From assembly GCA_030606585.1 (NCBI GenBank), contig JAUWGD010000002.1, positions 1 to 36,792 of the forward strand: DNA of 36,792 bases, in the 5' to 3' direction. Below are positions 1-36,792 of the stretch, one piece after another. Position 1 is the first letter of the stretch; the number at the start of each line of letters is the position of its first letter. The notes beneath the pieces were generated by a model. That model saw only the letters and a list, made by a program, of their open reading frames with translations. It was not told the DNA's origin and made no database searches. The DNA comes from Dehalococcoidales bacterium. GTDB lineage: Bacteria > Chloroflexota > Dehalococcoidia > Dehalococcoidales > RBG-16-60-22. Both the position numbers and the translations under genes were made by a program.

Positions 1-125
1 TGCCCGGTGTCCGGCTGCGGCTTGGCGATAGGTGTCCAGTCGTTGCCGACATGCTCGTCCTTGCAGGCTATCTGACAGTTGTAACACCCGTTGCACCTGT
101 TGATGTCTATTACCATTGCCTTCAT
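1..125 (-). CDS. 4Fe-4S dicluster ferredoxin-type (BthL-like beta) subunit of a Mo/W oxidoreductase; N-terminal 41 codons only, gene runs off the left edge
   Basis: Not in the ORF track because it is truncated. The reverse complement of 1..125 reads ATG AAG GCA ATG GTA ATA GAC..., giving MKAMVIDINRCNGCYNCQIACKDEHVGNDWTPIAKPQPDTG. It carries a CxxCxxCxxxC cluster motif. A GGAGGTG RBS (rc of 133..139) lies 7 nt upstream of the ATG at 125..123. The N-terminus resembles my recollection of the P. acidigallici BthL start (MVIDVAKCQDCNNCFMGCMDEH). Confidence 0.6.
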   Translation of the reverse strand, partial: MKAMVIDINRCNGCYNCQIACKDEHVGNDWTPIAKPQPDTG

Positions 126-170
126 TATTCTTCACCTCCAAGCGGTTATATGTAAATCAAACCTTCAAAA

Positions 171-200
171 ATAATACACTCTGGCACTGGTTCCGGTCAA
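171..200 (-). promoter_or_regulatory. candidate sigma70 promoter for the ferredoxin-subunit gene
   Basis: On the minus strand: TTGACC (rc of 195..200), an 18 nt spacer, then TATTAT (rc of 171..176). GGTCAA (195..200) and TTGACC (215..220) also form a 6 bp inverted repeat around the -35. Confidence 0.3.
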
Positions 201-230
201 CTTTGCCGGTTTAATTGACCTATCCCCAGG

Positions 231-1919
231 TCACTCACCCGGAATTATAGGTAGAAGCAGGTATGACGCGAATTCCGGGTCATGGTGAATCTGGTGCATT
301 GTTGTCTTGCTGCTGCAGATGTGCAGGGAGCCGGGTCCGTTATCCATGCTGGCAATCTCTAACTCAAGGCGATGGCCGGCCCGGAACACGTTGGCGATAT
401 GGGAAAGGCTGATGGTATATTCATACACCTCACCCGGTTTTACCGGAATATTTTCGGTATGAATATGCCAGGGGTTCCACGGCTCGGACTTGCTCTCATC
501 GACGGCGCGGTGTGAGGCCTTGAGCCAGCCGGCTGTCAGCATCTTCTTCGTGCCGGACTGGTCGATATCCCGGAGCGTGACATTCCAGTTGGTGTCCTGC
601 TGGTCGATGGCGGCATAAAAACAGATGGCCATCGGCCCGATGACCTCCACGTCTCCGGTAAAAGGCGGCATTGAGTATTTAATCGAATTAACCTCGGAGG
701 TCTCGTCAAGCGGCTGCTGCACAAAGCAGTCGGGTCCCTCATTGGATATCGGCGCCTCGGTCATGAGGCGTCCCCGGCTGCGCAGGTAGTACTTCGTCCA
801 CTGTGTCCTGGCCAGGGGCCACTCGTTCTCATAGCGCCATTCGTTGATGCCGTTAACGTACAGCTTTATCGGCGCCTCGTCCATGATACCGTTGTCAATC
901 CCCTTCAGCCAGTAGTCGAACCACCGCAAGACCTCGTCATGCAGCTGGTACCAGGGGCGTTCGTCACTTAAAGCCAATGGCGCCATGATCATTTTCCTGG
1001 GCACGTCCACACCGTTGTAGAGCGCGAAAGCGCCATCGGGCCACATACCGACCCAGGGGCCGCCGGTATAGAGCGGCACCTTGATTTTATCGAATTTGGT
1101 ATAGGGTGACCGCTCCTGATAAAAAGGCCCGTCATTGGGATTAAAGAGAAAATCGGCGAAGAGCGGACTCTTCGTCGGGTAGCGGAGGCAGCTCCAGTAA
1201 ATACTGTAGACCATCAGGTCGGGGTCGCTGAGACGCTCCTTCCAGAGCTTCTCCAGCTCATCCGGGGGCGTGTTCCTAATCGTGGCGCAGACATGGTTCT
1301 TATGAGCGATGCCGCTGCCGTTGGTCTGCCCCGGGTCCATGCCCCGCCCGCTGTAAAGGCGATATATCATCGGATGGATAACGCCGCCGGAGGTGGCGAA
1401 CTGGGTATAGAGGTCGCTCCATACCTCCCAGGGGAAAATGGCCTTGAGGTGCGGCGGCTGCTCGGCGGCGGTATAGGTCTGGACGCCGGCCAGGTAGGAT
1501 ATGCCGACCATCCCAACATTGCCATCGCACCAGGGCTGGGCGGCAATCCACTCGATGATGTCATAGCCGTCTTCGCCTTCGGTATGACCGCACATCCCCA
1601 CGTACTCGCCCTCCGAGTCGCCGCAGCCCCGGACATCGGCGATAACATGGACATACCCGTTCCCCACGAACTGCCTGGTATTGCCGGACTCCATGGTGCC
1701 GTCCCAGACCAGAGAATTCTCACGTCCCTGGGGCTGCTTTACCGGCAGCACCTGTAAATCCTTGCCGTAAACGCACAGCGCCAGCAGCGCCGGGAATTTC
1801 CCTTCGGCATCAGGGCGGTATACATCAACCGCTAGTTGTACGCCGTCACGCATGGGGACAAGTACGGTTTCCTTCTCTCTGACCTGATACAACGGTTGTG
1901 AACCCTTCTCTTTTTTCAT
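231..1919 (-). CDS. CocE/NonD family (peptidase S15, X-Pro dipeptidyl-peptidase-like) serine hydrolase/esterase
   Basis: From ORF 231..1934. I prefer the ATG at 1919 (MKKEKGS...) because a GAGGAG RBS (rc of 1927..1932) precedes it. The 1934 codon is GTG and lies inside that RBS. Family motifs: VLVPMRDGVQLAVDVYRP, ADVRGCGDSEGEY and the nucleophile elbow GISYLAG. Confidence 0.8.
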   Translation of the reverse strand: MKKEKGSQPLYQVREKETVLVPMRDGVQLAVDVYRPDAEGKFPALLALCVYGKDLQVLPVKQPQGRENSLVWDGTMESGNTRQFVGNGYVHVIADVRGCGDSEGEYVGMCGHTEGEDGYDIIEWIAAQPWCDGNVGMVGISYLAGVQTYTAAEQPPHLKAIFPWEVWSDLYTQFATSGGVIHPMIYRLYSGRGMDPGQTNGSGIAHKNHVCATIRNTPPDELEKLWKERLSDPDLMVYSIYWSCLRYPTKSPLFADFLFNPNDGPFYQERSPYTKFDKIKVPLYTGGPWVGMWPDGAFALYNGVDVPRKMIMAPLALSDERPWYQLHDEVLRWFDYWLKGIDNGIMDEAPIKLYVNGINEWRYENEWPLARTQWTKYYLRSRGRLMTEAPISNEGPDCFVQQPLDETSEVNSIKYSMPPFTGDVEVIGPMAICFYAAIDQQDTNWNVTLRDIDQSGTKKMLTAGWLKASHRAVDESKSEPWNPWHIHTENIPVKPGEVYEYTISLSHIANVFRAGHRLELEIASMDNGPGSLHICSSKTTMHQIHHDPEFASYLLLPIIPGE

Positions 1920-1958
1920 ATTCGTGCTCCTCACCGAAAAAATAATATATTTTATAGT

Positions 1959-4085
1959 CTAGACTTTATAGACCTTACAGAGAAATGCCCTGAGAGATTC
2001 CGAACCGGTATGAGGGTCACAGGGCATATCCGCGGCTAAAACATTAACATTCGATTCCGTGAAGCCGTATTCCGGCGGCTCTTTTTCCGGGAACCACCAG
2101 CCGTGCTGGGCGTGAACGACGCCGGGGTGAATCCCCTCCGTAAGTTTCGCCCTCTGCTTAATCCTGCCCCTGGGGCTTTCAATCCAGACCCAGTCCCCGG
2201 ACTTGATTCCCAGGCCGCCCGCAGTATCGGGGTGGATTTCCATTATGGGGTCGGGCGTAATTATACGCAGCGATTTAATCTGCCTGCCCTCGGAACAAAA
2301 GTACCCCTGGATTCTACCGCCGGTGGTGATTATCAGGGGATATTCTTTAAATAAATCAGGCGTCGAATAAGGACTCTCCGGAGGTTCTACATAATAAGGC
2401 AGCGGGTCATAACCCATCGCTTCAAGAGTAGAACATCGCAGTTCAACCTTGCCGGAAGGCGTGTCGAACCCTTTTTCCTCGTATTTACGGTACCGCATCT
2501 TACCCGTCAGTATTCCCAGCTCCTTGAACTCCTCGAAGGTCAGGCCGGCATTTTCCAGCGTCCAGTCGCAATACTCCCTGACATCCTTCCAGGGGAAATC
2601 ATCGCCCATACCCAACCTGCGGGCAAGGTCGAACAGGATTTGCTTATCATCGCGGCACTCCCCTATCTCCGCTACTTTTTGCCTGATAAGAACGCACCAG
2701 CCCATGTGTACATCAGCCACCTCGTCATTTTCCAGCCAGCTCGATGCCGGAAGCAGTATATCCGCCATCTGGGCGGTGGGAGTCATGAACATATCGGTCA
2801 CCACCGTGAAATCGACCTTCCTGAATGCCTTTGCCGTCCTGACGGGGTCGGTCTGATTGAGCAGCGTGTTACTGCCCATGACGAACAGTGCTTTAACGGG
2901 GTACGGCTGCCCGGACATGATAGCGTCGAGTAAATGGCGCGGGTGAATGACGGAGTTGTCGAGGACTTTATACTTGCCGCGGCCAATCATCTTTGCCTTT
3001 ATTTCAGGCGTAATTCTTTCATGCAACGGGAGACTTTGCTCACCGTGGACGGTATGCGTTCTAACACCGGCCGGTGTTACCAGCGAAATATCGCCGCCGG
3101 GTACATCAAAATTTCCGGTGATGGCGGACAGGCAATGGACGGCGCGAACGGTTTGAAAGGTGTTTATATTCTGGTCAAGGGCATTGCCCCACTGTATACA
3201 GGCCGGTTTGGTCGTGGCGTACAGCCGTGCCGCCGCCCTGATATCTTCCGCGGGAATCCAGGTAATTTCCGCCACCTTTTCCGGTGGATACTCCTCGACC
3301 CTTTCCGCCAGCTCGTTGAAACCGGTAGTCCACCTGGCCACGAAATCTTTATCGTATAACTTCTCTTTAATTATCACATGGAGCATACCCAGTGCCAGGA
3401 CATCGTCAGTGCCGGGTCGAATCTGCAGCCAGTGGTCCGCCCGGGCGGCTAAATCGGTTTTCCGCGGGTCGATTACTATCAATTTGGCACCGTTCTTCAC
3501 CGCGAGGGTAACCTGATACCCGCACATGCCGTCGGCGGCGCCCGATTCCGCGATGTTACAGCCCCAGTTCAAGACGCACCTGGGTTTTACGCCACCGAAC
3601 CCGTAGTAATCGCAGACATGGAACTTGCCGCTGGTCATACGCGCCGCTACTATTCTGGGGAAATAACAGTTATTGATGATACTGAGGTGATTGGGAGTGC
3701 CCCAGCAATTGGAAAACCTCATATATAGAGGAAGGAGGGGCCGCCCCGTGCCGATAATAGTAGCTACCGACTCGGCGCCGAACTCCCGCTTGATATCAAG
3801 GAATTTCTCCGCGATAGCGTCCAGCGCCTCGTCCCAGCTGATTCTCTGCCATTTATTCTCCCCCCGCGCCCCGGCTCTCCTGAGAGGGTATTTCAGGCGG
3901 TCGGGATGATACAACAGTTCCACCGATGCTCTGCCCTTGGGGCAGATGTAACCGAGCGAAGTAGGACAGTCCGGGTCTCCGGTAATTTCAACCACTCTGC
4001 TATCCTGAATGTGCACGAGAACGCCGCAGACGCCGTGACACATTCGGCACGTGGATTTAACTACTTTTTCACGGTTATTTATCAT
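1959..4085 (-). CDS. cytoplasmic bis-MGD Mo/W oxidoreductase, acetylene-hydratase-like clade (709 aa)
   Basis: From ORF 1959..4163, start trimmed to the ATG at 4085 (MINNREKVVKSTC...). N-terminal [4Fe-4S] motif CRMCHGVC...CPKG. No twin-arginine signal. Blocks match my recollection of P. acetylenicus acetylene hydratase: YDKDFVARWTTGFNELAERVEEYPPEKVAEIT, FMTPTAQMADILLP, FPWKD, TPSGKVELRCSTLEAMGYDPLPYY, KEYPLII. The RBS is weak, so the start is uncertain by a few codons. Confidence 0.85.
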   Translation of the reverse strand: MINNREKVVKSTCRMCHGVCGVLVHIQDSRVVEITGDPDCPTSLGYICPKGRASVELLYHPDRLKYPLRRAGARGENKWQRISWDEALDAIAEKFLDIKREFGAESVATIIGTGRPLLPLYMRFSNCWGTPNHLSIINNCYFPRIVAARMTSGKFHVCDYYGFGGVKPRCVLNWGCNIAESGAADGMCGYQVTLAVKNGAKLIVIDPRKTDLAARADHWLQIRPGTDDVLALGMLHVIIKEKLYDKDFVARWTTGFNELAERVEEYPPEKVAEITWIPAEDIRAAARLYATTKPACIQWGNALDQNINTFQTVRAVHCLSAITGNFDVPGGDISLVTPAGVRTHTVHGEQSLPLHERITPEIKAKMIGRGKYKVLDNSVIHPRHLLDAIMSGQPYPVKALFVMGSNTLLNQTDPVRTAKAFRKVDFTVVTDMFMTPTAQMADILLPASSWLENDEVADVHMGWCVLIRQKVAEIGECRDDKQILFDLARRLGMGDDFPWKDVREYCDWTLENAGLTFEEFKELGILTGKMRYRKYEEKGFDTPSGKVELRCSTLEAMGYDPLPYYVEPPESPYSTPDLFKEYPLIITTGGRIQGYFCSEGRQIKSLRIITPDPIMEIHPDTAGGLGIKSGDWVWIESPRGRIKQRAKLTEGIHPGVVHAQHGWWFPEKEPPEYGFTESNVNVLAADMPCDPHTGSESLRAFLCKVYKV

Positions 4086-4311
4086 AGGTAAGATGGATGT
4101 GATAAAACATCTCTGGCGTAAACCAGTAATGACCATTTTAACCAGTTGAATTACCCTTGTCAAAGTCCGGGGATTTAAGCTAGCGTGATTTCAGCCTAAA
4201 AAACTACCCGTTTCCCCGTTAAAAAGCTGCATAGCTGACGGATTTTGCGAAATGTATTATAATACCGTAGTATATAATATAAATATTCAATATATTCTAA
4301 GGAGATGTTCG

Positions 4312-4851
4312 ATGAGCAAGGTCTCTAACCATGAGCTTCAATCGATGGCTGATGAGATAAGAGAACAGGCAGCTCAACTGAGAGTCTTAACTTTCCTGTC
4401 ATTCATTTACACCGCTGACGTCGTCAACAGGTATCTGGATATAGAAGTAGCCAGATATCCCGTCGGTCGAACCGGCTTTGGCGTCCTGCATAATCTGGTA
4501 CTGCACGGTGGTACAATGATGCCGACCAATTTAAGCGAGAGAATATTCCGCTCCAAACATGCCGTAACCAGAGTGGTTGATAACCTTGAGAAACTGGGCT
4601 TCGTGAAAAGAGACGCCATAGGCAGCGATCGCAGGGTCAGGAAAGTCAGCATAACAAAAGAGGGACTGGCATTCGTTAAAGAGTCGCAGGCCGCCGGTCA
4701 GCAACGCCTCGGTCATATGCTCCTGAAGCCCCTGAATCAAAAACAGATAGAGTCACTGGGCACGATGACGAAGCAAATAAGAGAGCACACCCTCAACCTT
4801 ATCGCCCATACACAGAACAAGGGTGAAATACCTCCATCGGAAGAAAGATAA
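4312..4851 (+). CDS. MarR-family transcriptional regulator
   Basis: From ORF 4252..4851, trimmed to the ATG at 4312, which is preceded by AAGGAG (4299..4304). Winged-HTH block: TNLSERIFRSKHAVTRVVDNLEKLGFVKRDAIGSDRRVRKVSITKEG. Confidence 0.85.
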   Translation: MSKVSNHELQSMADEIREQAAQLRVLTFLSFIYTADVVNRYLDIEVARYPVGRTGFGVLHNLVLHGGTMMPTNLSERIFRSKHAVTRVVDNLEKLGFVKRDAIGSDRRVRKVSITKEGLAFVKESQAAGQQRLGHMLLKPLNQKQIESLGTMTKQIREHTLNLIAHTQNKGEIPPSEER

Positions 4852-4910
4852 CTATCAACCAGGTAAAAATAGTTACCAGCATCAATTAGTTGCAGTGGGA
4901 ACAATATACC

Positions 4911-4939
4911 TTGACAGCATAATAAATTTTTGATAGAAT
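4911..4939 (+). promoter_or_regulatory. strong sigma70 promoter with extended -10, driving the DUF35/thiolase/ACAD array
   Basis: TTGACA (4911..4916), a 17 nt spacer, then TAGAAT (4934..4939), with TG at 4931..4932 (TGnTAGAAT). The palindrome AATTAA-attc-TTAATT (4937..4952) overlaps the -10 and predicted start site. Confidence 0.6.
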
Positions 4940-5021
4940 TAAATTCTTAATTTGTGGTAAAATCATTAATTACCTCCATCACCGTGCAAAGACACAGCCG
5001 GAATTAAAAGGAGCATTTTTC

Positions 5022-5459
5022 ATGAACGCTAAAAAGCAGATTCCCTGTCTTGAGGGGTGGTTGACCATGCCACCGCAGGAACCTCAGCTTATAGGTAACC
5101 GGTGCCAGTCCTGCGGGCATTACTTTTTCCCGAAAGCGAAAACCTGCCGTAATCCGCTTTGCGATAAAGCAAAACCCCTGAAAGATGTGCTGCTCAGCAG
5201 AAAGGGCAAGCTGTTTTCTTACACTATCAATCATTACCCGCCCCCACCCCCATACCATGCTCCGGACCCCTTTGTACCTTTCGGTGTTGTCAGTATAGCG
5301 TTGCCCGAGGGAATAAAAGTCGGGGGGCAGGTACCCAAAGATGTCGATCTTGATTCACTGAAGGTAGACACGGAGATGGAGACGGTGAGAGAGGTACTTT
5401 ATATAGATGACCAGGGGAACGAAGTTTTAAGCTGGATGTTCCGACCGGCTAAATCATAA
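5022..5459 (+). CDS. DUF35 family Zn-ribbon + OB-fold protein (thiolase/aldolase partner)
   Basis: Zn-ribbon cysteines CQSCGHYFFPKAKTCRNPLC followed by an OB-fold region (GKLFSYTI..., FGVVSIALPEGIKVGGQV). AAAGGAG RBS. Sits immediately upstream of a thiolase-like gene, which is the canonical pairing. Confidence 0.8.
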   Translation: MNAKKQIPCLEGWLTMPPQEPQLIGNRCQSCGHYFFPKAKTCRNPLCDKAKPLKDVLLSRKGKLFSYTINHYPPPPPYHAPDPFVPFGVVSIALPEGIKVGGQVPKDVDLDSLKVDTEMETVREVLYIDDQGNEVLSWMFRPAKS

Positions 5460-5528
5460 AGTGCAATCTTACGTGTGAAAACCGATTATTAATAACTTAA
5501 GCTGTTAACTAGTAAAGGGGGATAGAAG

Positions 5529-6716
5529 ATGAGAGAAGCCGCTATCATAGGCATAGGAATACACCCCTGGGGGAAATTCCCGGAAAAGAGCGTCCACGAA
5601 CTCAACCTGGAAGTAGCCCAGATGGCGCTCAAAGATGCCAATATGGAGTGGAAAGACATACAGGGATTATTCTGCGGGCAGGACCCCTGGGCCGGCATCC
5701 AGGGCATGCTGGCGGGTTCTGCCCTGGCGCAAAACCTCGGCCTCACCGGTATTCCGGTGACCAACAATTACAACGCCTGTGCCACCGGCGGCTACGCCAT
5801 GAGGACGGCCCACCTTTATATAACCTCCGGCCTTATCGATACCGCCCTCGTATGCGGGGGGAGTATTTCCCCGAAGGGAGCCTTCGGCACCACCAAGTAT
5901 GATGAATTTGACGAGACTGACCTCGATAGTCAGCGATTCAGGGTTCTCGGGTCGGCCAATTTCACCGGGTTCGCCATGGCGGCACAGAGGCGTATGCAGC
6001 AATACGGACTGACCGAGGAAGACCTGGCCCTGCAAAAAGTCAAGTCCAGCAAATACGGCTCGCTCAATCCCAACGCCCGGTATCACAAGGTATACACTGT
6101 GGAAGAAATATTAGCCTCACCTATGGTGGCTTATCCCCTGCACCTCTACCAGGTATGCGCTACCAGCGACGGCGCCACCGCCTGCGTGGTGTGCAGCATG
6201 GACGTGGCTAAAAAATACACCACCAAACCGATTATCATCGCCGGAATCGGGGCTTCCAATCCGCAGTACCCCGCCCCCGGCATGGGCGGGTTCGGCAGCG
6301 ACTTCAGTGAAGTCCCGCCTCCCAACGAGAATGATGCCGGTATAAAATCCACCTATAATGCTTACGAGGAGGCCGGCGTGGGCCCCGAGGACCTGGATGT
6401 AGCCAGTGTCTATGACCTGACCGGCGCCATGGAAATCCAGTGGTACGAAGATATCGGGCTATGCAAGGAAGGCGACGCGGAAAAACTGCTCAGGGAAGGC
6501 GCCACGTCTATGGGCGGCAGGATTCCGGTTTGCACGGACGGCGGCTGCACTTCTTCAGGAGAGTGCATTCCGGCTCAGGCCCTCGCGGAAACCTATGAGA
6601 TAGTAACGCAGTTGAGAGGCGATGCGGGACCGAGGCAGGTTGAGGGCGCCAAGTTAGGCTTCTCGGTAAATTCGGGCAAACTGGGTAATTCCTCCGCCAT
6701 TGTCTACAAGAGATAG
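5529..6716 (+). CDS. thiolase-like protein, SCP-x / nonspecific lipid-transfer type
   Basis: 395 aa. N-terminal AIIGIGIHPWGKF, nucleophile-region NNYNACATGGYAM, and C-terminal CTDGGCTSSGECIPAQALAETYEIVTQLRG. GGGGGA RBS. Confidence 0.8.
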   Translation: MREAAIIGIGIHPWGKFPEKSVHELNLEVAQMALKDANMEWKDIQGLFCGQDPWAGIQGMLAGSALAQNLGLTGIPVTNNYNACATGGYAMRTAHLYITSGLIDTALVCGGSISPKGAFGTTKYDEFDETDLDSQRFRVLGSANFTGFAMAAQRRMQQYGLTEEDLALQKVKSSKYGSLNPNARYHKVYTVEEILASPMVAYPLHLYQVCATSDGATACVVCSMDVAKKYTTKPIIIAGIGASNPQYPAPGMGGFGSDFSEVPPPNENDAGIKSTYNAYEEAGVGPEDLDVASVYDLTGAMEIQWYEDIGLCKEGDAEKLLREGATSMGGRIPVCTDGGCTSSGECIPAQALAETYEIVTQLRGDAGPRQVEGAKLGFSVNSGKLGNSSAIVYKR

Positions 6717-6825
6717 AAACCCCGGGACTGCAGGCTGTTTCCTACCGCCCTTGCCTGCATTCCGACCTGATAAAACTAGACGAACCACCGCGTGCAACAT
6801 GCTTATGGCCTTAGGAGGATGAAGA

Positions 6826-7989
6826 ATGGATTTTGAGCTTTCCCCCGAGGAAAAGGCATTCCAGAAGGAAATACGCGAGTTTCTGGACAAGGAATGTAAT
6901 GAGAATGTTGTTGCCGAGACGTTGTCTTTGCAGGGGGCAGGACCCTACTCCAAGGAGTTGCTCCGGAAAATGGGCGCGAACAGGTTACTGGCTCCCAGGT
7001 GGCCGGAGGAGTACGACGGTCGCGGCATGGGCGCTATGGCCGAGGCTATCAAGGTAGACGAGATAAATTCCCATCATGCCCCCTTTCCCCTGGACGGTGT
7101 TGAAATCGGCAATGCCCTCCTCATCAGCGGAAACGAGGAACAGAAAAAGAGGTTCCTGCCGGGTATTGCCAGCGGGGAGATCGACATTGCCCTCGGTTAT
7201 ACCGAGCCGAATGCCGGCTCCGACATCGCCTCGATACAGCTCCGCGCTGTAGAAGACGGGGACCACTTTGTCCTGAACGGGCAAAAGATATACAACAGCG
7301 AAGCACACGTCTGCGAATATCACTGGCTGCTGACCAGGACAGACCCTACCGCCGAAAAAAAGCACCGGGGGCTTAGCATGTTCATAGTTGATTTAAAGAG
7401 CCCCGGAATTACGATACGTCCATTGATAACCTCGGGAGGATTGCGGACAAACGAGGTCTTTTACGAAGACGTGCACGTCCCCAGAGAGAACCTGGTCGGC
7501 GAGAAGAACGGCGGCTGGGCGGTCATCATGAGCGCCCTTTACGGCGGCGGCGGGGGAGGAGGACTGGCCACCGGAACCAAGAATGTTATTAATACGCTGG
7601 TGAAGTACGTCCTTGAAGAAAAACAAGATGCCGATGAAAACAAGTGGATTCCGGAGGCAATGGCGGACCTGTATGTTAAGACCCACGTTGGGGAATTAAT
7701 GGGTGTTCAAGCAACTGCCTTTGCTGACCTCAAGGTTACCCCTCCCTATGGAGGCGGCGGCGCTGTATCACGTTTACTCAGCGGCGATACAAGGCGGCTT
7801 CTATACAACACAGCCATGCAAATATTAGGGCCTTATGGTCAACTTGCCAAGGATTCCAAATGGGCACCCCTGAAGGGAGAGATATTACGCGAGTTCATGG
7901 ATGCCCCACGCTGGACGATTGTCCACGGCAGCCAGGAGATTCAAAAACTGCTCATTGCTACCAGGGGCCTGGGACTACCCAGAAAGTAA
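6826..7989 (+). CDS. acyl-CoA dehydrogenase family protein, divergent C-terminal domain (candidate non-catalytic subunit)
   Basis: ACAD N-terminal and middle-domain motifs: MDFELSPEEKAFQKEIREFL, GYTEPNAGSDIASIQLRA, GQKIYNS. AGGAGG RBS at 6813..6818. The C-terminal domain has Gly runs (YGGGGGGGL, PPYGGGGA) and reads IVHGS where MCAD-type enzymes have YEGT. Confidence 0.8.
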   Translation: MDFELSPEEKAFQKEIREFLDKECNENVVAETLSLQGAGPYSKELLRKMGANRLLAPRWPEEYDGRGMGAMAEAIKVDEINSHHAPFPLDGVEIGNALLISGNEEQKKRFLPGIASGEIDIALGYTEPNAGSDIASIQLRAVEDGDHFVLNGQKIYNSEAHVCEYHWLLTRTDPTAEKKHRGLSMFIVDLKSPGITIRPLITSGGLRTNEVFYEDVHVPRENLVGEKNGGWAVIMSALYGGGGGGGLATGTKNVINTLVKYVLEEKQDADENKWIPEAMADLYVKTHVGELMGVQATAFADLKVTPPYGGGGAVSRLLSGDTRRLLYNTAMQILGPYGQLAKDSKWAPLKGEILREFMDAPRWTIVHGSQEIQKLLIATRGLGLPRK

Positions 7990-8010
7990 TATACGGAAAG
8001 GAGTCTTACA

Positions 8011-9153
8011 GTGGATCCTAGACTCTCTGAAGAACAGGAAATACTAAGAAAATCAGCCCGTGACTTCTTAACCGATAAATGCCCTAAAACGCTGGTCAGG
8101 GAAATGGAAAAGGATGAGAAAGGCTACTCGCCGGAGCTCTGGAAGGAAATAGCCGACCTGGGCTGGATGGGGCTGGCATTTCCGGAGGAGTACGGCGGCG
8201 GCGGCATGAGCTCCCTCGACCTGGCGATACTTCTCGAGGAAATGGGGCGGGTCTGCTTCCCCGGGCCATTTTTCTCCACCGTGATTTGTGGGGGCTTGCC
8301 CATCCTGGATGCCGGAAGCGACGCACAAAAACGGAAGTACCTGCCCGATATTATCAGCGGTAAAACTATCTTTACCCTGGCACTGACCGAGGCCAGCGGT
8401 AAATACGATGCCGCCTCCGTTAAAGTTAAGGCTACTGCGGAGAATGGAAATTATATCATCAACGGCACCAAGCTTTTCATCCCCGACGCTAATGTCGCCG
8501 ACTATATTCTCTGCGTGGCCAGGACCGATGATAAGGCAAAAAAGCCCGAAGACGGCATAACCGTTTTTATAGTTGATGCAAAGAGCCAGGGTATCAGCAC
8601 CACCGTGCTGAAGACAATCGCCCGGGACAAACAATGCGAGGTGGTTTTCAACGGGGTAAAAGTGCCCAAAGAAAATATCCTCGGTGAATTAAACCAGGGT
8701 TGGGGCGATGTGCAGAAGATAATTGAACGCGCCGCCATCGCCAAGAGCTGTGAGATGCTGGGGGGCATGGAGATGGTACTGGATATGACGGTGGCCTATG
8801 TCAAAGAAAGAGTACAGTTTGATGTCCCTGTCGGTGTTTTCCAGGCAGTACAGCACCATTGTGTCTATATGCTGGTAGAGGTTGAAGGCTCCAGGGCAAC
8901 TGCTTATGAGGCAGCCTGGAGGTTAAGTACCGGGCGCCCCTACTCCAGTGAAGCCGCTATAACCAAGGCCTGGGTAAGCGATGCCTACCAGCGTGTCGTC
9001 GCTCTGGGTACGCAATCGCACGGGGGTGTGTCTATCATGGAGGACCATGACCTGCCATTATATTTCCGGCGGGCCAAGGCCGCCGAACTTGCCTTTGGTG
9101 ATGCTCGTTTTCATAGAAAAACGGTAGCCCGGAATCTCGGGTTCAAGGTATAG
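8011..9153 (+). CDS. acyl-CoA dehydrogenase
   Basis: GTG start with GGAAAGGAG upstream, 21 nt after the preceding ACAD. Motifs: LSEEQEILRKSARDFL, LTEASGKYDAASVKVKA, NGTKLFI, ERVQFDVPVGVFQAVQHH. Confidence 0.85.
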   Translation: MDPRLSEEQEILRKSARDFLTDKCPKTLVREMEKDEKGYSPELWKEIADLGWMGLAFPEEYGGGGMSSLDLAILLEEMGRVCFPGPFFSTVICGGLPILDAGSDAQKRKYLPDIISGKTIFTLALTEASGKYDAASVKVKATAENGNYIINGTKLFIPDANVADYILCVARTDDKAKKPEDGITVFIVDAKSQGISTTVLKTIARDKQCEVVFNGVKVPKENILGELNQGWGDVQKIIERAAIAKSCEMLGGMEMVLDMTVAYVKERVQFDVPVGVFQAVQHHCVYMLVEVEGSRATAYEAAWRLSTGRPYSSEAAITKAWVSDAYQRVVALGTQSHGGVSIMEDHDLPLYFRRAKAAELAFGDARFHRKTVARNLGFKV

Positions 9154-9161
9154 TAAATAAC

Positions 9162-9190
9162 TTGATTTTTAACCGGATGGGTATTAAAAT
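9162..9190 (+). promoter_or_regulatory. possible internal sigma70 promoter
   Basis: TTGATT (9162..9167), a 17 nt spacer, then TAAAAT (9185..9190), in the 83 nt gap before the M24-like gene. Confidence 0.3.
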
Positions 9191-9236
9191 CACGTTGCCA
9201 TAAAGATAAAGGTTATCTCGGCAAAGGAGGGGTCTA

Positions 9237-10457
9237 ATGTCGAAATTCGCGGTACGACCTTTCGGCGGGCCGGAGGCGGTCGACTGGTCGGAGAGGATAA
9301 ACACCACCCGCATGAGGGAGGAAAGGCTGGCCAAAGCCCAGGCTTCCCTGAAGAAGCACGGTATAGCCGCCTGCCTGCTAATGCGTCCCGAGAACATGCG
9401 TTACGTGACCAGCACCAAAGCGGTAAATTTTATCGACCAGCTCAGATACACGGTAGCTTTTGCGGACCACGACCCCATAGTCTACGAGCTGCCCCCCGGC
9501 AACCTCTTCGGGGTGTGCCCCTGGGTTAAGCCGGAGAACCTCAAACTCGCTATCCTGTGGGCCGATGAAGCCTGCGGTCCGGCGGCCACCTGGGAAAGGG
9601 CCCAGAAATTCGCCCGGTCCATCAAGCAGGACTTGAAAGAAAAGGGCCTCGAAAAAGAAAAACTGGGCATTGATAAACTCGATGAACCCGGTCAGCAGGC
9701 GCTCAGGGAGGCCGGTATCGAGACCGTCGACGTTATGACGGCGATGCTGGAGGCGAGGGCGGTAAAGACAGAGGACGAGATTAACTGTATTATGATGGCG
9801 GTAGCCATATCCGAGGTCGGCTGGTACGCCCTTTACGAGGCTCTCAAGCCGGGTGTCCTGGGTCGGGACCTCATTGCCGCGGCTAATAAAGCCATGTACA
9901 GCGCCGGGGCTGAAGACGTCTGGGGAGTCCTGGGAGGCGCGCGCAACACCGGTATCGTACAGGTGGGCGATGTCATTACCGTGGACTTCTGCCGTATTAC
10001 CTACCTGGGATACAATACCTGTTATTACCGCAACATCATTTGCGGCCGCAAGCCCAACCAGAAAGAGATGGACATGCACAAACGGAGCTACGAACGGGTG
10101 TACAACGTCATCGAAGCTATCAAGCCCGGGGTCTCCACCGCCGACGTCGCCAAGCACTGGCTGCCCGCCAAGGACAGGGGCTACCCCACCGAGGAGTATA
10201 CCTGGTGCGAGGACTTAGCCCACGGCCTGGGCCTGTGGCTCTACGAATACCCCACCATCAACCGGCTCTGGTCGTTCGATTACCCCATGACGCTGGAAAA
10301 GGGCATGACCATGGCAGTAGAAGCCATGGAGGCTGACCCGGCGGTCGGCAGGACCAAACTCGAAGAGATGATAGTTATCGGCGATGAAGGCGCCGAGATT
10401 ATGACCAAGATGCCCGTCAAGGACATGATGATAGCAAGTCCCATAATCATAGCCTGA
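9237..10457 (+). CDS. M24 family creatinase/prolidase-fold protein (Xaa-Pro peptidase / creatinase-like)
   Basis: 406 aa. A creatinase/prolidase N-domain-like start (RMREERLAKAQASLKKHGIAACLLMRPENMRYVT) plus a pita-bread domain: GDVITVDF...GYNTCYYRN, AHGLGL, MTMAVEAM, LEEMIVI. AAAGGAGG RBS. Confidence 0.75.
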   Translation: MSKFAVRPFGGPEAVDWSERINTTRMREERLAKAQASLKKHGIAACLLMRPENMRYVTSTKAVNFIDQLRYTVAFADHDPIVYELPPGNLFGVCPWVKPENLKLAILWADEACGPAATWERAQKFARSIKQDLKEKGLEKEKLGIDKLDEPGQQALREAGIETVDVMTAMLEARAVKTEDEINCIMMAVAISEVGWYALYEALKPGVLGRDLIAAANKAMYSAGAEDVWGVLGGARNTGIVQVGDVITVDFCRITYLGYNTCYYRNIICGRKPNQKEMDMHKRSYERVYNVIEAIKPGVSTADVAKHWLPAKDRGYPTEEYTWCEDLAHGLGLWLYEYPTINRLWSFDYPMTLEKGMTMAVEAMEADPAVGRTKLEEMIVIGDEGAEIMTKMPVKDMMIASPIIIA

Positions 10458-10507
10458 CAAGCCCAACAGAGGCTTAAAGAATTGGATTTTAAAAAGGAGG
10501 TACTTTC

Positions 10508-11905
10508 ATGACTTACTCACAGGTTCCCAAGAGTTGGGATGGTGAAGCTGATGTTATCGTAGTTGGTGGTGGCAATACCGGTATACCGGCCGCCATTACG
10601 GCATACGACAAGGGAGCCAAGGTAATAGTGCTGGAGGCTTCTGGCGGTATGGCCAGTAGTCTGGCCATGATTGCCGGGGGAACGCCGTTTACCGGTACCG
10701 ACCTGCAGAAAGCCGAGGGTATTGAGGATTCCCCTGACAAACTGTATGAGGAAGCCGTCAAGGTTAGCGGTGGCGACCCGGAGCTCTGGAGAGCACTGGC
10801 AGACCGTCAGGAGGAAGTCTACGAATGGCTTAAATCCCTGGGTGCCAAACCAGAAAAAGTACTTCTGGCGCCGGGACACAAAGTAAGACGCTCTATTAAA
10901 TTTGAAGGCCATGGCCCCGCTCTCTGCAACATTCTCCGGAACGCCCTGAAAAAGTCGGGGATTGATGTCCGGTACAAGCATCGCGCCAGAAAACTGATCG
11001 TCGATAACGGCCGGGTCATCGGCATCACTGCCGAGTCTGGTGACAAAACTAATAGCTTCAAGGCCAGGAAAGCGGTTATTCTCGCCACCGGTGGCTTTTG
11101 TCAAAACTTGGACATCGTGAAGGAGTTTGGGCCGCAGTATGCTGATTTAGTTCCCACAGCGCCTAAAACCCATCAGGGTGACGGCCTGAAAATGGCTATG
11201 GGCATCGGCGCAGGGACGGATGGTCTGGGCTTGGCAGTATGTCCGTCCATGCCCGTAGGCGCCGAGACTCTTCAATTCGTAAATGCGGGCATACAGGGCG
11301 GCATTACCGTGGACAGGTACGGGAAGAGATTCGGTAATGAGGCGACAGAAGAACTAGGCACCTACACTGAAAAGCATAAGATATGTCTGGATCATGACCC
11401 AACCGGTCTGCACATTACTGTTTCCGACCAGGCGATAAAGGACCTCAATGAGCCGCCATCAACCACTACTCGCGAACCGATTTACAGGGTAGACACTATT
11501 GAGGAACTGGAGAAACAGCTCGGCATTCCCGCCGGAAACCTGAAGGCGACCGTTGACGAGTATAACTCGGATATCAAGAAGTACGGTTATGACAGGAAGT
11601 TCGGCCGGCGCCTGCAAGGAATGTACTGGCCGGATTTGCCGGTGATGAAACTGGATCACCCTCCGTTCTATGCTGTTAAAAACAAGATTTGCCTGACTTC
11701 GATGAAGGGCGGCTTGAAAATCAACGCGAAGTGCCAGATAATCGACCAGTTCGGCGATGTTATTCCAGGACTCTACGCAGCCGGGGAGATAGCCGGAGGC
11801 TTGGAGCGCATACCCCACCATTACTACACCGGAAGAATGACGATGCAAGCCTTCACCCAGGGAAGAATCGCCGGAGATGTTGCCGCCGACGAACCCGGCA
11901 GCTAG
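10508..11905 (+). CDS. FAD-dependent oxidoreductase, FAD_binding_2 family (soluble fumarate-reductase / 3-ketosteroid-dehydrogenase-like flavoprotein)
   Basis: Rossmann dinucleotide motif DVIVVGGGNTGIPAAITAYDKGAKVIVLEAS. Further motifs ILATGGF, HQGDGLKMAMGIGA, and C-terminal GLYAAGEIAGG...FTQGRIAG. AAAAGGAGG RBS. Confidence 0.75.
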   Translation: MTYSQVPKSWDGEADVIVVGGGNTGIPAAITAYDKGAKVIVLEASGGMASSLAMIAGGTPFTGTDLQKAEGIEDSPDKLYEEAVKVSGGDPELWRALADRQEEVYEWLKSLGAKPEKVLLAPGHKVRRSIKFEGHGPALCNILRNALKKSGIDVRYKHRARKLIVDNGRVIGITAESGDKTNSFKARKAVILATGGFCQNLDIVKEFGPQYADLVPTAPKTHQGDGLKMAMGIGAGTDGLGLAVCPSMPVGAETLQFVNAGIQGGITVDRYGKRFGNEATEELGTYTEKHKICLDHDPTGLHITVSDQAIKDLNEPPSTTTREPIYRVDTIEELEKQLGIPAGNLKATVDEYNSDIKKYGYDRKFGRRLQGMYWPDLPVMKLDHPPFYAVKNKICLTSMKGGLKINAKCQIIDQFGDVIPGLYAAGEIAGGLERIPHHYYTGRMTMQAFTQGRIAGDVAADEPGS

Positions 11906-11967
11906 GCATCCGTATAAAACTCACGCACCACCGGACATTTGAGGCGAGATAAAGAATTAAGATAATA

Positions 11968-13329
11968 ATGAAGTGGCAGGATAAGTACCGCGATAAGTTA
12001 ATAACGGCCAAAGAAGCGGCTGGACTGATAACCTCCGGCTCTGATGTCATCTTTGCCATGATGGACCAGCCCAAGGACATCATGGTAGAAACCGCCAATC
12101 GGGCCGGTGAGCTGGAGAATGTGACTTTAACCTCTCATTGGGTAGAGGATTTCCCTTTCCTCCACCCCAGCCAGTACCCTGAAATGGAAAAGGCGTTCCG
12201 TATCGTAGACCCCATGACCCTGAGGACCACCCGGGAAGAGATACGCAACAAGAAAATAGACTGGCAGCCGACCGTCTTCGGGCTGAGCAACGGCGAAAGG
12301 CAGCAGGACCCCGGCAGGGGGAGATTATACCACTATAAAGACATCTTCTACTTCAAGCTCACCCCTCCCGATGAAAACGGCCGCTGCAGCTTCGGGCCGC
12401 ATCCCTGGTACACGCCCACCGTTTGCCGGACCGCCAGGGTAAAAGTCGCCGAAATCGACCCGCGTCTTACGTGGGTTCACGGTGAATATGTCAACATAGA
12501 CGACATCGACTATCTTGTCGAAGCGCCCGATGAGGCAGACCTCAGGGGCAAGGAAATCCTGGGCATGACGCCGTCTGACGAAGAGTGGGAGCTATCCCAG
12601 GTCATCGGCGCCAATGCCGCCTCCCTGGTCAACGACGGCGATACCGTACAGATTGGCGTGGGCACCGCCGCCGAAGCGATTATGGGCTTCATGGCTGAGA
12701 AAAATGACCTCGGTATCGATAGCGAGGTAATCTATTCCCAGACGATAGACCTGGTCAAGCGCGGCGTTATCACCGGAAAATATAAAACCCATGACACCGG
12801 GCAGGTAACCGCCGCCAACCTCCAGCTCTACGGCTATGACAATCCCATAAGCATCGAGTCCCGCGAATATGTCAGAGACAACCCGGCATTTTTATTCCGG
12901 GATATCTCCACGCAGTGCAGCGTCCCCAGAATCGCCGCGCAGGAAAATATGGTAGCTATCAATAACATCCTGACGGTTGACCTCCTGGGACAGGTTGTCA
13001 TTACTCATCTCGGCTCAACTCCGATTACCGGTCCCGGGGGACAGGTGGACTTCTGCGTCGGCGCGCATTATTCCAAAGGTGGTCGCTCCATATCCATGTT
13101 GAAGTCGACCGCGCTGGACGGGAAGGTATCGCGGATAGTGCCAAAGTTCGATGCCGGCACGGTGATAATGATTCCCATGGTTTACCTCGACTACCTGGTT
13201 ACCGAATATGGAATCGCCAACCTCGACTGCAAGAGCCGGCGGGAGAGGGCAGAGGCTGTTATCTCGGTAGCCCACCCCGATTTCCGGGATGAGTTGAGGC
13301 AAGCCGCCAAGGAAATGTTCTACCCGTAG
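11968..13329 (+). CDS. acetyl-CoA hydrolase/transferase family protein, 4-hydroxybutyrate CoA-transferase-like
   Basis: 453 aa. N-terminus KLITAKEAAGLITSGSDVIF and the family signature TGPGGQVDFCVGAHYSKGGRSI. The RBS is weak. Confidence 0.8.
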   Translation: MKWQDKYRDKLITAKEAAGLITSGSDVIFAMMDQPKDIMVETANRAGELENVTLTSHWVEDFPFLHPSQYPEMEKAFRIVDPMTLRTTREEIRNKKIDWQPTVFGLSNGERQQDPGRGRLYHYKDIFYFKLTPPDENGRCSFGPHPWYTPTVCRTARVKVAEIDPRLTWVHGEYVNIDDIDYLVEAPDEADLRGKEILGMTPSDEEWELSQVIGANAASLVNDGDTVQIGVGTAAEAIMGFMAEKNDLGIDSEVIYSQTIDLVKRGVITGKYKTHDTGQVTAANLQLYGYDNPISIESREYVRDNPAFLFRDISTQCSVPRIAAQENMVAINNILTVDLLGQVVITHLGSTPITGPGGQVDFCVGAHYSKGGRSISMLKSTALDGKVSRIVPKFDAGTVIMIPMVYLDYLVTEYGIANLDCKSRRERAEAVISVAHPDFRDELRQAAKEMFYP

Positions 13330-13458
13330 TATTATGACACGAGGTGTTATAGTGCTAATATATAAAGGTGTAATTATTATATGGTTAAAATCAGTACCCG
13401 GGTTAATATAATTACCTGAGAATTATTTACCTGTTAAAAACTGAGGAGGTAGGAAATA

Positions 13459-14919
13459 GTGCAGATAAAACAAAAGTTAACCAAGATAGTCGGTGCCGCA
13501 AATGTTTCCGACGACCCCGGAGCACTTCTATCTTATTCCAGGGACTGTAGTCTCAGTACTCCTCGCATGCCCAATTACATAGCCAGACCGAAGAATACGG
13601 AAGAGGTGCAGGCTGTCATCAAGCTGGCCAACGAAAGCGGGGTACCGGTCGTCCCCTGCAGTTCGGGCATACACTTCTACGGAAACACCATTCCCAATAT
13701 GGGCGGTATTGTGCTGGATATGAGGAGGATGAACAAAATTCTGGACGTCGACCTGGACAATAAAATGGTGCGGGTCGAGCCCGGCGTTACCTGGGGGCAA
13801 TTGCAAGCAGAAACGGCGAAGTATAAAATGATGGGCCTCGGTCCGCTGCTGCCCCACCCCCTCAAGTCCGTGCTGACCAGCCACCTGGAAAGGGAACCGA
13901 TGCTGATACCCAAGTTCGAGTATGCCGGCAGCATGGTAACCGTGGAAGTGGTCTTCGCCGACGGCCAGGCGTTCCGAACCGGTTCAGCCTGCGTGCCCGG
14001 TTTTCCCGATAAAAGCATGGCTGAGGGTGTTAATCCCGGTGGACCGGGTTATCTGTCTTATCAGTGGCTCGTTCAGGGTGCTCAGGGAACTATGGGAGTG
14101 GTAACCTGGGCAAAGGTCAAGATGGCACCCAAGCCCAGGATAGACAAGACATTCTTCATTCCATTTGAACAGCTCGATGACGCCGTACAGATGGTTTACA
14201 GCATACAGCGGCGTATGATAGGTGAAGAATGCCTCATATTGAATGACGTAAACCTGGCCGCTATCCTGGCCAAGAAGTGGCCCGCGGATTATGAAAATCT
14301 CAAGAGAGTACTGGCGCCCTGGACCGTTATCCTGGTCTCCGGCGGCGGATGGAGACGCCCCGAAGAAAAAATAGAATACGAGGAAGACGGGCTGCGCGAA
14401 GCGGCTGCCGAACTGCATATCCCTGAACTGCCGACATCGCTGCCCGGGCTGCCCGGTATTGAAAGAGAACTCCCGGGAATCCTGCGCAATGCCTGGCCTG
14501 AGAAAAAGCCCTACTGGAAGTTTGCCGCCAAAGGTGCTTCTCAGGATGTTTTCTTTTATACGACGATGGACCGGGCATCCGAATTTACCCAGGTCCTGAG
14601 CCAGGTAGCTGCCGAAAGTGGCTATTGTATCGACGATATTGGCGTCTATGTACAACCCATGGAGTACGGACGTTCCTGTCACTTTGAATGCAGCTTCCCC
14701 TACAACCCGAACAATGGCGATGAAGTGGCGATAGTCAGTAACCTGTACGCCGAGGCTGCCGAGACCGCACTTGGTCTGGGCGGTTATTTCTCCAGACCGT
14801 ACGGCATCATAGCCGATATGGTCTACGAAAGAGCCGGGGGTTATTCAGCTGCTATGAAAAAAGTCAAGAAAATACTCGACCCCAATAATATCATGTCGCC
14901 CGGCAGACTATGCTTCTAG
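13459..14919 (+). CDS. FAD-binding PCMH-type oxidase/dehydrogenase (GlcD-like), trio copy 1 subunit A
   Basis: GTG start after GAGGAGG. Motifs: IVGAANVSDDP, EEVQAVIKLANESGVPVVP, MNKILDVDLDNKMVRVEPGVTWGQL. C-terminal FAD-oxidase tail ILDPNNIMSPGRLCF. Confidence 0.8.
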   Translation: MQIKQKLTKIVGAANVSDDPGALLSYSRDCSLSTPRMPNYIARPKNTEEVQAVIKLANESGVPVVPCSSGIHFYGNTIPNMGGIVLDMRRMNKILDVDLDNKMVRVEPGVTWGQLQAETAKYKMMGLGPLLPHPLKSVLTSHLEREPMLIPKFEYAGSMVTVEVVFADGQAFRTGSACVPGFPDKSMAEGVNPGGPGYLSYQWLVQGAQGTMGVVTWAKVKMAPKPRIDKTFFIPFEQLDDAVQMVYSIQRRMIGEECLILNDVNLAAILAKKWPADYENLKRVLAPWTVILVSGGGWRRPEEKIEYEEDGLREAAAELHIPELPTSLPGLPGIERELPGILRNAWPEKKPYWKFAAKGASQDVFFYTTMDRASEFTQVLSQVAAESGYCIDDIGVYVQPMEYGRSCHFECSFPYNPNNGDEVAIVSNLYAEAAETALGLGGYFSRPYGIIADMVYERAGGYSAAMKKVKKILDPNNIMSPGRLCF

Positions 14920-14950
14920 TTCAAATTAGATAATGTAAGTAGGTGAAAAA

Positions 14951-16210
14951 ATGTTGAAAGTTGAAGAATATAAGCATCAAGCATCGACATGTGTCAGGTG
15001 CAGCTACTGCAAGATGGTCGACCTTAACTGGGTAAAAAGCAGCCGGTTTTCACGACAGTGCCCGATTGACGTGAGATACAGATACAATCTTTATTCAGGT
15101 CACGGGCTCCTCCACGCGGCCCTGGCCGAGCTGGACGGCAAGCTGGACTTTACCCCGAAGCTCATGGACGCCCTGTGGCACTGCACACTTTGCGGCGGCT
15201 GCGATATAAGGTGTAAAAGGAACCTGGATGTAGAGGTACTCCAGGTAATCGAGACGCTGAGATGCCGGTGTGTCGAACAGGGGAACACCCTGCCCGAGCA
15301 CAAGATGCTGGCCGCTAATGTAAAGAAAAGCCACAATATATACGGCGCCGCCCACGGAACCCGCTTCAAATGGATGCCGAAAGACGTCAAGCCGGCTGCC
15401 AAAGCGGACATTCTCTATTTCGTCGGCGACCCGTCGTGTTACCGGCACCCGGAAATTGCCCAGGCTACCGTAACGCTGCTGAGCAAAGCCGGGATTAAGT
15501 TCATGGTACTGAAGGACGAATGGAGCAGCGGCCACGAACTGTTCGCCACGGCTCAACTGGAACTGGCGAAAGAAATGGCGGAGCATAATATTCAAGCCAT
15601 CAAGAACTCCGGCGTCAAGACGGTAATAACCAGCGACGCCGAAGCCTACAAGACACTCAAGGTGGACTATCCTAAGATTCTGGAAAAGTCCACTGAGGAT
15701 ATGCCTTATACCGTCCTGCACATCACGGAATATATAGACCAGCTGATGCAAGACGGTAAAATAAAGTTCAACCGGAAAGTCGCCATGAAGGTAACCTACC
15801 ATGACCCCTGCAACCTCGGCCGACTCGCCGACCCGTGGTATCACTGGGAACCGAAGTATGAATCGCCGAACATCGCCGTGGGTAAAAAGTGGCGGCGCGG
15901 GTACGACGGCATTTATGAGCCGCCGCGGAATATTCTCAAAGGGATAAGGGGAATAGAGCTTATCGAAATGGACAGGCACCATGATAATGCCTGGTGCTGC
16001 GGCTACGGCGGCGGTGTCGGGGTGGCTTTCCCTGACGACGCTATGTGGACGGCCGGTGAGCGGACGGAAGAAGCCCAACTAACCGGCGCCGAGGCCATAG
16101 TAAGCTGCTGTCCCAACTGTAAGGACATCCTCGGTCAGGCCGCTGAGGCGGATAGTACCGGGATGAAAGTTTATGATATTACCGAAGTAATGCTTCGGGC
16201 AATCAGGTAG
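14951..16210 (+). CDS. (Fe-S)-binding protein with ferredoxin-type Cys motifs and CCG domains (HdrD/GlcF-like), trio copy 1
   Basis: CVRCSYCK...CP and CTLCGGCDIRC motifs. The second CCG domain is intact (YHDPCNLGR, AWCCGYGGG, SCCPNCKD). The first CCG domain is degenerate (see findings). Confidence 0.8.
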   Translation: MLKVEEYKHQASTCVRCSYCKMVDLNWVKSSRFSRQCPIDVRYRYNLYSGHGLLHAALAELDGKLDFTPKLMDALWHCTLCGGCDIRCKRNLDVEVLQVIETLRCRCVEQGNTLPEHKMLAANVKKSHNIYGAAHGTRFKWMPKDVKPAAKADILYFVGDPSCYRHPEIAQATVTLLSKAGIKFMVLKDEWSSGHELFATAQLELAKEMAEHNIQAIKNSGVKTVITSDAEAYKTLKVDYPKILEKSTEDMPYTVLHITEYIDQLMQDGKIKFNRKVAMKVTYHDPCNLGRLADPWYHWEPKYESPNIAVGKKWRRGYDGIYEPPRNILKGIRGIELIEMDRHHDNAWCCGYGGGVGVAFPDDAMWTAGERTEEAQLTGAEAIVSCCPNCKDILGQAAEADSTGMKVYDITEVMLRAIR

Positions 16211-16232
16211 AATAAGATTAAAGGAGATAACG

Positions 16233-17711
16233 ATGAGCATACCTAAAGAAGCTTATCAGACACTGCAATCCATTGTCGGGCCCGAATGGGTTAGTGATGA
16301 CCCGGCCATCTGTGAAGCCGACCGCTACTGTAGTCTGTCCGACCCTACCGATGAAAAACGCCGGCCCGGATGCAGCATCGAGCCGTCCAGCACCGATGAG
16401 GTACAGGCTATCGTCAAAGTAGCCAACCGGTACAAGCTGCCCTTCGTGGTTACCAGTACTTTCTACAGTTCCGGTACCTACGCCAGGAAGGAAAACTCCA
16501 TCCTCATCGATTTGAAGCGGATGAATAAGCTCGAGATAGATGAGAAAAACCAGTACGCTATTGTCGAGCCGGGAGTGACCTTCTCCGCCCTTCAGGCAGA
16601 CCTGTTTAAGATGGGACTTTGTACCTTCGTGCCGGGATGCGGCGGCCAGGCTTCCGTCGTAGCCAATACGGTCAATATGGGTGATGCTCCTATCGGCTGG
16701 AGGCACGGCCTCGGTTATCAGCGGCTGCTGGGCGTCGAGTGGGTGCTGCCCGAGGGTGATATACTGAAGATGGGCTCGCTTTCAAATGCGAATGATTTCT
16801 TCTGGGGCGAGGGACCCGGTCCCGACCTGCGCGGTCTGCTGCGGGGATGCGCCGGCCACCAGTCGAAGCTCGGGATTATCACCCGGATTGGCGTCAAGGT
16901 ATTCCCCTTCATTTCCGAAGAGCTCGAACCGTCCGGCTGGTCATACCATACCACCATGATGTTACCGACCAACAGGTTTAAATGGTATAATATCCGTTTT
17001 TACTCCCACGAGGATATCATCAATGCCATGTTCGAAATAGGCCGGTGTGAGATAGCTCTGGTGGTAATGACGGTACCCCCGATATTCAGGGGTGTCGCCA
17101 GGAGCAGGGGTGTGGGCTGCGGCGGGTTCTGGGAGTACTGGAAGGAAGCGGGACCCAAGCTCGCGCGGAAGCAGGAAGACCTCAGGGTATTGCTGTATGG
17201 TATCGGTTCAGACAAACGCCTGGAATACGAAGAGAAGGTTTTGCTGGATATAGTCAAGGATTTCAACGGCTCGGCCCGTGAAGCGCCCTGCCAGGATGAA
17301 ACGAACTTCATGGCCGCCGATGCCATCTGCGCTAATGTCGTCGGGGGGAGGTTCGCTTCCGAGGTCTCTTACGAGTCCATCAACCAGGCCACGAGGTACA
17401 GCAAGGAAGTCGATAAAATAACGGACGCACATAGACCTCCGATATTGCAGGAATACAACACCACGGACTGGATTTGCCCTTATGAACTTGGATATGTCGC
17501 CAAGATGGAATGCCTGCGTATGGCGGCCGCTGAAGATAATTATGCGCTGCAGGAGTGGAAGCGCGACGTCGAGGTAGTCTGCGCCGAAAGAGGCGCTTAC
17601 GCACTGGTACCCAATAGTGACGTTTTCGGTCCCGTCTGGGGGAACTACCCTGAAAAAGAAGATAAAATCAGGGCAGCCTTTGACCCTAACCACGTTTCTT
17701 CTCCTGAATAG
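16233..17711 (+). CDS. FAD-binding PCMH-type oxidase family protein, trio copy 1 subunit B
   Basis: AAAGGAG RBS. Motifs: KEAYQTLQSIVGPEWVSDDPA, DEVQAIVKVANRYKLPF, MNKLEIDEKNQYAIVEPGVTF, LLGVEWVLPEGDILKMGS, GPGPDLRGLLRG. C-terminal IRAAFDPNHV. Confidence 0.75.
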   Translation: MSIPKEAYQTLQSIVGPEWVSDDPAICEADRYCSLSDPTDEKRRPGCSIEPSSTDEVQAIVKVANRYKLPFVVTSTFYSSGTYARKENSILIDLKRMNKLEIDEKNQYAIVEPGVTFSALQADLFKMGLCTFVPGCGGQASVVANTVNMGDAPIGWRHGLGYQRLLGVEWVLPEGDILKMGSLSNANDFFWGEGPGPDLRGLLRGCAGHQSKLGIITRIGVKVFPFISEELEPSGWSYHTTMMLPTNRFKWYNIRFYSHEDIINAMFEIGRCEIALVVMTVPPIFRGVARSRGVGCGGFWEYWKEAGPKLARKQEDLRVLLYGIGSDKRLEYEEKVLLDIVKDFNGSAREAPCQDETNFMAADAICANVVGGRFASEVSYESINQATRYSKEVDKITDAHRPPILQEYNTTDWICPYELGYVAKMECLRMAAAEDNYALQEWKRDVEVVCAERGAYALVPNSDVFGPVWGNYPEKEDKIRAAFDPNHVSSPE

Positions 17712-17738
17712 GCGACTGGCCTGTAAAAAGGAGGCGAT

Positions 17739-19205
17739 ATGTTAAAGACAGCGCGTGAGTATACAGAAAGTCTGCGCCAGCTGAAACTGAACCTTTATCT
17801 GCTTGGCGAAAAGGTCGAGGACTGGGTTGATGAACCCATCATCAAGCCGTCAACCAATGCGGTAGCCATGACCTACAAGCTCGCCCACGAACCCGAAAAC
17901 GAGGCCCTGGCCGTCACGGAGTCCATGCTCACGGGGAAGAAGGTCAACAGGTTCATCTCCCTCTTCAAGAGCCCCGACGATATGGTCAGAAAAATTAAAC
18001 TGCAGAGAGAGCTGGGGCAGAGGACGGCCTGCTGCTTCCAGAGGTGTGTCGGCATGGACGGCATCAATGCTACCTTCAGCACTACTTTTGAAATCGATGA
18101 GAAATTCGGTACCGATTATCACCAGAGGTTTAAAAAATGGCTCGAATATATCCAGGAGAATGACCTGACTGTTGCCGGGGCCATGACCGATGTCAAGGGA
18201 CACCGCGGCGTGGCGCCCAGCCAGCAGAAAGACCCGGATATGTTCGTCCACATCTCCGAACGCCGGGATGACGGTATCATCATCCGTGGGGGCAAGGCCA
18301 ATATCACCGGGACAATAAATTCGCACGAGATGCTGCTCATGCCCACCCTCAGGATGCGGGAGGACGATAAAGACTACGCCGTCTGCTGTGCGGTACCCAC
18401 CGATGCCAAAGGGATAACCCACATCTATGGCCGGCAGTCCTGCGACACCCGCAAGCTGGAGGAAGGCGATATTGATGTCGGTAACTACGGCTTCGGCGGA
18501 CAAGAGACCCTGACCGTCTTCGAGGATGTCTTCGTCCCCTGGGAACGGGTCTTCATGAGCGGCGAATATGATTTCGCCATCATGCTGGTGGAACGTTTCG
18601 CCGCCTATCACCGACAGAGCTACGGCGGCTGCAAACCCGGCATCGCCGATGTCCTCATCGGTGCCACCGCCTCCATGGCCGATTACAACGGTGTGCGCCG
18701 GGCGGCTCATATCAGGGAAAAAATCGGGGAAATGATTCACCTCTCCGAGACAATACACGCCTGCGGTCTTGCCAGTGCCCACGAGGCCTGGAAGACCAAG
18801 GCGGGTAACTACCAGGCTCATATACTCCTGGCTAATGTATGCAAGCACAATACGACCAGATTCCCCTACGAGATAACCCGGCTTGCCGAGGACATCGCCG
18901 GGGGCATACTGGTCACCACCCCCTCCGAGAAGGACTTCAGACACCCGGAGATAGGAAAAATTATTGACAAGTACCTTAAAGGCGACCCCGCTTACTCCAC
19001 GGAGGAACGCTATCGCATGCTGTCGCTTATACACGCCATGTGCTTTGGCGTGGTGGCGCCCAGTTATCATACCGAGTCGATGCATGGCGCCGGTTCGCCG
19101 CAGGCGCAAAAGATTATGATTGAGCGCGAGACAGACATGGAGGCTAAACAACGCTTTGCCCGCAGTATCGCGGGCATCGATACACGAGAAGACCCGCTCG
19201 GTTAA
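17739..19205 (+). CDS. abfD: 4-hydroxybutyryl-CoA dehydratase / vinylacetyl-CoA delta-isomerase
   Basis: 488 aa. Alignable end to end with my recollection of Clostridium aminobutyricum AbfD: VAMTYKLA, CCFQRCVGMDG, YIQENDLTVAGAMTD, IYGRQSCDTRK, VERFAAYHRQSYGGCK, LLANVCKHNTTRFPYEITRLAEDIAGG, TESMHGAGSPQAQKIMI. Cluster ligands are present: C99, C103, H291, C298. AAAAGGAGG RBS. Confidence 0.9.
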   Translation: MLKTAREYTESLRQLKLNLYLLGEKVEDWVDEPIIKPSTNAVAMTYKLAHEPENEALAVTESMLTGKKVNRFISLFKSPDDMVRKIKLQRELGQRTACCFQRCVGMDGINATFSTTFEIDEKFGTDYHQRFKKWLEYIQENDLTVAGAMTDVKGHRGVAPSQQKDPDMFVHISERRDDGIIIRGGKANITGTINSHEMLLMPTLRMREDDKDYAVCCAVPTDAKGITHIYGRQSCDTRKLEEGDIDVGNYGFGGQETLTVFEDVFVPWERVFMSGEYDFAIMLVERFAAYHRQSYGGCKPGIADVLIGATASMADYNGVRRAAHIREKIGEMIHLSETIHACGLASAHEAWKTKAGNYQAHILLANVCKHNTTRFPYEITRLAEDIAGGILVTTPSEKDFRHPEIGKIIDKYLKGDPAYSTEERYRMLSLIHAMCFGVVAPSYHTESMHGAGSPQAQKIMIERETDMEAKQRFARSIAGIDTREDPLG

Positions 19206-19227
19206 ACCCGGGAAAGGAGGCGACATT

Positions 19228-20421
19228 ATGTCTTACTTTCTGAGTCCTAAAAAAATCCTGTTCGGAAAAAACATGTTGAGGAGGTTGGGCGCCGAGCTTG
19301 AAGGCCGCGGCAATAAAGCCATTTTAATTACAGATAAAAACATGGTCAAGCTCAGCGGAGAACTTGTCGAGGCGGTCAAGGCTGCCGGATACGAGGTTAA
19401 TATCTGGGACGGAGCGGAGCCGGAACCTTCGACGGCGGGCGCCATCGAGGCCGGCAAGTTGCTAAAAGAGTTCAAACCCCAGCTGGTTATCGGGTTCGGC
19501 GGGGGTTCGGTGCTGGACACGGCCAAAGCAGCCTGGGTGCTCTATGAGAACGCGGAAATCGTCCCGGAAGAAATCACGTCCGTTAATGTAAAGTCAAAAC
19601 TGAGCCCGCAGAAGAAAGCCAGATTCATGACCGTCCCTACCACCAGCGGCACCGGCTCGGATGTCACCTGGGCTATCGTGCTCTCGGAGGCCGCCGAACA
19701 CCGCAAGGTTGGCTTCGCCAACACGGAAATAGTGCCCGATATTACGCTGCTGGTCCCCGAATTTACCGCCGGCATGCCCAGGGCGCTGACGGCCAGCACC
19801 GGTCTGGACGTTCTGGGGCACGCCCTCGACGGATACACCGCCAGGCAGCAGACCGATTTCAGTGACGGACTCTGCCTGCAGGCCATGAAGCTGGCCTTCG
19901 AGTGGCTTCCCAGGGCCTGCGCCAACGGAGAAGACCTCGTCGCCAGGGAGAAAATGCAGAACGCCGCCACCGTGGCCGGTCTGGGATTCGGCAACAGCAA
20001 TACCTCACTCTGCCATGCCCTGGCACATACGCTCGGTGCTACTTTTAACATACCTCACGGTCGCTCCGTAGGCATAACATTACCTTACTCGCTGGAATAT
20101 ATCGCCGCCAATCCCGCCATCGAGGGGGCTCCCGACCCGGTGGAGAGGCTCAGCACCGCCGCCAGATTTGCCGGTATTAAAGATGAATCAGACCAAGCAG
20201 CCATTAAAAAGCTGATTCAGAAATTAAGAGACCTGGCGAAGGAAACGGGTGAGCCGCTGAGCCTGAAGGAAGCCGGCATCACGGAACAGCAGATGAACGA
20301 TAACCTGGACACCCTGGTCACCCTCGCCGGCAACGATGTCAATATGTACTCCAGTCCCTGCGAATGCCAGGACGAGAAGCTCCGCCAGCTCTTCCAGGAC
20401 ATCTGGAAAGGGACGATTTAA
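19228..20421 (+). CDS. iron-containing (group III) alcohol dehydrogenase, candidate 4-hydroxybutyrate dehydrogenase
   Basis: From ORF 19120..20421, trimmed to the ATG at 19228, which follows GGAAAGGAGG (19211..19220). The upstream part of the ORF overlaps the abfD 3' end. Fe-ADH motifs: GFGGGSVLDTAKA, PTTSGTGS, and the metal-His region LCHALAHTLGATFNIPHG. Confidence 0.85.
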   Translation: MSYFLSPKKILFGKNMLRRLGAELEGRGNKAILITDKNMVKLSGELVEAVKAAGYEVNIWDGAEPEPSTAGAIEAGKLLKEFKPQLVIGFGGGSVLDTAKAAWVLYENAEIVPEEITSVNVKSKLSPQKKARFMTVPTTSGTGSDVTWAIVLSEAAEHRKVGFANTEIVPDITLLVPEFTAGMPRALTASTGLDVLGHALDGYTARQQTDFSDGLCLQAMKLAFEWLPRACANGEDLVAREKMQNAATVAGLGFGNSNTSLCHALAHTLGATFNIPHGRSVGITLPYSLEYIAANPAIEGAPDPVERLSTAARFAGIKDESDQAAIKKLIQKLRDLAKETGEPLSLKEAGITEQQMNDNLDTLVTLAGNDVNMYSSPCECQDEKLRQLFQDIWKGTI

Positions 20422-20430
20422 AAACAGTTC

Positions 20431-20504
20431 GTCATTGCGAGCGTAGTGAAGCAATCCGCTACCCTGACAACGGATTGCTGCGGCACTTCGTGCCTCGCAA
20501 TGAC
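20431..20504. repeat. intergenic nested-palindrome (REP/MITE-like) element, GTCATTGCGAG...CTCGCAATGAC type
   Basis: Outer inverted repeat: GTCATTGCGAG (20431..20441) with CTCGCAATGAC (20494..20504). Inner inverted repeat: AGCAATCCG (20450..20458) with CGGATTGCT (20471..20479). It lies in the 125 nt gap after the ADH stop. Confidence 0.7.
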
Positions 20505-20546
20505 ATCGGGGATTCGGATTAAGGAGAAAATTAAGGAGCAATAGAT

Positions 20547-21407
20547 ATGCCTGTTTGCCAGGCTAACGGCATTAACATTAATTACAGGGTATATGGCGAG
20601 GGGTTCCCCCTGGTCTTAAGCCATCCCTTCTCAGCCAGCCTGGAGTTCTGGGCAAACCTGATTCAAAGCCTGCCGCCTCAATACCAGGTTATTGCCTATG
20701 ATGTCCGTGGCCACGGCCTGTCCTCAGCGCCGGCCGGGGAGGAGAATTACACTCTGGATATCCTCGTGGAAGACCTGCATCACCTGCTGGAACATTTAAA
20801 AATAGAGAAAGCTTATATCGGCGGCCTTTCGCTGGGCGGCGCCATATCGCTGGGTTACGCCGGCCGCCACCCCGAGACCGTAAAAGCCCTGCTTATCTTC
20901 GATATTCACGGCGGCTTTTCCCCGCCTGCCGACCCCGCTATGAAGGCCGCCATGGCCGAGGGGCGGGAAAAGGGTGAAAAGTACGCCATGGAAAGAGGCA
21001 TGGCCGATTTCGCCCGGCGGCAGCTTGCCACCGGGTCCGCTTTCCCCCCCGTCCCCGACGACGAAGCCCTTCAGGAGCAATACGTCGAAAGAATGGCAAA
21101 ATTCCCGGTTAACGGGTATATCGGCGTCGGCCGGGCCTCGCCCTGGGAAGAAGAATGGCAGCGCGAAGTGGCCGACAATGTGAGTGTAGCCACCCTGATA
21201 ACCGTCGGCAGCGACGACCTGCCCATGGTAGTATCGGGCACGAGTATATTACACGAGCACATCAAGGGTTCGCGCTACGTGGTGATAAAGGGCTCCGTTC
21301 ATGAAACGGCGCGGTGGCGCCCCGATGCATTCAATCAGGCTGTTATCGAGTTTCTCGATGCGGTAGAGGCGGGCAAACCGGTGGCGGGAGAAATGACCCT
21401 GGGCTAA
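20547..21407 (+). CDS. alpha/beta-fold hydrolase (3-oxoadipate enol-lactonase / C-C hydrolase-like)
   Basis: 286 aa. Motifs: INYRVYGEGFPLVLSHP, YDVRGHGLS, the nucleophile elbow GLSLGG, and a C-terminal His in GSVHE. AAGGAG RBS. Confidence 0.8.
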   Translation: MPVCQANGININYRVYGEGFPLVLSHPFSASLEFWANLIQSLPPQYQVIAYDVRGHGLSSAPAGEENYTLDILVEDLHHLLEHLKIEKAYIGGLSLGGAISLGYAGRHPETVKALLIFDIHGGFSPPADPAMKAAMAEGREKGEKYAMERGMADFARRQLATGSAFPPVPDDEALQEQYVERMAKFPVNGYIGVGRASPWEEEWQREVADNVSVATLITVGSDDLPMVVSGTSILHEHIKGSRYVVIKGSVHETARWRPDAFNQAVIEFLDAVEAGKPVAGEMTLG

Positions 21408-21518
21408 GATACCGACAGCCGTTAGCTATAAATTATAAAAACATGCCGTTTATTGATTGGTGCAATCGGTAGCCCGATTATGATAATATTAAGCAAATTC
21501 TAAACCTGTGGAGGCAAA

Positions 21519-24158
21519 ATGGTACCGAATAACAGTAACCCCGGAAGAGCAGCCAAGGGTGAGAAAAGTGTTTGTAAAGGGCTTGGTTTCTGCTCGATAT
21601 CAGGGGACGCGAATTCCTCTGTCGTTGATGTCAAAGATGGAAAAATCGTCAGGATTAGACCGCTGCACTATGACTGGAAATATAAACCAGAAGAATTCAA
21701 CCCGTGGAAGATGGAGGCGCGCGGTCAGACTTTCGAGCCCAGCATGAAATCGTTAATCGGGCCTTTCAGCCTGGCTTACAAGAAGCGGGCTTTATCCCCC
21801 AACCGGATTCTGTATCCGCTAAAGAGAGTCGATTGGGACCCCAACGGAGAAAGAAATACCCAGAATCGCGGGAAGAGCGGCTATGTTAGAATCTCCTGGG
21901 ATGAAGCCCTGGATATAATCGCCAGCGAGATAAAGAGGTTAAATAATAAATACGGGCCTACCACCATACTTGCCCAGGCGGACGGTCACGGGGAGACAAA
22001 AACCGTACACGCCGCCCACGGCTGCCAGAGAAGGCTCCTCGACCTCCTGGGGGGATATACCATACAGATGAGGAACCCGGACAGCTGGGAGGGGTGGTAC
22101 TGGGGCGCCAAGCATACCTGGGGATGCGAAAACCTGGGCCAGATGTATCCTTTGACCAATGTGATACCGGATATTTGCGACCACTCGGAGGTTGTACTGT
22201 TCTGGGGCTGTGACATGGAGACCACCCCCTGGGGCTGGCAGGGACAGCTGCCCAGCCGGTTATGCTATTGGTTCACCGAGCTGGGAATAAAGCAGTTATA
22301 CATCTGCCCGGACCTCAACTACGGGGCGGCGGTCCATGCCGATAAATGGATACCCATTAGACCCAATACCGATGCCGCCATGCGCCTGGCCATAGCCTGG
22401 GTCTGGCTTACCGAAGGCACCTATGATAAAGAGTATATCAAGACACATGCCTTCGGATTCGACAAATTCGCGGATTACGTCCTGGGTAAGGAGGACGGGG
22501 TACCCAAGACACCCAGGTGGGCGGAAGACAAGTCCGGGGTTCCCTCCCGGATTATCAAAGCTCTGGCCAGGGAATGGGCCTCCAAAGCGACATCTATAGC
22601 GCACGGCAACGGCGGTTCCTCCATCAGGGGCCCTTACTCGACCGAACCCGCCAGGATTGAGGTCTTGCTGCTGGGCATGCAGGGACTTGGTAAGCCCGGC
22701 GCGCACTTTGTAAAAATGATTGAATGGGGCCTGTTCTTCGACCCGGGCTGGTATCCCATGCCCAGTCCCAAAGAGCTGCCGGACGTTAATGCCGCCGGCC
22801 ACGGGCAGCGGGTAGGCAGCCCGGCGGTGCAGAGGGGAGTGGCTGCTGATGGTGAAGAACTGGAGCATTTCCCCAAATCGTTCATACCCAAGACCCTCAT
22901 TCACGATGCCATCCTTAATCCTCCCCTCACCTGGTACGGTACCACCAGCGCCGGTTTCCCGCGCGACGACCAGTTTGTCCAGTATAAATACCCCGCCGAC
23001 GGTTGTGCTGAAATCCACATGATATGGTCCGATACGCCCTGCTTGCTGACATGCTGGAACGACAGCAACAGCGTCGCCAAAGCGTACCAGAGCCCGAAAA
23101 TCGAGTTCATGCTGGTGCAGCATCCCTGGATGGAGAACGACTGTCTCTTCGCCGATATCCTTCTGCCCGTCAATACCAAGTTCGAGGAAGAGGATATCGC
23201 CACGGATAACTTCAGCGGCCAGTTCAGTACCATCATGTATGAGGACCAATGCATTGAACCCAAAGGTGAGTCCAAGACCGACTACGAGGTAGTCTGTATG
23301 ATAGCCGAGAAGATGGGTCTGCTGAAAGAATACACCAGGGGCAGGTCAATAAAAGAGTGGATAAAGTTCGGCTTTGACCATGCGGAAATCTCCCCCGCGA
23401 TAAGCTATGAAGAACTAAAGGAGAAAGGCTATTTCGTTTTACCCACCGACCCGGACTGGAAGAAGAAAGAGGTCGGCTTGAGTGGTTTCGCTAAAGACCC
23501 GGTGAAAAACCCGCTGAATACTCCTTCCGGTAAGATTGAATTCTATTCCCAGAGTCTCGCGGAGCACTTCCCTGACGATGACGAGAGACCGCCGGTTCCC
23601 CACTGGATTGAAAAGGGCTCGGGCCACGATGAAAGCGTTTCCAGCGTCAGGACTAAAGACTACCCCCTGCTCATAATATCCAACCACGGCCGCTGGAGGG
23701 TGCATGCCAATCTCGATGATATCAGCTGGTTCCATGAAATCGAAACCTGTAAAGTCATCGGGGCGGACGGGTACCATTATGAGCCTATCTGGATTCACCC
23801 GACAGATGCTGAAGAGAGGGGCATCGCCCACGGAGACGTGGTTAACGTATTCAACGAGAGGGGCGGTGTTCTCGTGGGCGCTTACTTGACGGAGAGAATA
23901 ATGCCCGGCACTGTTTACGTAGACCACGGAGCCCGGTACGACCCGATAGTCGTCGGTGAGCTTGACAGGGGAGGCGCCATCAATACCATTTCCCCACACA
24001 GCATTACCTCCAGGAACTGCGCCGGGATGGCTACCAGCGGCTACCTGGTGGAAGTAGCGACCGTCGACCTGGACGAAATGAGGAGGCAGTACCCCGAAGC
24101 CTTCAACAGGCCGTACGATAAGGCTACCGGGCAACTTATAGAGCGAGTCATGGTTTAA
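21519..24158 (+). CDS. pyrogallol hydroxytransferase (transhydroxylase) large-subunit-like bis-MGD Mo enzyme, AthL / resorcinol-hydroxylase family
   Basis: 879 aa. No N-terminal Fe-S Cys motif and no Tat signal, as in AthL. Blocks match my recollection of P. acidigallici AthL: VDVKDGKIVRIRP, WKMEARGQTFEPS, DPNGERN, RISWDEALDIIASEIKRL, NPDSWEGWYWG, YDKEYIKTHAFGFDKFADYVLGKEDGVPKTPRWAEDKSGVPSRIIKALAREWA, CIEPKGESKTDYEV, TPSGKIEF, RGGAINTI. GGAGG RBS. Confidence 0.85.
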   Translation: MVPNNSNPGRAAKGEKSVCKGLGFCSISGDANSSVVDVKDGKIVRIRPLHYDWKYKPEEFNPWKMEARGQTFEPSMKSLIGPFSLAYKKRALSPNRILYPLKRVDWDPNGERNTQNRGKSGYVRISWDEALDIIASEIKRLNNKYGPTTILAQADGHGETKTVHAAHGCQRRLLDLLGGYTIQMRNPDSWEGWYWGAKHTWGCENLGQMYPLTNVIPDICDHSEVVLFWGCDMETTPWGWQGQLPSRLCYWFTELGIKQLYICPDLNYGAAVHADKWIPIRPNTDAAMRLAIAWVWLTEGTYDKEYIKTHAFGFDKFADYVLGKEDGVPKTPRWAEDKSGVPSRIIKALAREWASKATSIAHGNGGSSIRGPYSTEPARIEVLLLGMQGLGKPGAHFVKMIEWGLFFDPGWYPMPSPKELPDVNAAGHGQRVGSPAVQRGVAADGEELEHFPKSFIPKTLIHDAILNPPLTWYGTTSAGFPRDDQFVQYKYPADGCAEIHMIWSDTPCLLTCWNDSNSVAKAYQSPKIEFMLVQHPWMENDCLFADILLPVNTKFEEEDIATDNFSGQFSTIMYEDQCIEPKGESKTDYEVVCMIAEKMGLLKEYTRGRSIKEWIKFGFDHAEISPAISYEELKEKGYFVLPTDPDWKKKEVGLSGFAKDPVKNPLNTPSGKIEFYSQSLAEHFPDDDERPPVPHWIEKGSGHDESVSSVRTKDYPLLIISNHGRWRVHANLDDISWFHEIETCKVIGADGYHYEPIWIHPTDAEERGIAHGDVVNVFNERGGVLVGAYLTERIMPGTVYVDHGARYDPIVVGELDRGGAINTISPHSITSRNCAGMATSGYLVEVATVDLDEMRRQYPEAFNRPYDKATGQLIERVMV

Positions 24159-24204
24159 AAAGCTCCCGCTCGTTTTCCTAAAGTAAATACGGAACTTCCC
24201 CGCT

Positions 24205-24300
24205 GTCATTCCCGCGCAGGCGGGAATCCAGAGGAGGAGTGGTGGTCTGGATTCTCGGGTCAAGCCTTCAGGCTGACTCAGGCTGAAGCCCGAGAATGAC
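24205..24300. repeat. intergenic nested-palindrome (REP/MITE-like) element, GTCATTCCCGCG...GAGAATGAC type
   Basis: Outer: GTCATTC (24205..24211) with GAATGAC (24294..24300). Hairpin: CCCGC-gcag-GCGGG (24211..24224). Further pairs: GAATCCAGA (24224..24232) with TCTGGATTC (24246..24254), and CTCGGG (24254..24259) with CCCGAG (24289..24294). Confidence 0.7.
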
Positions 24301-24333
24301 ATTATAAGACTATCTCGGTGAGGTATAACGGGA

Positions 24334-24906
24334 ATGATACTCATTATCGGAATAACCGGGGCTTCCGGGGTGATATACGGCATCCGGCTGCTCGAGGTGT
24401 TATCGTCCAATAAAGAAGTGGAAACACACCTCATCATTTCTGAAGTCGGAGAAGAAATTATAAGGCATGAGACCGATTGGCCGCCGGAACGGGTGAGAGC
24501 GCTGGCGGATGTCTGTTATGACATTAACGATATCGGCGCCAGGCTTGCCAGCGGCTCGTTTAAGAAGGACGGAATGGTGATTGCTCCCTGCAGCATGAAG
24601 ACCCTTTCGGCACTGGCGAACTCATACACGGACAACCTGCTTACCCGCGCCGCCGATACAGCCCTCAAGGAGCGGAAAAGGCTGGTCTTACTGGCGAGAG
24701 AGACCCCGCTTCACCTGGGTCACCTGAGAAACATGGTAAAGCTGACGGAGATGGGTGCTATCGTCTTCCCGCCGATTCCCGCCTTTTATCATAAGCCGAA
24801 AACAATCCGGGACCTGGTTGACCACACCGTAGGTAAGGTCCTGGATGTATTCGACATCAAGCATGAACTCTTCAAAAGGTGGGACGGCCTGGACAGCGAT
24901 GATTAG
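24334..24906 (+). CDS. ubiX: flavin prenyltransferase UbiX (prFMN synthase)
   Basis: 190 aa. Motifs: MILIIGITGASGVIYGIRLLEVL, MVIAPCSMKTLSALANSYTDNLLTRAADTALKERKRLVL, ARETPLHLGHLRNM. Confidence 0.9.
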   Translation: MILIIGITGASGVIYGIRLLEVLSSNKEVETHLIISEVGEEIIRHETDWPPERVRALADVCYDINDIGARLASGSFKKDGMVIAPCSMKTLSALANSYTDNLLTRAADTALKERKRLVLLARETPLHLGHLRNMVKLTEMGAIVFPPIPAFYHKPKTIRDLVDHTVGKVLDVFDIKHELFKRWDGLDSDD

Positions 24907-24920
24907 TAATCCGGCTTCTG

Positions 24921-25358
24921 TTAGCGCTTAAGCAGCGAGTCCAGTTTTTCCAGTCGGCTTGCCCTTTTCCTGACTACCAATGTAAACACCCTGGGAACAT
25001 CCGCCATCAGAGACCTTGATTGTTCGGCTGCGTCCGTATAGAACTGGATAATCGTCTTTTCTATCTCAACAGCCTGTTTCAAGAAATCGGCGTAGCCTGT
25101 TCCTTCTTTTATCGCCGTTTTCAGGGAATATTCATCCGGATCTATATTGAAAGCGAAACAACCCTCGATGGCATCGGTGATAACTCCGTAGTATGCCCTC
25201 TCCACCTGTACGATATTTTTCTTGTTTTCCCTGGCAAAAGAGAGCCAAATCTCGGCATCTTCGGCACTCTGCTGAGCCAGATTCTCGTAGAATTCCGCCG
25301 AGTCATTTTCAAGTTTCCTGGAGAAGGTGATGCCCTCAGAAGCCGTATGTAATATCAT
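24921..25358 (-). CDS. hypothetical protein, possible ferritin/rubrerythrin-like four-helix bundle without obvious di-iron ligands
   Basis: 145 aa. Starts 19 nt after the mmsA-like stop, with a GGGGG RBS. The repeated helical pattern (SAEFYENLAQQ..., IEKTIIQFYTDAAEQ) resembles ferritin-like domains. I cannot find the ExxH pairs. Confidence 0.4.
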   Translation of the reverse strand: MILHTASEGITFSRKLENDSAEFYENLAQQSAEDAEIWLSFARENKKNIVQVERAYYGVITDAIEGCFAFNIDPDEYSLKTAIKEGTGYADFLKQAVEIEKTIIQFYTDAAEQSRSLMADVPRVFTLVVRKRASRLEKLDSLLKR

Positions 25359-25377
25359 TTATAGTAAACCCCCGTTA

Positions 25378-26871
25378 TTAAAACCACCTTTGAATAACAA
25401 CCTTGCTTTCCGTAAAGAAGCGCACCGCTTCCCTGCCCTGCGTGTGCAACACACCGTAGAATGAGTCCTTCATGCCGCTAAAGGGGAAGAAGGCCATTGG
25501 CGCGACGATACCGATGTTGATACCAACATTACCGCTATCGATGTTGTATTGAAACTCCCGGGCGCTTTTCCCACTAGACGTAAAGATAGAGTTGCCGTTG
25601 CCAAACGCATTGTCATTGCTAATCTCTATGGCTTCATCAAGGTCTTTCACCCGCATAATGGACATTACCGGCCCGAAGATTTCCTCGGAGCCTATTTTCA
25701 TATCCGGTTTGACGTCCTCGAAGACAGTCGGACCGAGAAAACACGTTTCCGGGTAGTCGCCAACAATCTTGATATTTTCCCTGCCGTCGAGCCTGAGTTT
25801 CGCCCCCTGTTTGATACCGCTCTCTATATATTGAATGATTCTATCCTTTTTCTCTTTATCGCGCACCGGCCCCATTTGCACCGATTCATCGAGTCCGTAG
25901 CCAACCCTTATGCTCTTGATTTGTTCGATAACCCTGTCCACAAAATTCTTGTAGAAGGCGTCGTCTTCACCGACGATGACAGCGTTGGCGGCCGATAAGC
26001 ACCGCTGCCCGGCATTGCCGAAAAACGAGGTCATCATGGCTATTACGGTCCTATCTACATCGCAGTCGGGCATGATGGTCATGAAGTTCTTGGCGCCGCA
26101 TTGAGCGATAACCCTTTTGCCCGTCTCACCGCATCTCTTATAAATAACGTCTCTTCCGGTGGGGGTTGAGCCGACAAATGTTATGCCGACGATGTCCGGG
26201 TGCTCCAGCATACTGTTCACCACGCTTCTGCCGCCATGCACCATATTCCATACCCCCGGCGGGAATCCGGCTTCTTCTGCCAGTTCCGTCAGCTTGGTTT
26301 GACTGTTGGGGACTTCGCTGGAGGGTTTTACTATCACGCAGTTTCCGGTAGCCACGGCGTACGGCGCCGACCACAGCGGAATCATGAAAGGAAAGTTAAA
26401 GGGACCTATGATACCGAAAACTCCCAGGGGGGTGGGAATTACAAACTCGTCAATGCCGTGAGCAATATCCTCCGAATAATATCCCTGCATCAGGGTGGGG
26501 ATGCCACAGGCAACCTCCACGTTTTCGATACCGCGCCGGGTCTCGCCCCTCGATTCATCAATGGTCTTGCCGTGTTCCTGTGTCTGAATTCGGCTTACTT
26601 CTTCAAAATTCTCTTCCAGCAGCTCTTTCAGTCGGTAGAGATATCTCGCTCTGGCTACCGGCGTCGTCCTTCGCCAGTCTGGGAAGGCTGCTTTAGCCGC
26701 TTCTACGGCGGCATCCATTTCTTCCCCGGTCGAGATGGGTACTTTAGCAATCGTCTGGTAAGTAGCGGGGTTTACCACATCTATGATTTCACCCTTGGAT
26801 TCCACCCACTCGCCGTCAATATAATTTTTAAGTGTTCTGACCTCTTTAATCGGTTCTTCCAGAAGAGCCAT
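25378..26871 (-). CDS. mmsA: CoA-acylating methylmalonate/malonate-semialdehyde dehydrogenase (ALDH family, MmsA/IolA type)
   Basis: 497 aa. Blocks match my recollection of B. subtilis IolA: YIDGEWVESKGEIIDVVNPAT, GETRRGIENVEVACGIP, GPFNFPFMIPLWSAPYAVATGNCVIVKPS, GAKN, AGQRC (catalytic Cys), PMAFFPFSGMKDSFYG. GAGGAGG RBS. Confidence 0.85.
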   Translation of the reverse strand: MALLEEPIKEVRTLKNYIDGEWVESKGEIIDVVNPATYQTIAKVPISTGEEMDAAVEAAKAAFPDWRRTTPVARARYLYRLKELLEENFEEVSRIQTQEHGKTIDESRGETRRGIENVEVACGIPTLMQGYYSEDIAHGIDEFVIPTPLGVFGIIGPFNFPFMIPLWSAPYAVATGNCVIVKPSSEVPNSQTKLTELAEEAGFPPGVWNMVHGGRSVVNSMLEHPDIVGITFVGSTPTGRDVIYKRCGETGKRVIAQCGAKNFMTIMPDCDVDRTVIAMMTSFFGNAGQRCLSAANAVIVGEDDAFYKNFVDRVIEQIKSIRVGYGLDESVQMGPVRDKEKKDRIIQYIESGIKQGAKLRLDGRENIKIVGDYPETCFLGPTVFEDVKPDMKIGSEEIFGPVMSIMRVKDLDEAIEISNDNAFGNGNSIFTSSGKSAREFQYNIDSGNVGINIGIVAPMAFFPFSGMKDSFYGVLHTQGREAVRFFTESKVVIQRWF

Positions 26872-27015
26872 TTTTAAAACTCCTCCTCTTTAAATTTTTA
26901 CCGGGTATTGGATTTATCAGGTTCACCCCGGGGATTCTAATACCCCGCAGCTATCTTCGTTATTACGTGTGAAACCTCTCAGGGAAAAGAGGGCTATGAT
27001 ATCAATCAGGCAATG

Positions 27016-28689
27016 CTATTCATCGGGGTCGTCCAGGGTGCGGTAATAGCCATCACCAAGGTCATTGGGGTTAAAGGTCTCCTTAAACTTGCGCTGGTAG
27101 CGGAACGCCTCCGGCTGCGCCGCCGACCCGAGTATGCGGTCGCGAATTTCCTTGGGAGTTGTATAGCCGTCGGTCCACCTGGCGTAATCGTTCATCTTTT
27201 CCATACCGGGACCAAGGCCTTTTTCCGCGCCGTACTTGGCGGTGGCGTTAAAGAATTCAAATGTCCCTTCCGTTGACGCCTTATCAGCCGGGTCGAAATG
27301 GGTGAAGTTCTCCCAGAGGGAGTGACCCCCGCCTCCCATGCCGCCTATTCCTCCCATCATGCCGTCGCCACCACAGGCGACAACATTACCCTTCTTCTCC
27401 CATTCAACCTTGAATGCCGTTACCTGCTCGACACGCGCCGGTTCGCCTGAAGTCCCGAAGTCCGGCGTGCCTCCCAGTCCGAAACAGCCGTCGTAGCCGC
27501 CTCCAAATACGAGGTTCAGATTCTTGTGTCCCAACCTTATCATGTAGAGGAGCGACCAGTTGAACAGGTCGGGTTCCAGCATTGCCTTTACCTTCCAGCC
27601 TCCGGTCTCTTCCAGTATCTTATCCAGTGCTTTGTCCTGCCATTCGATATCGCCCGGGGTCATGCCCGCCAGGACAATCTGGTAATCGCGCTTCATGTCC
27701 TCGGTCATTTTCTGCACTTCCGGGTCTTTCAGCAGTTCTTCAATATCGGAAAGCGTCCTGGTGGGGTCGGACAGTATCCTGACCATGGCGCCCTTCAGGT
27801 CTCTGCCGAACATGTTGAACTGCCGGTGAGCGACGTAACCGATTCCCGAATCGAATATCATGTAACAGGAATCAGCCCAGGCCTTCCAAGATGGAAAGCC
27901 CAGAGTATATGCCCTTAAATTATCCGGCAGTACCGCTTTATAGGCGGGCGGTTTACCCTCGACGGGGAGGGTTGCCGGTCCGGGCCAGGGGTAGAGCTTG
28001 ATGGCACACTTGGTGAATACGCCCATCGCCCCGTTCGTCCCCACCATTCCTCTGACGAGTCCTTTCAGGCTGGGTCCCGGTCCGTCACAGCAGAACCAGC
28101 CCAACCCGGAGCCCACAGAGCCTATCTTCAGGATTTCACCGTCAGGCATGACCCATTCCACCCCAAGCAGATTCTCATTGTGGTGACCCATGTAAAGCGT
28201 ATCCGGCCCGAGTCCTCCCAGAGCGGTAGCGCTGGCGAGGCAGGAACAGCTGGCGCCGGGCCCGTGTATATGGGTATTCAGTCCCACCTTCATGGCTTCG
28301 GCCTGAAGCGTCGCCCCGATGACATGGGGCTCAACCACGGCATAATTGTTTTTATCATCGATTTCCAGGATTTTATCCATCCGCCTCATATCCAGCTGGA
28401 TGGTGTCATCCTCCAGAGGAAACCCCCAGGCCGACCAGAACGTACTGGAGGGTTTAAATTTTACCTTGTATTTGTTGCATACCTTGACGATGCCCTGAAC
28501 CTCTTCGGCGCTTCCCGGCAGCAGGACAGCGGCACCCCTGGGTGTGTATACACGGTAATAAGGGCCAATATGAATGGCGGTATGAGACAGCGGGTACCGG
28601 TAACAATCCAGCAGCGCCGGGTCGTCGGATATATACTCCTTGCCTACGACTTCCTCTAATTCCCGATAGGCTTCTTTCGCTAACGCCAT
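27016..28689 (-). CDS. FAD-binding PCMH-type oxidase family protein, trio copy 2 subunit B' (557 aa)
   Basis: Paralogue of 16233..17711. Shared motifs: KEAYRELEEVVGKEYISDDPA, EEVQGIVKVCNKYKVKF, MDKILEIDDKNNYAVVEPHV, LLGVEWVMPDGEILKIGS, GPGPSLKGLVRG. C-terminal FKETFNPNDL. Confidence 0.75.
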   Translation of the reverse strand: MALAKEAYRELEEVVGKEYISDDPALLDCYRYPLSHTAIHIGPYYRVYTPRGAAVLLPGSAEEVQGIVKVCNKYKVKFKPSSTFWSAWGFPLEDDTIQLDMRRMDKILEIDDKNNYAVVEPHVIGATLQAEAMKVGLNTHIHGPGASCSCLASATALGGLGPDTLYMGHHNENLLGVEWVMPDGEILKIGSVGSGLGWFCCDGPGPSLKGLVRGMVGTNGAMGVFTKCAIKLYPWPGPATLPVEGKPPAYKAVLPDNLRAYTLGFPSWKAWADSCYMIFDSGIGYVAHRQFNMFGRDLKGAMVRILSDPTRTLSDIEELLKDPEVQKMTEDMKRDYQIVLAGMTPGDIEWQDKALDKILEETGGWKVKAMLEPDLFNWSLLYMIRLGHKNLNLVFGGGYDGCFGLGGTPDFGTSGEPARVEQVTAFKVEWEKKGNVVACGGDGMMGGIGGMGGGGHSLWENFTHFDPADKASTEGTFEFFNATAKYGAEKGLGPGMEKMNDYARWTDGYTTPKEIRDRILGSAAQPEAFRYQRKFKETFNPNDLGDGYYRTLDDPDE

Positions 28690-28707
28690 GTCTCAATCCT
28701 TCCCTTG

Positions 28708-29979
28708 TTAGATTGCCTGTTTTACGAGGTTGGTAACATCAAAGACCTTCATCTTGTCGCCCGATGTATTGATGGCATCCTTAAAATTCATCTCACACCA
28801 CGGGCAGGCGCTTACTATCGCCTCAGCGCCGGTGGCCTTCGCCTCCTCAATCCTTTCAGTAGCCGTCCAGTTGGAGAAGTCGGGATAGGTTTCTCTTGTT
28901 CCGCCGCCGGCGCCGCAGCACCAGGCATACTCCCTGATTCTTTCCATTTCCACCAGCTCTATGCCGGGGATACTCTTAAGCACATCTCGCGGCGGGTCAT
29001 AGACACCCCAGGCCCCGTTATACCTGGGTTTTTTAGGCTCATAAATTACTATCTGGTTTTTGATTTTCTTCTCTTTGCCTTCCCAGGGTACGTACGGCTC
29101 TCCACGCCTGCCCAGGTGGCAGGGGTCGTGGTAGGTAACGCGCATTGGTACGGTCTTGCTGAATTTAAGCTTGCCTTCCTTAATCAGGCGGTCGTAATAC
29201 TGCACGGTATGGAGAATCTCGAACTTCGCCCCCAGGGGGGGATAAAGGCGGTTAAAGGCATGATAGCAATCGGCGCAGGGGGTTACCACCGTCTTAACAC
29301 CGGCGGCAGTCCAGGCCTTGATGGTATTTTCCGCCAGCCTGGTGAACTCTTCTTTATAGCCCATGTCATAGGCTCTACCGCCGCAACAGGGCTCGTTTTC
29401 TCCCATGATTCCGATATCAACACCGGCATTCTTTAGAATGGTTACGGCCGTCCGGGCCGTTTCCTGAAGTTCTTCATCGTAGCTGAACCGGCAGCCGGCG
29501 TGGAAGAGAACTTCCGCCGACTCTCCGGGAACGCGCTTGATGTCCAAGCCTTCAGCCCAGTCGCCGCGTCCGGCCGCGGGTTTCTCCATCATGTTGTTTT
29601 CTTTGCGGAGATGTTCGATAAGGGCCGTATGCTGCGGCAGTACCTGGCCATCCTCAACCAGCCTGAATTTTAACTCATGTATCATTTCCAGCGGTTCCAG
29701 GTTGTAGCGGCAAATTTTATCGGAAACGTCACAGGACCCGCAGGTCGTGCATTTATAAACTATATCTACTACCCTATCGGAATAAGTGCTCTGGCCGTTC
29801 AGGAGTGACAGGGCGACGGCATACCTGCCGCGCGCGGAGTAACTCAGGAAATTATTATAGGCTATACTGGGACAGCCTTTGGCAAACCTCCAACTCTTTA
29901 CCTGGTCAAATGGAATCCATTTACAATACGAGCACTGGCTGCACCTTTCCATATCAGCTTTATAGTCTTCTAGCGCCAC
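28708..29979 (-). CDS. (Fe-S)-binding protein with two intact CCG domains (HdrD/GlcF-like), trio copy 2
   Basis: GTG start at 29979, consistent with the N-terminal length of the paralogue. CSQCSYCK and CTTCGSCD motifs. CCG domain 1: AGCRFS, EPCCGG, TPCADC. CCG domain 2: YHDPCHLGR, AWCCGAGGG, SACPWC. Confidence 0.8.
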   Translation of the reverse strand: MALEDYKADMERCSQCSYCKWIPFDQVKSWRFAKGCPSIAYNNFLSYSARGRYAVALSLLNGQSTYSDRVVDIVYKCTTCGSCDVSDKICRYNLEPLEMIHELKFRLVEDGQVLPQHTALIEHLRKENNMMEKPAAGRGDWAEGLDIKRVPGESAEVLFHAGCRFSYDEELQETARTAVTILKNAGVDIGIMGENEPCCGGRAYDMGYKEEFTRLAENTIKAWTAAGVKTVVTPCADCYHAFNRLYPPLGAKFEILHTVQYYDRLIKEGKLKFSKTVPMRVTYHDPCHLGRRGEPYVPWEGKEKKIKNQIVIYEPKKPRYNGAWGVYDPPRDVLKSIPGIELVEMERIREYAWCCGAGGGTRETYPDFSNWTATERIEEAKATGAEAIVSACPWCEMNFKDAINTSGDKMKVFDVTNLVKQAI

Positions 29980-30013
29980 TTTCTAATGCCTTCTTTCTTT
30001 GTTTCTCTTGCGC

Positions 30014-31477
30014 TTAAAAGCACAGCTTGCCCGGGTTCATTACGTTGTTGGGGTCGAATATTCCCTTAAGCTTCTTCAGCACGGTCGTAGTCTGCGCATC
30101 CCGCTTGTAGGCCATATCCGCCCAGATGCCGTAGGGTCGAGAGAAGAAAGCCCCCTGCTCAATCAGCTTTTCACTGGCTTTGGTCAGGAGCTGTTGCATC
30201 CCGGTTGCTTCTTTCGAATCATCCCTATCGAAGGGGAGGATAAACTCGCAATGTACATTGGCTCCCTGATGCAGGGGCTGGACGTACACACCGATATCCG
30301 AGGTCGGGTATCCACTTGCTTCGGCCACCGATTTCACCGTCTTGATATATTCCGGCGTCCTGTTGAGGGTGGTTATGAAGAGGATATCCTGATATCCCGC
30401 CTTATAGCCGAGTTTCCAGTAGGGCTCACGGGAGGTGCTGAGCAACGCTTTCAGCACATCATCACCCCTGGCTCCCGGAACCGCCGATTCGAGTTTAAGG
30501 CCGGATTTCCCGGCAATATCCGCGATGTCCTTCTCCTGGTACGCAACCCTTTCCTCGGGGAGTATGCTGCGTCCGGCTATGCCCACCAGAACCACCCAGG
30601 GCGGCAGCTCCTTCATTAACGCTTTAATCCCACCGGGGCCGTCTCCAAGGATATATGCCAAGCTTGAATTATTTATTAATAAAAGCTCGTCGGCAAACCT
30701 GAATTTCAGCAGCCGGTAAGTAAAATCAAACAGGTCATCAGGTTTCCGGGCCGGTACAATGAAGAGCTTGTGGGGGGCGGGTAATATCTCGCATTTTACC
30801 GATGCCCAGGTCACGATACCCATGCTACCCTGGGCGGCGGAGACGAATCTGTAGAAATCCGCCTGCCCGGGACCTGTAGCACCTGCCGGTGCCTGTTTCC
30901 TCTCCCAGGCATCTTCCATCGAAGTCCAGTTGCCGGCGTCGCCGGTTACCAGTTTATTGCCGTCTCCCCAGATAATTTCATTGCATCGTAACGGGTCGAG
31001 CGACGCCCACAGCTGCCGGGGAATGAGGGTGGGCTCCCTTTCCAGGAGGCTGGCTACTACCGACTTGCCGGCCCGTGGGAGCAAAGGTGTGGTAAGCCTC
31101 AGGCCTTCTTTAGCCAGTTCGGGCTGGAGTTCGGTGTAGGTTACTCCCGGCTCAATCATCGCCACCCTGTTTCGACGGTCGATTCTCATAATCTTCTTCA
31201 TTCCGCTCATGTCCACAATGACCGCTCCCGGTACGCTGGGAACAGTATCACCGCGGAAGCGTGGCGGTCCCGAACTCACCGGAACTAGCGGTGTGGCCGT
31301 CTGATTGGCCCATCTGACAATCGCCTGAACCTCATCGGCGCTCCCGGGCTTGATTATTAACCGGGGCTTTACAGGTTTGACGAAGCTTAAATCCTTGGAA
31401 TAGGCATCCAACGCTTCAGGGTCATCGCTAACACATTCCGAACCTACGATACCGGCCAACTCATCTTTTAAAGCCAT
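30014..31477 (-). CDS. FAD-binding PCMH-type oxidase/dehydrogenase (GlcD-like), trio copy 2 subunit A'
   Basis: Paralogue of 13459..14919. Shared motifs: IVGSECVSDDP, DEVQAIVRWANQTATPLVP, LEREPTLIP, QGSMGIVTWA, DIGVYVQP, FSRPYGI, IFDPNNVMNPGKLCF. Confidence 0.8.
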   Translation of the reverse strand: MALKDELAGIVGSECVSDDPEALDAYSKDLSFVKPVKPRLIIKPGSADEVQAIVRWANQTATPLVPVSSGPPRFRGDTVPSVPGAVIVDMSGMKKIMRIDRRNRVAMIEPGVTYTELQPELAKEGLRLTTPLLPRAGKSVVASLLEREPTLIPRQLWASLDPLRCNEIIWGDGNKLVTGDAGNWTSMEDAWERKQAPAGATGPGQADFYRFVSAAQGSMGIVTWASVKCEILPAPHKLFIVPARKPDDLFDFTYRLLKFRFADELLLINNSSLAYILGDGPGGIKALMKELPPWVVLVGIAGRSILPEERVAYQEKDIADIAGKSGLKLESAVPGARGDDVLKALLSTSREPYWKLGYKAGYQDILFITTLNRTPEYIKTVKSVAEASGYPTSDIGVYVQPLHQGANVHCEFILPFDRDDSKEATGMQQLLTKASEKLIEQGAFFSRPYGIWADMAYKRDAQTTTVLKKLKGIFDPNNVMNPGKLCF

Positions 31478-31649
31478 CCTTCTTTCGCCTACTCCCTTCA
31501 GATCTTTAACGCCCTATTTTCAAGTATTCATATGGTCTGTGATGGTCTTTTTTAATCATGTTTATCCGCAGCGAGGGTACTTGACTGGACTGCAAAAAAA
31601 CGACAGTGCGGCTTTCAAGTATTTATAAAATAAATGCTCAAGCTATGAA

Positions 31650-31679
31650 ATTGTATACCCCGACACTATTAATTGTCAA
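31650..31679 (-). promoter_or_regulatory. candidate sigma70 promoter for the minus-strand trio operon
   Basis: On the minus strand: TTGACA (rc of 31674..31679), an 18 nt spacer, then TACAAT (rc of 31650..31655). This implies a leader of roughly 165 nt. Confidence 0.45.
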
Positions 31680-31729
31680 ACTTAATCATACCATCAAACA
31701 TGACTCAGCAGGAACCGCCGAACGCCCTG

Positions 31730-31758
31730 TTGACTAGATTGCTTTACAGTCTTATAAT
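31730..31758 (+). promoter_or_regulatory. near-consensus sigma70 promoter for the I42 lipoprotein gene
   Basis: TTGACT (31730..31735), a 17 nt spacer, then TATAAT (31753..31758), 35 nt upstream of the ATG at 31793. Confidence 0.6.
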
Positions 31759-31792
31759 GATTTGACCGAGAGGTATATAGGGGGTAACGGCT

Positions 31793-32275
31793 ATGAAATA
31801 TAAGTTAATCATGGTAGGCCTGATGGTTATTCTGTCATTGTCTCTGCTTGCCTGTCAATCGGGGTCAACGGGAGACGCAACCGAGCCTGATCAACCCGCT
31901 AAAAGCTCGGATAGTTACGCAGCTGCGACCTCTGTTAAGTATTATACCTGCACCGTTTTTGAGAATACCCCGGATGTTACGGATGAAATTTCATTTCCGG
32001 CCAATAAGGGAGTTACCGTAATCCTGTGCTCCAACCAGACAACCGGATTCCAGTGGAATGAAGAAGCCGAGATAAGTGACACGTCAATTGTAAAGCAGAC
32101 CAGCCATAGTTATACCGCGCCCTCCGGCACTAAAGTCGGGGCTTCGGGAACGGAAAAATATGTCTTTACGGGAGTCAGCCCGGGCACGGCTACGGTAAAG
32201 CTGGAATACAGCCGGCCCTGGGAAGGCGGCGAGAAGGCCGAATGGACGTGCACCCTGACCATCATTGTGAAATAA
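31793..32275 (+). CDS. lipoprotein with chagasin-family (MEROPS I42) cysteine-peptidase-inhibitor domain
   Basis: Signal peptide plus lipobox: MKYKLIMVGLMVILSLSLLAC. I42 signature loops: NQTTGFQW (consensus NPTTGY.W), GASGTEKYVF, and RPWEGG. AGGGGG RBS. Confidence 0.65.
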   Translation: MKYKLIMVGLMVILSLSLLACQSGSTGDATEPDQPAKSSDSYAAATSVKYYTCTVFENTPDVTDEISFPANKGVTVILCSNQTTGFQWNEEAEISDTSIVKQTSHSYTAPSGTKVGASGTEKYVFTGVSPGTATVKLEYSRPWEGGEKAEWTCTLTIIVK

Positions 32276-32305
32276 CAGGCTCTCAGGGAAGGAAATAACA
32301 ACAAT

Positions 32306-32348
32306 GCCGGGGAATCCCGCTAAAAAAGAGGTTCCCCGGCATCTTTTT
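32306..32348. terminator. bidirectional intrinsic terminator between convergent genes
   Basis: A 9 bp GC-rich stem, GCCGGGGAA (32306..32314) with TTCCCCGGC (32332..32340), followed by ATCTTTTT on the plus strand. An A-run in the loop gives a U-tract option for the minus strand. Confidence 0.7.
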
Positions 32349-32369
32349 CACTTGCCTGTATCTAACTCT

Positions 32370-33824
32370 CTAAAGACCGTATTCTTTCCACCTCTTTTCC
32401 ACCAGTTCCTCGGTCTCCGGCAGGGAATAGTGGCAATCCGGTGGAAATCTCTGACCACCCCACTCCTCCCGCGGCGGGTGCAGTTGCCAGTCCGTAGTGG
32501 CGTCGATAAGCAGCTTGTCGGCCACGGCAGCCCCGTATTCCAGTTCGGCCCTCAGGTCGTAGGCCAGGCTCACGTCGATGGGCGACCCCATATACAGGGG
32601 GTAGACGACCAGGTCTCTGTTGAAATTAACCCTGCTGTGCATGGTGCTCATCAGCGCCGCCGGGTTGCGAATATCCACACCCTCTTCGACCACCATGATA
32701 ATATTAAAGGGATGCCCGGCGAACTTGGAGCCCCACATGGCGGCGGCTATCTGCCTTGCCTGTCCCTGATATGTTTTATGAATCTTCACCGCGGTTATCG
32801 GCCCTGACGCAACATCAATCACTCCGGGGATTTCGGCGGCTTCCAGGATATTCCACAGTACCACCGACATCATGTTGCTGACCGACGCCCTGATTTCGGT
32901 AATGCCTTCTTTGGTGCCCACCAGAGAGCCGCGGAAAATGGGGTCGTTTCTATAGGTGATGCAGCTCACTTCCACCACCGGTCTCTTCCTCGCTTCCCCG
33001 TAAAACCCGGAGCCCTCCCCGAAAGGCCCTTCAACTTCGTAAGTGCTCGGGTCGGGGGACATAAAGCCCTCGACCACTATTTCCGCGGCAGCGGGGACTT
33101 CAATATCGGAGGTCTCACACTTCACCAGTCGGATGGGTTCTTGCCGCAGCGCCCCGGCCAGGTTATACTCAGGTCCGATAACCGGACTGCCGGCGACCAC
33201 GATTAAAGTCGGGTCGTAACCGTAGACGAAAGCCACGGGCATGGGTTTCCCCATCTCCTGGTACTTCGAGTAAGTAATCCCCCAGTCCTTCATCGGCATC
33301 AAAAGCACGCCTATCTTGTTCTTGCTCAATATCGTGCCCCGGTAAACGCCGGCGTTGTTCAGCCCGGTATCGGGGTCCCTGGTGACGGTAGCGTTAAACG
33401 TGTTGATATAACGTCCGTTATCCAGCGGGTGCCACTTGGGGACCGGCAACTGGAAAAGGTCCACGTCTTTACCCTTAACGATGTTTTCTTTGACCGGCCC
33501 GGTCTTGACCCTCACCGGTTCCAGCGGTTTCTTCATCCTCTGCCTGATTATCTTAATAGTATCCGCAGGGGATGTATCCTTGGGCAGGCCGAGCATAAGG
33601 TTGACACGTGAGTGCTTCCCCAGGCCATTGGTAAACAGTTTTGTGGAAAAAGTCTTCTCGTGACCCTTGATATTCTCAAAGAGAAGCGCCGGGCCTCCCT
33701 GCACGTATACCTTTCTGATAATCTGGGATATCTCGTCATCCCAGTCCACCTTCGCGGTTACCCTCTTAAAATCACCCTCGGCATCCAGCTGGGCCATCCA
33801 TGCGCGCAAATCTCTATCTGACAT
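32370..33824 (-). CDS. UbiD-family prFMN-dependent (de)carboxylase
   Basis: 484 aa. Motifs: DLRAWMAQLDAEGDFKRVTAKVDWDDEISQI, GGPALLFENIKGH, EVEGPFGEGSGFYGE, ITYRNDPIF. GGGGGGA RBS. Confidence 0.9.
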   Translation of the reverse strand: MSDRDLRAWMAQLDAEGDFKRVTAKVDWDDEISQIIRKVYVQGGPALLFENIKGHEKTFSTKLFTNGLGKHSRVNLMLGLPKDTSPADTIKIIRQRMKKPLEPVRVKTGPVKENIVKGKDVDLFQLPVPKWHPLDNGRYINTFNATVTRDPDTGLNNAGVYRGTILSKNKIGVLLMPMKDWGITYSKYQEMGKPMPVAFVYGYDPTLIVVAGSPVIGPEYNLAGALRQEPIRLVKCETSDIEVPAAAEIVVEGFMSPDPSTYEVEGPFGEGSGFYGEARKRPVVEVSCITYRNDPIFRGSLVGTKEGITEIRASVSNMMSVVLWNILEAAEIPGVIDVASGPITAVKIHKTYQGQARQIAAAMWGSKFAGHPFNIIMVVEEGVDIRNPAALMSTMHSRVNFNRDLVVYPLYMGSPIDVSLAYDLRAELEYGAAVADKLLIDATTDWQLHPPREEWGGQRFPPDCHYSLPETEELVEKRWKEYGL

Positions 33825-33866
33825 TATTATCCCCCCTGAAATATTAAATCTTTATTCTGTCAGTAT

Positions 33867-35201
33867 CTATTTATATACGCCGTATTCCCTGGTAAAATCA
33901 ATCATTGCCTTGAGGTTTTCTGGTTTGACCCAGTCAATGGCAGCCCCATTGGCCATAATATAACCGCCGCCGGGGGCGCAGGTATCGATGAGCTGGCGGC
34001 ATCTTTCCTTCACCTGCTCAGTCGTGCCGGTAATCAGCAGCGAGGAAGACACGTTGCCACTTATGCAGGCAACATCACCCAGTATTTTCTTAGCCCTGGC
34101 CATGTCTGTCACGTCGAACGTCCATGCCATCTTAGCTTTAGGCACGTCCCTGATAACTTCCAGACGCGAGTTATAGCTGCCCTCAACAAAAGGAAACGGT
34201 ACGCAGCCCTCTTCAATCAAGCCCATGAAAACCTTTCTCAGGGTGGGCCAGTAGAAGGTTTTGAACTGTTCATCGGAGAGGAAACCGTCGGCCCCTTTAT
34301 GCAGCGGCATAAACACCAGGGGATTTCCGTTCATCCTTGCCATGGACACCCCCATCTTGATCATGAACGGTGTTACTACCTCCAGAGCCCGGAGGAGTTT
34401 GGCGGGCTGCCGATACATATCCACCATTACCCCTTTGGTGCCTCTAAGAGTATCACCGATTACGTCAAAAGGTGCCTTGGCAAGGCCCCCAAGGAAGCCG
34501 GGAAATCCGGCGGCGGCCATCTCATGACTGAAACCACTGACAACCCCCATCCACTTCATGGTTTCAGCCCCTGCTTCAAAAAGAGTTTTATAGGCAGCCT
34601 GAACGTCGGGCATAGCGAACGGCATGACAAAAGAACCGAACGAACCCTCCTGGACGTTGGTGGGACTTTGTAGCATCTTCAAGGGCTCCAGGGCTCCGCA
34701 TATGCGAGGTAAGTAAGTGCTGTTCCAGAAATGTGACGGGTCCTGAATCAAGGCGTCATATTCATCTGCCATCATGTATTCGCCTTCAATGCACTGGTAG
34801 GTATTTTCGAGCGCGACTCCATGCCCGGGCCAGGCATATAACTTGACGTCAAGAATTTCAAAGAGCCTCCCCGAACCAGCGAAAAACGCGCCTGGGTTCA
34901 CATCCGGCTCGAAGTCCAGGACGTATTTCCTGATGGTGGTGGTGAGCTTTTCGTAGTCATACATCATATCATGAGGGGTCAGGCCTACATAATAAGCGGG
35001 GAAAAAATTAACAATGGAAAAGATGGGCACCCTGTCCGGCGTTTTCTTCAATTGAACCGCATCTTTTACCCGTGTCACTCTCTCCTTGTATAACTTCTCG
35101 GCTTCGGGGCTGGTAAACTCTACGCCCTGTGGCGAAAGCCACGAATTAAACATCGCCTCCTGCTTTTCATCCGATGATAACTCTGCCCATTGCTTTTCCA
35201 T
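33867..35201 (-). CDS. uroporphyrinogen-decarboxylase (URO-D) fold family protein, function unknown (444 aa)
   Basis: GGAGG RBS. URO-D/MtaA-type TIM-barrel C-terminal pattern: PFDVIGDTLRG, VFMPLHKGADGF, ISGNVSSSLLITGTTEQVKERCRQLID, PGGGYIMANGAAID, PENLKAMIDFTREYG. Longer than HemE/MtaA-type proteins. Confidence 0.6.
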   Translation of the reverse strand: MEKQWAELSSDEKQEAMFNSWLSPQGVEFTSPEAEKLYKERVTRVKDAVQLKKTPDRVPIFSIVNFFPAYYVGLTPHDMMYDYEKLTTTIRKYVLDFEPDVNPGAFFAGSGRLFEILDVKLYAWPGHGVALENTYQCIEGEYMMADEYDALIQDPSHFWNSTYLPRICGALEPLKMLQSPTNVQEGSFGSFVMPFAMPDVQAAYKTLFEAGAETMKWMGVVSGFSHEMAAAGFPGFLGGLAKAPFDVIGDTLRGTKGVMVDMYRQPAKLLRALEVVTPFMIKMGVSMARMNGNPLVFMPLHKGADGFLSDEQFKTFYWPTLRKVFMGLIEEGCVPFPFVEGSYNSRLEVIRDVPKAKMAWTFDVTDMARAKKILGDVACISGNVSSSLLITGTTEQVKERCRQLIDTCAPGGGYIMANGAAIDWVKPENLKAMIDFTREYGVYK

Positions 35202-35346
35202 TTTTATTTACCTCCTGTACGCTCTCTGCAGGTTATCCAGACTCAGCGCCTGCCCATTTTCTGGCAGGCAATACCGCTAATGCTCCGAGGTCCGGGATAA
35301 AACGCTCTCCATGGGTAAAACAACTTGTTACATCGCCCTTGTCAGA

Positions 35347-35375
35347 ATATTACATACGTGACACCTGGCTGTCAA
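35347..35375 (-). promoter_or_regulatory. candidate sigma70 promoter for the URO-D-like/UbiD operon
   Basis: On the minus strand: TTGACA (rc of 35370..35375), a 17 nt spacer, then TAATAT (rc of 35347..35352). The inverted repeat CCTGGCT (35364..35370) with AGCCAGG (35389..35395) brackets the -35. Confidence 0.5.
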
Positions 35376-35435
35376 TTCTCCATCTCAGAGCCAGGCATTA
35401 GCTACCCGAGAGGCGATTTTGCTCCTTAAAGGAAA

Positions 35436-35465
35436 GGCTCCGGAGGAATAATATCCTTCGGAGCC
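35436..35465 (-). terminator. intrinsic terminator after the solute-binding-protein gene
   Basis: On the minus strand: GGCTCCGAAGG-atattatt-CCTCCGGAGCC (10 of 11 positions pair) followed by TTTCCTTT. A smaller palindrome, AAAGGCTTAAGCCTTT (35481..35496), abuts the stop codon. Confidence 0.6.
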
Positions 35466-35496
35466 CTGTCCATTTCCAATAAAGGCTTAAGCCTTT

Positions 35497-36690
35497 TTAC
35501 TGTGTCGTGTATTTTTCTACCAAGGCCTGCCAGGTCGAGAGGACCCTGTCGGTGACCTCTTCGCTGTAACCCAGGTCATGACACATATCCGCCCAGGTGG
35601 GGAATGCGTACTCTAAAGCTGCTGCATCCCACAGGGCCGACTGCTCCGGGGTGGGAGTGTTGATAGTAATGCCCGATTCCTCAATAGTGGGCGTGCTATG
35701 TACGGTTTCGTCATACATACCCTGGGCGCATACTATCAAGGCATCTTCCCACGTAGCATCGAATATCGCCTGGTCTTCCGGTGGCAGGGAAGCATAGAAT
35801 TCGTGACTCGTCAGGATGAGCAGGGTCCCTGCGGAGAAGGTCTGTTTCAGGATGTAGTCACAAAGTTCGAACATGTTGTAAGGGCCTATCATGGCATAGG
35901 TCATGATAGCGGCATCGGTTACCCCTTTTTGCATGTTATCGTATGCTTGGGGAGGTATCTGGAAAACGCCGGCAGCGCCGAAAGCAGCCATCATATCCGC
36001 CAGGGCTCCCAGCGCCCCGCCGACCTTGAGGCCTTCAAGGTCTTCAGGCACAAATACCTCTTTATCCGCAGTAATGAGATAACCCGGGTCTATTTCAAGG
36101 GCTTTAATCAAATGATAGGGTTCGAACTCGGCTGCAATTTCCGGTATCTCATAGAATTCTATCAGGGCATCGAATGATGCGAGGAAGTCCTCTATGCTAA
36201 CACCTTGCTTGTGGAACGACAGCGTGGGGAGACCGGTAACCGCGGCTAACGGGAAATCGGACATTTTGCTGCCGGTAGAGGTCATGACGATTTCACAGAC
36301 ACCCTGTTTTACTGCATCCAGAGAGCCCGCATCGTCTAGTAAGGCCGAAAATCCATAAGTCTCTACAATGTAGCGACCGTCCGTCCGAGCCTCGAACTCA
36401 TCCGCCCACCACTCGTAGCCCACGCCTACAGCTGAGAACGGGGGCATCGTGTAATTAAACTTAATTGTCCTGACCTCCGGCGCAGGAGCCGGCTCAGGTT
36501 CAGGTTCCGGTGCTGGGGCTGGTTCTGGTGCCGGCGCAGGTTCTGGTTCTGGCTCCGGTGCGGGTGCGGGTGCCGGTGCTGGTGCAGGTGCTGGAGCCGG
36601 GGCCGGCTCCGGTTCAGCACAAGCAGCGAGCAGGAGAGACGCCAGCAGAATTACAGAGAGTACTGCGGCCATCAAGGTTCGTTTCTTCAT
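35497..36690 (-). CDS. TRAP-type (DctP-family-like) periplasmic/extracytoplasmic solute-binding lipoprotein
   Basis: Signal peptide plus lipobox: MKKRTLMAAVLSVILLASLLLAAC. DctP-like pattern: IKFNYTMPP, LDAVKQGVCEIVMTS, PEDLEGLKV, AFGAAGVFQIPPQAYDNMQKGVTDAA. AAAGGAGG RBS. No DctQ/DctM permease gene in the window. Confidence 0.65.
   Translation of the reverse strand: MKKRTLMAAVLSVILLASLLLAACAEPEPAPAPAPAPAPAPAPAPEPEPEPAPAPEPAPAPEPEPEPAPAPEVRTIKFNYTMPPFSAVGVGYEWWADEFEARTDGRYIVETYGFSALLDDAGSLDAVKQGVCEIVMTSTGSKMSDFPLAAVTGLPTLSFHKQGVSIEDFLASFDALIEFYEIPEIAAEFEPYHLIKALEIDPGYLITADKEVFVPEDLEGLKVGGALGALADMMAAFGAAGVFQIPPQAYDNMQKGVTDAAIMTYAMIGPYNMFELCDYILKQTFSAGTLLILTSHEFYASLPPEDQAIFDATWEDALIVCAQGMYDETVHSTPTIEESGITINTPTPEQSALWDAAALEYAFPTWADMCHDLGYSEEVTDRVLSTWQALVEKYTTQ
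36475..36618 (-). repeat. in-frame low-complexity coding repeat: 48-residue (Pro-Ala)n/(Pro-Glu)n tether
   Basis: Residues 25-72 of the SBP read AEPEPAPAPAPAPAPAPAPAPEPEPEPAPAPEPAPAPEPEPEPAPAPE. On the plus strand this appears as GGN-GCN/GGN-TCN hexamer-like repeats. Confidence 0.85.
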
Positions 36691-36792
36691 TTTTCCTCCT
36701 TTTCAATTAAGTAAAAATTAATATAGCTGCTTACCCGGCTATATTTTTTACACTACAACACCTCCTTTTTGTTAGATTTTCAGAAAGAATAT

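Follow-up and report, generated by a model that had tools for sequence, protein, structure and literature searches.

The window, a stretch of 36,792 nucleotides from a contig of a Dehalococcoidales bacterium (JAUWGD010000002.1), begins with three genes on its minus strand, and the positions given for all three in a preliminary description were reproduced. The first of them in reading direction (1959..4085) encodes a 708-aa protein that its ORF, Pfam domains, alignment and AlphaFold model characterize as a Mo/W-bisPGD enzyme similar to acetylene hydratase (AH) and catechol dehydroxylases. A spacer of 39 nt (1920..1958) with a GAGGAG ribosome-binding site separates the stop codon of this AH-like gene from the ATG of a CocE/NonD-fold gene (231..1919; 562 aa; Peptidase_S15 and PepX_C by Pfam, and TIGR00976); because no terminator-like site was found on the minus strand of this spacer, the two genes are likely co-transcribed. 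Beyond a second spacer (126..230) begins the gene of a BthL-type ferredoxin (beta) with three clusters, of which 41 codons (1..125) precede the contig end; as the contig stops at base 1, the remainder of the gene is unreadable in the window. On the 5' side of the AH-like gene, a promoter-like TTGACA-17-TAAAAT (4135..4163, minus strand), recognized by consensus match and conservation, sits inside the intergenic region shared with a divergent MarR-family regulator gene (4252..4851, plus strand), which is a conserved anchor of the locus among relatives and heads a cluster of DUF35, thiolase-like, two ACAD and M24 genes. This MarR-divergent region is conserved irrespective of which gene comes first, the AH-like one as in the window, L014 and L029, or that of the esterase as in G258, G299 and G273. 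The M24 protein of the cluster was considered as a dihydrophloroglucinol cyclohydrolase (DPGC) and rejected, because DPGC is an enzyme of the 'cyclase' family. UbiD and UbiX genes also lie inside the window.

The 708-aa protein carries the Pfam domains Molybdop_Fe4S4, Molybdopterin and Molydop_binding and has no Tat signal. Its motifs, read by regex and L-INS-i alignment, include a complete FS0 motif (C13-x2-C16-H17-G18-x-C20...C48), Lys50, and the metal-ligand Cys140 followed by Tyr141-x-Pro143-Arg144. The resemblance to AH that had been noticed in the letters holds at two levels, since the AH structure 2e7z is both the best PDB match by sequence (E 1.5e-126) and the top structural match (TM 0.91) of the AlphaFold model (pLDDT 86.8). 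In the pairwise alignment, CRMCHGVC of the query pairs with CQSCDINC of 2e7z and NNCYFP pairs with YMCIGN, and the MAFFT alignments agree in placing H17 at the position of AH Asp13 and C140 at that of Cys141. Both residue assignments of the preliminary description, a His with no Asp at the catalytic position and a retained W-ligating Cys, are confirmed by these alignments. His17 is present in the query and in 100/100 sequences of its clade, and C13, C16, C20, C48 and C140 are kept in the query and about 100 clade members.

AH of Pelobacter/Syntrophotalea acetylenica and the query, at ~38% identity, have the four-domain bisPGD fold in common; both are cytoplasmic and single-subunit, and both carry the N-terminal CxxCxxxC...C cluster, Lys48, the Cys metal ligand and Trp293 (AH numbering). 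However, AH Asp13, Ile14, Ile142 and Trp179 correspond to His17, Gly18, Tyr141 and Ala183 in the query, replacements that are invariant across about 100 clade members, and the metal-ligand loop reads C-Y-x-P-R instead of C-I-G-N-T. The hydrophobic substrate ring of AH consists of Ile14, Ile113, Ile142, Trp179, Trp293 and Trp472; the Ile113 and Trp472 loops did not align with the query, and Trp293 is retained. Asp13 is described as an essential residue peculiar to the AH subfamily, the D13A variant being inactive (PMC12096430). An acetylene hydratase is therefore probably not what the gene encodes; the earlier suggestion of a non-acetylene enzyme is supported by the four replaced AH-defining residues and by the placement of genuine AHs in a clade of their own.

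In the trees, which were built without Dadh-type sequences, the query clade has a starred support of 99 and every member reads CR[MG]CHG[VI]C; it is excluded from the AH clade (AH, P0158 and P0224; CxxCDI[NM]C; starred support of 100), and the query is also outside the Dodh/Cldh clade (starred support of 100). The order of the query, Cdh and AH clades received an unstarred 92 in FastTree and is a polytomy inside a core of starred support 100 in IQ-TREE. The tree placement that had been called for earlier puts the AH-like protein in a distinct, well-supported clade apart from genuine AHs. An Asp after the second Cys occurs in only 5 of 109 motif-carrying sequences (representatives at 50% identity, supplemented with selected members of the clade), AH itself included. 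The possibility that the query is an AH that lost its Asp was rejected, as the query belongs to a separate, well-supported clade with invariant His17, Gly18 and Cys140-Tyr141-x-Pro-Arg. The clade is rich in Dehalococcoidia. Among 11 genomes of the genus, 2 have an orthologue with at least 80% identity, as do about 10 of the 110 genomes of the family. Comparison of the genomes shows the AH-like gene to be a cassette of patchy distribution that was inserted behind the MarR-linked promoter.

To our knowledge, catechol dehydroxylases have been characterized only from gut Actinobacteria; environmental relatives have been noted. Catechol dehydroxylases were placed nearest AH and a soluble Gordonibacter type was described; the characterized ones use 4Fe-4S proteins as partners, either a small one or one that comes with a membrane anchor (PMC7028382). 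The query shares 37-38% identity with Gordonibacter Dodh and Cldh, and its BLASTP scores to them are slightly above that of AH (Dodh 451 bits, Cldh 441, AH 407; an unnamed sequence from eLife Fig. 6 gave 506). With 36.9% identity and E 4e-152 to Dodh, and 36.7% and E 5e-148 to Cldh, it passes the published homologue threshold of >29% identity and E <= 1e-55 to Cldh or Dadh (PMC7028382). Neither Dodh/Cldh nor the query has a Tat signal, and they have in common, to the exclusion of AH, a His where the second Cys of the cluster is followed by Asp in AH, as well as TGR, C-[YM]-x-P-R and E-x-R-Q. These motifs (with C-H-x-G-C) were read from the alignment here and are not published catalytic residues; they also occur in other uncharacterized sub-clades and may have been inherited from an ancestor without being a mark of dehydroxylation. 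The query differs in retaining the first cluster Cys, and so all four, whereas Dodh/Cldh replace the first (W-x-G-P-G-C-H); it lacks their N-terminal extension of ~25-35 aa, has no small 4Fe-4S protein gene beside it as is a trait of the Dodh/Cldh type, and comes from a sediment Dehalococcoidia rather than a gut actinobacterium. Because the query is as close to catechol dehydroxylases as to AH, a redox role for it is plausible.

The CocE/NonD assignment of the second gene (1919..231, minus strand) stands, as its protein passes TIGR00976 CocE_NonD (321 bits, where the cut-off is 66), in addition to the Pfam matches. CocE and the CocE/NonD hydrolase 3ib3 share with it Peptidase_S15, PepX_C and the GxSYxxG nucleophile motif, and the nucleophile Ser141 is kept (GISYLAG). 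The position of the His in the VHG motif of 3ib3, which we take to be the likely triad His, is Pro in this protein; no conserved His or Asp was seen in the VHG-motif region across 23 homologues. The corresponding region of CocE could not be aligned, and alignment did not reveal the His and Asp of a canonical triad. The coupling of the esterase-fold protein to the AH-like enzyme, as had been proposed, is weak: the order of AH-like gene and esterase recurs, in L029 only, and each gene occurs at the locus without the other.

The ferredoxin start (125..1, minus strand) encodes MKAMVIDINRCNGCYNCQIACKDEHVGNDWTPIAKPQPDTG, with a CxxCxxCxxxC motif. Its 95%-identical full-length orthologue in the same-genus genome G258 has 270 aa and matches best BthL (4v4c_B; E 2e-60) of Pelobacter acidigallici AthL/BthL, from end to end and with the C-terminal Ig-like domain, in keeping with the BthL-like N-terminus noted earlier. 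On extension to the left, none of the binned contigs contained the continuation, and only the N- and C-terminal parts of beta were recovered, the latter as fragments at the starts of C31 and of the reverse complement of C19. The contig end is a 141-mer assembly branch common with contig C36, where a beta gene that comes after an AthL-like alpha gene matches the beta start with 100% identity over 141 nt. Every other placed beta gene of the genome follows an AthL-like alpha or is within an AthL/BthL-like array, whose alphas belong to uncharacterized AthL-like subfamilies, unlike the pyrogallol-phloroglucinol transhydroxylase AthL. In four sister genomes the esterase is followed by an AthL-like alpha and directly by a BthL-like beta, with the same MarR-linked promoter and no AH-like gene; here, in contrast, the alpha is missing and the beta stands behind the promoter of the alpha. 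Within the esterase-beta spacer are a conserved promoter, TTGACC-18-TATTAT at 200..171, and the initial portion of the 5'UTR that alpha1 has in the sister genomes. At the 142/141 junction this 5'UTR passes directly into the final ~17 nt of alpha1 coding sequence (TTGGAGGTGAAGAATAA), which overlap the beta start codon. The alpha1 ORF is cleanly absent between esterase and beta and is present further down the array in this genome. Comparison of these loci shows that the ferredoxin start at 1..125 is the predicted beta of an AthL/BthL-like array and not the partner of the AH-like enzyme.

A search by relaxed regex for CxxCxxCxxxC found no ferredoxin-motif ORF within 3 kb at 18 of the 22 loci of the AH-like clade, while partnered paralogues in the same genome have their partner genes directly adjacent (a small Cys-motif protein in C119; a Fer4 beta and NrfD in C21). 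AthL-like genes adjoin clade members at several loci (L014, L015, L024, L093/L094, L149 and C27), of which L149 has the order TRAP transporter, Amidohydro_2, AthL, BthL, homologue and CoA ligase. Together with UbiD and UbiX of the window, these neighbors are in favor of a polyphenol context. The gene contexts of the closest orthologues are highly variable; an aldehyde:ferredoxin oxidoreductase (AOR) gene lies 42-57 nt upstream of 82% orthologues (L010, L011) and within 2.3-3.5 kb at L017 and L024, which makes up a minority of the loci. An MFS transporter gene adjoins one 89% orthologue, a point of similarity to the Gordonibacter-type dehydroxylases. Of the genes in the host genome (1.76 Mb), five are AH/dehydroxylase-like and about twelve are transhydroxylase-like. 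The benzene-flavoprotein paper does not mention the enzyme type of the 708-aa protein.

These observations bear on several explanations of the locus. The preliminary description had proposed an alpha/beta enzyme whose two genes are separated by that of an esterase, that is, a heteromeric redox hydroxylase or hydratase with the AH-like protein as alpha, the BthL-type protein as beta and the esterase product as substrate. The three genes are on the same strand with short gaps, the FS0 cluster could dock a ferredoxin subunit, characterized catechol dehydroxylases have 4Fe-4S partners, the AH-like gene again precedes an esterase gene in L029, and in L149 a BthL-like gene is followed, after 37 nt, by a 66% homologue. 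That beta, however, is directly behind its own AthL-like alpha, and the 141-nt identity to the C36 beta, the placement of the other betas, the sister genomes without an AH-like gene, the spacer made of the alpha1 promoter fused to the alpha1 3' end, and the 18 of 22 loci without a nearby ferredoxin motif all speak against the heteromer, which we regard as very unlikely. It could also be argued that the adjacency of esterase and beta is an artefact of assembly or strain mixture at a repeated beta gene, as contigs C147 and C36 end on an identical 141-mer, 72 terminal 141-mers are common to contig ends in the MAG, and the middle part of beta is in no binned contig. Yet the junction lies 141 nt inside the contig end and so is spanned by k-mers; L090, a Logan contig assembled independently, reproduces it over 3038 nt with 0 mismatches; and the only path in which no contig is skipped or repeated (rc C147, beta, rc C19, C36, beta, C31) gives a coherent array that mirrors same-genus G258 except for the position of alpha1. 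The order would then be AH-like, esterase, beta1, alpha2, alpha3, beta', alpha1, beta2 and alpha4. An artefact is, to our judgment, improbable, if slightly less so than the heteromer.

With regard to the chemistry, a genuine AH with His in place of Asp13 is hardly credible. The rank of AH as best PDB match and the conserved Cys ligand, Lys48, Trp293 and FS0 would fit an AH, but the query is outside the AH clade, the essential Asp13 and three more pocket residues are altered, and more than 150 50%-identity clusters outscore AH against the query. A better case, though still an unlikely one, can be made for a non-redox AH-like hydratase that would convert another unsaturated substrate to an aldehyde or ketone, with His17 replacing Asp13 as general acid/base. 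AH is the closest solved fold and is likewise single-subunit and partner-less, an AOR gene directly before some orthologues would suit an aldehyde-forming hydratase, and aldehyde dehydrogenase and Fe-ADH genes are inside the window; against this, the hydrophobic acetylene pocket is not conserved (Ile14 to Gly, Ile142 to Tyr, Trp179 to Ala), the metal-proximal motifs match Dodh/Cldh and not AH, and AOR adjacency is confined to the minority of loci described above.

The explanation that we favor, with a confidence slightly above even, is that the 708-aa protein is a cytoplasmic single-subunit Mo/W-bisPGD enzyme of a distinct subfamily in the AH/catechol-dehydroxylase branch, putatively a dehydroxylase, whose gene is an inserted cassette next to the beta start of an array. 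As a member of the DMSO-reductase superfamily, the enzyme would carry a [4Fe-4S] cluster of its own and a metal with a Cys ligand; a (poly)phenolic substrate would bind at the Mo/W, a ring oxygen would be removed or transferred in a reductive dehydroxylation, and electrons would pass from a soluble carrier through the enzyme's own cluster to the metal, the carrier being proposed because no dedicated partner gene is conserved. The protein is most likely a soluble, partner-less polyphenol-transforming enzyme and probably a dehydroxylase; for a member of this uncharacterized clade, substrate and redox nature are inferred. Speaking against this explanation are the occurrence of the shared motifs in other sub-clades, the differences from Dodh/Cldh in cluster cysteines, N-terminus and gene neighborhood, the AOR genes directly before some orthologues, and the variable contexts of the closest orthologues. 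More tentatively, the His17/Tyr141 clade could represent a new type of partner-less soluble polyphenol dehydroxylase or hydroxyl-shuffling enzyme that cooperates with the expanded AthL/BthL-like transhydroxylase arrays of sediment Dehalococcoidia and draws electrons from free ferredoxin or orphan BthL-type betas.

The analysis emphasizes caution in annotation, as such genes should not be annotated as acetylene hydratase, nor should acetylenotrophy be inferred from them. If the reading as a partner-less dehydroxylase is true, abundant uncultured anaerobes would have a molybdenum toolkit for the O2-free stripping or moving of ring hydroxyls on tannin- and lignin-derived phenols. If the clade acts on polyphenols, hosts of this type would be specialized anaerobic polyphenol degraders, which would have a bearing on how carbon is turned over in peat and anoxic sediments, including the 'enzyme latch' question.

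The window is one entire contig, C147, of a 1.76-Mb MAG (86% complete) whose closest relatives are Dehalococcoidia/Dehalococcoidales MAGs, and its first 4.2 kb carry three reading frames on the minus strand. These are a 708-aa protein resembling acetylene hydratase (AH) (4085..1959; Molybdop_Fe4S4, Molybdopterin and Molydop_binding), which begins with MINNREKVVKSTC and has no twin-arginine signal; a 562-aa CocE/NonD-fold protein, hereafter the esterase (1919..231; Peptidase_S15 and PepX_C, passing TIGR00976 CocE_NonD); and the first 41 aa of a BthL-type ferredoxin (beta) subunit (125..1), with a CxxCxxCxxxC motif and a frame that continues past the contig end. The anatomy claimed in the preliminary description (AH-like protein, His for Asp, a kept Cys, esterase, ferredoxin start) was borne out in every detail by the domains, the alignment to the AH structure 2e7z and a structural model. 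The window also contains UbiD/UbiX, one more AthL-like gene lacking a beta, an alpha/beta hydrolase, acyl-CoA enzymes and a pair of GlcDEF-like modules, and the final 141 nt at its right end are shared with the end of contig C194. The GxSYxxG nucleophile is kept in most of the set formed by the esterase (231-1919, -) and 22 homologues from the order, with Gly/Ala in a few; Pro or a gap lies opposite the presumed triad His of the 3ib3 VHG motif, and no conserved His or Asp was found in the VHG-aligned region of the set. Members of this family may not be Ser-His-Asp hydrolases of the classical kind.

The idea that an alpha and a beta subunit are split by the esterase gene was not supported, as sister genomes and a spacer derived from another alpha gene place the beta in an AthL/BthL-like array. 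Window bases 1-141 recur with 100% identity at the end of contig C36, where this beta start and the stop codon of the gene for an 878-aa AthL-like alpha overlap; every other beta of this genome with readable neighbours lies behind an AthL-like alpha or within that array. A search of the order found esterase orthologues (80-88% identical) in four genomes. In all four, the esterase is divergent from a MarR gene and followed by alpha1, which shares 88-92% identity with the alpha of C36, and none has an AH-like gene at this locus. Beta follows alpha1 in two of the four, its first 41 residues 95-98% identical to the window's; the complete beta of G258, a genome of the same genus, has 270 aa and matches BthL best in the PDB over its whole length. 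In the intergenic alignment, the 105-nt esterase-beta spacer still has the conserved alpha1 promoter (TTGACC-18-TATTAT) followed by the beginning of the alpha1 5'UTR; directly after this come the final ~17 nt of the coding sequence of alpha1, leading into the beta ATG. Both breakpoints fall at GGAGGT ribosome-binding sites. The junction recurs in an independent Logan contig with 0 mismatches over 3038 nt.

Terminal 141-mer overlaps between contig ends were used to scaffold the array, and the sole path using each relevant contig once is rc(C147) - beta - rc(C19) - C36 - beta - C31 (L006, L009, L132), C147 being the window. The resulting order is AH-like, esterase, beta1, alpha2, alpha3, beta', alpha1, beta2, alpha4; in G258 the order, all on one contiguous stretch of 38 kb, is esterase, alpha1, beta1, alpha2, alpha3, beta', beta2, alpha4. 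The two arrays differ only in which near-identical beta copy alpha1 precedes (beta2 here, beta1 in G258), a shift that recombination between beta repeats could yield; ~340 nt of the mid-beta gene are absent from all binned contigs. From these comparisons, the AH-like/esterase/beta arrangement is a by-product of a rearranged transhydroxylase-like array.

The MarR-proximal intergenic region, which contains TTGACA-17-TAAAAT (4163..4135), is kept whether the AH-like gene comes first (window, L014, L029) or the esterase does (G258, G299, G273). Behind this promoter lie the AH-like gene and esterase (window, L029), the AH-like gene and alpha1 (L014), the AH-like gene alone (L012), or esterase, alpha1 and beta (four genomes). 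A strongly conserved block in the MarR-divergent region (window 4164-4251), ACGGTATTATAGTACATTTCGCAAAAT, occurs in 6/6 genomes compared and is a candidate MarR operator or promoter. Of the genomes sampled, only 2 of 11 from the genus and about 10 of 110 from the family have an AH-like orthologue of at least 80% identity. Because only 39 nt and no terminator-like site separate them, the AH-like gene and the esterase are likely co-transcribed; their functional dependence is not supported by conservation.

By sequence, the top solved relative of the query, the 708-aa protein, is AH (2e7z, E 1.5e-126), with CRMCHGVC opposite CQSCDINC and NNCYFP opposite YMCIGN. Its AlphaFold model (31 homologues, pLDDT 86.8) likewise matches 2e7z best (TM 0.91), followed by polysulfide reductase (0.86). 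Across about 100 members of the query clade, the AH cluster cysteines, Lys48 (Lys50), the metal ligand Cys141 (Cys140) and Trp293 (Trp299) are kept; Asp13 is replaced by His17, Ile14 by Gly18, Ile142 by Tyr141 and Trp179 by Ala183 (about 90%). A recent review describes Asp13 as AH-subfamily-specific and essential (PMC12096430), and none of the five AH-like paralogues of this genome has Asp there. The preliminary reading of an AH lacking its Asp is right as to the His; this state is, in fact, normal for a large, uncharacterised subfamily forming its own clade. C-x-x-C-H-G-x-C occurs in 90/90 close homologues with a readable N-terminus (59-89% identity), and more than 150 50%-identity clusters outscore AH against the query. 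A set of 109 motif-bearing sequences (50%-identity representatives plus chosen members of the clade, with AH included) varies greatly at the position just after the second Cys, where His is commonest and Asp is found in only 5. In the trees, a small clade (support 100, starred) holds the genuine AHs (CxxCDI[NM]C) and is separate from the query's (99, starred). The 708-aa protein is not an AH deprived of its Asp. Members of the subfamily have been known as "acetylene hydratase-like" proteins of Chloroflexi since 2013 (PMC3971608).

The better-supported analogy is with catechol dehydroxylases, whose nearest characterised relative is AH and which have many uncharacterised environmental homologues (PMC7028382). 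Maini Rekdal et al. (2020) described two types of bisPGD molybdoenzyme that take a hydroxyl off catechols. The Eggerthella type is exported by the Tat system and bound to the membrane; the Gordonibacter type (Dodh, Cldh) is smaller and soluble, and adjoins both an MFS transporter and a small 4Fe-4S protein (PMC7028382). In BLASTP against the Figure 6 source data of that paper, the query matched an unnamed sequence (40% identity, 506 bits), Dodh (36.9%, 451 bits) and Cldh (36.7%, 441 bits); AH gave 37.2% and 407 bits. An L-INS-i alignment revealed four motifs common to the query clade and Dodh/Cldh and not AH: His after the second cluster Cys (query MCHGVC vs GCHNGC, GCHEGC), TGR, C-[YM]-x-P-R at the metal ligand (C-I-G-N-T in AH) and E-x-R-Q (C-Y-H-Q in AH). 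Sequences with a similar CRMCHGGC motif (e.g., from Shewanella woodyi) appear in source-data alignments of that paper (PMC7028382). The query differs from Dodh/Cldh in keeping the first Cys of the cluster, in having no counterpart of their N-terminal extension and in falling outside their clade (100, starred). In FastTree the query clade groups with the dehydroxylases at 92% support (unstarred), and IQ-TREE (LG+G4, quick) recovers a core clade (100, starred) in which query clade, dehydroxylases and AH branch without order; the trees therefore do not assign the query to either characterised family. We infer that it may work like a dehydroxylase.

No CxxCxxCxxxC ORF lies within 3 kb of the gene in 18 of 22 query-clade loci. 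The remaining four loci are the window, where the ORF is the beta start; L149 and L021, where nearby betas belong to other alphas; and L030, which has both an 88-aa ORF bearing the motif and a larger, GlcF-like one. The lack of a partner carries weight, since those paralogues of the same genome that use partners have them immediately adjacent. The C119 paralogue (L152, 273-2851) is of Cldh/Dodh type, 43% identical to Gordonibacter Cldh, with which it shares a degenerate cluster motif (TMWSAGCGSHGGC vs TMWSGPGCHEGC), and its last 4 nt overlap the gene of a 114-aa Cys-motif protein; this is the Gordonibacter-type dehydroxylase architecture, here in a Dehalococcoidia genome. The C21 paralogue (L153, 1928-5890; CKSCHGGC) lies downstream of a Fer4 beta and an NrfD/DmsC-type membrane anchor, and its alpha has no obvious Tat signal; it would be a membrane-bound yet apparently cytoplasm-facing variant. 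With five AH/dehydroxylase-like genes (C147, C27, C21, C119, C64), about twelve AthL-like alphas and about eight BthL-like betas, the density of bisPGD enzymes is unusual for a genome of only 1.76 Mb.

Elsewhere, a tungsten-type aldehyde:ferredoxin oxidoreductase gene (AFOR_N and AFOR_C) lies directly upstream of 82% orthologues, the called ORFs overlapping in L010 (6004-10112) and lying 11 nt apart in L011 (6121-10124); a glyoxalase/VOC-like gene precedes the oxidoreductase gene. Orthologues adjoin other AthL-like genes in L015, L024 and L093/L094, and one follows an MFS transporter in L091. On L150 (7001-12172), downstream of a 65% homologue come a gene of the metallo-beta-lactamase fold and then a second AH-like gene (699 aa); L091 likewise has a Lactamase_B gene close to its 89% orthologue. 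Of the contexts found, the one most clearly of polyphenol style is L149 (1-10835, NCBI Chloroflexota MAG), a tight operon of TRAP transporter (DctPQM), Amidohydro_2, AthL-like and BthL-like genes, closed by a 66% homologue of the query and, after it, an AMP-dependent CoA ligase. Aromatic and polyphenol catabolism is the recurring theme of these contexts. The novelty is modest: the query clade joins a dehydroxylase-like active-site signature to a complete N-terminal [4Fe-4S] cluster (FS0), without a partner. Genes of this clade, whose function is predicted, behave as mobile cassettes within the polyphenol-type catabolic islands that Dehalococcoidia carry.

Follow-up and report, generated by a model that had tools for sequence, protein, structure and literature searches.

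A block of six genes in a cold-seep Dehalococcoidales genome joins a predicted 4-hydroxybutyryl-CoA dehydratase (AbfD) and an iron-dependent alcohol dehydrogenase (Fe-ADH) to a three-subunit flavin/iron-sulfur enzyme, here called the trio. Our best explanation, which we hold with somewhat better than even confidence, is that the block is the central part of a conserved ~20-kb catabolic operon (DUF35 to UbiX) of an uncultured bacterium, in which the trio, the Fe-ADH, a CoA-transferase and AbfD would together lead to acetyl-CoA.

Organization of the locus

The window, i.e. the whole stretch of DNA analysed, is 36,792 nt long. The block and its intergenic elements are:

11968..13329, + strand: family-I CoA-transferase of the AbfT/Cat2 (4-hydroxybutyrate CoA-transferase) structural family, from PDB matches; Pfam AcetylCoA_hyd_C
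13330..13458, + strand: AT-rich intergenic region of 129 nt between the CoA-transferase and the trio
13459..14919, + strand: trio subunit A, flavoprotein; Pfam FAD_binding_4 and a partial FAD-oxidase_C
14951..16210, + strand: trio subunit B, Fe-S protein; Pfam Fer4_8 and CCG
16233..17711, + strand: trio subunit C, flavoprotein; Pfam FAD_binding_4 as the only recognisable domain
17739..19205, + strand: AbfD, predicted 4-hydroxybutyryl-CoA dehydratase / vinylacetyl-CoA isomerase, from PDB matches and conserved residues; Pfam HpaB_N and HpaB
19228..20421, + strand: group III iron-dependent alcohol dehydrogenase; Pfam Fe-ADH and ADH_Fe_C
20431..20504, no strand: palindromic GTCATT...AATGAC element inside the 125-nt gap 3' of the Fe-ADH gene

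The genes on either side were assigned from Pfam/NCBIfam, the first six forming the upstream part of the operon and the last three being conserved with the block:

5022-5459, + strand: DUF35/ChsH2-OB protein
5529-6716, + strand: Ltp-type thiolase-like protein
6826-7989 and 8011-9153, + strand: tandem acyl-CoA dehydrogenases
9237-10457, + strand: M24 creatinase/DddP-like protein
10508-11905, + strand: FAD_binding_2 flavoprotein
20547-21407, + strand: alpha/beta hydrolase
21519-24158, + strand: AthL-like molybdoenzyme
24334-24906, + strand: UbiX

The gene order of the upstream part (5022..11905) is kept in genomes G001, G004, G008 and G014 and in metagenome loci L023 and L024. The downstream genes (20547..24906) are kept in G001, G008 and G014, except that the AthL-like gene is missing from G014. 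The DUF35 gene has the region's best promoter-like site upstream of it, at 4911-4939.

The successive gaps from the trio through AbfD to the intact Fe-ADH gene are 31, 22, 27 and 22 nt, exactly as given in the initial annotation, from whose list the 129-nt gap was missing. An RBS-like GGAGG precedes five of the six ORFs examined, the CoA-transferase ORF being the exception. We infer from the sequence that the five genes at 13459-20421 act as a single sub-operon. The 129-nt gap is possibly an internal promoter or a boundary: it contains a short hairpin directly after the CoA-transferase stop codon and sigma-70-like hexamers forming promoter-like sites at 13334-13361 and 13385-13412, and its sequence is kept in three genomes of the genus. 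The junction has acquired a palindromic element in G014; L023 and L024, which are more distant, have just 24 and 18 nt there. The region 20422-20546 folds into a long hairpin of -37.4 kcal/mol, though its z-score is just -1.9; the palindrome in it may mark a transcript end or act as a stabiliser.

The dehydratase, the transferase and the alcohol dehydrogenase

The gene at 17739-19205 is predicted to encode a bona fide [4Fe-4S]/FAD 4-hydroxybutyryl-CoA dehydratase. Its product matches PDB 1U8V with 659.6 bits (E 2.2e-197) and 6VJR with E 2.8e-182, as against 133.9 bits (E 6e-38) for the best HpaB, and a cluster-less, monooxygenase-type HpaB relative is thereby rejected, in agreement with the original assignment. 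The cluster ligands proposed there, C99 and C103 (CCFQRC) and H291 and C298 (YHRQSYGGC), are confirmed by alignment to 1U8V, in which their counterparts are C99, C103, H292 and C299. T190, E256, Y295, K299 and E446 are kept as well, and the cluster and active-site positions are also retained in every orthologue of at least 51% identity. The substrate-site residues are all identical to those of the clostridial enzyme, which favours a C4 substrate. Catalysis by AbfD is redox-neutral, needs no external partner and is reversible. In 10 of 400 other Chloroflexota genomes, as well as in G029 and G034, orthologues of 51-78% identity stand apart from any trio, ADH or transferase gene; AbfD therefore needs no trio.

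The CoA-transferase has full-length matches to 3EH7 (E 1.1e-64) and 3GK7 (E 5.5e-56). Its E253 aligns with E238 of the GIHSEM motif of 3GK7, so that the catalytic Glu is kept, and its best NCBIfam equivalog match (177 bits) falls far short of the cut-off (674.8). By these comparisons it is classed as a divergent AbfT-family member. Its gene adjoins the trio in L024 and L050, both of which lack AbfD, and its presence follows that of the trio and the upstream block.

The Fe-ADH has GGGS at 91-94 and the residues D194, H198, H263 and H277. Its best PDB match is the ADH domain of AdhE (3ZDR, 246 bits), and its score with the 4-hydroxybutyrate dehydrogenase model NF058672 is 160.6, short of the cut-off (500). 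Candidate substrates are the pair succinic semialdehyde/4-hydroxybutyrate and other aldehyde/alcohol pairs. Orthologues of the Fe-ADH also follow trios that lack AbfD (L046, L050), and the trio rather than AbfD may therefore be its partner. The description of the gene set as complete for the 4-hydroxybutyrate route is therefore supported in part: AbfD and the catalytic Glu of the transferase agree with it; an ADH nearest to AdhE, and a transferase that lies behind a promoter-like gap and travels with the trio and not with AbfD, weaken it.

ETF, crotonase and aminotransferase genes are absent from the window, as had been noted, and are encoded elsewhere; the rest of the genome holds 7 ECH (crotonase), 4 strong 3HCDH (3-hydroxyacyl-CoA dehydrogenase) and 10 ETF matches. 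The same remark had overlooked the two acyl-CoA dehydrogenases of the operon, both of which are PimC/PimD- or AcrC-like and not of the Bcd type. A classical 4-aminobutyrate or succinate fermentation of the Clostridium aminobutyricum or C. kluyveri type would account for AbfD, an AbfT-family transferase and an Fe-ADH being together, but it is very improbable: the window lacks an aminotransferase, succinyl-CoA reductase and Bcd-Etf, the single class III aminotransferase of the genome is on another contig, and unrelated catabolic genes dominate the operon.

The three-subunit flavoprotein and its association with AbfD

The trio consists of two different FAD subunits of the VAO/PCMH superfamily, predicted to form a heterodimer, and an HdrD/GlcF-like Fe-S subunit. 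The AF2 model of subunit A, the probable catalytic subunit, has a pLDDT of 88, and Foldseek places VAO/PCMH-type 4-phenol oxidising enzymes first (TMq 0.77-0.80, compared with 0.69-0.72 for D-lactate dehydrogenase). The PDB matches of subunit C are mostly of the VAO/PCMH type and cover just the N-terminal ~225 residues. Subunit B carries two CxxCxxC motifs of the ferredoxin type and two CCG domains, of which the second is intact and the first degenerate; in place of C163, C198, C199, C235 and C238 (copy-2 numbering) it has D, S, S, D and A. The predicted heterodimer of A and C scores 0.94, as compared with 0.00 for the best control. Of 80 solved complexes 58 reach this mark, as do 2 of 110 mismatched pairs. 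The runs of the A-C model show contact agreement of at least 97% and a partner pLDDT of at least 86. Homodimers of VAO/PCMH enzymes are known, and the predicted pairing may echo them.

Glycolate oxidase (GlcDEF) and D-lactate dehydrogenase are both rejected as the identity of the trio, since the metal motif of 2-hydroxyacid dehydrogenases (HxGDGNxH...EHG) is absent from subunit A and the VAO/PCMH fold is nearest; the trio also scores far under the cut-offs of the GlcD, GlcE and GlcF models. More than 70 loci from several phyla all show the FAD, FeS, FAD order. The usual neighbours of the family are genes of acyl-CoA metabolism, namely AMP-forming ligases, acyl-CoA dehydrogenases, ECH, 3HCDH, family III CoA-transferases and thiolase with DUF35, and the trio mostly occurs without AbfD. 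The missing metal site and these neighbours leave the proposed action of the trio on a 4-hydroxybutyrate-related compound unsupported.

In Dehalococcoidia the trio, AbfD and Fe-ADH occur together in four different arrangements. AbfD and Fe-ADH directly follow the trio in each of the 13 close relatives with sufficiently long contigs. L023 has the trio, two AthL-like genes, AbfD and ADH; L025 the trio, DUF6282 ... DUF362, AbfD, ADH, BKACE and 3HCDH; and L056 SDR, cupin, the trio, BKACE, two ECH, 3HCDH, AbfD and ADH. The identity ranks are concordant (AbfD 83, 74 and 72%; ADH 71, 66 and 66%; subunit C 69, 54 and 46%). Together with the four arrangements, these ranks indicate that the association has outlasted long divergence and rearrangement. 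The trio, which had been taken to interrupt the gene set, is its most constant partner and not an insertion, and is probably linked in function to AbfD and the Fe-ADH.

A self-contained route from 4-hydroxybutyrate to crotonyl-CoA, with the trio acting on a related metabolite or as redox partner, would agree with three enzyme families on one strand, the catalytic Glu of the transferase, the recurrence of the trio with AbfD, and the clostridial abfD/abfH and 4hbD neighbourhoods, where AbfD likewise lies beside an Fe-ADH. It is nevertheless unlikely, given the redox-neutral catalysis of AbfD, the missing hydroxyacid-dehydrogenase metal site, the many trios without AbfD, the AbfD-less operons in which transferase and ADH each accompany a trio, and the low score of the ADH in the 4-hydroxybutyrate-dehydrogenase model. 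It is quite improbable that the locus is a shuffled catabolic island, in which the trio and the AbfD-ADH pair serve different pathways and share only a promoter region. The CoA-transferase, FAD_binding_2 protein, Mo enzymes, trio, ADH and AbfD are indeed reshuffled among Dehalococcoidia operons, the genome has at least five paralogous trios in other contexts, and the palindromic elements in the gaps look mobile; against this stand the 22-31 nt gaps with an RBS before each gene and an association that is found in four arrangements and still holds where subunit C is only 46% identical.

Proposed pathway and comparison with known systems

In the preferred reading, that of a catabolic operon, the flavoprotein would carry out an oxygen-independent dehydrogenation or a water-dependent hydroxylation of an upstream intermediate. 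This intermediate would probably stem from a phenolic or alicyclic compound and be processed in the form of an acid or CoA ester, and the electrons would exit via the Fe-S subunit. The Fe-ADH would interconvert an aldehyde and an alcohol of the same pathway, the most economical guess being succinic semialdehyde to 4-hydroxybutyrate; no enzyme making either compound was identified. The AbfT-family transferase would provide the CoA ester, a step that a BKACE-type enzyme or an AMP-forming ligase may take in relatives. AbfD would then dehydrate the 4-hydroxyacyl-CoA to crotonyl-CoA, from which acetyl-CoA would be formed by a crotonase, a 3-hydroxyacyl-CoA dehydrogenase and a thiolase whose genes lie elsewhere in the genome.

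The flux through AbfD might also be different or reversed. Crotonyl-CoA, which could derive from acetoacetyl-CoA, e.g. from ring-cleavage products, would be hydrated to 4-hydroxybutyryl-CoA and pass via the ADH to succinic semialdehyde and succinate, or else a longer 4-hydroxyacyl-CoA from ring cleavage would be dehydrated. The reversibility of the reaction and the AthL-like, UbiD/UbiX and URO-D-like genes around the block speak for this, as do relatives in which AbfD-ADH directly follows BKACE, ECH and 3HCDH genes, whose products make or use acetoacetyl-, 3-hydroxybutyryl- and crotonyl-CoA; BKACE and 3HCDH constitute the TAL/TfD pair of the phloroglucinol pathway (PMC10470551). The probability is still low: the clostridial-type substrate site favours a C4 substrate, no succinic semialdehyde dehydrogenase was identified nearby, the opposite-strand ALDH being of the methylmalonate-semialdehyde (MMSDH) type, and BKACE was not found in the genome (85.8% complete).

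The context of the catabolic operon differs from both the clostridial fermentation and the archaeal CO2-fixation cycles, as first suggested. The recurring pairing with AbfD may aid in working out the function of the flavoprotein family. By its architecture the trio corresponds to a heterotrimeric flavoprotein, as yet uncharacterised, which two 2026 papers (PMC13101534, PMC13416013) describe from anaerobic benzene degraders and which was recently proposed as the starting enzyme of anaerobic benzene breakdown.

Coupling of AbfD and Fe-ADH to a flavoprotein trio

The trio (a three-gene FAD/Fe-S/FAD flavoprotein module with subunits A, B and C), AbfD and an Fe-ADH are encoded by tightly spaced and recurrently linked units, which in the window are preceded by a CoA-transferase gene:

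11968-13329, + strand, CoA-transferase
13459-14919, + strand, trio subunit A (FAD)
14951-16210, + strand, trio subunit B (Fe-S)
16233-17711, + strand, trio subunit C (FAD)
17739-19205, + strand, AbfD
19228-20421, + strand, Fe-ADH

The six open reading frames lie where the initial annotation, which had proposed a 4-hydroxybutyrate to crotonyl-CoA gene set interrupted by the trio, placed them. The short gaps it reported from the trio through AbfD to the Fe-ADH (31, 22, 27 and 22 nt) were confirmed, and each of these trio, AbfD and Fe-ADH genes has a ribosome-binding site of the GGAGG type in front of it. A further gap, not listed there, separates the CoA-transferase from the trio; it is 129 nt long, AT-rich and contains sigma-70-like hexamers at 13334-13361 and 13385-13412. 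Its sequence is kept in three congeneric genomes, and a fourth relative (G014) has a palindromic element inserted in it. The 125-nt gap 3' of the Fe-ADH gene holds a long GTCATT...AATGAC palindrome. These are the only two sizeable gaps and they therefore bracket the five genes at 13459-20421, which, judged from the sequence, may be a sub-operon inside a larger unit. The larger unit would start after a MarR gene, the best promoter-like site being at 4911-4939. No convincing intrinsic terminator was found at 4000-23900, where the count was below the shuffle expectation, and an Rfam scan of the window gave no family at the gathering threshold. Palindromic elements of the GTCATTCCCGCG... type occupy the larger intergenic gaps, at 20431-20504 and 24205-24300 of the window and at about 5470-5620 of locus L014, and the insertion between CoA-transferase and trio in G014 is one of them; they look like small mobile repeats of the REP/MITE kind.

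The order of genes in the operon (DUF35, thiolase-like of the Ltp type, ACAD, ACAD, M24, FAD_binding_2, CoA-transferase, trio, AbfD, ADH, hydrolase, in some cases AthL-like, and UbiX) has been retained within the genus and by a second genus. A distant Chloroflexota MAG has two paralogous, slightly changed copies of it, one with and one without AbfD-ADH. The sequencing runs that carry 11968-20421 are of cold-seep DNA only and come from two studies. The tandem ACADs resemble PimC/PimD or AcrC and not Bcd. With 418.9, the thiolase-like protein (5529-6716) falls just short of the cut-off (424) of PRK06059, a 'lipid-transfer protein' model, and its DUF35 partner gives a weak BbsA match; the two are an Ltp/BbsAB-like pair rather than a degradative thiolase.

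The trio, AbfD and ADH genes stand in direct succession in all 13 close relatives with long enough contigs (13 of 13). In three further, more divergent loci other genes lie between them (see table), and the Fe-ADH comes after AbfD in all three, as it does in the window clade.

Gene order and protein identities at three linked loci
Locus; gene order; AbfD; Fe-ADH; trio subunit C
L023; trio, AthL-like, AthL-like, AbfD, ADH; 83%; 71%; 69%
L025; trio, DUF6282, two small ORFs, DUF362, AbfD, ADH, BKACE, 3HCDH; 74%; 66%; 54%
L056; 3HCDH, ECH-like, cupin, SDR, trio, BKACE, ECH, ECH, 3HCDH, AbfD, ADH; 72%; 66%; 46%

The parallel fall of the identities is what one would see if trio, AbfD and ADH had long been inherited together while the intervening genes were rearranged, and it argues for selection keeping the three together. 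The link of the trio to AbfD is not obligatory, as most trios are without AbfD. It is nevertheless fairly probable that the trio and AbfD-ADH share one pathway. The new finding is the recurrent operonic coupling of AbfD and Fe-ADH with the trio family in subsurface Dehalococcoidia; the single families are known, and the trio has recently been noticed. No paper describing AbfD linked to this flavoprotein family was found in the literature.

AbfD, Fe-ADH and the CoA-transferase

AbfD matches the Clostridium aminobutyricum enzyme (1U8V) with 659.6 bits (E 2.2e-197) and the Nitrosopumilus enzyme (6VJR) with 609.8 bits, both over the full length. The best HpaB, the 4-hydroxyphenylacetate hydroxylase 2YYK, gives 133.9 bits, about 500 bits below the AbfD matches. 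With these scores and its ligands kept, AbfD does not group with the cluster-less monooxygenases. The [4Fe-4S] ligands named in the initial annotation (C99, C103, H291 and C298) are borne out by their alignment to C99, C103, H292 and C299 of 1U8V. T190, E256, Y295, K299 and E446 fall at T190, E257, Y296, K300 and E455 of 1U8V, which are active-site residues of that enzyme. The cluster and active-site residues are kept in all collected orthologues of at least 51% identity, and only paralogues of 34-40% identity deviate. The protein is very probably a 4-hydroxybutyryl-CoA dehydratase/vinylacetyl-CoA isomerase.

AbfD is a rare radical enzyme. Among 400 evenly sampled Chloroflexota genomes only 10 have orthologues (51-78% identity), and further ones are present in the genomes G029 and G034. 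Here the enzyme forms part of a catabolic operon in subsurface bacteria that are abundant and uncultured. No trio, ADH or AbfT-like transferase was found near the orthologues of those 10 genomes, G029 and G034. In another relative, G125 (L110:5555-12277), a 77%-identical AbfD belongs to a compact module of another kind, in which it lies between two DUF169 genes and an MFS transporter and an AMP-forming acyl-CoA ligase come next.

The Fe-ADH is intact, with the Pfam domains Fe-ADH and ADH_Fe_C, GGGS at 91-94 and the metal ligands D194, H198, H263 and H277. It had been described as a group III enzyme of the 4-hydroxybutyrate dehydrogenase type. The group III fold and motifs hold, whereas the 4-hydroxybutyrate dehydrogenase model NF058672 gives 160.6 against a cut-off of 500 and the AdhE alcohol dehydrogenase domain is closest (3ZDR, 246 bits; NF010378, 289.3 bits). 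At two loci without AbfD, L046 and L050, Fe-ADH orthologues of 66-68% identity directly follow the trios. The pairing with AbfD is thus not exclusive, and the functional partner of the Fe-ADH may be the trio as much as AbfD. Specificity of the Fe-ADH for 4-hydroxybutyrate is tentative, its probability lying a little below even.

The CoA-transferase matches 3EH7 (E 1.1e-64) and AbfT (3GK7, E 5.5e-56) over the full length with 193-222 bits and has the family-I fold. Its E253 (GIDSEV) aligns with E238 (GIHSEM) of 3GK7, the catalytic glutamate of AbfT. It stays below every NCBIfam equivalog cut-off, the best score being 177 bits against 674.8, and is a divergent member of the AbfT/Cat2 structural family. 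Its earlier designation as AbfT-like stands as regards structural family and catalytic glutamate. Orthologues adjoin the trios of the AbfD-less loci L024 and L050, where they accompany the trio together with the upstream block; the operons L025 and L056, which do have AbfD, are without them. For this reason 4-hydroxybutyrate specificity of the transferase is possible, at a little less than an equal chance, and the genomic context gives no pointer to it.

The FAD/Fe-S/FAD flavoprotein

According to Pfam, subunit A consists of FAD_binding_4 and a partial FAD-oxidase_C domain, subunit C of FAD_binding_4 only, and subunit B of two ferredoxin-type motifs and CCG domains. The metal-binding motif HxGDGNxH...EHG of GlcD, D-LDH and D2HGDH is missing in the window from each flavoprotein of the two trio copies, and the Glc models score far below their cut-offs (GlcD 106 against 567.9, GlcE 23.4 against 284 and GlcF 22 against 333). 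The missing metal site and these scores rule out the trio as GlcDEF or another 2-hydroxyacid dehydrogenase. The absence of the HxGDGNxH/EHG site from both flavoproteins also rules out the HOT idea, by which the Fe-ADH would be a transhydrogenase and the trio a D-2-HG dehydrogenase.

An AF2 model of subunit A (pLDDT 88) has the two-domain VAO fold. Its best Foldseek matches are 4-phenol-oxidising enzymes of the VAO/PCMH type (8S7x, 7PBG, 1DII, 5FXD and 1VAO; TMq 0.77-0.80, E ~1e-28 to 1e-30), and D-lactate dehydrogenase comes second with TMq 0.69-0.72. The model of an A+C heterodimer scored 0.94, compared with 0.00 for the best control, the runs agreeing in at least 97% of contacts and the partner pLDDT being at least 86. 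The score mark used is reached by 58 of 80 solved complexes and by 2 of 110 mismatched pairs, and the high score may be due in part to the homodimers for which the VAO/PCMH superfamily is known.

The two ferredoxin-type motifs are kept in all but three of 35 Fe-S subunit sequences. The CCG cysteines are more variable. In the window Fe-S subunit (14951-16210), as in the rest of its clade, L023 and L024, the first CCG domain is without its cysteines. In L027, L045, L046, L050, L053 and L056 the loss is mainly in the second CCG domain and partial in the first, and most subunits of Desulfobacterota and archaea retain most or all of these cysteines. The trio is a distinct, conserved flavoenzyme other than GlcDEF, and is probably heterotrimeric.

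The 1.76-Mb genome contains at least five paralogous FAD/FeS/FAD trios, two on contig C147 and one each on C200, C63 and C144. Four are of the 'copy 2' type (named after the second trio of the window), with both CCG domains intact:

C200:9714-14047, just downstream of two ETF gene pairs
C63:21502-25775
C144:22032-24817
window 27016-31477

On another contig of the genome (C21:2501-12889) a URO-D-like gene, 47% identical to window 33867-35201, is directly followed by a lone flavoprotein resembling trio subunit C and, further on, by a paralogue of the acetylene-hydratase-like Mo enzyme.

More than 70 loci show the order FAD, FeS, FAD without exception; their hosts are Dehalococcoidia, Desulfobacterota (Desulfatiglans, Desulfonema magnum, Desulfarculus), Bathyarchaeia, Hecatellales, Acidobacteriota and Spirochaetes MAGs. 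At least 554 stretches related to the trio are found in a species-level genome set. The trio usually has as neighbours AMP-forming ligases, TetR regulators, acyl-CoA dehydrogenases, enoyl-CoA hydratases, 3-hydroxyacyl-CoA dehydrogenases, family III CoA-transferases and pairs of thiolase and DUF35. Relatives in Desulfobacterota MAGs are 41-49% (subunit A) and 36-40% (subunit C) identical to the window trio.

Two papers of 2026 described a heterotrimeric FAD/FeS/FAD flavoprotein as the most abundant protein of benzene-grown anaerobes, and both proposed that it starts anaerobic benzene degradation (PMC13101534, PMC13416013). It is represented by the 'Magic' proteins #24-26 of Ca. Anaerobenzenivorax ORM2a (PMC13101534) and by BzS1_12970/80/90 (PMC13416013); the ORM2a accessions are WAC08368-70. 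GlcDEF- and PCMH-like affinities and degenerate cysteine motifs were reported for it (PMC13101534, PMC13416013), with two motifs of the ORM2a Fe-S subunit lacking cysteines (PMC13101534). The window trio has the same gene order, a subunit A made of a PCMH-type FAD domain and a FAD-linked oxidase C-domain, a subunit C with the FAD domain only, an Fe-S subunit with ferredoxin-type and cysteine-rich motifs, some of them degenerate, and neighbouring genes of acyl-CoA metabolism. Set against the published descriptions, this architecture, order, motif decay and context make the trio a putative member of the family of the benzene-degrader flavoprotein. The differences are in the host, a cold-seep Dehalococcoidales bacterium and not a benzene-degrading member of the Desulfobacterota or Pelotomaculum, and in the partners, which here are AbfD, the Fe-ADH and the AbfT-like transferase. 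Distant syntenic homologues of the benzene flavoprotein probably serve other functions, as both papers report (PMC13101534, PMC13416013) and as Musat et al. note.

Compact units of an AMP-forming ligase and a trio, followed by unrelated genes (GlnRS), were seen in Desulfobacterota MAGs (L095:4718-11602, L097:4741-11602 and L071:4928-11602), with a TetR regulator within the unit in L095 and L097. The layout of these last two (AMP-ligase, TetR, trio, then unrelated genes) resembles the ORM2a 'Magic' synteny and is not identical to it.

Metabolic setting and comparison with known systems

The operon is surrounded by genes for UbiD/UbiX, URO-D-like, AthL-like and acetylene-hydratase/catechol-dehydroxylase-like proteins, and by the second trio with a methylmalonate-semialdehyde-type ALDH. 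These genes point to anaerobic catabolism of phenolic or alicyclic compounds. The ALDH (25378-26871, - strand), which adjoins trio copy 2, scores 520.9 against a cut-off of 448.5 as a CoA-acylating methylmalonate-semialdehyde dehydrogenase; this above-cut-off subfamily assignment rules out a succinic semialdehyde dehydrogenase. The initial annotation had seen no crotonase or Bcd-Etf in the window; elsewhere in the genome 7 ECH, 4 strong 3HCDH and 10 ETF matches were found, including an ECH-3HCDH pair on contig C179. Crotonyl-CoA can therefore be processed to acetyl-CoA. The genome has one class III aminotransferase. BKACE was not detected in this genome, which is 85.8% complete.

In relatives the trio adjoins BKACE and 3HCDH, the two enzymes with which the phloroglucinol pathway ends (PMC10470551). 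At L056:3913-18148, L027:6325-20947 and L025:448-18941 the trio lies among genes for SDR, cupin, BKACE, 3HCDH, ECH and S15 (CocE/NonD-type) hydrolase proteins, a set reminiscent of anaerobic phloroglucinol degradation in its reductase, dehydrogenase and TAL steps, with the known cyclohydrolase missing.

The following sequence of reactions may be proposed. The flavoenzyme would carry out an oxygen-free dehydrogenation or hydroxylation of an upstream intermediate, and the Fe-ADH would interconvert an aldehyde arising from it and a 4-hydroxy acid, in one direction or the other. CoA activation would be due to the AbfT-family transferase here and perhaps to BKACE or a ligase in relatives, after which AbfD would yield crotonyl-CoA. 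In the most specific version, which is speculative and rather unlikely, the 'type-1' trio of Dehalococcoidia would be close in function to the flavoprotein of the benzene degraders and would make the aldehyde or 4-hydroxyacyl intermediate for the Fe-ADH and AbfD by O2-independent, PCMH-like dehydrogenation or hydroxylation. This intermediate might derive from ring cleavage of a hydroxylated aromatic, for example hydroxyhydroquinone; the anaerobic fate of the latter, 'acetate plus an unknown C4 compound', is not known to have been resolved. If this version were true, the operon would allow the chemistry of this flavoprotein family to be worked out in a compact genetic model that needs no benzene.

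The most constant neighbour of AbfD here probably belongs to a flavoprotein family that came to the fore in 2026, when it became the candidate for the anaerobic benzene-activating enzyme that had long been sought. Its recurrent and tight partnership with two enzymes whose chemistry is well understood, aldehyde/alcohol interconversion and 4-hydroxyacyl-CoA dehydration, narrows the possible products of the flavoprotein, and the operon is easier to approach by experiment than benzene cultures, which grow slowly. With this operon, the carbon metabolism inferred for Dehalococcoidia of cold seeps also gains a 4-hydroxybutyryl-CoA branch.

With GlcDEF of E. coli, D-LDH, D2HGDH and YdiJ the trio shares two FAD_binding_4 subunits, a CCG-type Fe-S protein and weak N-terminal homology. 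It differs from GlcDEF in being without the metal motif, in having the Fe-S gene between the two flavoprotein genes, and in a fold nearer to VAO/PCMH. p-Cresol methylhydroxylase and the vanillyl-alcohol and eugenol oxidases (1DII, 8S7P, 5FXD, 1VAO) provide the best fold matches of subunit A, and enzymes of this 4-phenol-oxidising group are also among the best sequence matches of both flavoprotein subunits, at ~20% identity and with alignments that span the FAD domain only. Unlike in these enzymes, the electron acceptor of the trio is an HdrD-like Fe-S subunit and not cytochrome c or O2. The genes surrounding the trio point to phenolic substrates.

As regards the abfD/abfT/abfH genes of C. aminobutyricum, C. 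kluyveri and Porphyromonas gingivalis, the likeness lies in the close full-length homology of AbfD with identical ligands and active site, in a transferase of the same structural family (3GK7, 3EH7) with a catalytic Glu, and in the Fe-ADH gene directly 3' of abfD. Unlike in the clostridial-type sets, the transferase is divergent, the ADH is nearer to AdhE than to the 4-hydroxybutyrate dehydrogenase model, and the window is without aminotransferase, SucD and Bcd-Etf; the genes stand in a ~20-kb operon with the trio, ACADs, a thiolase-like protein with DUF35, an M24 protein and a Mo enzyme. The archaeal dehydratase of the 3HP/4HB and DC/4HB cycles (Nitrosopumilus) is likewise a full-length match of AbfD. 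In contrast to the archaeal cycles, the window is without a 4-hydroxybutyrate-CoA ligase or CO2-fixation genes and the context is catabolic, while the relative G125 pairs AbfD with an AMP-forming ligase.

Follow-up and report, generated by a model that had tools for sequence, protein, structure and literature searches.

Two putative flavoprotein/Fe-S dehydrogenase trios of a widespread anaerobic family in the catabolic island of a Dehalococcoidales bacterium

The window analysed here, a stretch of 36,792 nucleotides from a Dehalococcoidales bacterium, holds a catabolic island in which two convergent operons each encode a flavoprotein (A), an Fe-S protein (F) and a second flavoprotein (B) (Table 1). 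An earlier note had described these as mirror-image trios, and an ORF check of the window recovered all six reading frames with the same coordinates, strands and lengths. Gene spacing is operon-like, and SD sequences were found. HMM searches, which the note had proposed, located FAD_binding_4, FAD-oxidase_C, CCG and Fer4_8 in the expected subunits. No TM helix was predicted in any of the six trio proteins, and the window encodes neither an ETF nor a cytochrome or membrane partner, as had been observed before.

Table 1. Features of the two trio operons, in window coordinates
Feature	Position	Strand	Remarks
4-hydroxybutyrate/butyryl-CoA:acetate-type CoA-transferase	11968..13329	+	directly upstream of A1; position kept in type-1a loci
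Sigma-70-like promoter match, 10/12	13385..13412	+	in 129-nt gap upstream of A1; consensus match only
A1, VAO/PCMH-type flavoprotein, 486 aa	13459..14919	+	FAD_binding_4 + FAD-oxidase_C
F1, HdrD/GlcF-like Fe-S protein, 419 aa	14951..16210	+	Fer4_8 + two CCG
B1, second flavoprotein of copy 1, 492 aa	16233..17711	+	full-length FAD_binding_4
AbfD, 4-hydroxybutyryl-CoA dehydratase	17739..19205	+	27 nt downstream of B1
Fe-dependent alcohol dehydrogenase (Fe-ADH)	19228..20421	+	likely start ATG 19228
Small, weakly ferritin-like protein	24921..25358	-	last gene of copy-2 operon; kept in L008, L016, L017
CoA-acylating (methyl)malonate-semialdehyde dehydrogenase (MMSDH)	25378..26871	-	144 nt downstream of B2, same strand
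B2, second flavoprotein of copy 2, 557 aa	27016..28689	-	full-length FAD_binding_4
F2, Fe-S protein of copy 2, 423 aa	28708..29979	-	Fer4_8 + two CCG
A2, flavoprotein of copy 2, type-2 subfamily, 487 aa	30014..31477	-	FAD_binding_4 + FAD-oxidase_C
Sigma-70-like promoter match TTGACA-18-TACAAT, 11/12	31650..31679	-	upstream of A2; consensus match only

Gene context ties copy 1 to a genuine 4-hydroxybutyrate/AbfD block, while the partner of copy 2 is a CoA-acylating semialdehyde dehydrogenase. Both neighbouring enzymes had been named correctly: AbfD scores 660 bits to 1u8v with its cluster ligands conserved, and the aldehyde dehydrogenase following B2 lies above the MMSDH cut-off (520.9 vs 448.5 bits). 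The island further holds UbiD/UbiX (a VdcC-like hydroxyarylic acid decarboxylase), Mo enzymes, among them one that is pyrogallol-transhydroxylase-like, an MtaA-like methyltransferase and a DddP-like gene.

Within the window, the best non-self match of each trio protein is its slot partner. A1 and A2 are 38% identical over 493 columns (E=3e-113) and F1 and F2 38% over 431 columns (E=2e-95), whereas B1 and B2 align over the N-terminal ~235 residues only (41%, E=9e-53). By halves, the A pair shows 41% and 36% identity, compared with 41% and ~17% (global alignment) for the B pair; the slot-by-slot pairing put forward earlier is confirmed, with the correction that the B pair matches over half the length only. 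A and B proteins also match each other, at 25–34% identity (E between 1e-16 and 1e-21). The motifs listed for each pair were found by regular expression in both members at matching positions: VSDDP, (E/D)EVQA(V/I), LEREP(M/T)LIP, QG(T/S)MG(V/I)VTWA, DIGVYVQP, FSRPYGI and DPNN(I/V)M(S/N)PG(R/K)LCF in A; C(V/S)(R/Q)CSYCK, CT(L/T)CG(G/S)CD, VTYHDPC(N/H)LGR, AWCCG(Y/A)GGG and TGAEAIVS in F; and KEAY, SDDPA, LLGVEWV(L/M)P(E/D)G(D/E)ILK(M/I)GS and GPGP(D/S)L(R/K)GL(L/V)RG in B.

The mirror-image orientation and identical internal gene order could be read as a recent inverted duplication or an assembly artefact, but this explanation has practically no probability left. Protein identity between the copies is merely 38–41%, and their nucleotide similarity is confined to stretches of at most 200 nt at 66–87%, in line with the lack of long identity remarked on before, which excludes both a recent event and an artefact. 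The same convergent arrangement also occurs in independent MAGs (loci L008, L011, L016 and L017). Furthermore, trios of other phyla are nearer to each copy than the other copy is: copy 1 is 40–60% and copy 2 53–80% identical to trios there, compared with 38% to one another, and in NJ trees the two do not meet before the base of the family. Copy 1 belongs to a type-1 and copy 2 to a type-2 subfamily, separated since ancient times. Since the copies fall into different ancient subfamilies, they do not stem from a local duplication, and of the earlier proposal of an old duplication only the exclusion of an artefact stands.

The A-F-B family is widespread among strict anaerobes, recently recognised and biochemically uncharacterised. 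In a scan of species-representative genomes, B relatives were encoded in 403 candidate stretches, and the neighbourhood survey suggested by the earlier note found the A-F-B order kept in 76 trios at 74 loci, in Dehalococcoidia, Desulfobacterota, Anaerolineae, Bathyarchaeia and other groups. A, F and B co-vary by subfamily. In papers of 2026, the family was proposed as the long-sought anaerobic benzene-activating enzyme: BzS1_12970/80/90 ('putative benzene dehydrogenase') and the ORM2a 'Magic' proteins #24-26 belong to the same family as the window trios. Copy 1 is as near to ORM2a #24-26 as to copy 2, with the same gene order and full-length identities of 38% (A), 38% (F) and 28% (B). WP_207682460.1 of D. 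magnum, listed at 36% to BzS1_12990 (supplement of PMC13416013), is 38% identical to B1, and its trio adjoins 4-hydroxybenzoyl-CoA-reductase-like genes and a CoA ligase.

VAO/PCMH homology was found for both flavoproteins. The C-terminus of A1 bears the family signature LEREP...GVYVQP...FSRPYG...PGRLCF, and the GlcD/D-LDH signature HxGDGNxH...GEHG is absent from A, with FSRPYG in its stead. In D-LDH and D2HGDH, the Glu of GEHG binds metal and its His is catalytic; across 71 A sequences the motif is replaced by RPYG at a level of at least 95%. Of the type-2 A sequences, A2 and L087-A were aligned, and both keep the two His of HxGxxxH. Because 58 A residues are at least 95% conserved across the family, including polar ones where GlcD has its catalytic motif, A rather than B could be the catalytic subunit.

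F1 has two ferredoxin-type Cys motifs, a first CCG domain that has lost every cysteine (D,S,S,D), a loss overlooked by the earlier note, and an intact second one, while in F2 no cysteine is missing from either the ferredoxin motifs or the two CCG domains. The matches obtained with F are HdrB/C, TfrB and a 1042-aa Fe-S reductase. Two flavoproteins per complex, together with HdrB-like noncubane cluster sites and no quinone-linked or membrane partner encoded nearby, would also fit a reductive or bifurcating complex, in which F is fed by a low-potential donor (ferredoxin or a thiol couple) and the two flavins split or merge electron pairs to power a demanding reduction or activation step, as has been speculated about the benzene enzyme; FBEB/FBEC analogies have been discussed for BzS1_12970/80/90 and ORM2a. 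Such a role seems improbable: ferredoxin, ETF and Hdr/Mvh genes are missing from the window and from the recurrent neighbours, and the loss of one CCG site in both F1 and ORM2a-F speaks against a conserved disulfide-reducing active site. Moreover, to our knowledge, no bifurcating enzyme uses VAO-type flavoproteins.

The earlier note had compared B with GlcE. The full length of the B1 model (mean pLDDT 80) matches VAO, eugenol oxidase, PCMH and mLDHD (TM ~0.72), so that B is, as modelled, a complete VAO-fold protein and no equivalent of GlcE. Confidence is low for the B2 model (pLDDT 56). The FAD domain at the N-terminus of B2 is homologous to its B1 counterpart, the C-terminal half does not align with B1, and B2 orthologues across phyla are 64–70% identical. 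In B, the putative pyrophosphate loop lacks the Gly-rich character (STFYSSGTY / SSTFWSAWGF), which bears out its description as atypical and, like the low confidence of the B2 model, counts against the reading favoured below. The cap domain is the variable part of B and probably determines specificity; a search with that of B1, which is specific to the A-F-B family, matched no more than 57 50%-identity cluster representatives among 1.84 billion.

In sequence and in fold, B is matched best by the 4-phenol-oxidising group (vanillyl-alcohol dehydrogenase/oxidase, eugenol oxidase, 4-ethylphenol oxidase and PCMH). The trios might accordingly be PCMH-like benzylic or 4-alkylphenol dehydrogenases of anaerobic aromatic catabolism, hydroxylating or oxidising a para-hydroxybenzylic carbon via a quinone methide, with the Fe-S subunit in place of the PCMH cytochrome c subunit and neighbouring ADH/ALDH/AOR processing the alcohol and aldehyde products. 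UbiD/UbiX, the transhydroxylase-like enzyme and the methyltransferase of the island agree with this, as do the D. magnum neighbours, the XDH/4-HBCR-type genes recurrent near type-1c trios and the ADH and AOR genes beside type-2 trios. We nevertheless consider it unlikely: mLDHD fold matches are nearly as good, no solved structure could be aligned by sequence to the cap domain, where the Tyr/Tyr/Arg phenolate site would lie, and the chemistry of the copy-1 block (AbfT-like, AbfD, Fe-ADH) is that of aliphatic C4 compounds.

On balance, we favour the reading of each trio as a heterotrimeric, GlcDEF-like but non-GlcDEF dehydrogenase, with the copies representing the anciently separated types 1 and 2. 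We infer that the subunits form a complex, that B carries FAD and in which direction electrons flow. In such a complex, the substrate would bind beneath the variable cap domain of B and be oxidised by hydride transfer to FAD (in #24, the subunit of B type, Toth et al. located FAD together with a substrate pocket), while the conserved A would pair with B as GlcD does with GlcE. Electrons would leave singly, passing through the two cubane [4Fe-4S] clusters in F before arriving at its noncubane CCG cluster(s), at two sites in F2 and the second only in F1, and from there go to an acceptor that the window does not encode. Judging from operon partners, copy 2 might oxidise a small alcohol or hydroxy-acid to a semialdehyde that the co-transcribed CoA-acylating dehydrogenase takes up, and copy 1 might act on an acid or CoA-ester intermediate feeding the 4-hydroxybutyrate -> 4-hydroxybutyryl-CoA -> crotonyl-CoA block. 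The recurrence of Fe-ADH and AbfD with type-1a/1b trios and the type-2 neighbourhoods described below agree with this reading. The substrate guesses are weak, given the heterogeneous surroundings of type-1b/c relatives (144 Pfam families among 147 neighbours) and the UbiD/UbiX, Mo enzymes and DddP-like gene in the same island.

A less probable, though still plausible, alternative takes both trios for ordinary 2- or 3-/4-hydroxy-acid dehydrogenases, of the same kind as GlcDEF or LdhAB (Dld-II), C3/C4-specialised for glycolate, D-lactate, 3-hydroxypropionate, 3-hydroxyisobutyrate or 4-hydroxybutyrate and feeding the neighbouring semialdehyde and 4-hydroxybutyrate enzymes. Besides the subunit set, this is suggested by the MMSDH directly 3' of copy 2, by the CoA-transferase, AbfD and Fe-ADH around copy 1, and by the His pair retained in A2 and L087-A. 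Type-2 orthologues elsewhere also adjoin GntR/FCD regulators (GlcC/LldR type), TRAP carboxylate transporters, a PocR sensor, a glycerate-kinase-like gene and ADH (Zn-ADH), AOR and AKR genes. Against it stand the RPYG replacement, the implication of the nearest named relatives in benzene cultures and the type-1 neighbourhoods, in which type-1 relatives lie mostly among CoA-ester and aromatic-acid genes (ECH, 3HCDH, thiolase, CoA-ligase, 4-hydroxybenzoyl-CoA-reductase-like). The hydroxy-acid assignment made earlier is accordingly unproven.

Orthology with GlcDEF or D-lactate dehydrogenases can be rejected: the trio proteins score far below every curated GlcD/E/F, LdhH and YdiJ cut-off, match E. 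coli GlcDEF only partially at no more than 30% identity, and have no GEHG in A. The domain logic is nevertheless GlcDEF-like, as the earlier note recognised, each trio combining two VAO/PCMH-type flavoproteins with an HdrD/GlcF-like CCG protein; it likewise saw rightly that the trios differ from E. coli glcD-E-F in their A-FeS-B gene order and in the much larger B subunit (492/557 aa vs 350 aa for GlcE).

The island carries two three-gene units of the same internal order, each encoding a flavoprotein with FAD_binding_4 and FAD-oxidase_C domains (A), an HdrD/GlcF-like Fe-S protein (F) and a second flavoprotein (B); copy 1 comprises A1-F1-B1 and copy 2 comprises A2-F2-B2. Coordinates and strands of the six ORFs are exactly those of the earlier note, and all 17 of the motifs quoted in it were recovered by regular-expression search in both members of the respective pair, at matching positions. 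Slot-matched proteins are mutual best non-self matches within the window, as had been proposed: A1/A2 and F1/F2 each align over their full length at 38% identity (E=3e-113 and E=2e-95, respectively), and B1/B2 align at 41% identity over the N-terminal ~235 residues only (E=9e-53). When global alignments are split into halves, identity is 41% then 36% for A1/A2 and 41% then 17% for B1/B2. Intergenic gaps within each trio measure 18-34 nt, a Shine-Dalgarno-like sequence precedes every trio gene, and promoter-like matches lie 5' of both A1 and A2. The two trio-bearing operons are convergent and meet at ~24.9 kb. None of the six proteins contains a hydrophobic stretch compatible with a membrane helix. 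No Rfam element occurs in the window, nor any small ORF of interest in the gap 5' of A2. Divergent from A2 lies a gene for a chagasin-family (I42) peptidase-inhibitor domain protein, and a neighbouring 167-aa ORF is probably spurious, since it has no Pfam match and overlaps the UbiD-family gene on the opposite strand.

Coordinates of the two trios and of further features of the window
Feature	Position	Strand	Basis or description
A1	13459-14919	+	ORF call
F1	14951-16210	+	ORF call
B1	16233-17711	+	ORF call
A2	31477-30014	-	ORF call
F2	29979-28708	-	ORF call
B2	28689-27016	-	ORF call
Fe-ADH	19120-20421	+	ORF as listed
M24-family protein	9237-10457	+	DddP-like
Mo enzyme	21519-24158	+	Pyrogallol-hydroxytransferase-like N-terminal domain
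UbiX	24334-24906	+	Flavin prenyltransferase
UbiD-family decarboxylase	32370-33824	-	VdcC-like, 275 bits
Chagasin-family protein	31793-32275	+	I42 peptidase-inhibitor domain
167-aa ORF	32304-32807	+	
Peptidase_S15/PepX_C hydrolase	231-1934	-	CocE/NonD-type

Both copies belong to a large family. Of the 8,000 candidates scored per search, B1 and B2 each matched over 1,200 at E<=1e-5, and every matched protein is unnamed or bears a generic name. A scan covering one genome per species yielded 403 candidate stretches with a B relative, distributed over Dehalococcoidia, Anaerolineae, Desulfobacterota (including the cultured Desulfonema magnum), Syntrophorhabdaceae, Acidobacteriota, Bathyarchaeia and other taxa. 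In the fetched comparison loci (L-numbers below), 76 trios were found in 74 loci, every one in the order A-F-B. The window is syntenic with Dehalococcoidales MAG contigs at 78-99% protein identity, and the syntenic contigs L008, L011, L016 and L017 also carry the convergent second trio. Copy-1 proteins share 40-77% identity with trios of other lineages, but 38% with copy 2; copy-2 proteins share 53-80% with trios of Spirochaetota, Anaerolineae and Desulfatiglandaceae. A, F and B vary jointly from group to group, indicating that the trio evolves as a block. In neighbour-joining (distance) trees for A and for F, with the roots set by E. coli GlcD and GlcF, the last common ancestor of the two copies subtends 72 of 73 and 78 of 80 tips, respectively; copy 2 clusters only with the copy-2 subfamily (type 2), and copy 1 only with its close orthologues within the copy-1 subfamily (type 1, with branches 1a, 1b and 1c). 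Judged from identities and distance trees, the copies appear to represent two ancient subfamilies instead of a local duplication. The earlier note had described an old duplication that was not an artefact. Its second half stands, and the nucleotide comparison agrees with it in detecting short similar stretches but no long identity between the copies; a local duplication is contradicted by the subfamilies and the trees. A recent duplication or an assembly artefact is refuted by the divergence within the window, the independent MAGs, the relatives in other phyla and the trees.

The second flavoprotein differs most between the subfamilies in its cap. Pfam assigns both B1 and B2 a full-length FAD_binding_4 match and nothing recognisable beyond it, and among solved structures they match best the vanillyl-alcohol dehydrogenase/oxidase, eugenol oxidase and PCMH enzymes of the 4-phenol-oxidising group. 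In an AlphaFold2 model of B1, with a mean pLDDT of 80, the entire chain can be superposed on VAO, eugenol oxidase, PCMH and mouse LDHD at TM ~0.72, a full-length agreement from which B is predicted to be a complete two-domain VAO-fold protein and not a truncated, GlcE-like one. The corresponding B2 model, built on a shallow alignment, is of low confidence (pLDDT 56) and retrieves the same structures at TM ~0.5, lending the VAO fold weak support in this copy; profile and pairwise alignments of B2 (hhalign to GlcD and a PDB-chain profile search) end at residue ~236, where the FAD domain ends, short of the cap domain that would carry the Tyr/Tyr/Arg phenolate-binding site; this site and a residue for covalent flavin attachment mark the 4-phenol-oxidising subgroup. 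An H...H...E triad matched by eye in B2 was dropped, as its His residues vary among the aligned type-2 sequences. Within B, the FAD domain is the conserved part and the cap domain the variable one. Searching the B1 cap domain alone with phmmer against 1.84 billion cluster representatives gave only 57 matches; those longer than 450 aa are all 500-583 aa in length, except for one marginal 954-aa match (E=2.5e-4), and the cluster holding protein #24 of the benzene-culture organism ORM2a is among the 57 (E=1.6e-15). Given this variable cap and the placement of FAD and a putative substrate pocket in #24, the B-type subunit of ORM2a (Toth et al., 2026; PMC13101534), we infer that B carries the substrate site and sets specificity. 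The substrate site may instead lie in A, whose polar residues are strongly conserved.

A1 and A2 both combine FAD_binding_4 with FAD-oxidase_C in Pfam, and among solved structures they match the 4-phenol-oxidising VAO/PCMH group as well as D-lactate/D-2-hydroxyglutarate dehydrogenase-type enzymes. In the latter type of enzyme, the GlcD motif HxGDGNxH...GEHG supplies metal-binding His, His and Glu residues together with the catalytic His. At the region that reads HAGDGNMH...SGEHG in GlcD, the A proteins have MEYGRSCH or LHQGANVH followed by FSRPYG. GEHG is replaced by RPYG, with R446-P447-Y448-G449 conserved at 95% or more across 71 A sequences, and the two His of the motif are kept only in A2 and in the A protein of L087, the two type-2 A sequences aligned. 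The absence of the GlcD motif counts against a standard 2-hydroxy-acid mechanism in A. Conservation is even along the protein, with 58 positions at 95% or more family-wide, including LEREP, GxYVQP, FxRPYG and the C-terminal PGxLCF; ORM2a #26, of the A type, shares the C-terminal signature (GxYVQP...PGKLCF).

The Fe-S subunits F1 and F2 both contain Fer4_8 and two CCG domains in Pfam, and match HdrB/HdrC, TfrB, GlpC, LdhH and a 1042-residue Fe-S reductase. All cysteines of both ferredoxin-type motifs and both CCG domains are present in F2 and in most of its orthologues (6/9). In F1, the cysteines of the first CCG domain are replaced by D, S, S and D and the second domain is intact, a pattern found in 14/14 close type-1a orthologues. 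By analogy with HdrB, two noncubane clusters would be expected in F2 and one in F1. Elsewhere in the family, both CCG domains are retained in the D. magnum group, part of the group at 45-52% identity has lost cysteines in both, and degeneracy of both is seen in some type-1b proteins. ORM2a #25, the F-type protein encoded at 7667-8983 of locus L093, has lost the cysteines of the second CCG domain, opposite to F1; this agrees with the remark that two of the four motifs of #25 lack cysteines (Toth et al., 2026; PMC13101534).

Genomic context also differs between the two subfamilies. Copy 1 belongs to a long plus-strand operon that contains, in this order, DUF35 and SCP-x-type thiolase genes, a PimCD/AcrC-like acyl-CoA dehydrogenase pair and an M24 protein; there follow a flavocytochrome-c/TcuA-like flavoprotein, a 4-hydroxybutyrate-type CoA-transferase, A1-F1-B1, 4-hydroxybutyryl-CoA dehydratase (AbfD) and an Fe-ADH, and after these a hydrolase of enol-lactonase-like type, a Mo enzyme of the DMSO-reductase family whose N-domain is pyrogallol-transhydroxylase-like, and UbiX. 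The AbfD assignment is genuine, with a score of 660 bits to 1u8v and the Cys/His cluster ligands kept. As listed, the Fe-ADH ORF starts inside the final part of abfD; its likely start is the ATG at 19228, preceded by GGAGG. AbfD and/or Fe-ADH also adjoin type-1a and some type-1b trios elsewhere (L005-L018, L022, L026, L032). Neighbourhoods of distant type-1 trios are heterogeneous, with enoyl-CoA hydratases, 3-hydroxyacyl-CoA dehydrogenases, thiolases, CoA ligases/transferases, MarR regulators and 4-hydroxybenzoyl-CoA-reductase-like Mo-hydroxylases, and the type-1 context suggests that organic or aromatic acids are broken down in a CoA-dependent manner. Downstream of copy 2, on its strand, lie genes for a CoA-acylating (methyl)malonate-semialdehyde dehydrogenase (MMSDH; 520.9 bits against a cut-off of 448.5) and a small ferritin-like protein. 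Type-2 trios elsewhere adjoin aldehyde:ferredoxin oxidoreductase and Zn-ADH, aldo-keto reductase, GntR/FCD regulators, TRAP transporters, a PocR sensor kinase and a glycerate-kinase-like gene, a context that fits oxidation of a small hydroxy-acid or alcohol.

These contexts bear on what the trios may oxidise. The earlier note read them as two substrate-specialised hydroxy-acid or alcohol dehydrogenase complexes. Taken as ordinary C3/C4 hydroxy-acid dehydrogenases, this reading is favoured by the type-2 context and is plausible for copy 2. It is weakened by the missing GlcD motif and by the type-1 contexts, and as an account of the trios it is possible but rather doubtful. PCMH-like dehydrogenation of benzylic or 4-alkylphenol substrates draws on the best structural matches and on the aromatic genes that the island and D. 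magnum contain; we consider it unlikely.

The M24-family protein of the island has the DMSP lyase DddP as its best curated match (83 bits against a cut-off of 600, nearly full length). Its neighbours include AcrC/PimCD-like acyl-CoA dehydrogenases, two DMSO/TMAO-reductase-family Mo enzymes, an MtaA-like URO-D methyltransferase, the Fe-ADH and MMSDH (coordinates listed with it: 6826-9153, 1959-4163 on the minus strand, 21519-24158, and 33867-35201 on the minus strand). Fe-ADH and MMSDH correspond to the DddB/DddC roles in DMSP catabolism, and this set hints at organosulfur or acrylate metabolism. UbiX and the UbiD-family decarboxylase are split between the convergent trio operons, a sign that the island may include a prenyl-FMN (de)carboxylation step. 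The Mo enzyme with the pyrogallol-hydroxytransferase-like domain recurs directly beside type-1 trios of several lineages (L001/L019, L018, L029); a functional coupling is possible. Locus L002 (6325-14894) holds a type-1b trio whose B shares 48% identity with B1, and an SDR gene, two genes of the 3HCDH type and a BKACE gene flank it; these are homologous to PGR, TfD and TAL, three of the four phloroglucinol-pathway enzymes that have been characterised (PMC10470551); no 'cyclase'-family DPGC was seen in L002. A homologue (39% identity) of the Peptidase_S15/PepX_C hydrolase of the window also lies near this trio (L002 16709-18502). The only trio from a cultured organism among those retrieved, that of D. 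magnum (L078; CP061800, 2384657-2406168), neighbours an acyl-CoA dehydrogenase, a 4-hydroxybenzoyl-CoA-reductase-like Fer2/FAD_binding_5/MoCoBD set, a CoA ligase and a TRAP binding protein.

The family connects to proteins recently reported from benzene-degrading cultures. In a benzene-degrading sulfate reducer, BzS1_12970, BzS1_12980 and BzS1_12990 (respectively an FAD-binding oxidase of about 54 kDa, an Hdr-like Fe-S protein of about 47-48 kDa and another FAD-binding oxidase of about 66 kDa) make up about one fifth of the detected proteome and were named putative benzene dehydrogenase (BeDH) (Musat et al., 2026; PMC13416013). The orthologous ORM2a 'Magic' proteins #24-26 were detected more than any other protein in a methanogenic benzene culture and were modelled as a GlcDEF-like heterotrimer, with AF3 models that superpose on GlcDEF (Toth et al., 2026; PMC13101534). 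Identities among the benzene degraders (BzS1, the Pescadero MAG, Pelotomaculum BPL and ORM2a) are 63-89%, and homologues at 23-42% in NaphS2 and Desulfosarcina variabilis were said to 'likely serve other metabolic functions' (Musat et al., 2026; PMC13416013).

One link to the window runs through the D. magnum locus, whose protein WP_207682460.1 shares 38% identity with B1 along the full length and appears in the BLAST table of BzS1_12990 at 36% over 532 residues (PMC13416013 supplement). The accessions of window-protein relatives that were checked are absent from the BzS1 top-100 BLAST tables. A direct link was obtained through ORM2a #24, identified by cluster look-up as WAC08368.1; its locus, L093, encodes A, F and B (483, 438 and 581 aa) in this order of transcription. 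Copy 1 matches the ORM2a trio at full length in all three subunits (A 38% over 487, F 38% over 425 and B 28% over 520 residues), and by these identities it appears equally close to the benzene-culture trio and to copy 2. For copy 2, A (33%) and F (35%) align at full length and B (33%) over the N-terminal 295 residues only, the latter marking copy 2 as a more distant branch. Since these values of 28-38% compare with 63-89% among benzene degraders, the window trios are paralogues and not orthologues, the same conclusion that Musat et al. reached for the NaphS2 and D. variabilis homologues. The function of the reference proteins in benzene degradation is itself putative. In the literature on characterised GlcDEF-like anaerobic enzymes, only the two benzene papers were found (PMC13416013, PMC13101534), and a Desulfobacteraceae meta-network paper makes no mention of the A-F-B trio.

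Overall, the trios are probably dehydrogenases of the GlcDEF-like A-F-B family to which the benzene-culture proteins also belong; confidence is high for the family placement, moderate for the mechanism and low for the substrates. Each trio would form a heterotrimer with no predicted membrane-spanning helices, in which the substrate is dehydrogenated at the B flavin and A acts as the conserved partner flavoprotein. In F, electrons would travel via the two cubane clusters to the CCG cluster(s), and from there to an acceptor for which the window holds no gene. No ETF, cytochrome, ferredoxin, Hdr or membrane subunit is encoded in the window, in line with the earlier note as regards ETF, cytochrome and membrane subunits. 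A reductive or bifurcating module, as speculated for benzene, is very improbable. A bolder proposal, to which we give little credence, is that the family performs undescribed anaerobic flavin chemistry in which unactivated C-H bonds are activated oxidatively or by addition, as has been hypothesised for benzene, with the B cap selecting the substrate, the loss of either noncubane cluster from F tuning the electron-output potential, and copy 1 carrying out a related hard activation on a non-benzene substrate. If true, it would offer a second, independent handle on the mechanism.

The GlcDEF-like architecture was already known, and the A-F-B family was described bioinformatically and proteomically in 2026. 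The window contributes two further members, distant from each other, from a host group new to the family; it also adds that the family has no fewer than two deep subfamilies, that the B cap is its variable element, and that F loses either CCG site depending on the branch. Anaerobic benzene activation is a decades-old open problem for which the two 2026 studies propose the A-F-B trio as candidate enzyme. The family is large and old, its subfamilies travel as intact three-gene units, and the B cap is the variable and probably substrate-defining part. Paralogues also occur in ordinary-looking 4-hydroxybutyrate/semialdehyde catabolic operons, in organisms with no benzene link; their guessable substrates provide a tractable route to the generic reaction and electron acceptor, and they serve as a warning that the benzene-culture trio could be a downstream dehydrogenase instead of the activating enzyme. 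In subsurface Dehalococcoidia, Desulfobacterota and Bathyarchaeia, A-F-B is a redox module that is both abundant and unannotated.

Compared with known systems, the trios share with E. coli GlcDEF the joint encoding of two FAD_binding_4 flavoproteins and a Fer4/CCG Fe-S subunit (Pfam). They differ, as the earlier note had observed, in gene order (D-E-F in GlcDEF, A-F-B here) and in the size of the second flavoprotein, GlcE having 350 aa and B 492/557 aa, with a full VAO fold predicted for B1. Identities to E. coli GlcD/GlcE/GlcF are 22-30% over partial alignments, and NCBIfam scores lie 5-40-fold below the cut-offs (GlcD 57-106 bits against 567.9, GlcE 23 against 284, GlcF 22-30 against 333). 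Assignment to GlcDEF, LdhH, YdiJ, TfrB, GlpC or HdrB was rejected, every NCBIfam score falling far under its cut-off. The proposed GlcDEF/D-lactate dehydrogenase logic thus holds for subunit architecture and fails for family membership, given the missed cut-offs and the lost GlcD motif. With mLDHD, D2HGDH, LctD, YdiJ and Dld-II, A shares the fold and FAD-oxidase_C (E 1e-7 to 1e-19) but not the motif of metal-binding Glu and catalytic His, and those enzymes are single flavoproteins, or work with ETF or fused Fe-S domains, rather than forming an A-F-B trio. The 4-phenol-oxidising enzymes (the PCMH subunit PchF, vanillyl-alcohol oxidase/dehydrogenase, eugenol oxidase and 4-ethylphenol oxidase) are the best matches of B and good matches of A and have the same two-domain FAD and cap architecture. 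However, identity is only 17-22%, the trio adds a second flavoprotein subunit, and its partner is a CCG Fe-S protein and not cytochrome c or O2; no gene for a PchC-like cytochrome partner occurs in the window. With HdrD/HdrB-HdrC, TfrB, GlpC and LdhH-type proteins, F shares two ferredoxin-type Cys motifs at the N-terminus and two CCG domains after them, F2 with full C...CCG...CxxC sets and F1 without the first; in contrast, the trios have no membrane anchor or HdrE-like partner, and all curated cut-offs are missed. Relative to the BeDH/ORM2a trio, B1 is ~90 aa shorter than #24, the B2 cap domain has no detectable similarity to #24, and the host is Dehalococcoidia-like, with nothing tying it to benzene. 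The likenesses are the A-F-B order, the domain set and the sizes, one degenerate CCG domain in F (the first in F1, the second in ORM2a), and neighbours of the CoA-transferase, hydratase and CoA-ligase types, as in type-1 relatives such as L003.

Follow-up and report, generated by a model that had tools for sequence, protein, structure and literature searches.

Gene content of the locus

The window, meaning the whole 36,792-nt stretch of Dehalococcoidales DNA that was analysed (GCA_030606585.1 JAUWGD010000002.1:1-36792), contains a gene island in which an AthL-family catalytic subunit, hereafter alpha, is surrounded by genes for CoA-dependent and decarboxylating enzymes (Table 1). The alpha open reading frame begins with ATG and encodes 879 aa. 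As initially annotated, no gene for a BthL-type beta subunit lies beside it and the next gene is ubiX; its upstream neighbour encodes an alpha/beta hydrolase. AbfD carries CFQRC and YHRQSYGGC segments identical to those of 1u8v, and UbiX scores above the cutoffs of both its families (NF004685, 277.8 bits, cutoff 188; TIGR00421, 264.8 bits, cutoff 108.9). Specific family cutoffs are not reached by UbiD, the M24 hydrolase or lyase, the flavoprotein or the GlcD-like triplets.

Table 1. Features of the window, in order of position.
Feature	Position (nt)	Strand	Basis
N-terminus (41 aa) of BthL-type three-cluster beta, cut by window edge	1..125	-	Identity to relatives' betas
CocE/NonD-family (S15) hydrolase; followed by alpha, beta in relatives, by beta here	231..1934	-	Family search, relatives' loci
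Acetylene-hydratase-like/catechol-dehydroxylase-like Mo/W enzyme, own [4Fe-4S] motif, 734 aa	1959..4163	-	2e7z, E 1.8e-126
MarR-family regulator between two divergent gene sets	4252..4851	+	Family search; same layout in L059, L166
DUF35 (OB/ChsH2) protein and SCP-x-type thiolase pair	5022..6716	+	Family searches
Two acyl-CoA dehydrogenases	6826..9153	+	Family searches
M24 (creatinase/prolidase/DddP-like) hydrolase or lyase	9237..10457	+	Family searches
Soluble fumarate/urocanate-reductase-like flavoprotein (FAD_binding_2)	10508..11905	+	Pfam and family searches
Acetyl-CoA hydrolase/transferase-family CoA-transferase	11968..13329	+	Pfam, family search
GlcD-like, CCG/Fer4, FAD_binding_4 triplet, first copy	13459..17711	+	Pfam, family search
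4-Hydroxybutyryl-CoA dehydratase/vinylacetyl-CoA isomerase (AbfD)	17739..19205	+	1u8v, E 2.2e-197
Fe-dependent alcohol dehydrogenase, probable start ATG 19228, 397 aa as homologues	19228..20421	+	Pfam, homologues
Alpha/beta hydrolase (enol-lactonase-like), directly upstream of alpha gene	20547..21407	+	Pfam, family search
Alpha: AthL-family Mo/W-bisPGD catalytic subunit, beta-less clade of uncharacterised subfamily	21519..24158	+	Pfam, PDB, model, homologues
Ser189 codon (AGC)	22083..22085	+	Aligned with AthL Ser175, presumed Mo ligand
Clade-specific loop insertion, residues ~428-450, helix 435-443 in model	22800..22868	+	Alignments, model
Structured spacer of 175 nt, alpha gene to ubiX	24159..24333	+	Sequence analysis
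ubiX (flavin prenyltransferase, 190 aa)	24334..24906	+	Pfam, NCBIfam
Conserved 145-aa protein (no Pfam match) and CoA-acylating (methyl)malonate-semialdehyde dehydrogenase	24921..26871	-	Family searches
FAD_binding_4, CCG/Fer4, GlcD-like triplet, second copy	27016..31477	-	Family search
UbiD-family decarboxylase of unassigned subfamily, likely client of UbiX	32370..33824	-	Family searches
URO-D/MtaA-like protein and TRAP solute-binding protein (DctP)	33867..36690	-	Family searches

The initial annotation had noted ubiX rather than a beta gene after alpha. Among the loci of relatives (numbered L, from a genome set and a metagenome set), those closest to alpha form a clade of 74–88% identity, and within this clade ubiX adjoins alpha at about half of the loci. 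It follows alpha directly in the window, L003, L005, L085, L091 and L130 but not in L001, L002/L089, L004/L082/L083/L088, L084, L086 or L087, which indicates a variable operon junction rather than a substitution. The spacer between the two genes, with 14-nt terminal inverted repeats (24204-24217 and 24288-24301), is an element missing at the other loci. UbiX most plausibly serves the nearby UbiD, as a variable accessory of it. The decarboxylase is encoded downstream on the opposite strand, as had been stated, and a UbiD lies near the clade in four other arrangements (L002, L003, L130 and L090). A close relationship of this UbiD to gallate or protocatechuate decarboxylases was rejected on its scores. 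AroY-type chains reached about 95 bits, compared with 205 for the best-scoring UbiD chain, and the VdcC match of 275 bits falls short of the cutoff of 650.

The reported lack of phloroglucinol-pathway genes was upheld. No SDR, cyclase-family (PF04199) or BKACE protein is present among the 28 proteins called in the window, and the gaps are too small to hide one. The phloroglucinol reductase PGR is taken here to be an SDR and TAL (triacetate lyase or aldolase) a BKACE enzyme, with PF04199 presumably denoting the cyclase family. The assignment of the dihydrophloroglucinol cyclohydrolase DPGC to the cyclase family and the abbreviation SDR follow PMC10470551.

Family, metal site and constraint of alpha

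Pfam identified AhtL-like_1st (PF21423), Molybdopterin (PF00384) and Molydop_binding (PF01568) in alpha. No Molybdop_Fe4S4 domain (PF04879) or FS0 [4Fe-4S] motif was found in the protein by Pfam and no twin-arginine motif at its N-terminus, in line with the initial annotation, and the N-terminal cysteine pair C19 and C25 is not kept among relatives. Alpha has no Fe-S domain. More than 6400 homologues were found. Among solved structures the closest is AthL (4v4c_A, E 9e-146), aligned over query residues 35-853 and 4v4c_A residues 17-871, and the AlphaFold model (pLDDT 87.9) matches 4v4c_A with a TM of 0.85, which bears out the claim of an alignment along the whole length. Identity to AthL is 39%, with a long branch between the two. 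Alpha is a Ser-ligated, cytoplasmic member of the AthL/RhL branch of the DMSO-reductase superfamily, with a Mo (or W) bis-pyranopterin centre.

A cytoplasmic S- or N-oxide reductase of the BisC/DorA kind, working as a lone polypeptide that takes its electrons straight from NAD(P)H or a small carrier and resembling AthL through shared ancestry only, is a very improbable alternative. JGI labels homologues 'S/N-oxide reductase-like', and alpha matches DMSO reductase (E about 1e-78, TM 0.78) and TIGR00509 bisC_fam; the 368 bits of the latter match, however, fall far under its cutoff of 1017, and AthL scores 490 bits against 267 for the best S/N-oxide reductase. The AthL-specific first domain is present in alpha, and a BthL-type beta accompanies about 60% of the subfamily. 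The 'SYGW' segment of DMSO reductase, which we take to contain the oxo-binding Tyr and Trp that precede the Ser ligand, aligns with 'ADGH' in alpha as it does in AthL. The best NCBIfam match of the M24 neighbour is the DMSP lyase DddP, but weakly, at 83 bits where 600 are required.

The NPDSWEGW block occupies residues 186-193 of alpha, and Ser189 aligns with AthL Ser175, as initially counted; the latter is reported to be the Mo ligand (Messerschmidt et al. 2004). Residues H157, D188 and W190 align with AthL H144, D174 and W176. Around this conserved centre the AthL pocket has been lost. Y152 and R153 of AthL, missing throughout the subfamily, are replaced by A165 and A166, and alpha and all 90 of its aligned relatives have lost the W354 insert, the ~32-residue loop bearing Y400 and Y404 and the insert that follows Y560. 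Tyr152, Arg153, Trp354, Tyr404 and Tyr560 presumably form the pyrogallol/tetrahydroxybenzene (cosubstrate) pocket of AthL; their identities were confirmed in the 4v4c sequence. Orthology to the pyrogallol transhydroxylase was rejected on the 39% identity together with this subfamily-wide loss.

Phylogenetic comparison qualifies the AthL kinship first proposed, as alpha falls in a separate, large and uncharacterised subfamily spanning Dehalococcoidia, Actinomycetota, Firmicutes and Desulfobacterota. Alpha clusters inside it in a neighbour-joining tree and shares its identity range (55-88%), its HG(T/C/N)xxH...NPDSWEGWYWG signature and its deletions relative to AthL. Alpha retains every one of the 208 alignment columns whose conservation reaches 95% or more in 102 beta-adjacent relatives and 333 of the 342 at the 80% level, a retention above the mean of the beta-adjacent members themselves, and only four clade-specific changes, all conservative, were found. 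Since it retains all subfamily-conserved positions, alpha is judged intact and functional. The clade-specific loop insertion is missing in beta-adjacent relatives, such as the alpha of L168, and could reflect a changed quaternary structure.

Beta subunits in cis and in trans

A BthL-type beta adjoins about 60% of 172 subfamily alphas. Of the 144 with sufficient flank about 29% lack a neighbouring beta, 30 of them having none anywhere in the locus and 12 only a distant one, so that the term 'orphan' used in the initial annotation was an overstatement. In the clade of the window no locus has an adjacent beta, none of about 12 loci has one within 6-10 kb, and in L001, L082/L083 and L084 none was found within 10 kb; a further alpha from the genome of L001, on a separate contig (L167), likewise lacks one. 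Because it recurs at every clade locus, the missing cis beta is not an assembly quirk.

The only ferredoxin-type CxxCxxCxxxC reading frames in the window are one CCG protein and the beta-like N-terminus at its edge. This fragment is identical at 41 of 41 residues to a 272-aa beta directly after an AthL-like alpha in L102, and at 40 of 41 to its counterparts in L114 and L168, against only 11 of 22 for ferredoxins behind acetylene-hydratase-like (AH-like) genes. The beta-like gene had been noted 21 kb away in another operon; it is indeed of the AthL-partner type, but lies in the divergent half of the same island. Where L168 and L059 have the order hydrolase-alpha-beta, the window has hydrolase-beta. 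In the sister locus L006 a beta lies 3.3 kb downstream, among pathway genes, and in the Dehalococcoidales arrays L008, L010, L041 and L102 alphas outnumber betas, which therefore appear to be shared.

The explanation that best fits the whole, put forward tentatively, is that alpha, as the Ser-ligated AthL/RhL-branch subunit of a catabolic island, still acts as part of an alpha-beta hydroxylase with a trans-encoded BthL-type beta. The gene at the window edge, itself without the upstream cis alpha seen in relatives, would be the candidate. Counting against this reading are the loci that show no beta within 10 kb and the clade's loop insertion. Against the pairing itself, that beta may serve an alpha beyond the edge, a beta-alpha gene order occurring in L102, L114 and L008, or it could serve the AH-like enzyme; the conserved columns, moreover, need not cover the alpha-beta interface.

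It is also possible, if doubtful, that alpha is truly independent of beta, a single-subunit catalyst whose reaction at the Mo centre is redox-neutral overall and would therefore need no electron wire. The enzyme would transfer hydroxyl between substrates, or hydrate or dehydrate a cyclic intermediate able to enolise. The transhydroxylase catalyses a redox-neutral reaction overall, and its beta clusters are not known to have a catalytic role. Consistent with such independence are the dearth of betas around the clade, a minimal cluster amid housekeeping genes in L082/L083 (DUF35-thiolase and alpha-flavoprotein), and the single-subunit DorA, TorA and MtsZ as nearest structural relatives after AthL. 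The loop insertion points the same way, but its association with beta absence was not replicated in the metagenome set. Constraint on alpha, moreover, is not relaxed relative to beta-dependent relatives, a BthL-type beta without its usual cis alpha is present in the same island, and the missing cosubstrate pocket argues against AthL-style transhydroxylation between two phenols.

A third arrangement, judged unlikely, would split the transhydroxylase, with the AthL-like hydroxylase and the AH-like (catechol-dehydroxylase-like) enzyme sharing one BthL-type beta such that electrons set free by ring hydroxylation at one Mo centre drive reductive dehydroxylation at the second, hydroxyl groups being moved with no external redox partner. 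The AH-like enzyme is not an acetylene hydratase, because the catalytic Asp13 is replaced by His, and its gene, the hydrolase and beta form one gene string in the window. AH-like genes lie within 6-10 kb of subfamily alphas at 14 of 81 loci in the genome set and at roughly 8 of 80 in the metagenome set, among them L024, L069, L042, L061 and L103, where AH-like, alpha and beta share one operon. The basis of this arrangement is gene neighbourhood, however, in genomes rich in Mo enzymes; AH-like genes elsewhere have their own 194-aa ferredoxin (L103 and L118), and alpha occurs without any AH-like gene in L001, L084 and L082.

Conserved operon and relation to known systems

The alpha clade is one gene of a breakdown operon conserved across uncultured sediment Dehalococcoidales. 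Its order, ACAD-ACAD-M24-flavoprotein-CoA-transferase-(GlcD/CCG/FAD triplet)-AbfD-FeADH-(hydrolase)-alpha, is also found in L001, L002, L003, L085, L091 and L130; L084 holds two tandem alphas within it and L006 a partial version. The conserved partners of alpha are thus CoA-dependent aliphatic enzymes ending in AbfD, which the initial annotation had missed. Its observations at the locus were otherwise confirmed and its interpretation holds in part: a phenolic-acid route is plausible, but the detailed sequence gallate to pyrogallol to phloroglucinol is unsupported.

An aromatic-acid front end is plausible from the TRAP binding protein, the URO-D/MtaA-like protein and the UbiD and UbiX of the island. 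A carboxylated phenolic or heteroaromatic substrate would be taken up via TRAP, trimmed by the CocE/NonD esterase and the URO-D/MtaA-like protein, and decarboxylated by UbiD with prFMN from UbiX. The AthL-like enzyme would then add or relocate a ring hydroxyl at its Ser189-Mo centre, with oxygen from water or substrate and His157 and Asp188 as putative acid/base groups. The ring would finally be reduced, hydrolysed and cleaved as CoA esters by the flavoprotein, alpha/beta hydrolase, CoA-transferase, acyl-CoA dehydrogenases and DUF35-thiolase, giving acetyl-CoA and a C4 unit that 4-hydroxybutyryl-CoA dehydratase would convert to crotonyl-CoA.

AthL-like genes are known from the Chloroflexi/marine Dehalococcoidia genomes RBG-2, RBG-1351 and DEH-C11, in which multiple 'pyrogallol hydroxytransferase' copies were read as catabolism of meta-hydroxylated aromatics (PMC3971608, PMC4959651). 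In the relevant passages of these reports alpha-beta 'complexes' are described or copies merely counted, with no mention of a beta-less clade, the AbfD operon or loss of the AthL pocket.

The type III DMSO reductases DorA, TorA, BisC and MtsZ (TM 0.76-0.79) are the next-best structural relatives of alpha and share with it the Ser ligand and the lack of an Fe-S cluster and of a beta, BisC being cytoplasmic as well. They differ in scoring about half as many bits as AthL and in the 'SYGW' segment, whereas alpha has the AthL-type N-terminal domain and belongs to a subfamily whose members mostly have a beta. AthL of Pelobacter acidigallici (4V4C), the best match by sequence and fold, has in common with alpha a four-domain Mo-bisPGD architecture with AthL-type first domain and no FS0 cluster, a cytoplasmic location, and NPDSWEGW with its Ser ligand and a His and Asp beside the metal. 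Unlike AthL, alpha lacks both a neighbouring BthL and genes of the phloroglucinol pathway, and stands in a CoA-dependent, AbfD-centred operon.

RhLS (Azoarcus/Aromatoleum anaerobium) and DbhLS (Thauera aromatica AR-1) are likened to alpha by description rather than by sequence, as members of the Ser-ligated RhL/PgtL family, for whose PgtL 'Ser' coordination is stated (PMC10100899). Both are encoded as alpha-beta pairs, unlike the alpha of the window, and their downstream pathway (hydroxybenzoquinone to acetate and malate) has no counterpart there. Resorcinol hydroxylase (RhLS) and 3,5-dihydroxybenzoate hydroxylase (DbhLS) are water-dependent and lead meta-dihydroxy aromatics into the hydroxyhydroquinone route, and the subsequent decarboxylation of the DbhLS product fits the UbiD/UbiX neighbourhood of alpha.

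An AthL-family catalytic subunit with a replaced substrate pocket

The catalytic (alpha) gene begins at an ATG preceded by a GGAGG-like site, and its product possesses an AthL-like first domain followed by molybdopterin and dinucleotide-binding domains. A Pfam scan found no Fe4S4 domain in the protein, and no twin-arginine motif is present. Among all solved structures, the best match was AthL, the large subunit of pyrogallol hydroxytransferase from Pelobacter acidigallici (4v4c_A; E 9e-146, 490 bits, query residues 35–853 aligned with chain residues 17–871), with DMSO and TMAO reductases ranking after it at ~265 bits. An AlphaFold2 model generated with 61 sequences in the input (pLDDT 87.9, pTM 0.89) superposed on the AthL chain with a TM of 0.85, and on DMSO reductase, MtsZ and TorA with TM of 0.76–0.79. 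That alpha is a BisC-like S/N-oxide reductase, the reading to which these lower scores relate, is considered highly improbable. Within the NPDSWEGW block (residues 186–193), Ser189 (codon AGC) aligns with AthL Ser175, and Asp188, His157 and Trp190 pair with AthL Asp174, His144 and Trp176. The initial annotation, which had described an AthL-like alpha with a Mo-ligand serine block, no Fe-S or Tat motif and ubiX as its neighbour, was right in every checkable detail. Cys19 and Cys25 were considered as the remnant of an FS0 cluster and ruled out, being unconserved even among close relatives. The exact protein has no record in the assembly index.

At E ≤ 1e-30, alpha has over 6400 homologues in the database; the best is 87% identical, hundreds are at ~65%, and those carrying organism names are from Chloroflexi or Dehalococcoidales. 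Scans for related loci in species-representative genomes and in metagenomes each returned at least ~600 matching stretches. Among the matches listed, the best genome loci were from Dehalococcoidales/Dehalococcoidaceae MAGs (88%), and more distant subfamily members (55–62%) were from Actinomycetota (including Gordonibacter and Adlercreutzia), Sporomusa acidovorans, Peptococcaceae, Syntrophomonadaceae and Desulfobacterota. In the cultured relatives Sporomusa acidovorans and Desulfospira, the loci show only a pair of alpha and Fe-S subunit (beta) genes with a sigma-54 regulator, transporters or transposases.

In an alignment of 90 full-length relatives with the AthL sequence from the 4v4c match, AthL was 39% identical to the window alpha and sat on a long branch in the tree. 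His144, Asp174, Ser175 and Trp176 of AthL are kept by every aligned subfamily member. AthL Tyr152/Arg153 are replaced by Ala/Gly/Pro-type residues in every member, with or without a beta gene, and all members lack a three-residue insert at Trp354, a ~32-residue loop carrying Tyr400/Tyr404 and a nine-residue insert after Tyr560. The residues Tyr152, Arg153, Trp354, Tyr400/Tyr404 and those of the Tyr560 region make up the pocket for pyrogallol and its cosubstrate, roles reportedly assigned in Messerschmidt's 2004 crystal-structure paper on AthL; the identities and numbers of these residues agree with the 4v4c sequence. The comparison shows alpha to be a Mo/W-bisPGD enzyme on the AthL/RhL branch that has a Ser ligand, retains the His/Asp pair and has other residues in place of the AthL pocket. 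Judged from sequence, it belongs to the AthL/RhL family but does not match the pyrogallol transhydroxylase, since the pocket residues and segments are absent and AthL is only 39% identical. The RhL/PgtL family has been recognised in superfamily phylogenies (PMC10100899).

Features of the window
Feature	Position	Strand	Size or detail
Beta fragment	125..1	-	41 residues
CocE/NonD hydrolase and beta string	1..1934	-	105-nt gap before beta
Acetylene-hydratase-like (AH-like) enzyme	1959..4163	-	734 aa
M24 protein	9237..10457	+	
First GlcD/CCG/FAD_binding_4 triplet	13459..17711	+	
4-Hydroxybutyryl-CoA dehydratase (AbfD)	17739..19205	+	
Fe-alcohol dehydrogenase, mechanical ORF	19120..20421	+	TTG start; ATG at 19228
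Alpha	21519..24158	+	879 aa
Alpha Ser189 codon	22083..22085	+	
Alpha-ubiX spacer element	24204..24301		~100 nt
ubiX	24334..24906		
Conserved protein	24921..25358	-	145 aa
Second GlcD/CCG/FAD_binding_4 triplet	27016..31477	-	
Chagasin-family (I42) inhibitor	31793..32275	+	
TRAP binding protein	35497..36690	-	

Distribution of the beta subunit

Six-frame ORFs of 160 loci were queried with the window proteins and with a profile for the BthL-type beta, consisting of Fer4_11 and a C-terminal CarboxypepD_reg-like domain. The census took in 172 subfamily alphas, for which beta was adjacent in 102, present only at a distance in 12, missing from the locus in 30 and undecidable owing to contig ends in 28. 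In a neighbour-joining tree the window alpha groups with those of L002, L003, L001 and L004, with L006 as sister, and the metagenome loci L086–L091 and L130 fall in the same clade; none of these loci (L001–L004, L006, L086–L091, L130) has an adjacent beta. The lack of a beta gene is genuine, extends across the clade and is not unusual. In Dehalococcoidales loci, arrays of the kind alpha-beta-alpha-alpha-beta (L008, L010, L041, L102) are common, so that alphas outnumber betas there.

The columns conserved among the 102 beta-adjacent alphas were used as the reference for constraint. The window alpha keeps all 208 columns that are ≥95% conserved (100%; beta-adjacent mean 98.5%) and 333 of the 342 that are ≥80% conserved (97.4%; beta-adjacent mean 94.3%), with only four clade-specific substitutions, all conservative. 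This retention, with so few clade-specific changes, means that alpha is functional, and nothing in the alignment suggests release of any conserved surface from selection. A pseudogene or decaying relic is ruled out by the intact ORF and the full retention of conserved positions. The clade does carry an insertion of 15–20 residues at ~428–450, modelled with a helix at 435–443. Insertions at this loop were found in 0/54 beta-adjacent and 12/23 non-adjacent alphas of the genome set (p 4e-8), but in 5/48 and 5/19, respectively, of an independent metagenome set (p 0.13), and L096 and L098 combine an insertion of the L011 type with a neighbouring beta gene. The loop was therefore dropped as a general signature of beta-less alphas; the window-type insertion alone is clade-specific, a clade marker and no general sign of beta independence.

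At the left edge of the window, the beta fragment is identical at 41/41 residues to the N-terminus of a 272-aa beta directly 3' of an AthL-like alpha (L102), and at 40/41 to the betas of L114 and L168. Only 11/22 residues are identical to the 194-aa ferredoxins that follow AH-like genes (L103, L118). The fragment is thus of the AthL-partner type, and is unlikely to be the partner of the window's AH-like enzyme, whose counterparts elsewhere have ferredoxins of this other type. In the window beta follows the CocE/NonD hydrolase gene, and given the hydrolase-alpha-beta order of relatives (L168, L059), it lacks the usual upstream cis alpha. The island contains both an alpha that has no cis beta and a beta that lacks the cis alpha normally found upstream of it. 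The string of AH-like gene, hydrolase and beta is divergent from a MarR gene and a long plus-strand operon, and this MarR-centred layout recurs in L059 and L166.

The AH-like protein, a Mo/W enzyme, is closest to acetylene hydratase (2e7z, E 1.8e-126); its FS0 cysteines and the Cys that ligates the metal are intact. The catalytic Asp13 of acetylene hydratase is replaced by His, so the protein is not an acetylene hydratase; its family includes gut catechol dehydroxylases. Such genes lie within 6–10 kb of AthL-like alphas in ~22 of 160 loci. A 'split transhydroxylase', in which alpha and the AH-like enzyme share the one beta, is considered improbable.

Our tentative preference is that alpha uses beta in trans, although the beta-alpha order of L102, L114 and L008 means that the window beta may have another client. 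Genuine independence of alpha from beta is a possibility to which we give somewhat less credence. The closest loci retain both of the paralogous triplets, in each of which a GlcD-like flavoprotein is joined by a CCG/Fer4 iron-sulfur protein and a large FAD_binding_4 protein. The first triplet, which directly precedes alpha in L084 and L006, could be an alternative electron module.

The conserved operon and the UbiD/UbiX pair

A recurrent gene string is present in the window, L001, L002, L003, L085, L091 and L130. It runs from two acyl-CoA dehydrogenases through an M24 protein, a soluble fumarate/urocanate-reductase-like flavoprotein and a CoA-transferase (acetyl-CoA hydrolase/transferase family), often a GlcD-like/CCG-FeS/FAD_binding_4 triplet, an HpaB-domain protein and an Fe-alcohol dehydrogenase, and often an alpha/beta hydrolase, to alpha. 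The HpaB-domain protein is AbfD (1u8v, E 2.2e-197), with identical CFQRC and YHRQSYGGC segments. Two tandem alphas stand mid-string in L084, the string is partial in L006, and a minimal version (L082/L083/L088, 74% identity) consists only of a divergent DUF35-thiolase pair, alpha and a 516-aa flavoprotein amid housekeeping genes. The convergent strand of the window and its closest relatives encodes a conserved 145-aa protein, a CoA-acylating (methyl)malonate-semialdehyde dehydrogenase (520.9 bits, cutoff 448.5), the second triplet, UbiD, a URO-D/MtaA-like protein and a TRAP binding protein.

The 145-aa protein, which has no Pfam or NCBIfam match, lies beside the aldehyde dehydrogenase in L002, L003, L005, L085, L089 and L091. 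Among curated families, the operon-conserved M24 protein scores highest with the DMSP lyase DddP, over almost its whole length but at only 83 bits (cutoff 600), and PDB DddP chains score like prolidases. The mechanical ORF of the Fe-alcohol dehydrogenase has a TTG start overlapping abfD; a start at the internal ATG, which has GGAGG before it, yields the 397 aa shared by all homologues. The chagasin-family (I42) peptidase-inhibitor gene, a lone plus-strand gene within the minus-strand operon, is present in L003 and absent in L002. Residues 26–77 of the TRAP binding protein form a low-complexity acidic/proline-rich N-terminal linker, with a spurious PARP match; this linker may serve as a tether of the lipoprotein type, as in monoderm Chloroflexi.

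The gene after alpha encodes a UbiX-family prenyltransferase scoring above curated cutoffs. It is directly 3' of alpha in the window, L003, L005, L085, L091 and L130 and not in L001, L002/L089, L004/L082/L083/L088, L084, L086 or L087, its position being the junction of two convergent operons. A UbiD gene faces ubiX in L130, and in L090 UbiD adjoins a 68%-identical alpha in another arrangement. Given this variable position and the two UbiD arrangements, UbiX is best read as the supplier of the UbiD cofactor, and the pair as a recurrent, non-obligatory companion of the alpha clade. The initial emphasis on ubiX in the place of beta holds for gene order; as a substitute for beta, UbiX is not supported by a junction that varies.

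The window UbiD clears the cutoff of the general family model alone (VdcC 275 bits, cutoff 650) and scores ~95 bits against protocatechuate decarboxylase chains, the best chain reaching 205, so its assignment as a gallate or hydroxybenzoate decarboxylase is unsupported. The window contains no classical phloroglucinol genes. The gallate-pyrogallol-phloroglucinol logic first proposed is only partly supported: it keeps the recurrent UbiD/UbiX pair in its favour and loses the decarboxylase assignment, the AthL pocket and the phloroglucinol genes. In L166 (6850..10224) and L001 (12761..13546), a short-chain dehydrogenase (254–261 aa) near the island adjoins URO-D/DctP or TRAP permease genes. It could be a ring reductase similar to phloroglucinol reductase; the window lacks a counterpart.

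The 175-nt spacer between alpha and ubiX folds at -67 kcal/mol (z -2.9), and includes an element that is bounded by 14-nt inverted repeats and has hairpins inside. Rfam gave no family match anywhere in the window, this element included, and the element has neither a further copy in the window nor a counterpart in orthologous loci. It may represent a small insertion (MITE/REP-like), or else a structure for transcript processing or termination.

Proposed role and relation to known pathways

Earlier work already described AthL-like genes in Chloroflexi and marine Dehalococcoidia and interpreted them as serving the catabolism of pyrogallol or meta-hydroxy-aromatics (PMC3971608, PMC4959651). Relative to the literature found, three points appear to be new: the loss of the AthL pocket in the expanded subfamily, the lack of a cis beta in a stable clade, and the tie of that clade to an AbfD-centred operon; the search returned no paper tying Dehalococcoidia, 4-hydroxybutyryl-CoA dehydratase and molybdoenzymes together. 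In sediment Dehalococcoidia the AthL-like genes rank with the most expanded of all molybdoenzyme genes, and papers on these genomes routinely annotate them as 'pyrogallol degradation', an annotation that is probably wrong in detail given an expanded subfamily lacking the AthL substrate pocket. In at least one stable clade, alpha has also become separated from its beta gene and now belongs to a CoA-dependent operon that ends in 4-hydroxybutyryl-CoA dehydratase. This gene set offers a concrete, testable basis for the breakdown of phenolic or related cyclic compounds by uncultured Dehalococcoidia, and the clade is a natural test case for the old question of the purpose of the Fe-S beta in transhydroxylase-type enzymes.

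The loci show the alpha clade to be stably linked to a CoA-dependent pathway with 4-hydroxybutyryl-CoA dehydratase and a malonate-semialdehyde-type dehydrogenase, and recurrently to UbiD/UbiX, a URO-D-like protein, a TRAP protein, a CocE/NonD esterase and an AH-like enzyme. The step we infer for alpha is the addition or relocation of a hydroxyl group, its substrate being a phenolic or enolisable cyclic intermediate delivered by the upper enzymes; the ring would then be reduced, hydrolysed and cleaved to acetyl-CoA and a C4 unit. Such an outcome would recall hydroxyhydroquinone degradation by Desulfovibrio inopinatus, the products of which are reportedly 'acetate plus a C4 compound'. A broader proposal, which we regard as speculative and rather unlikely, is that the AthL-family enzymes without a beta in Dehalococcoidales from marine and estuarine settings are a new kind of Mo hydroxyl-transfer or hydration catalyst, acting solo or sharing one BthL-type electron wire with an AH-like dehydroxylase. 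They would open an undescribed anaerobic ring-degradation route ending in 4-hydroxybutyryl-CoA dehydratase, and not in the phloroglucinol, hydroxybenzoquinone or benzoyl-CoA pathways.
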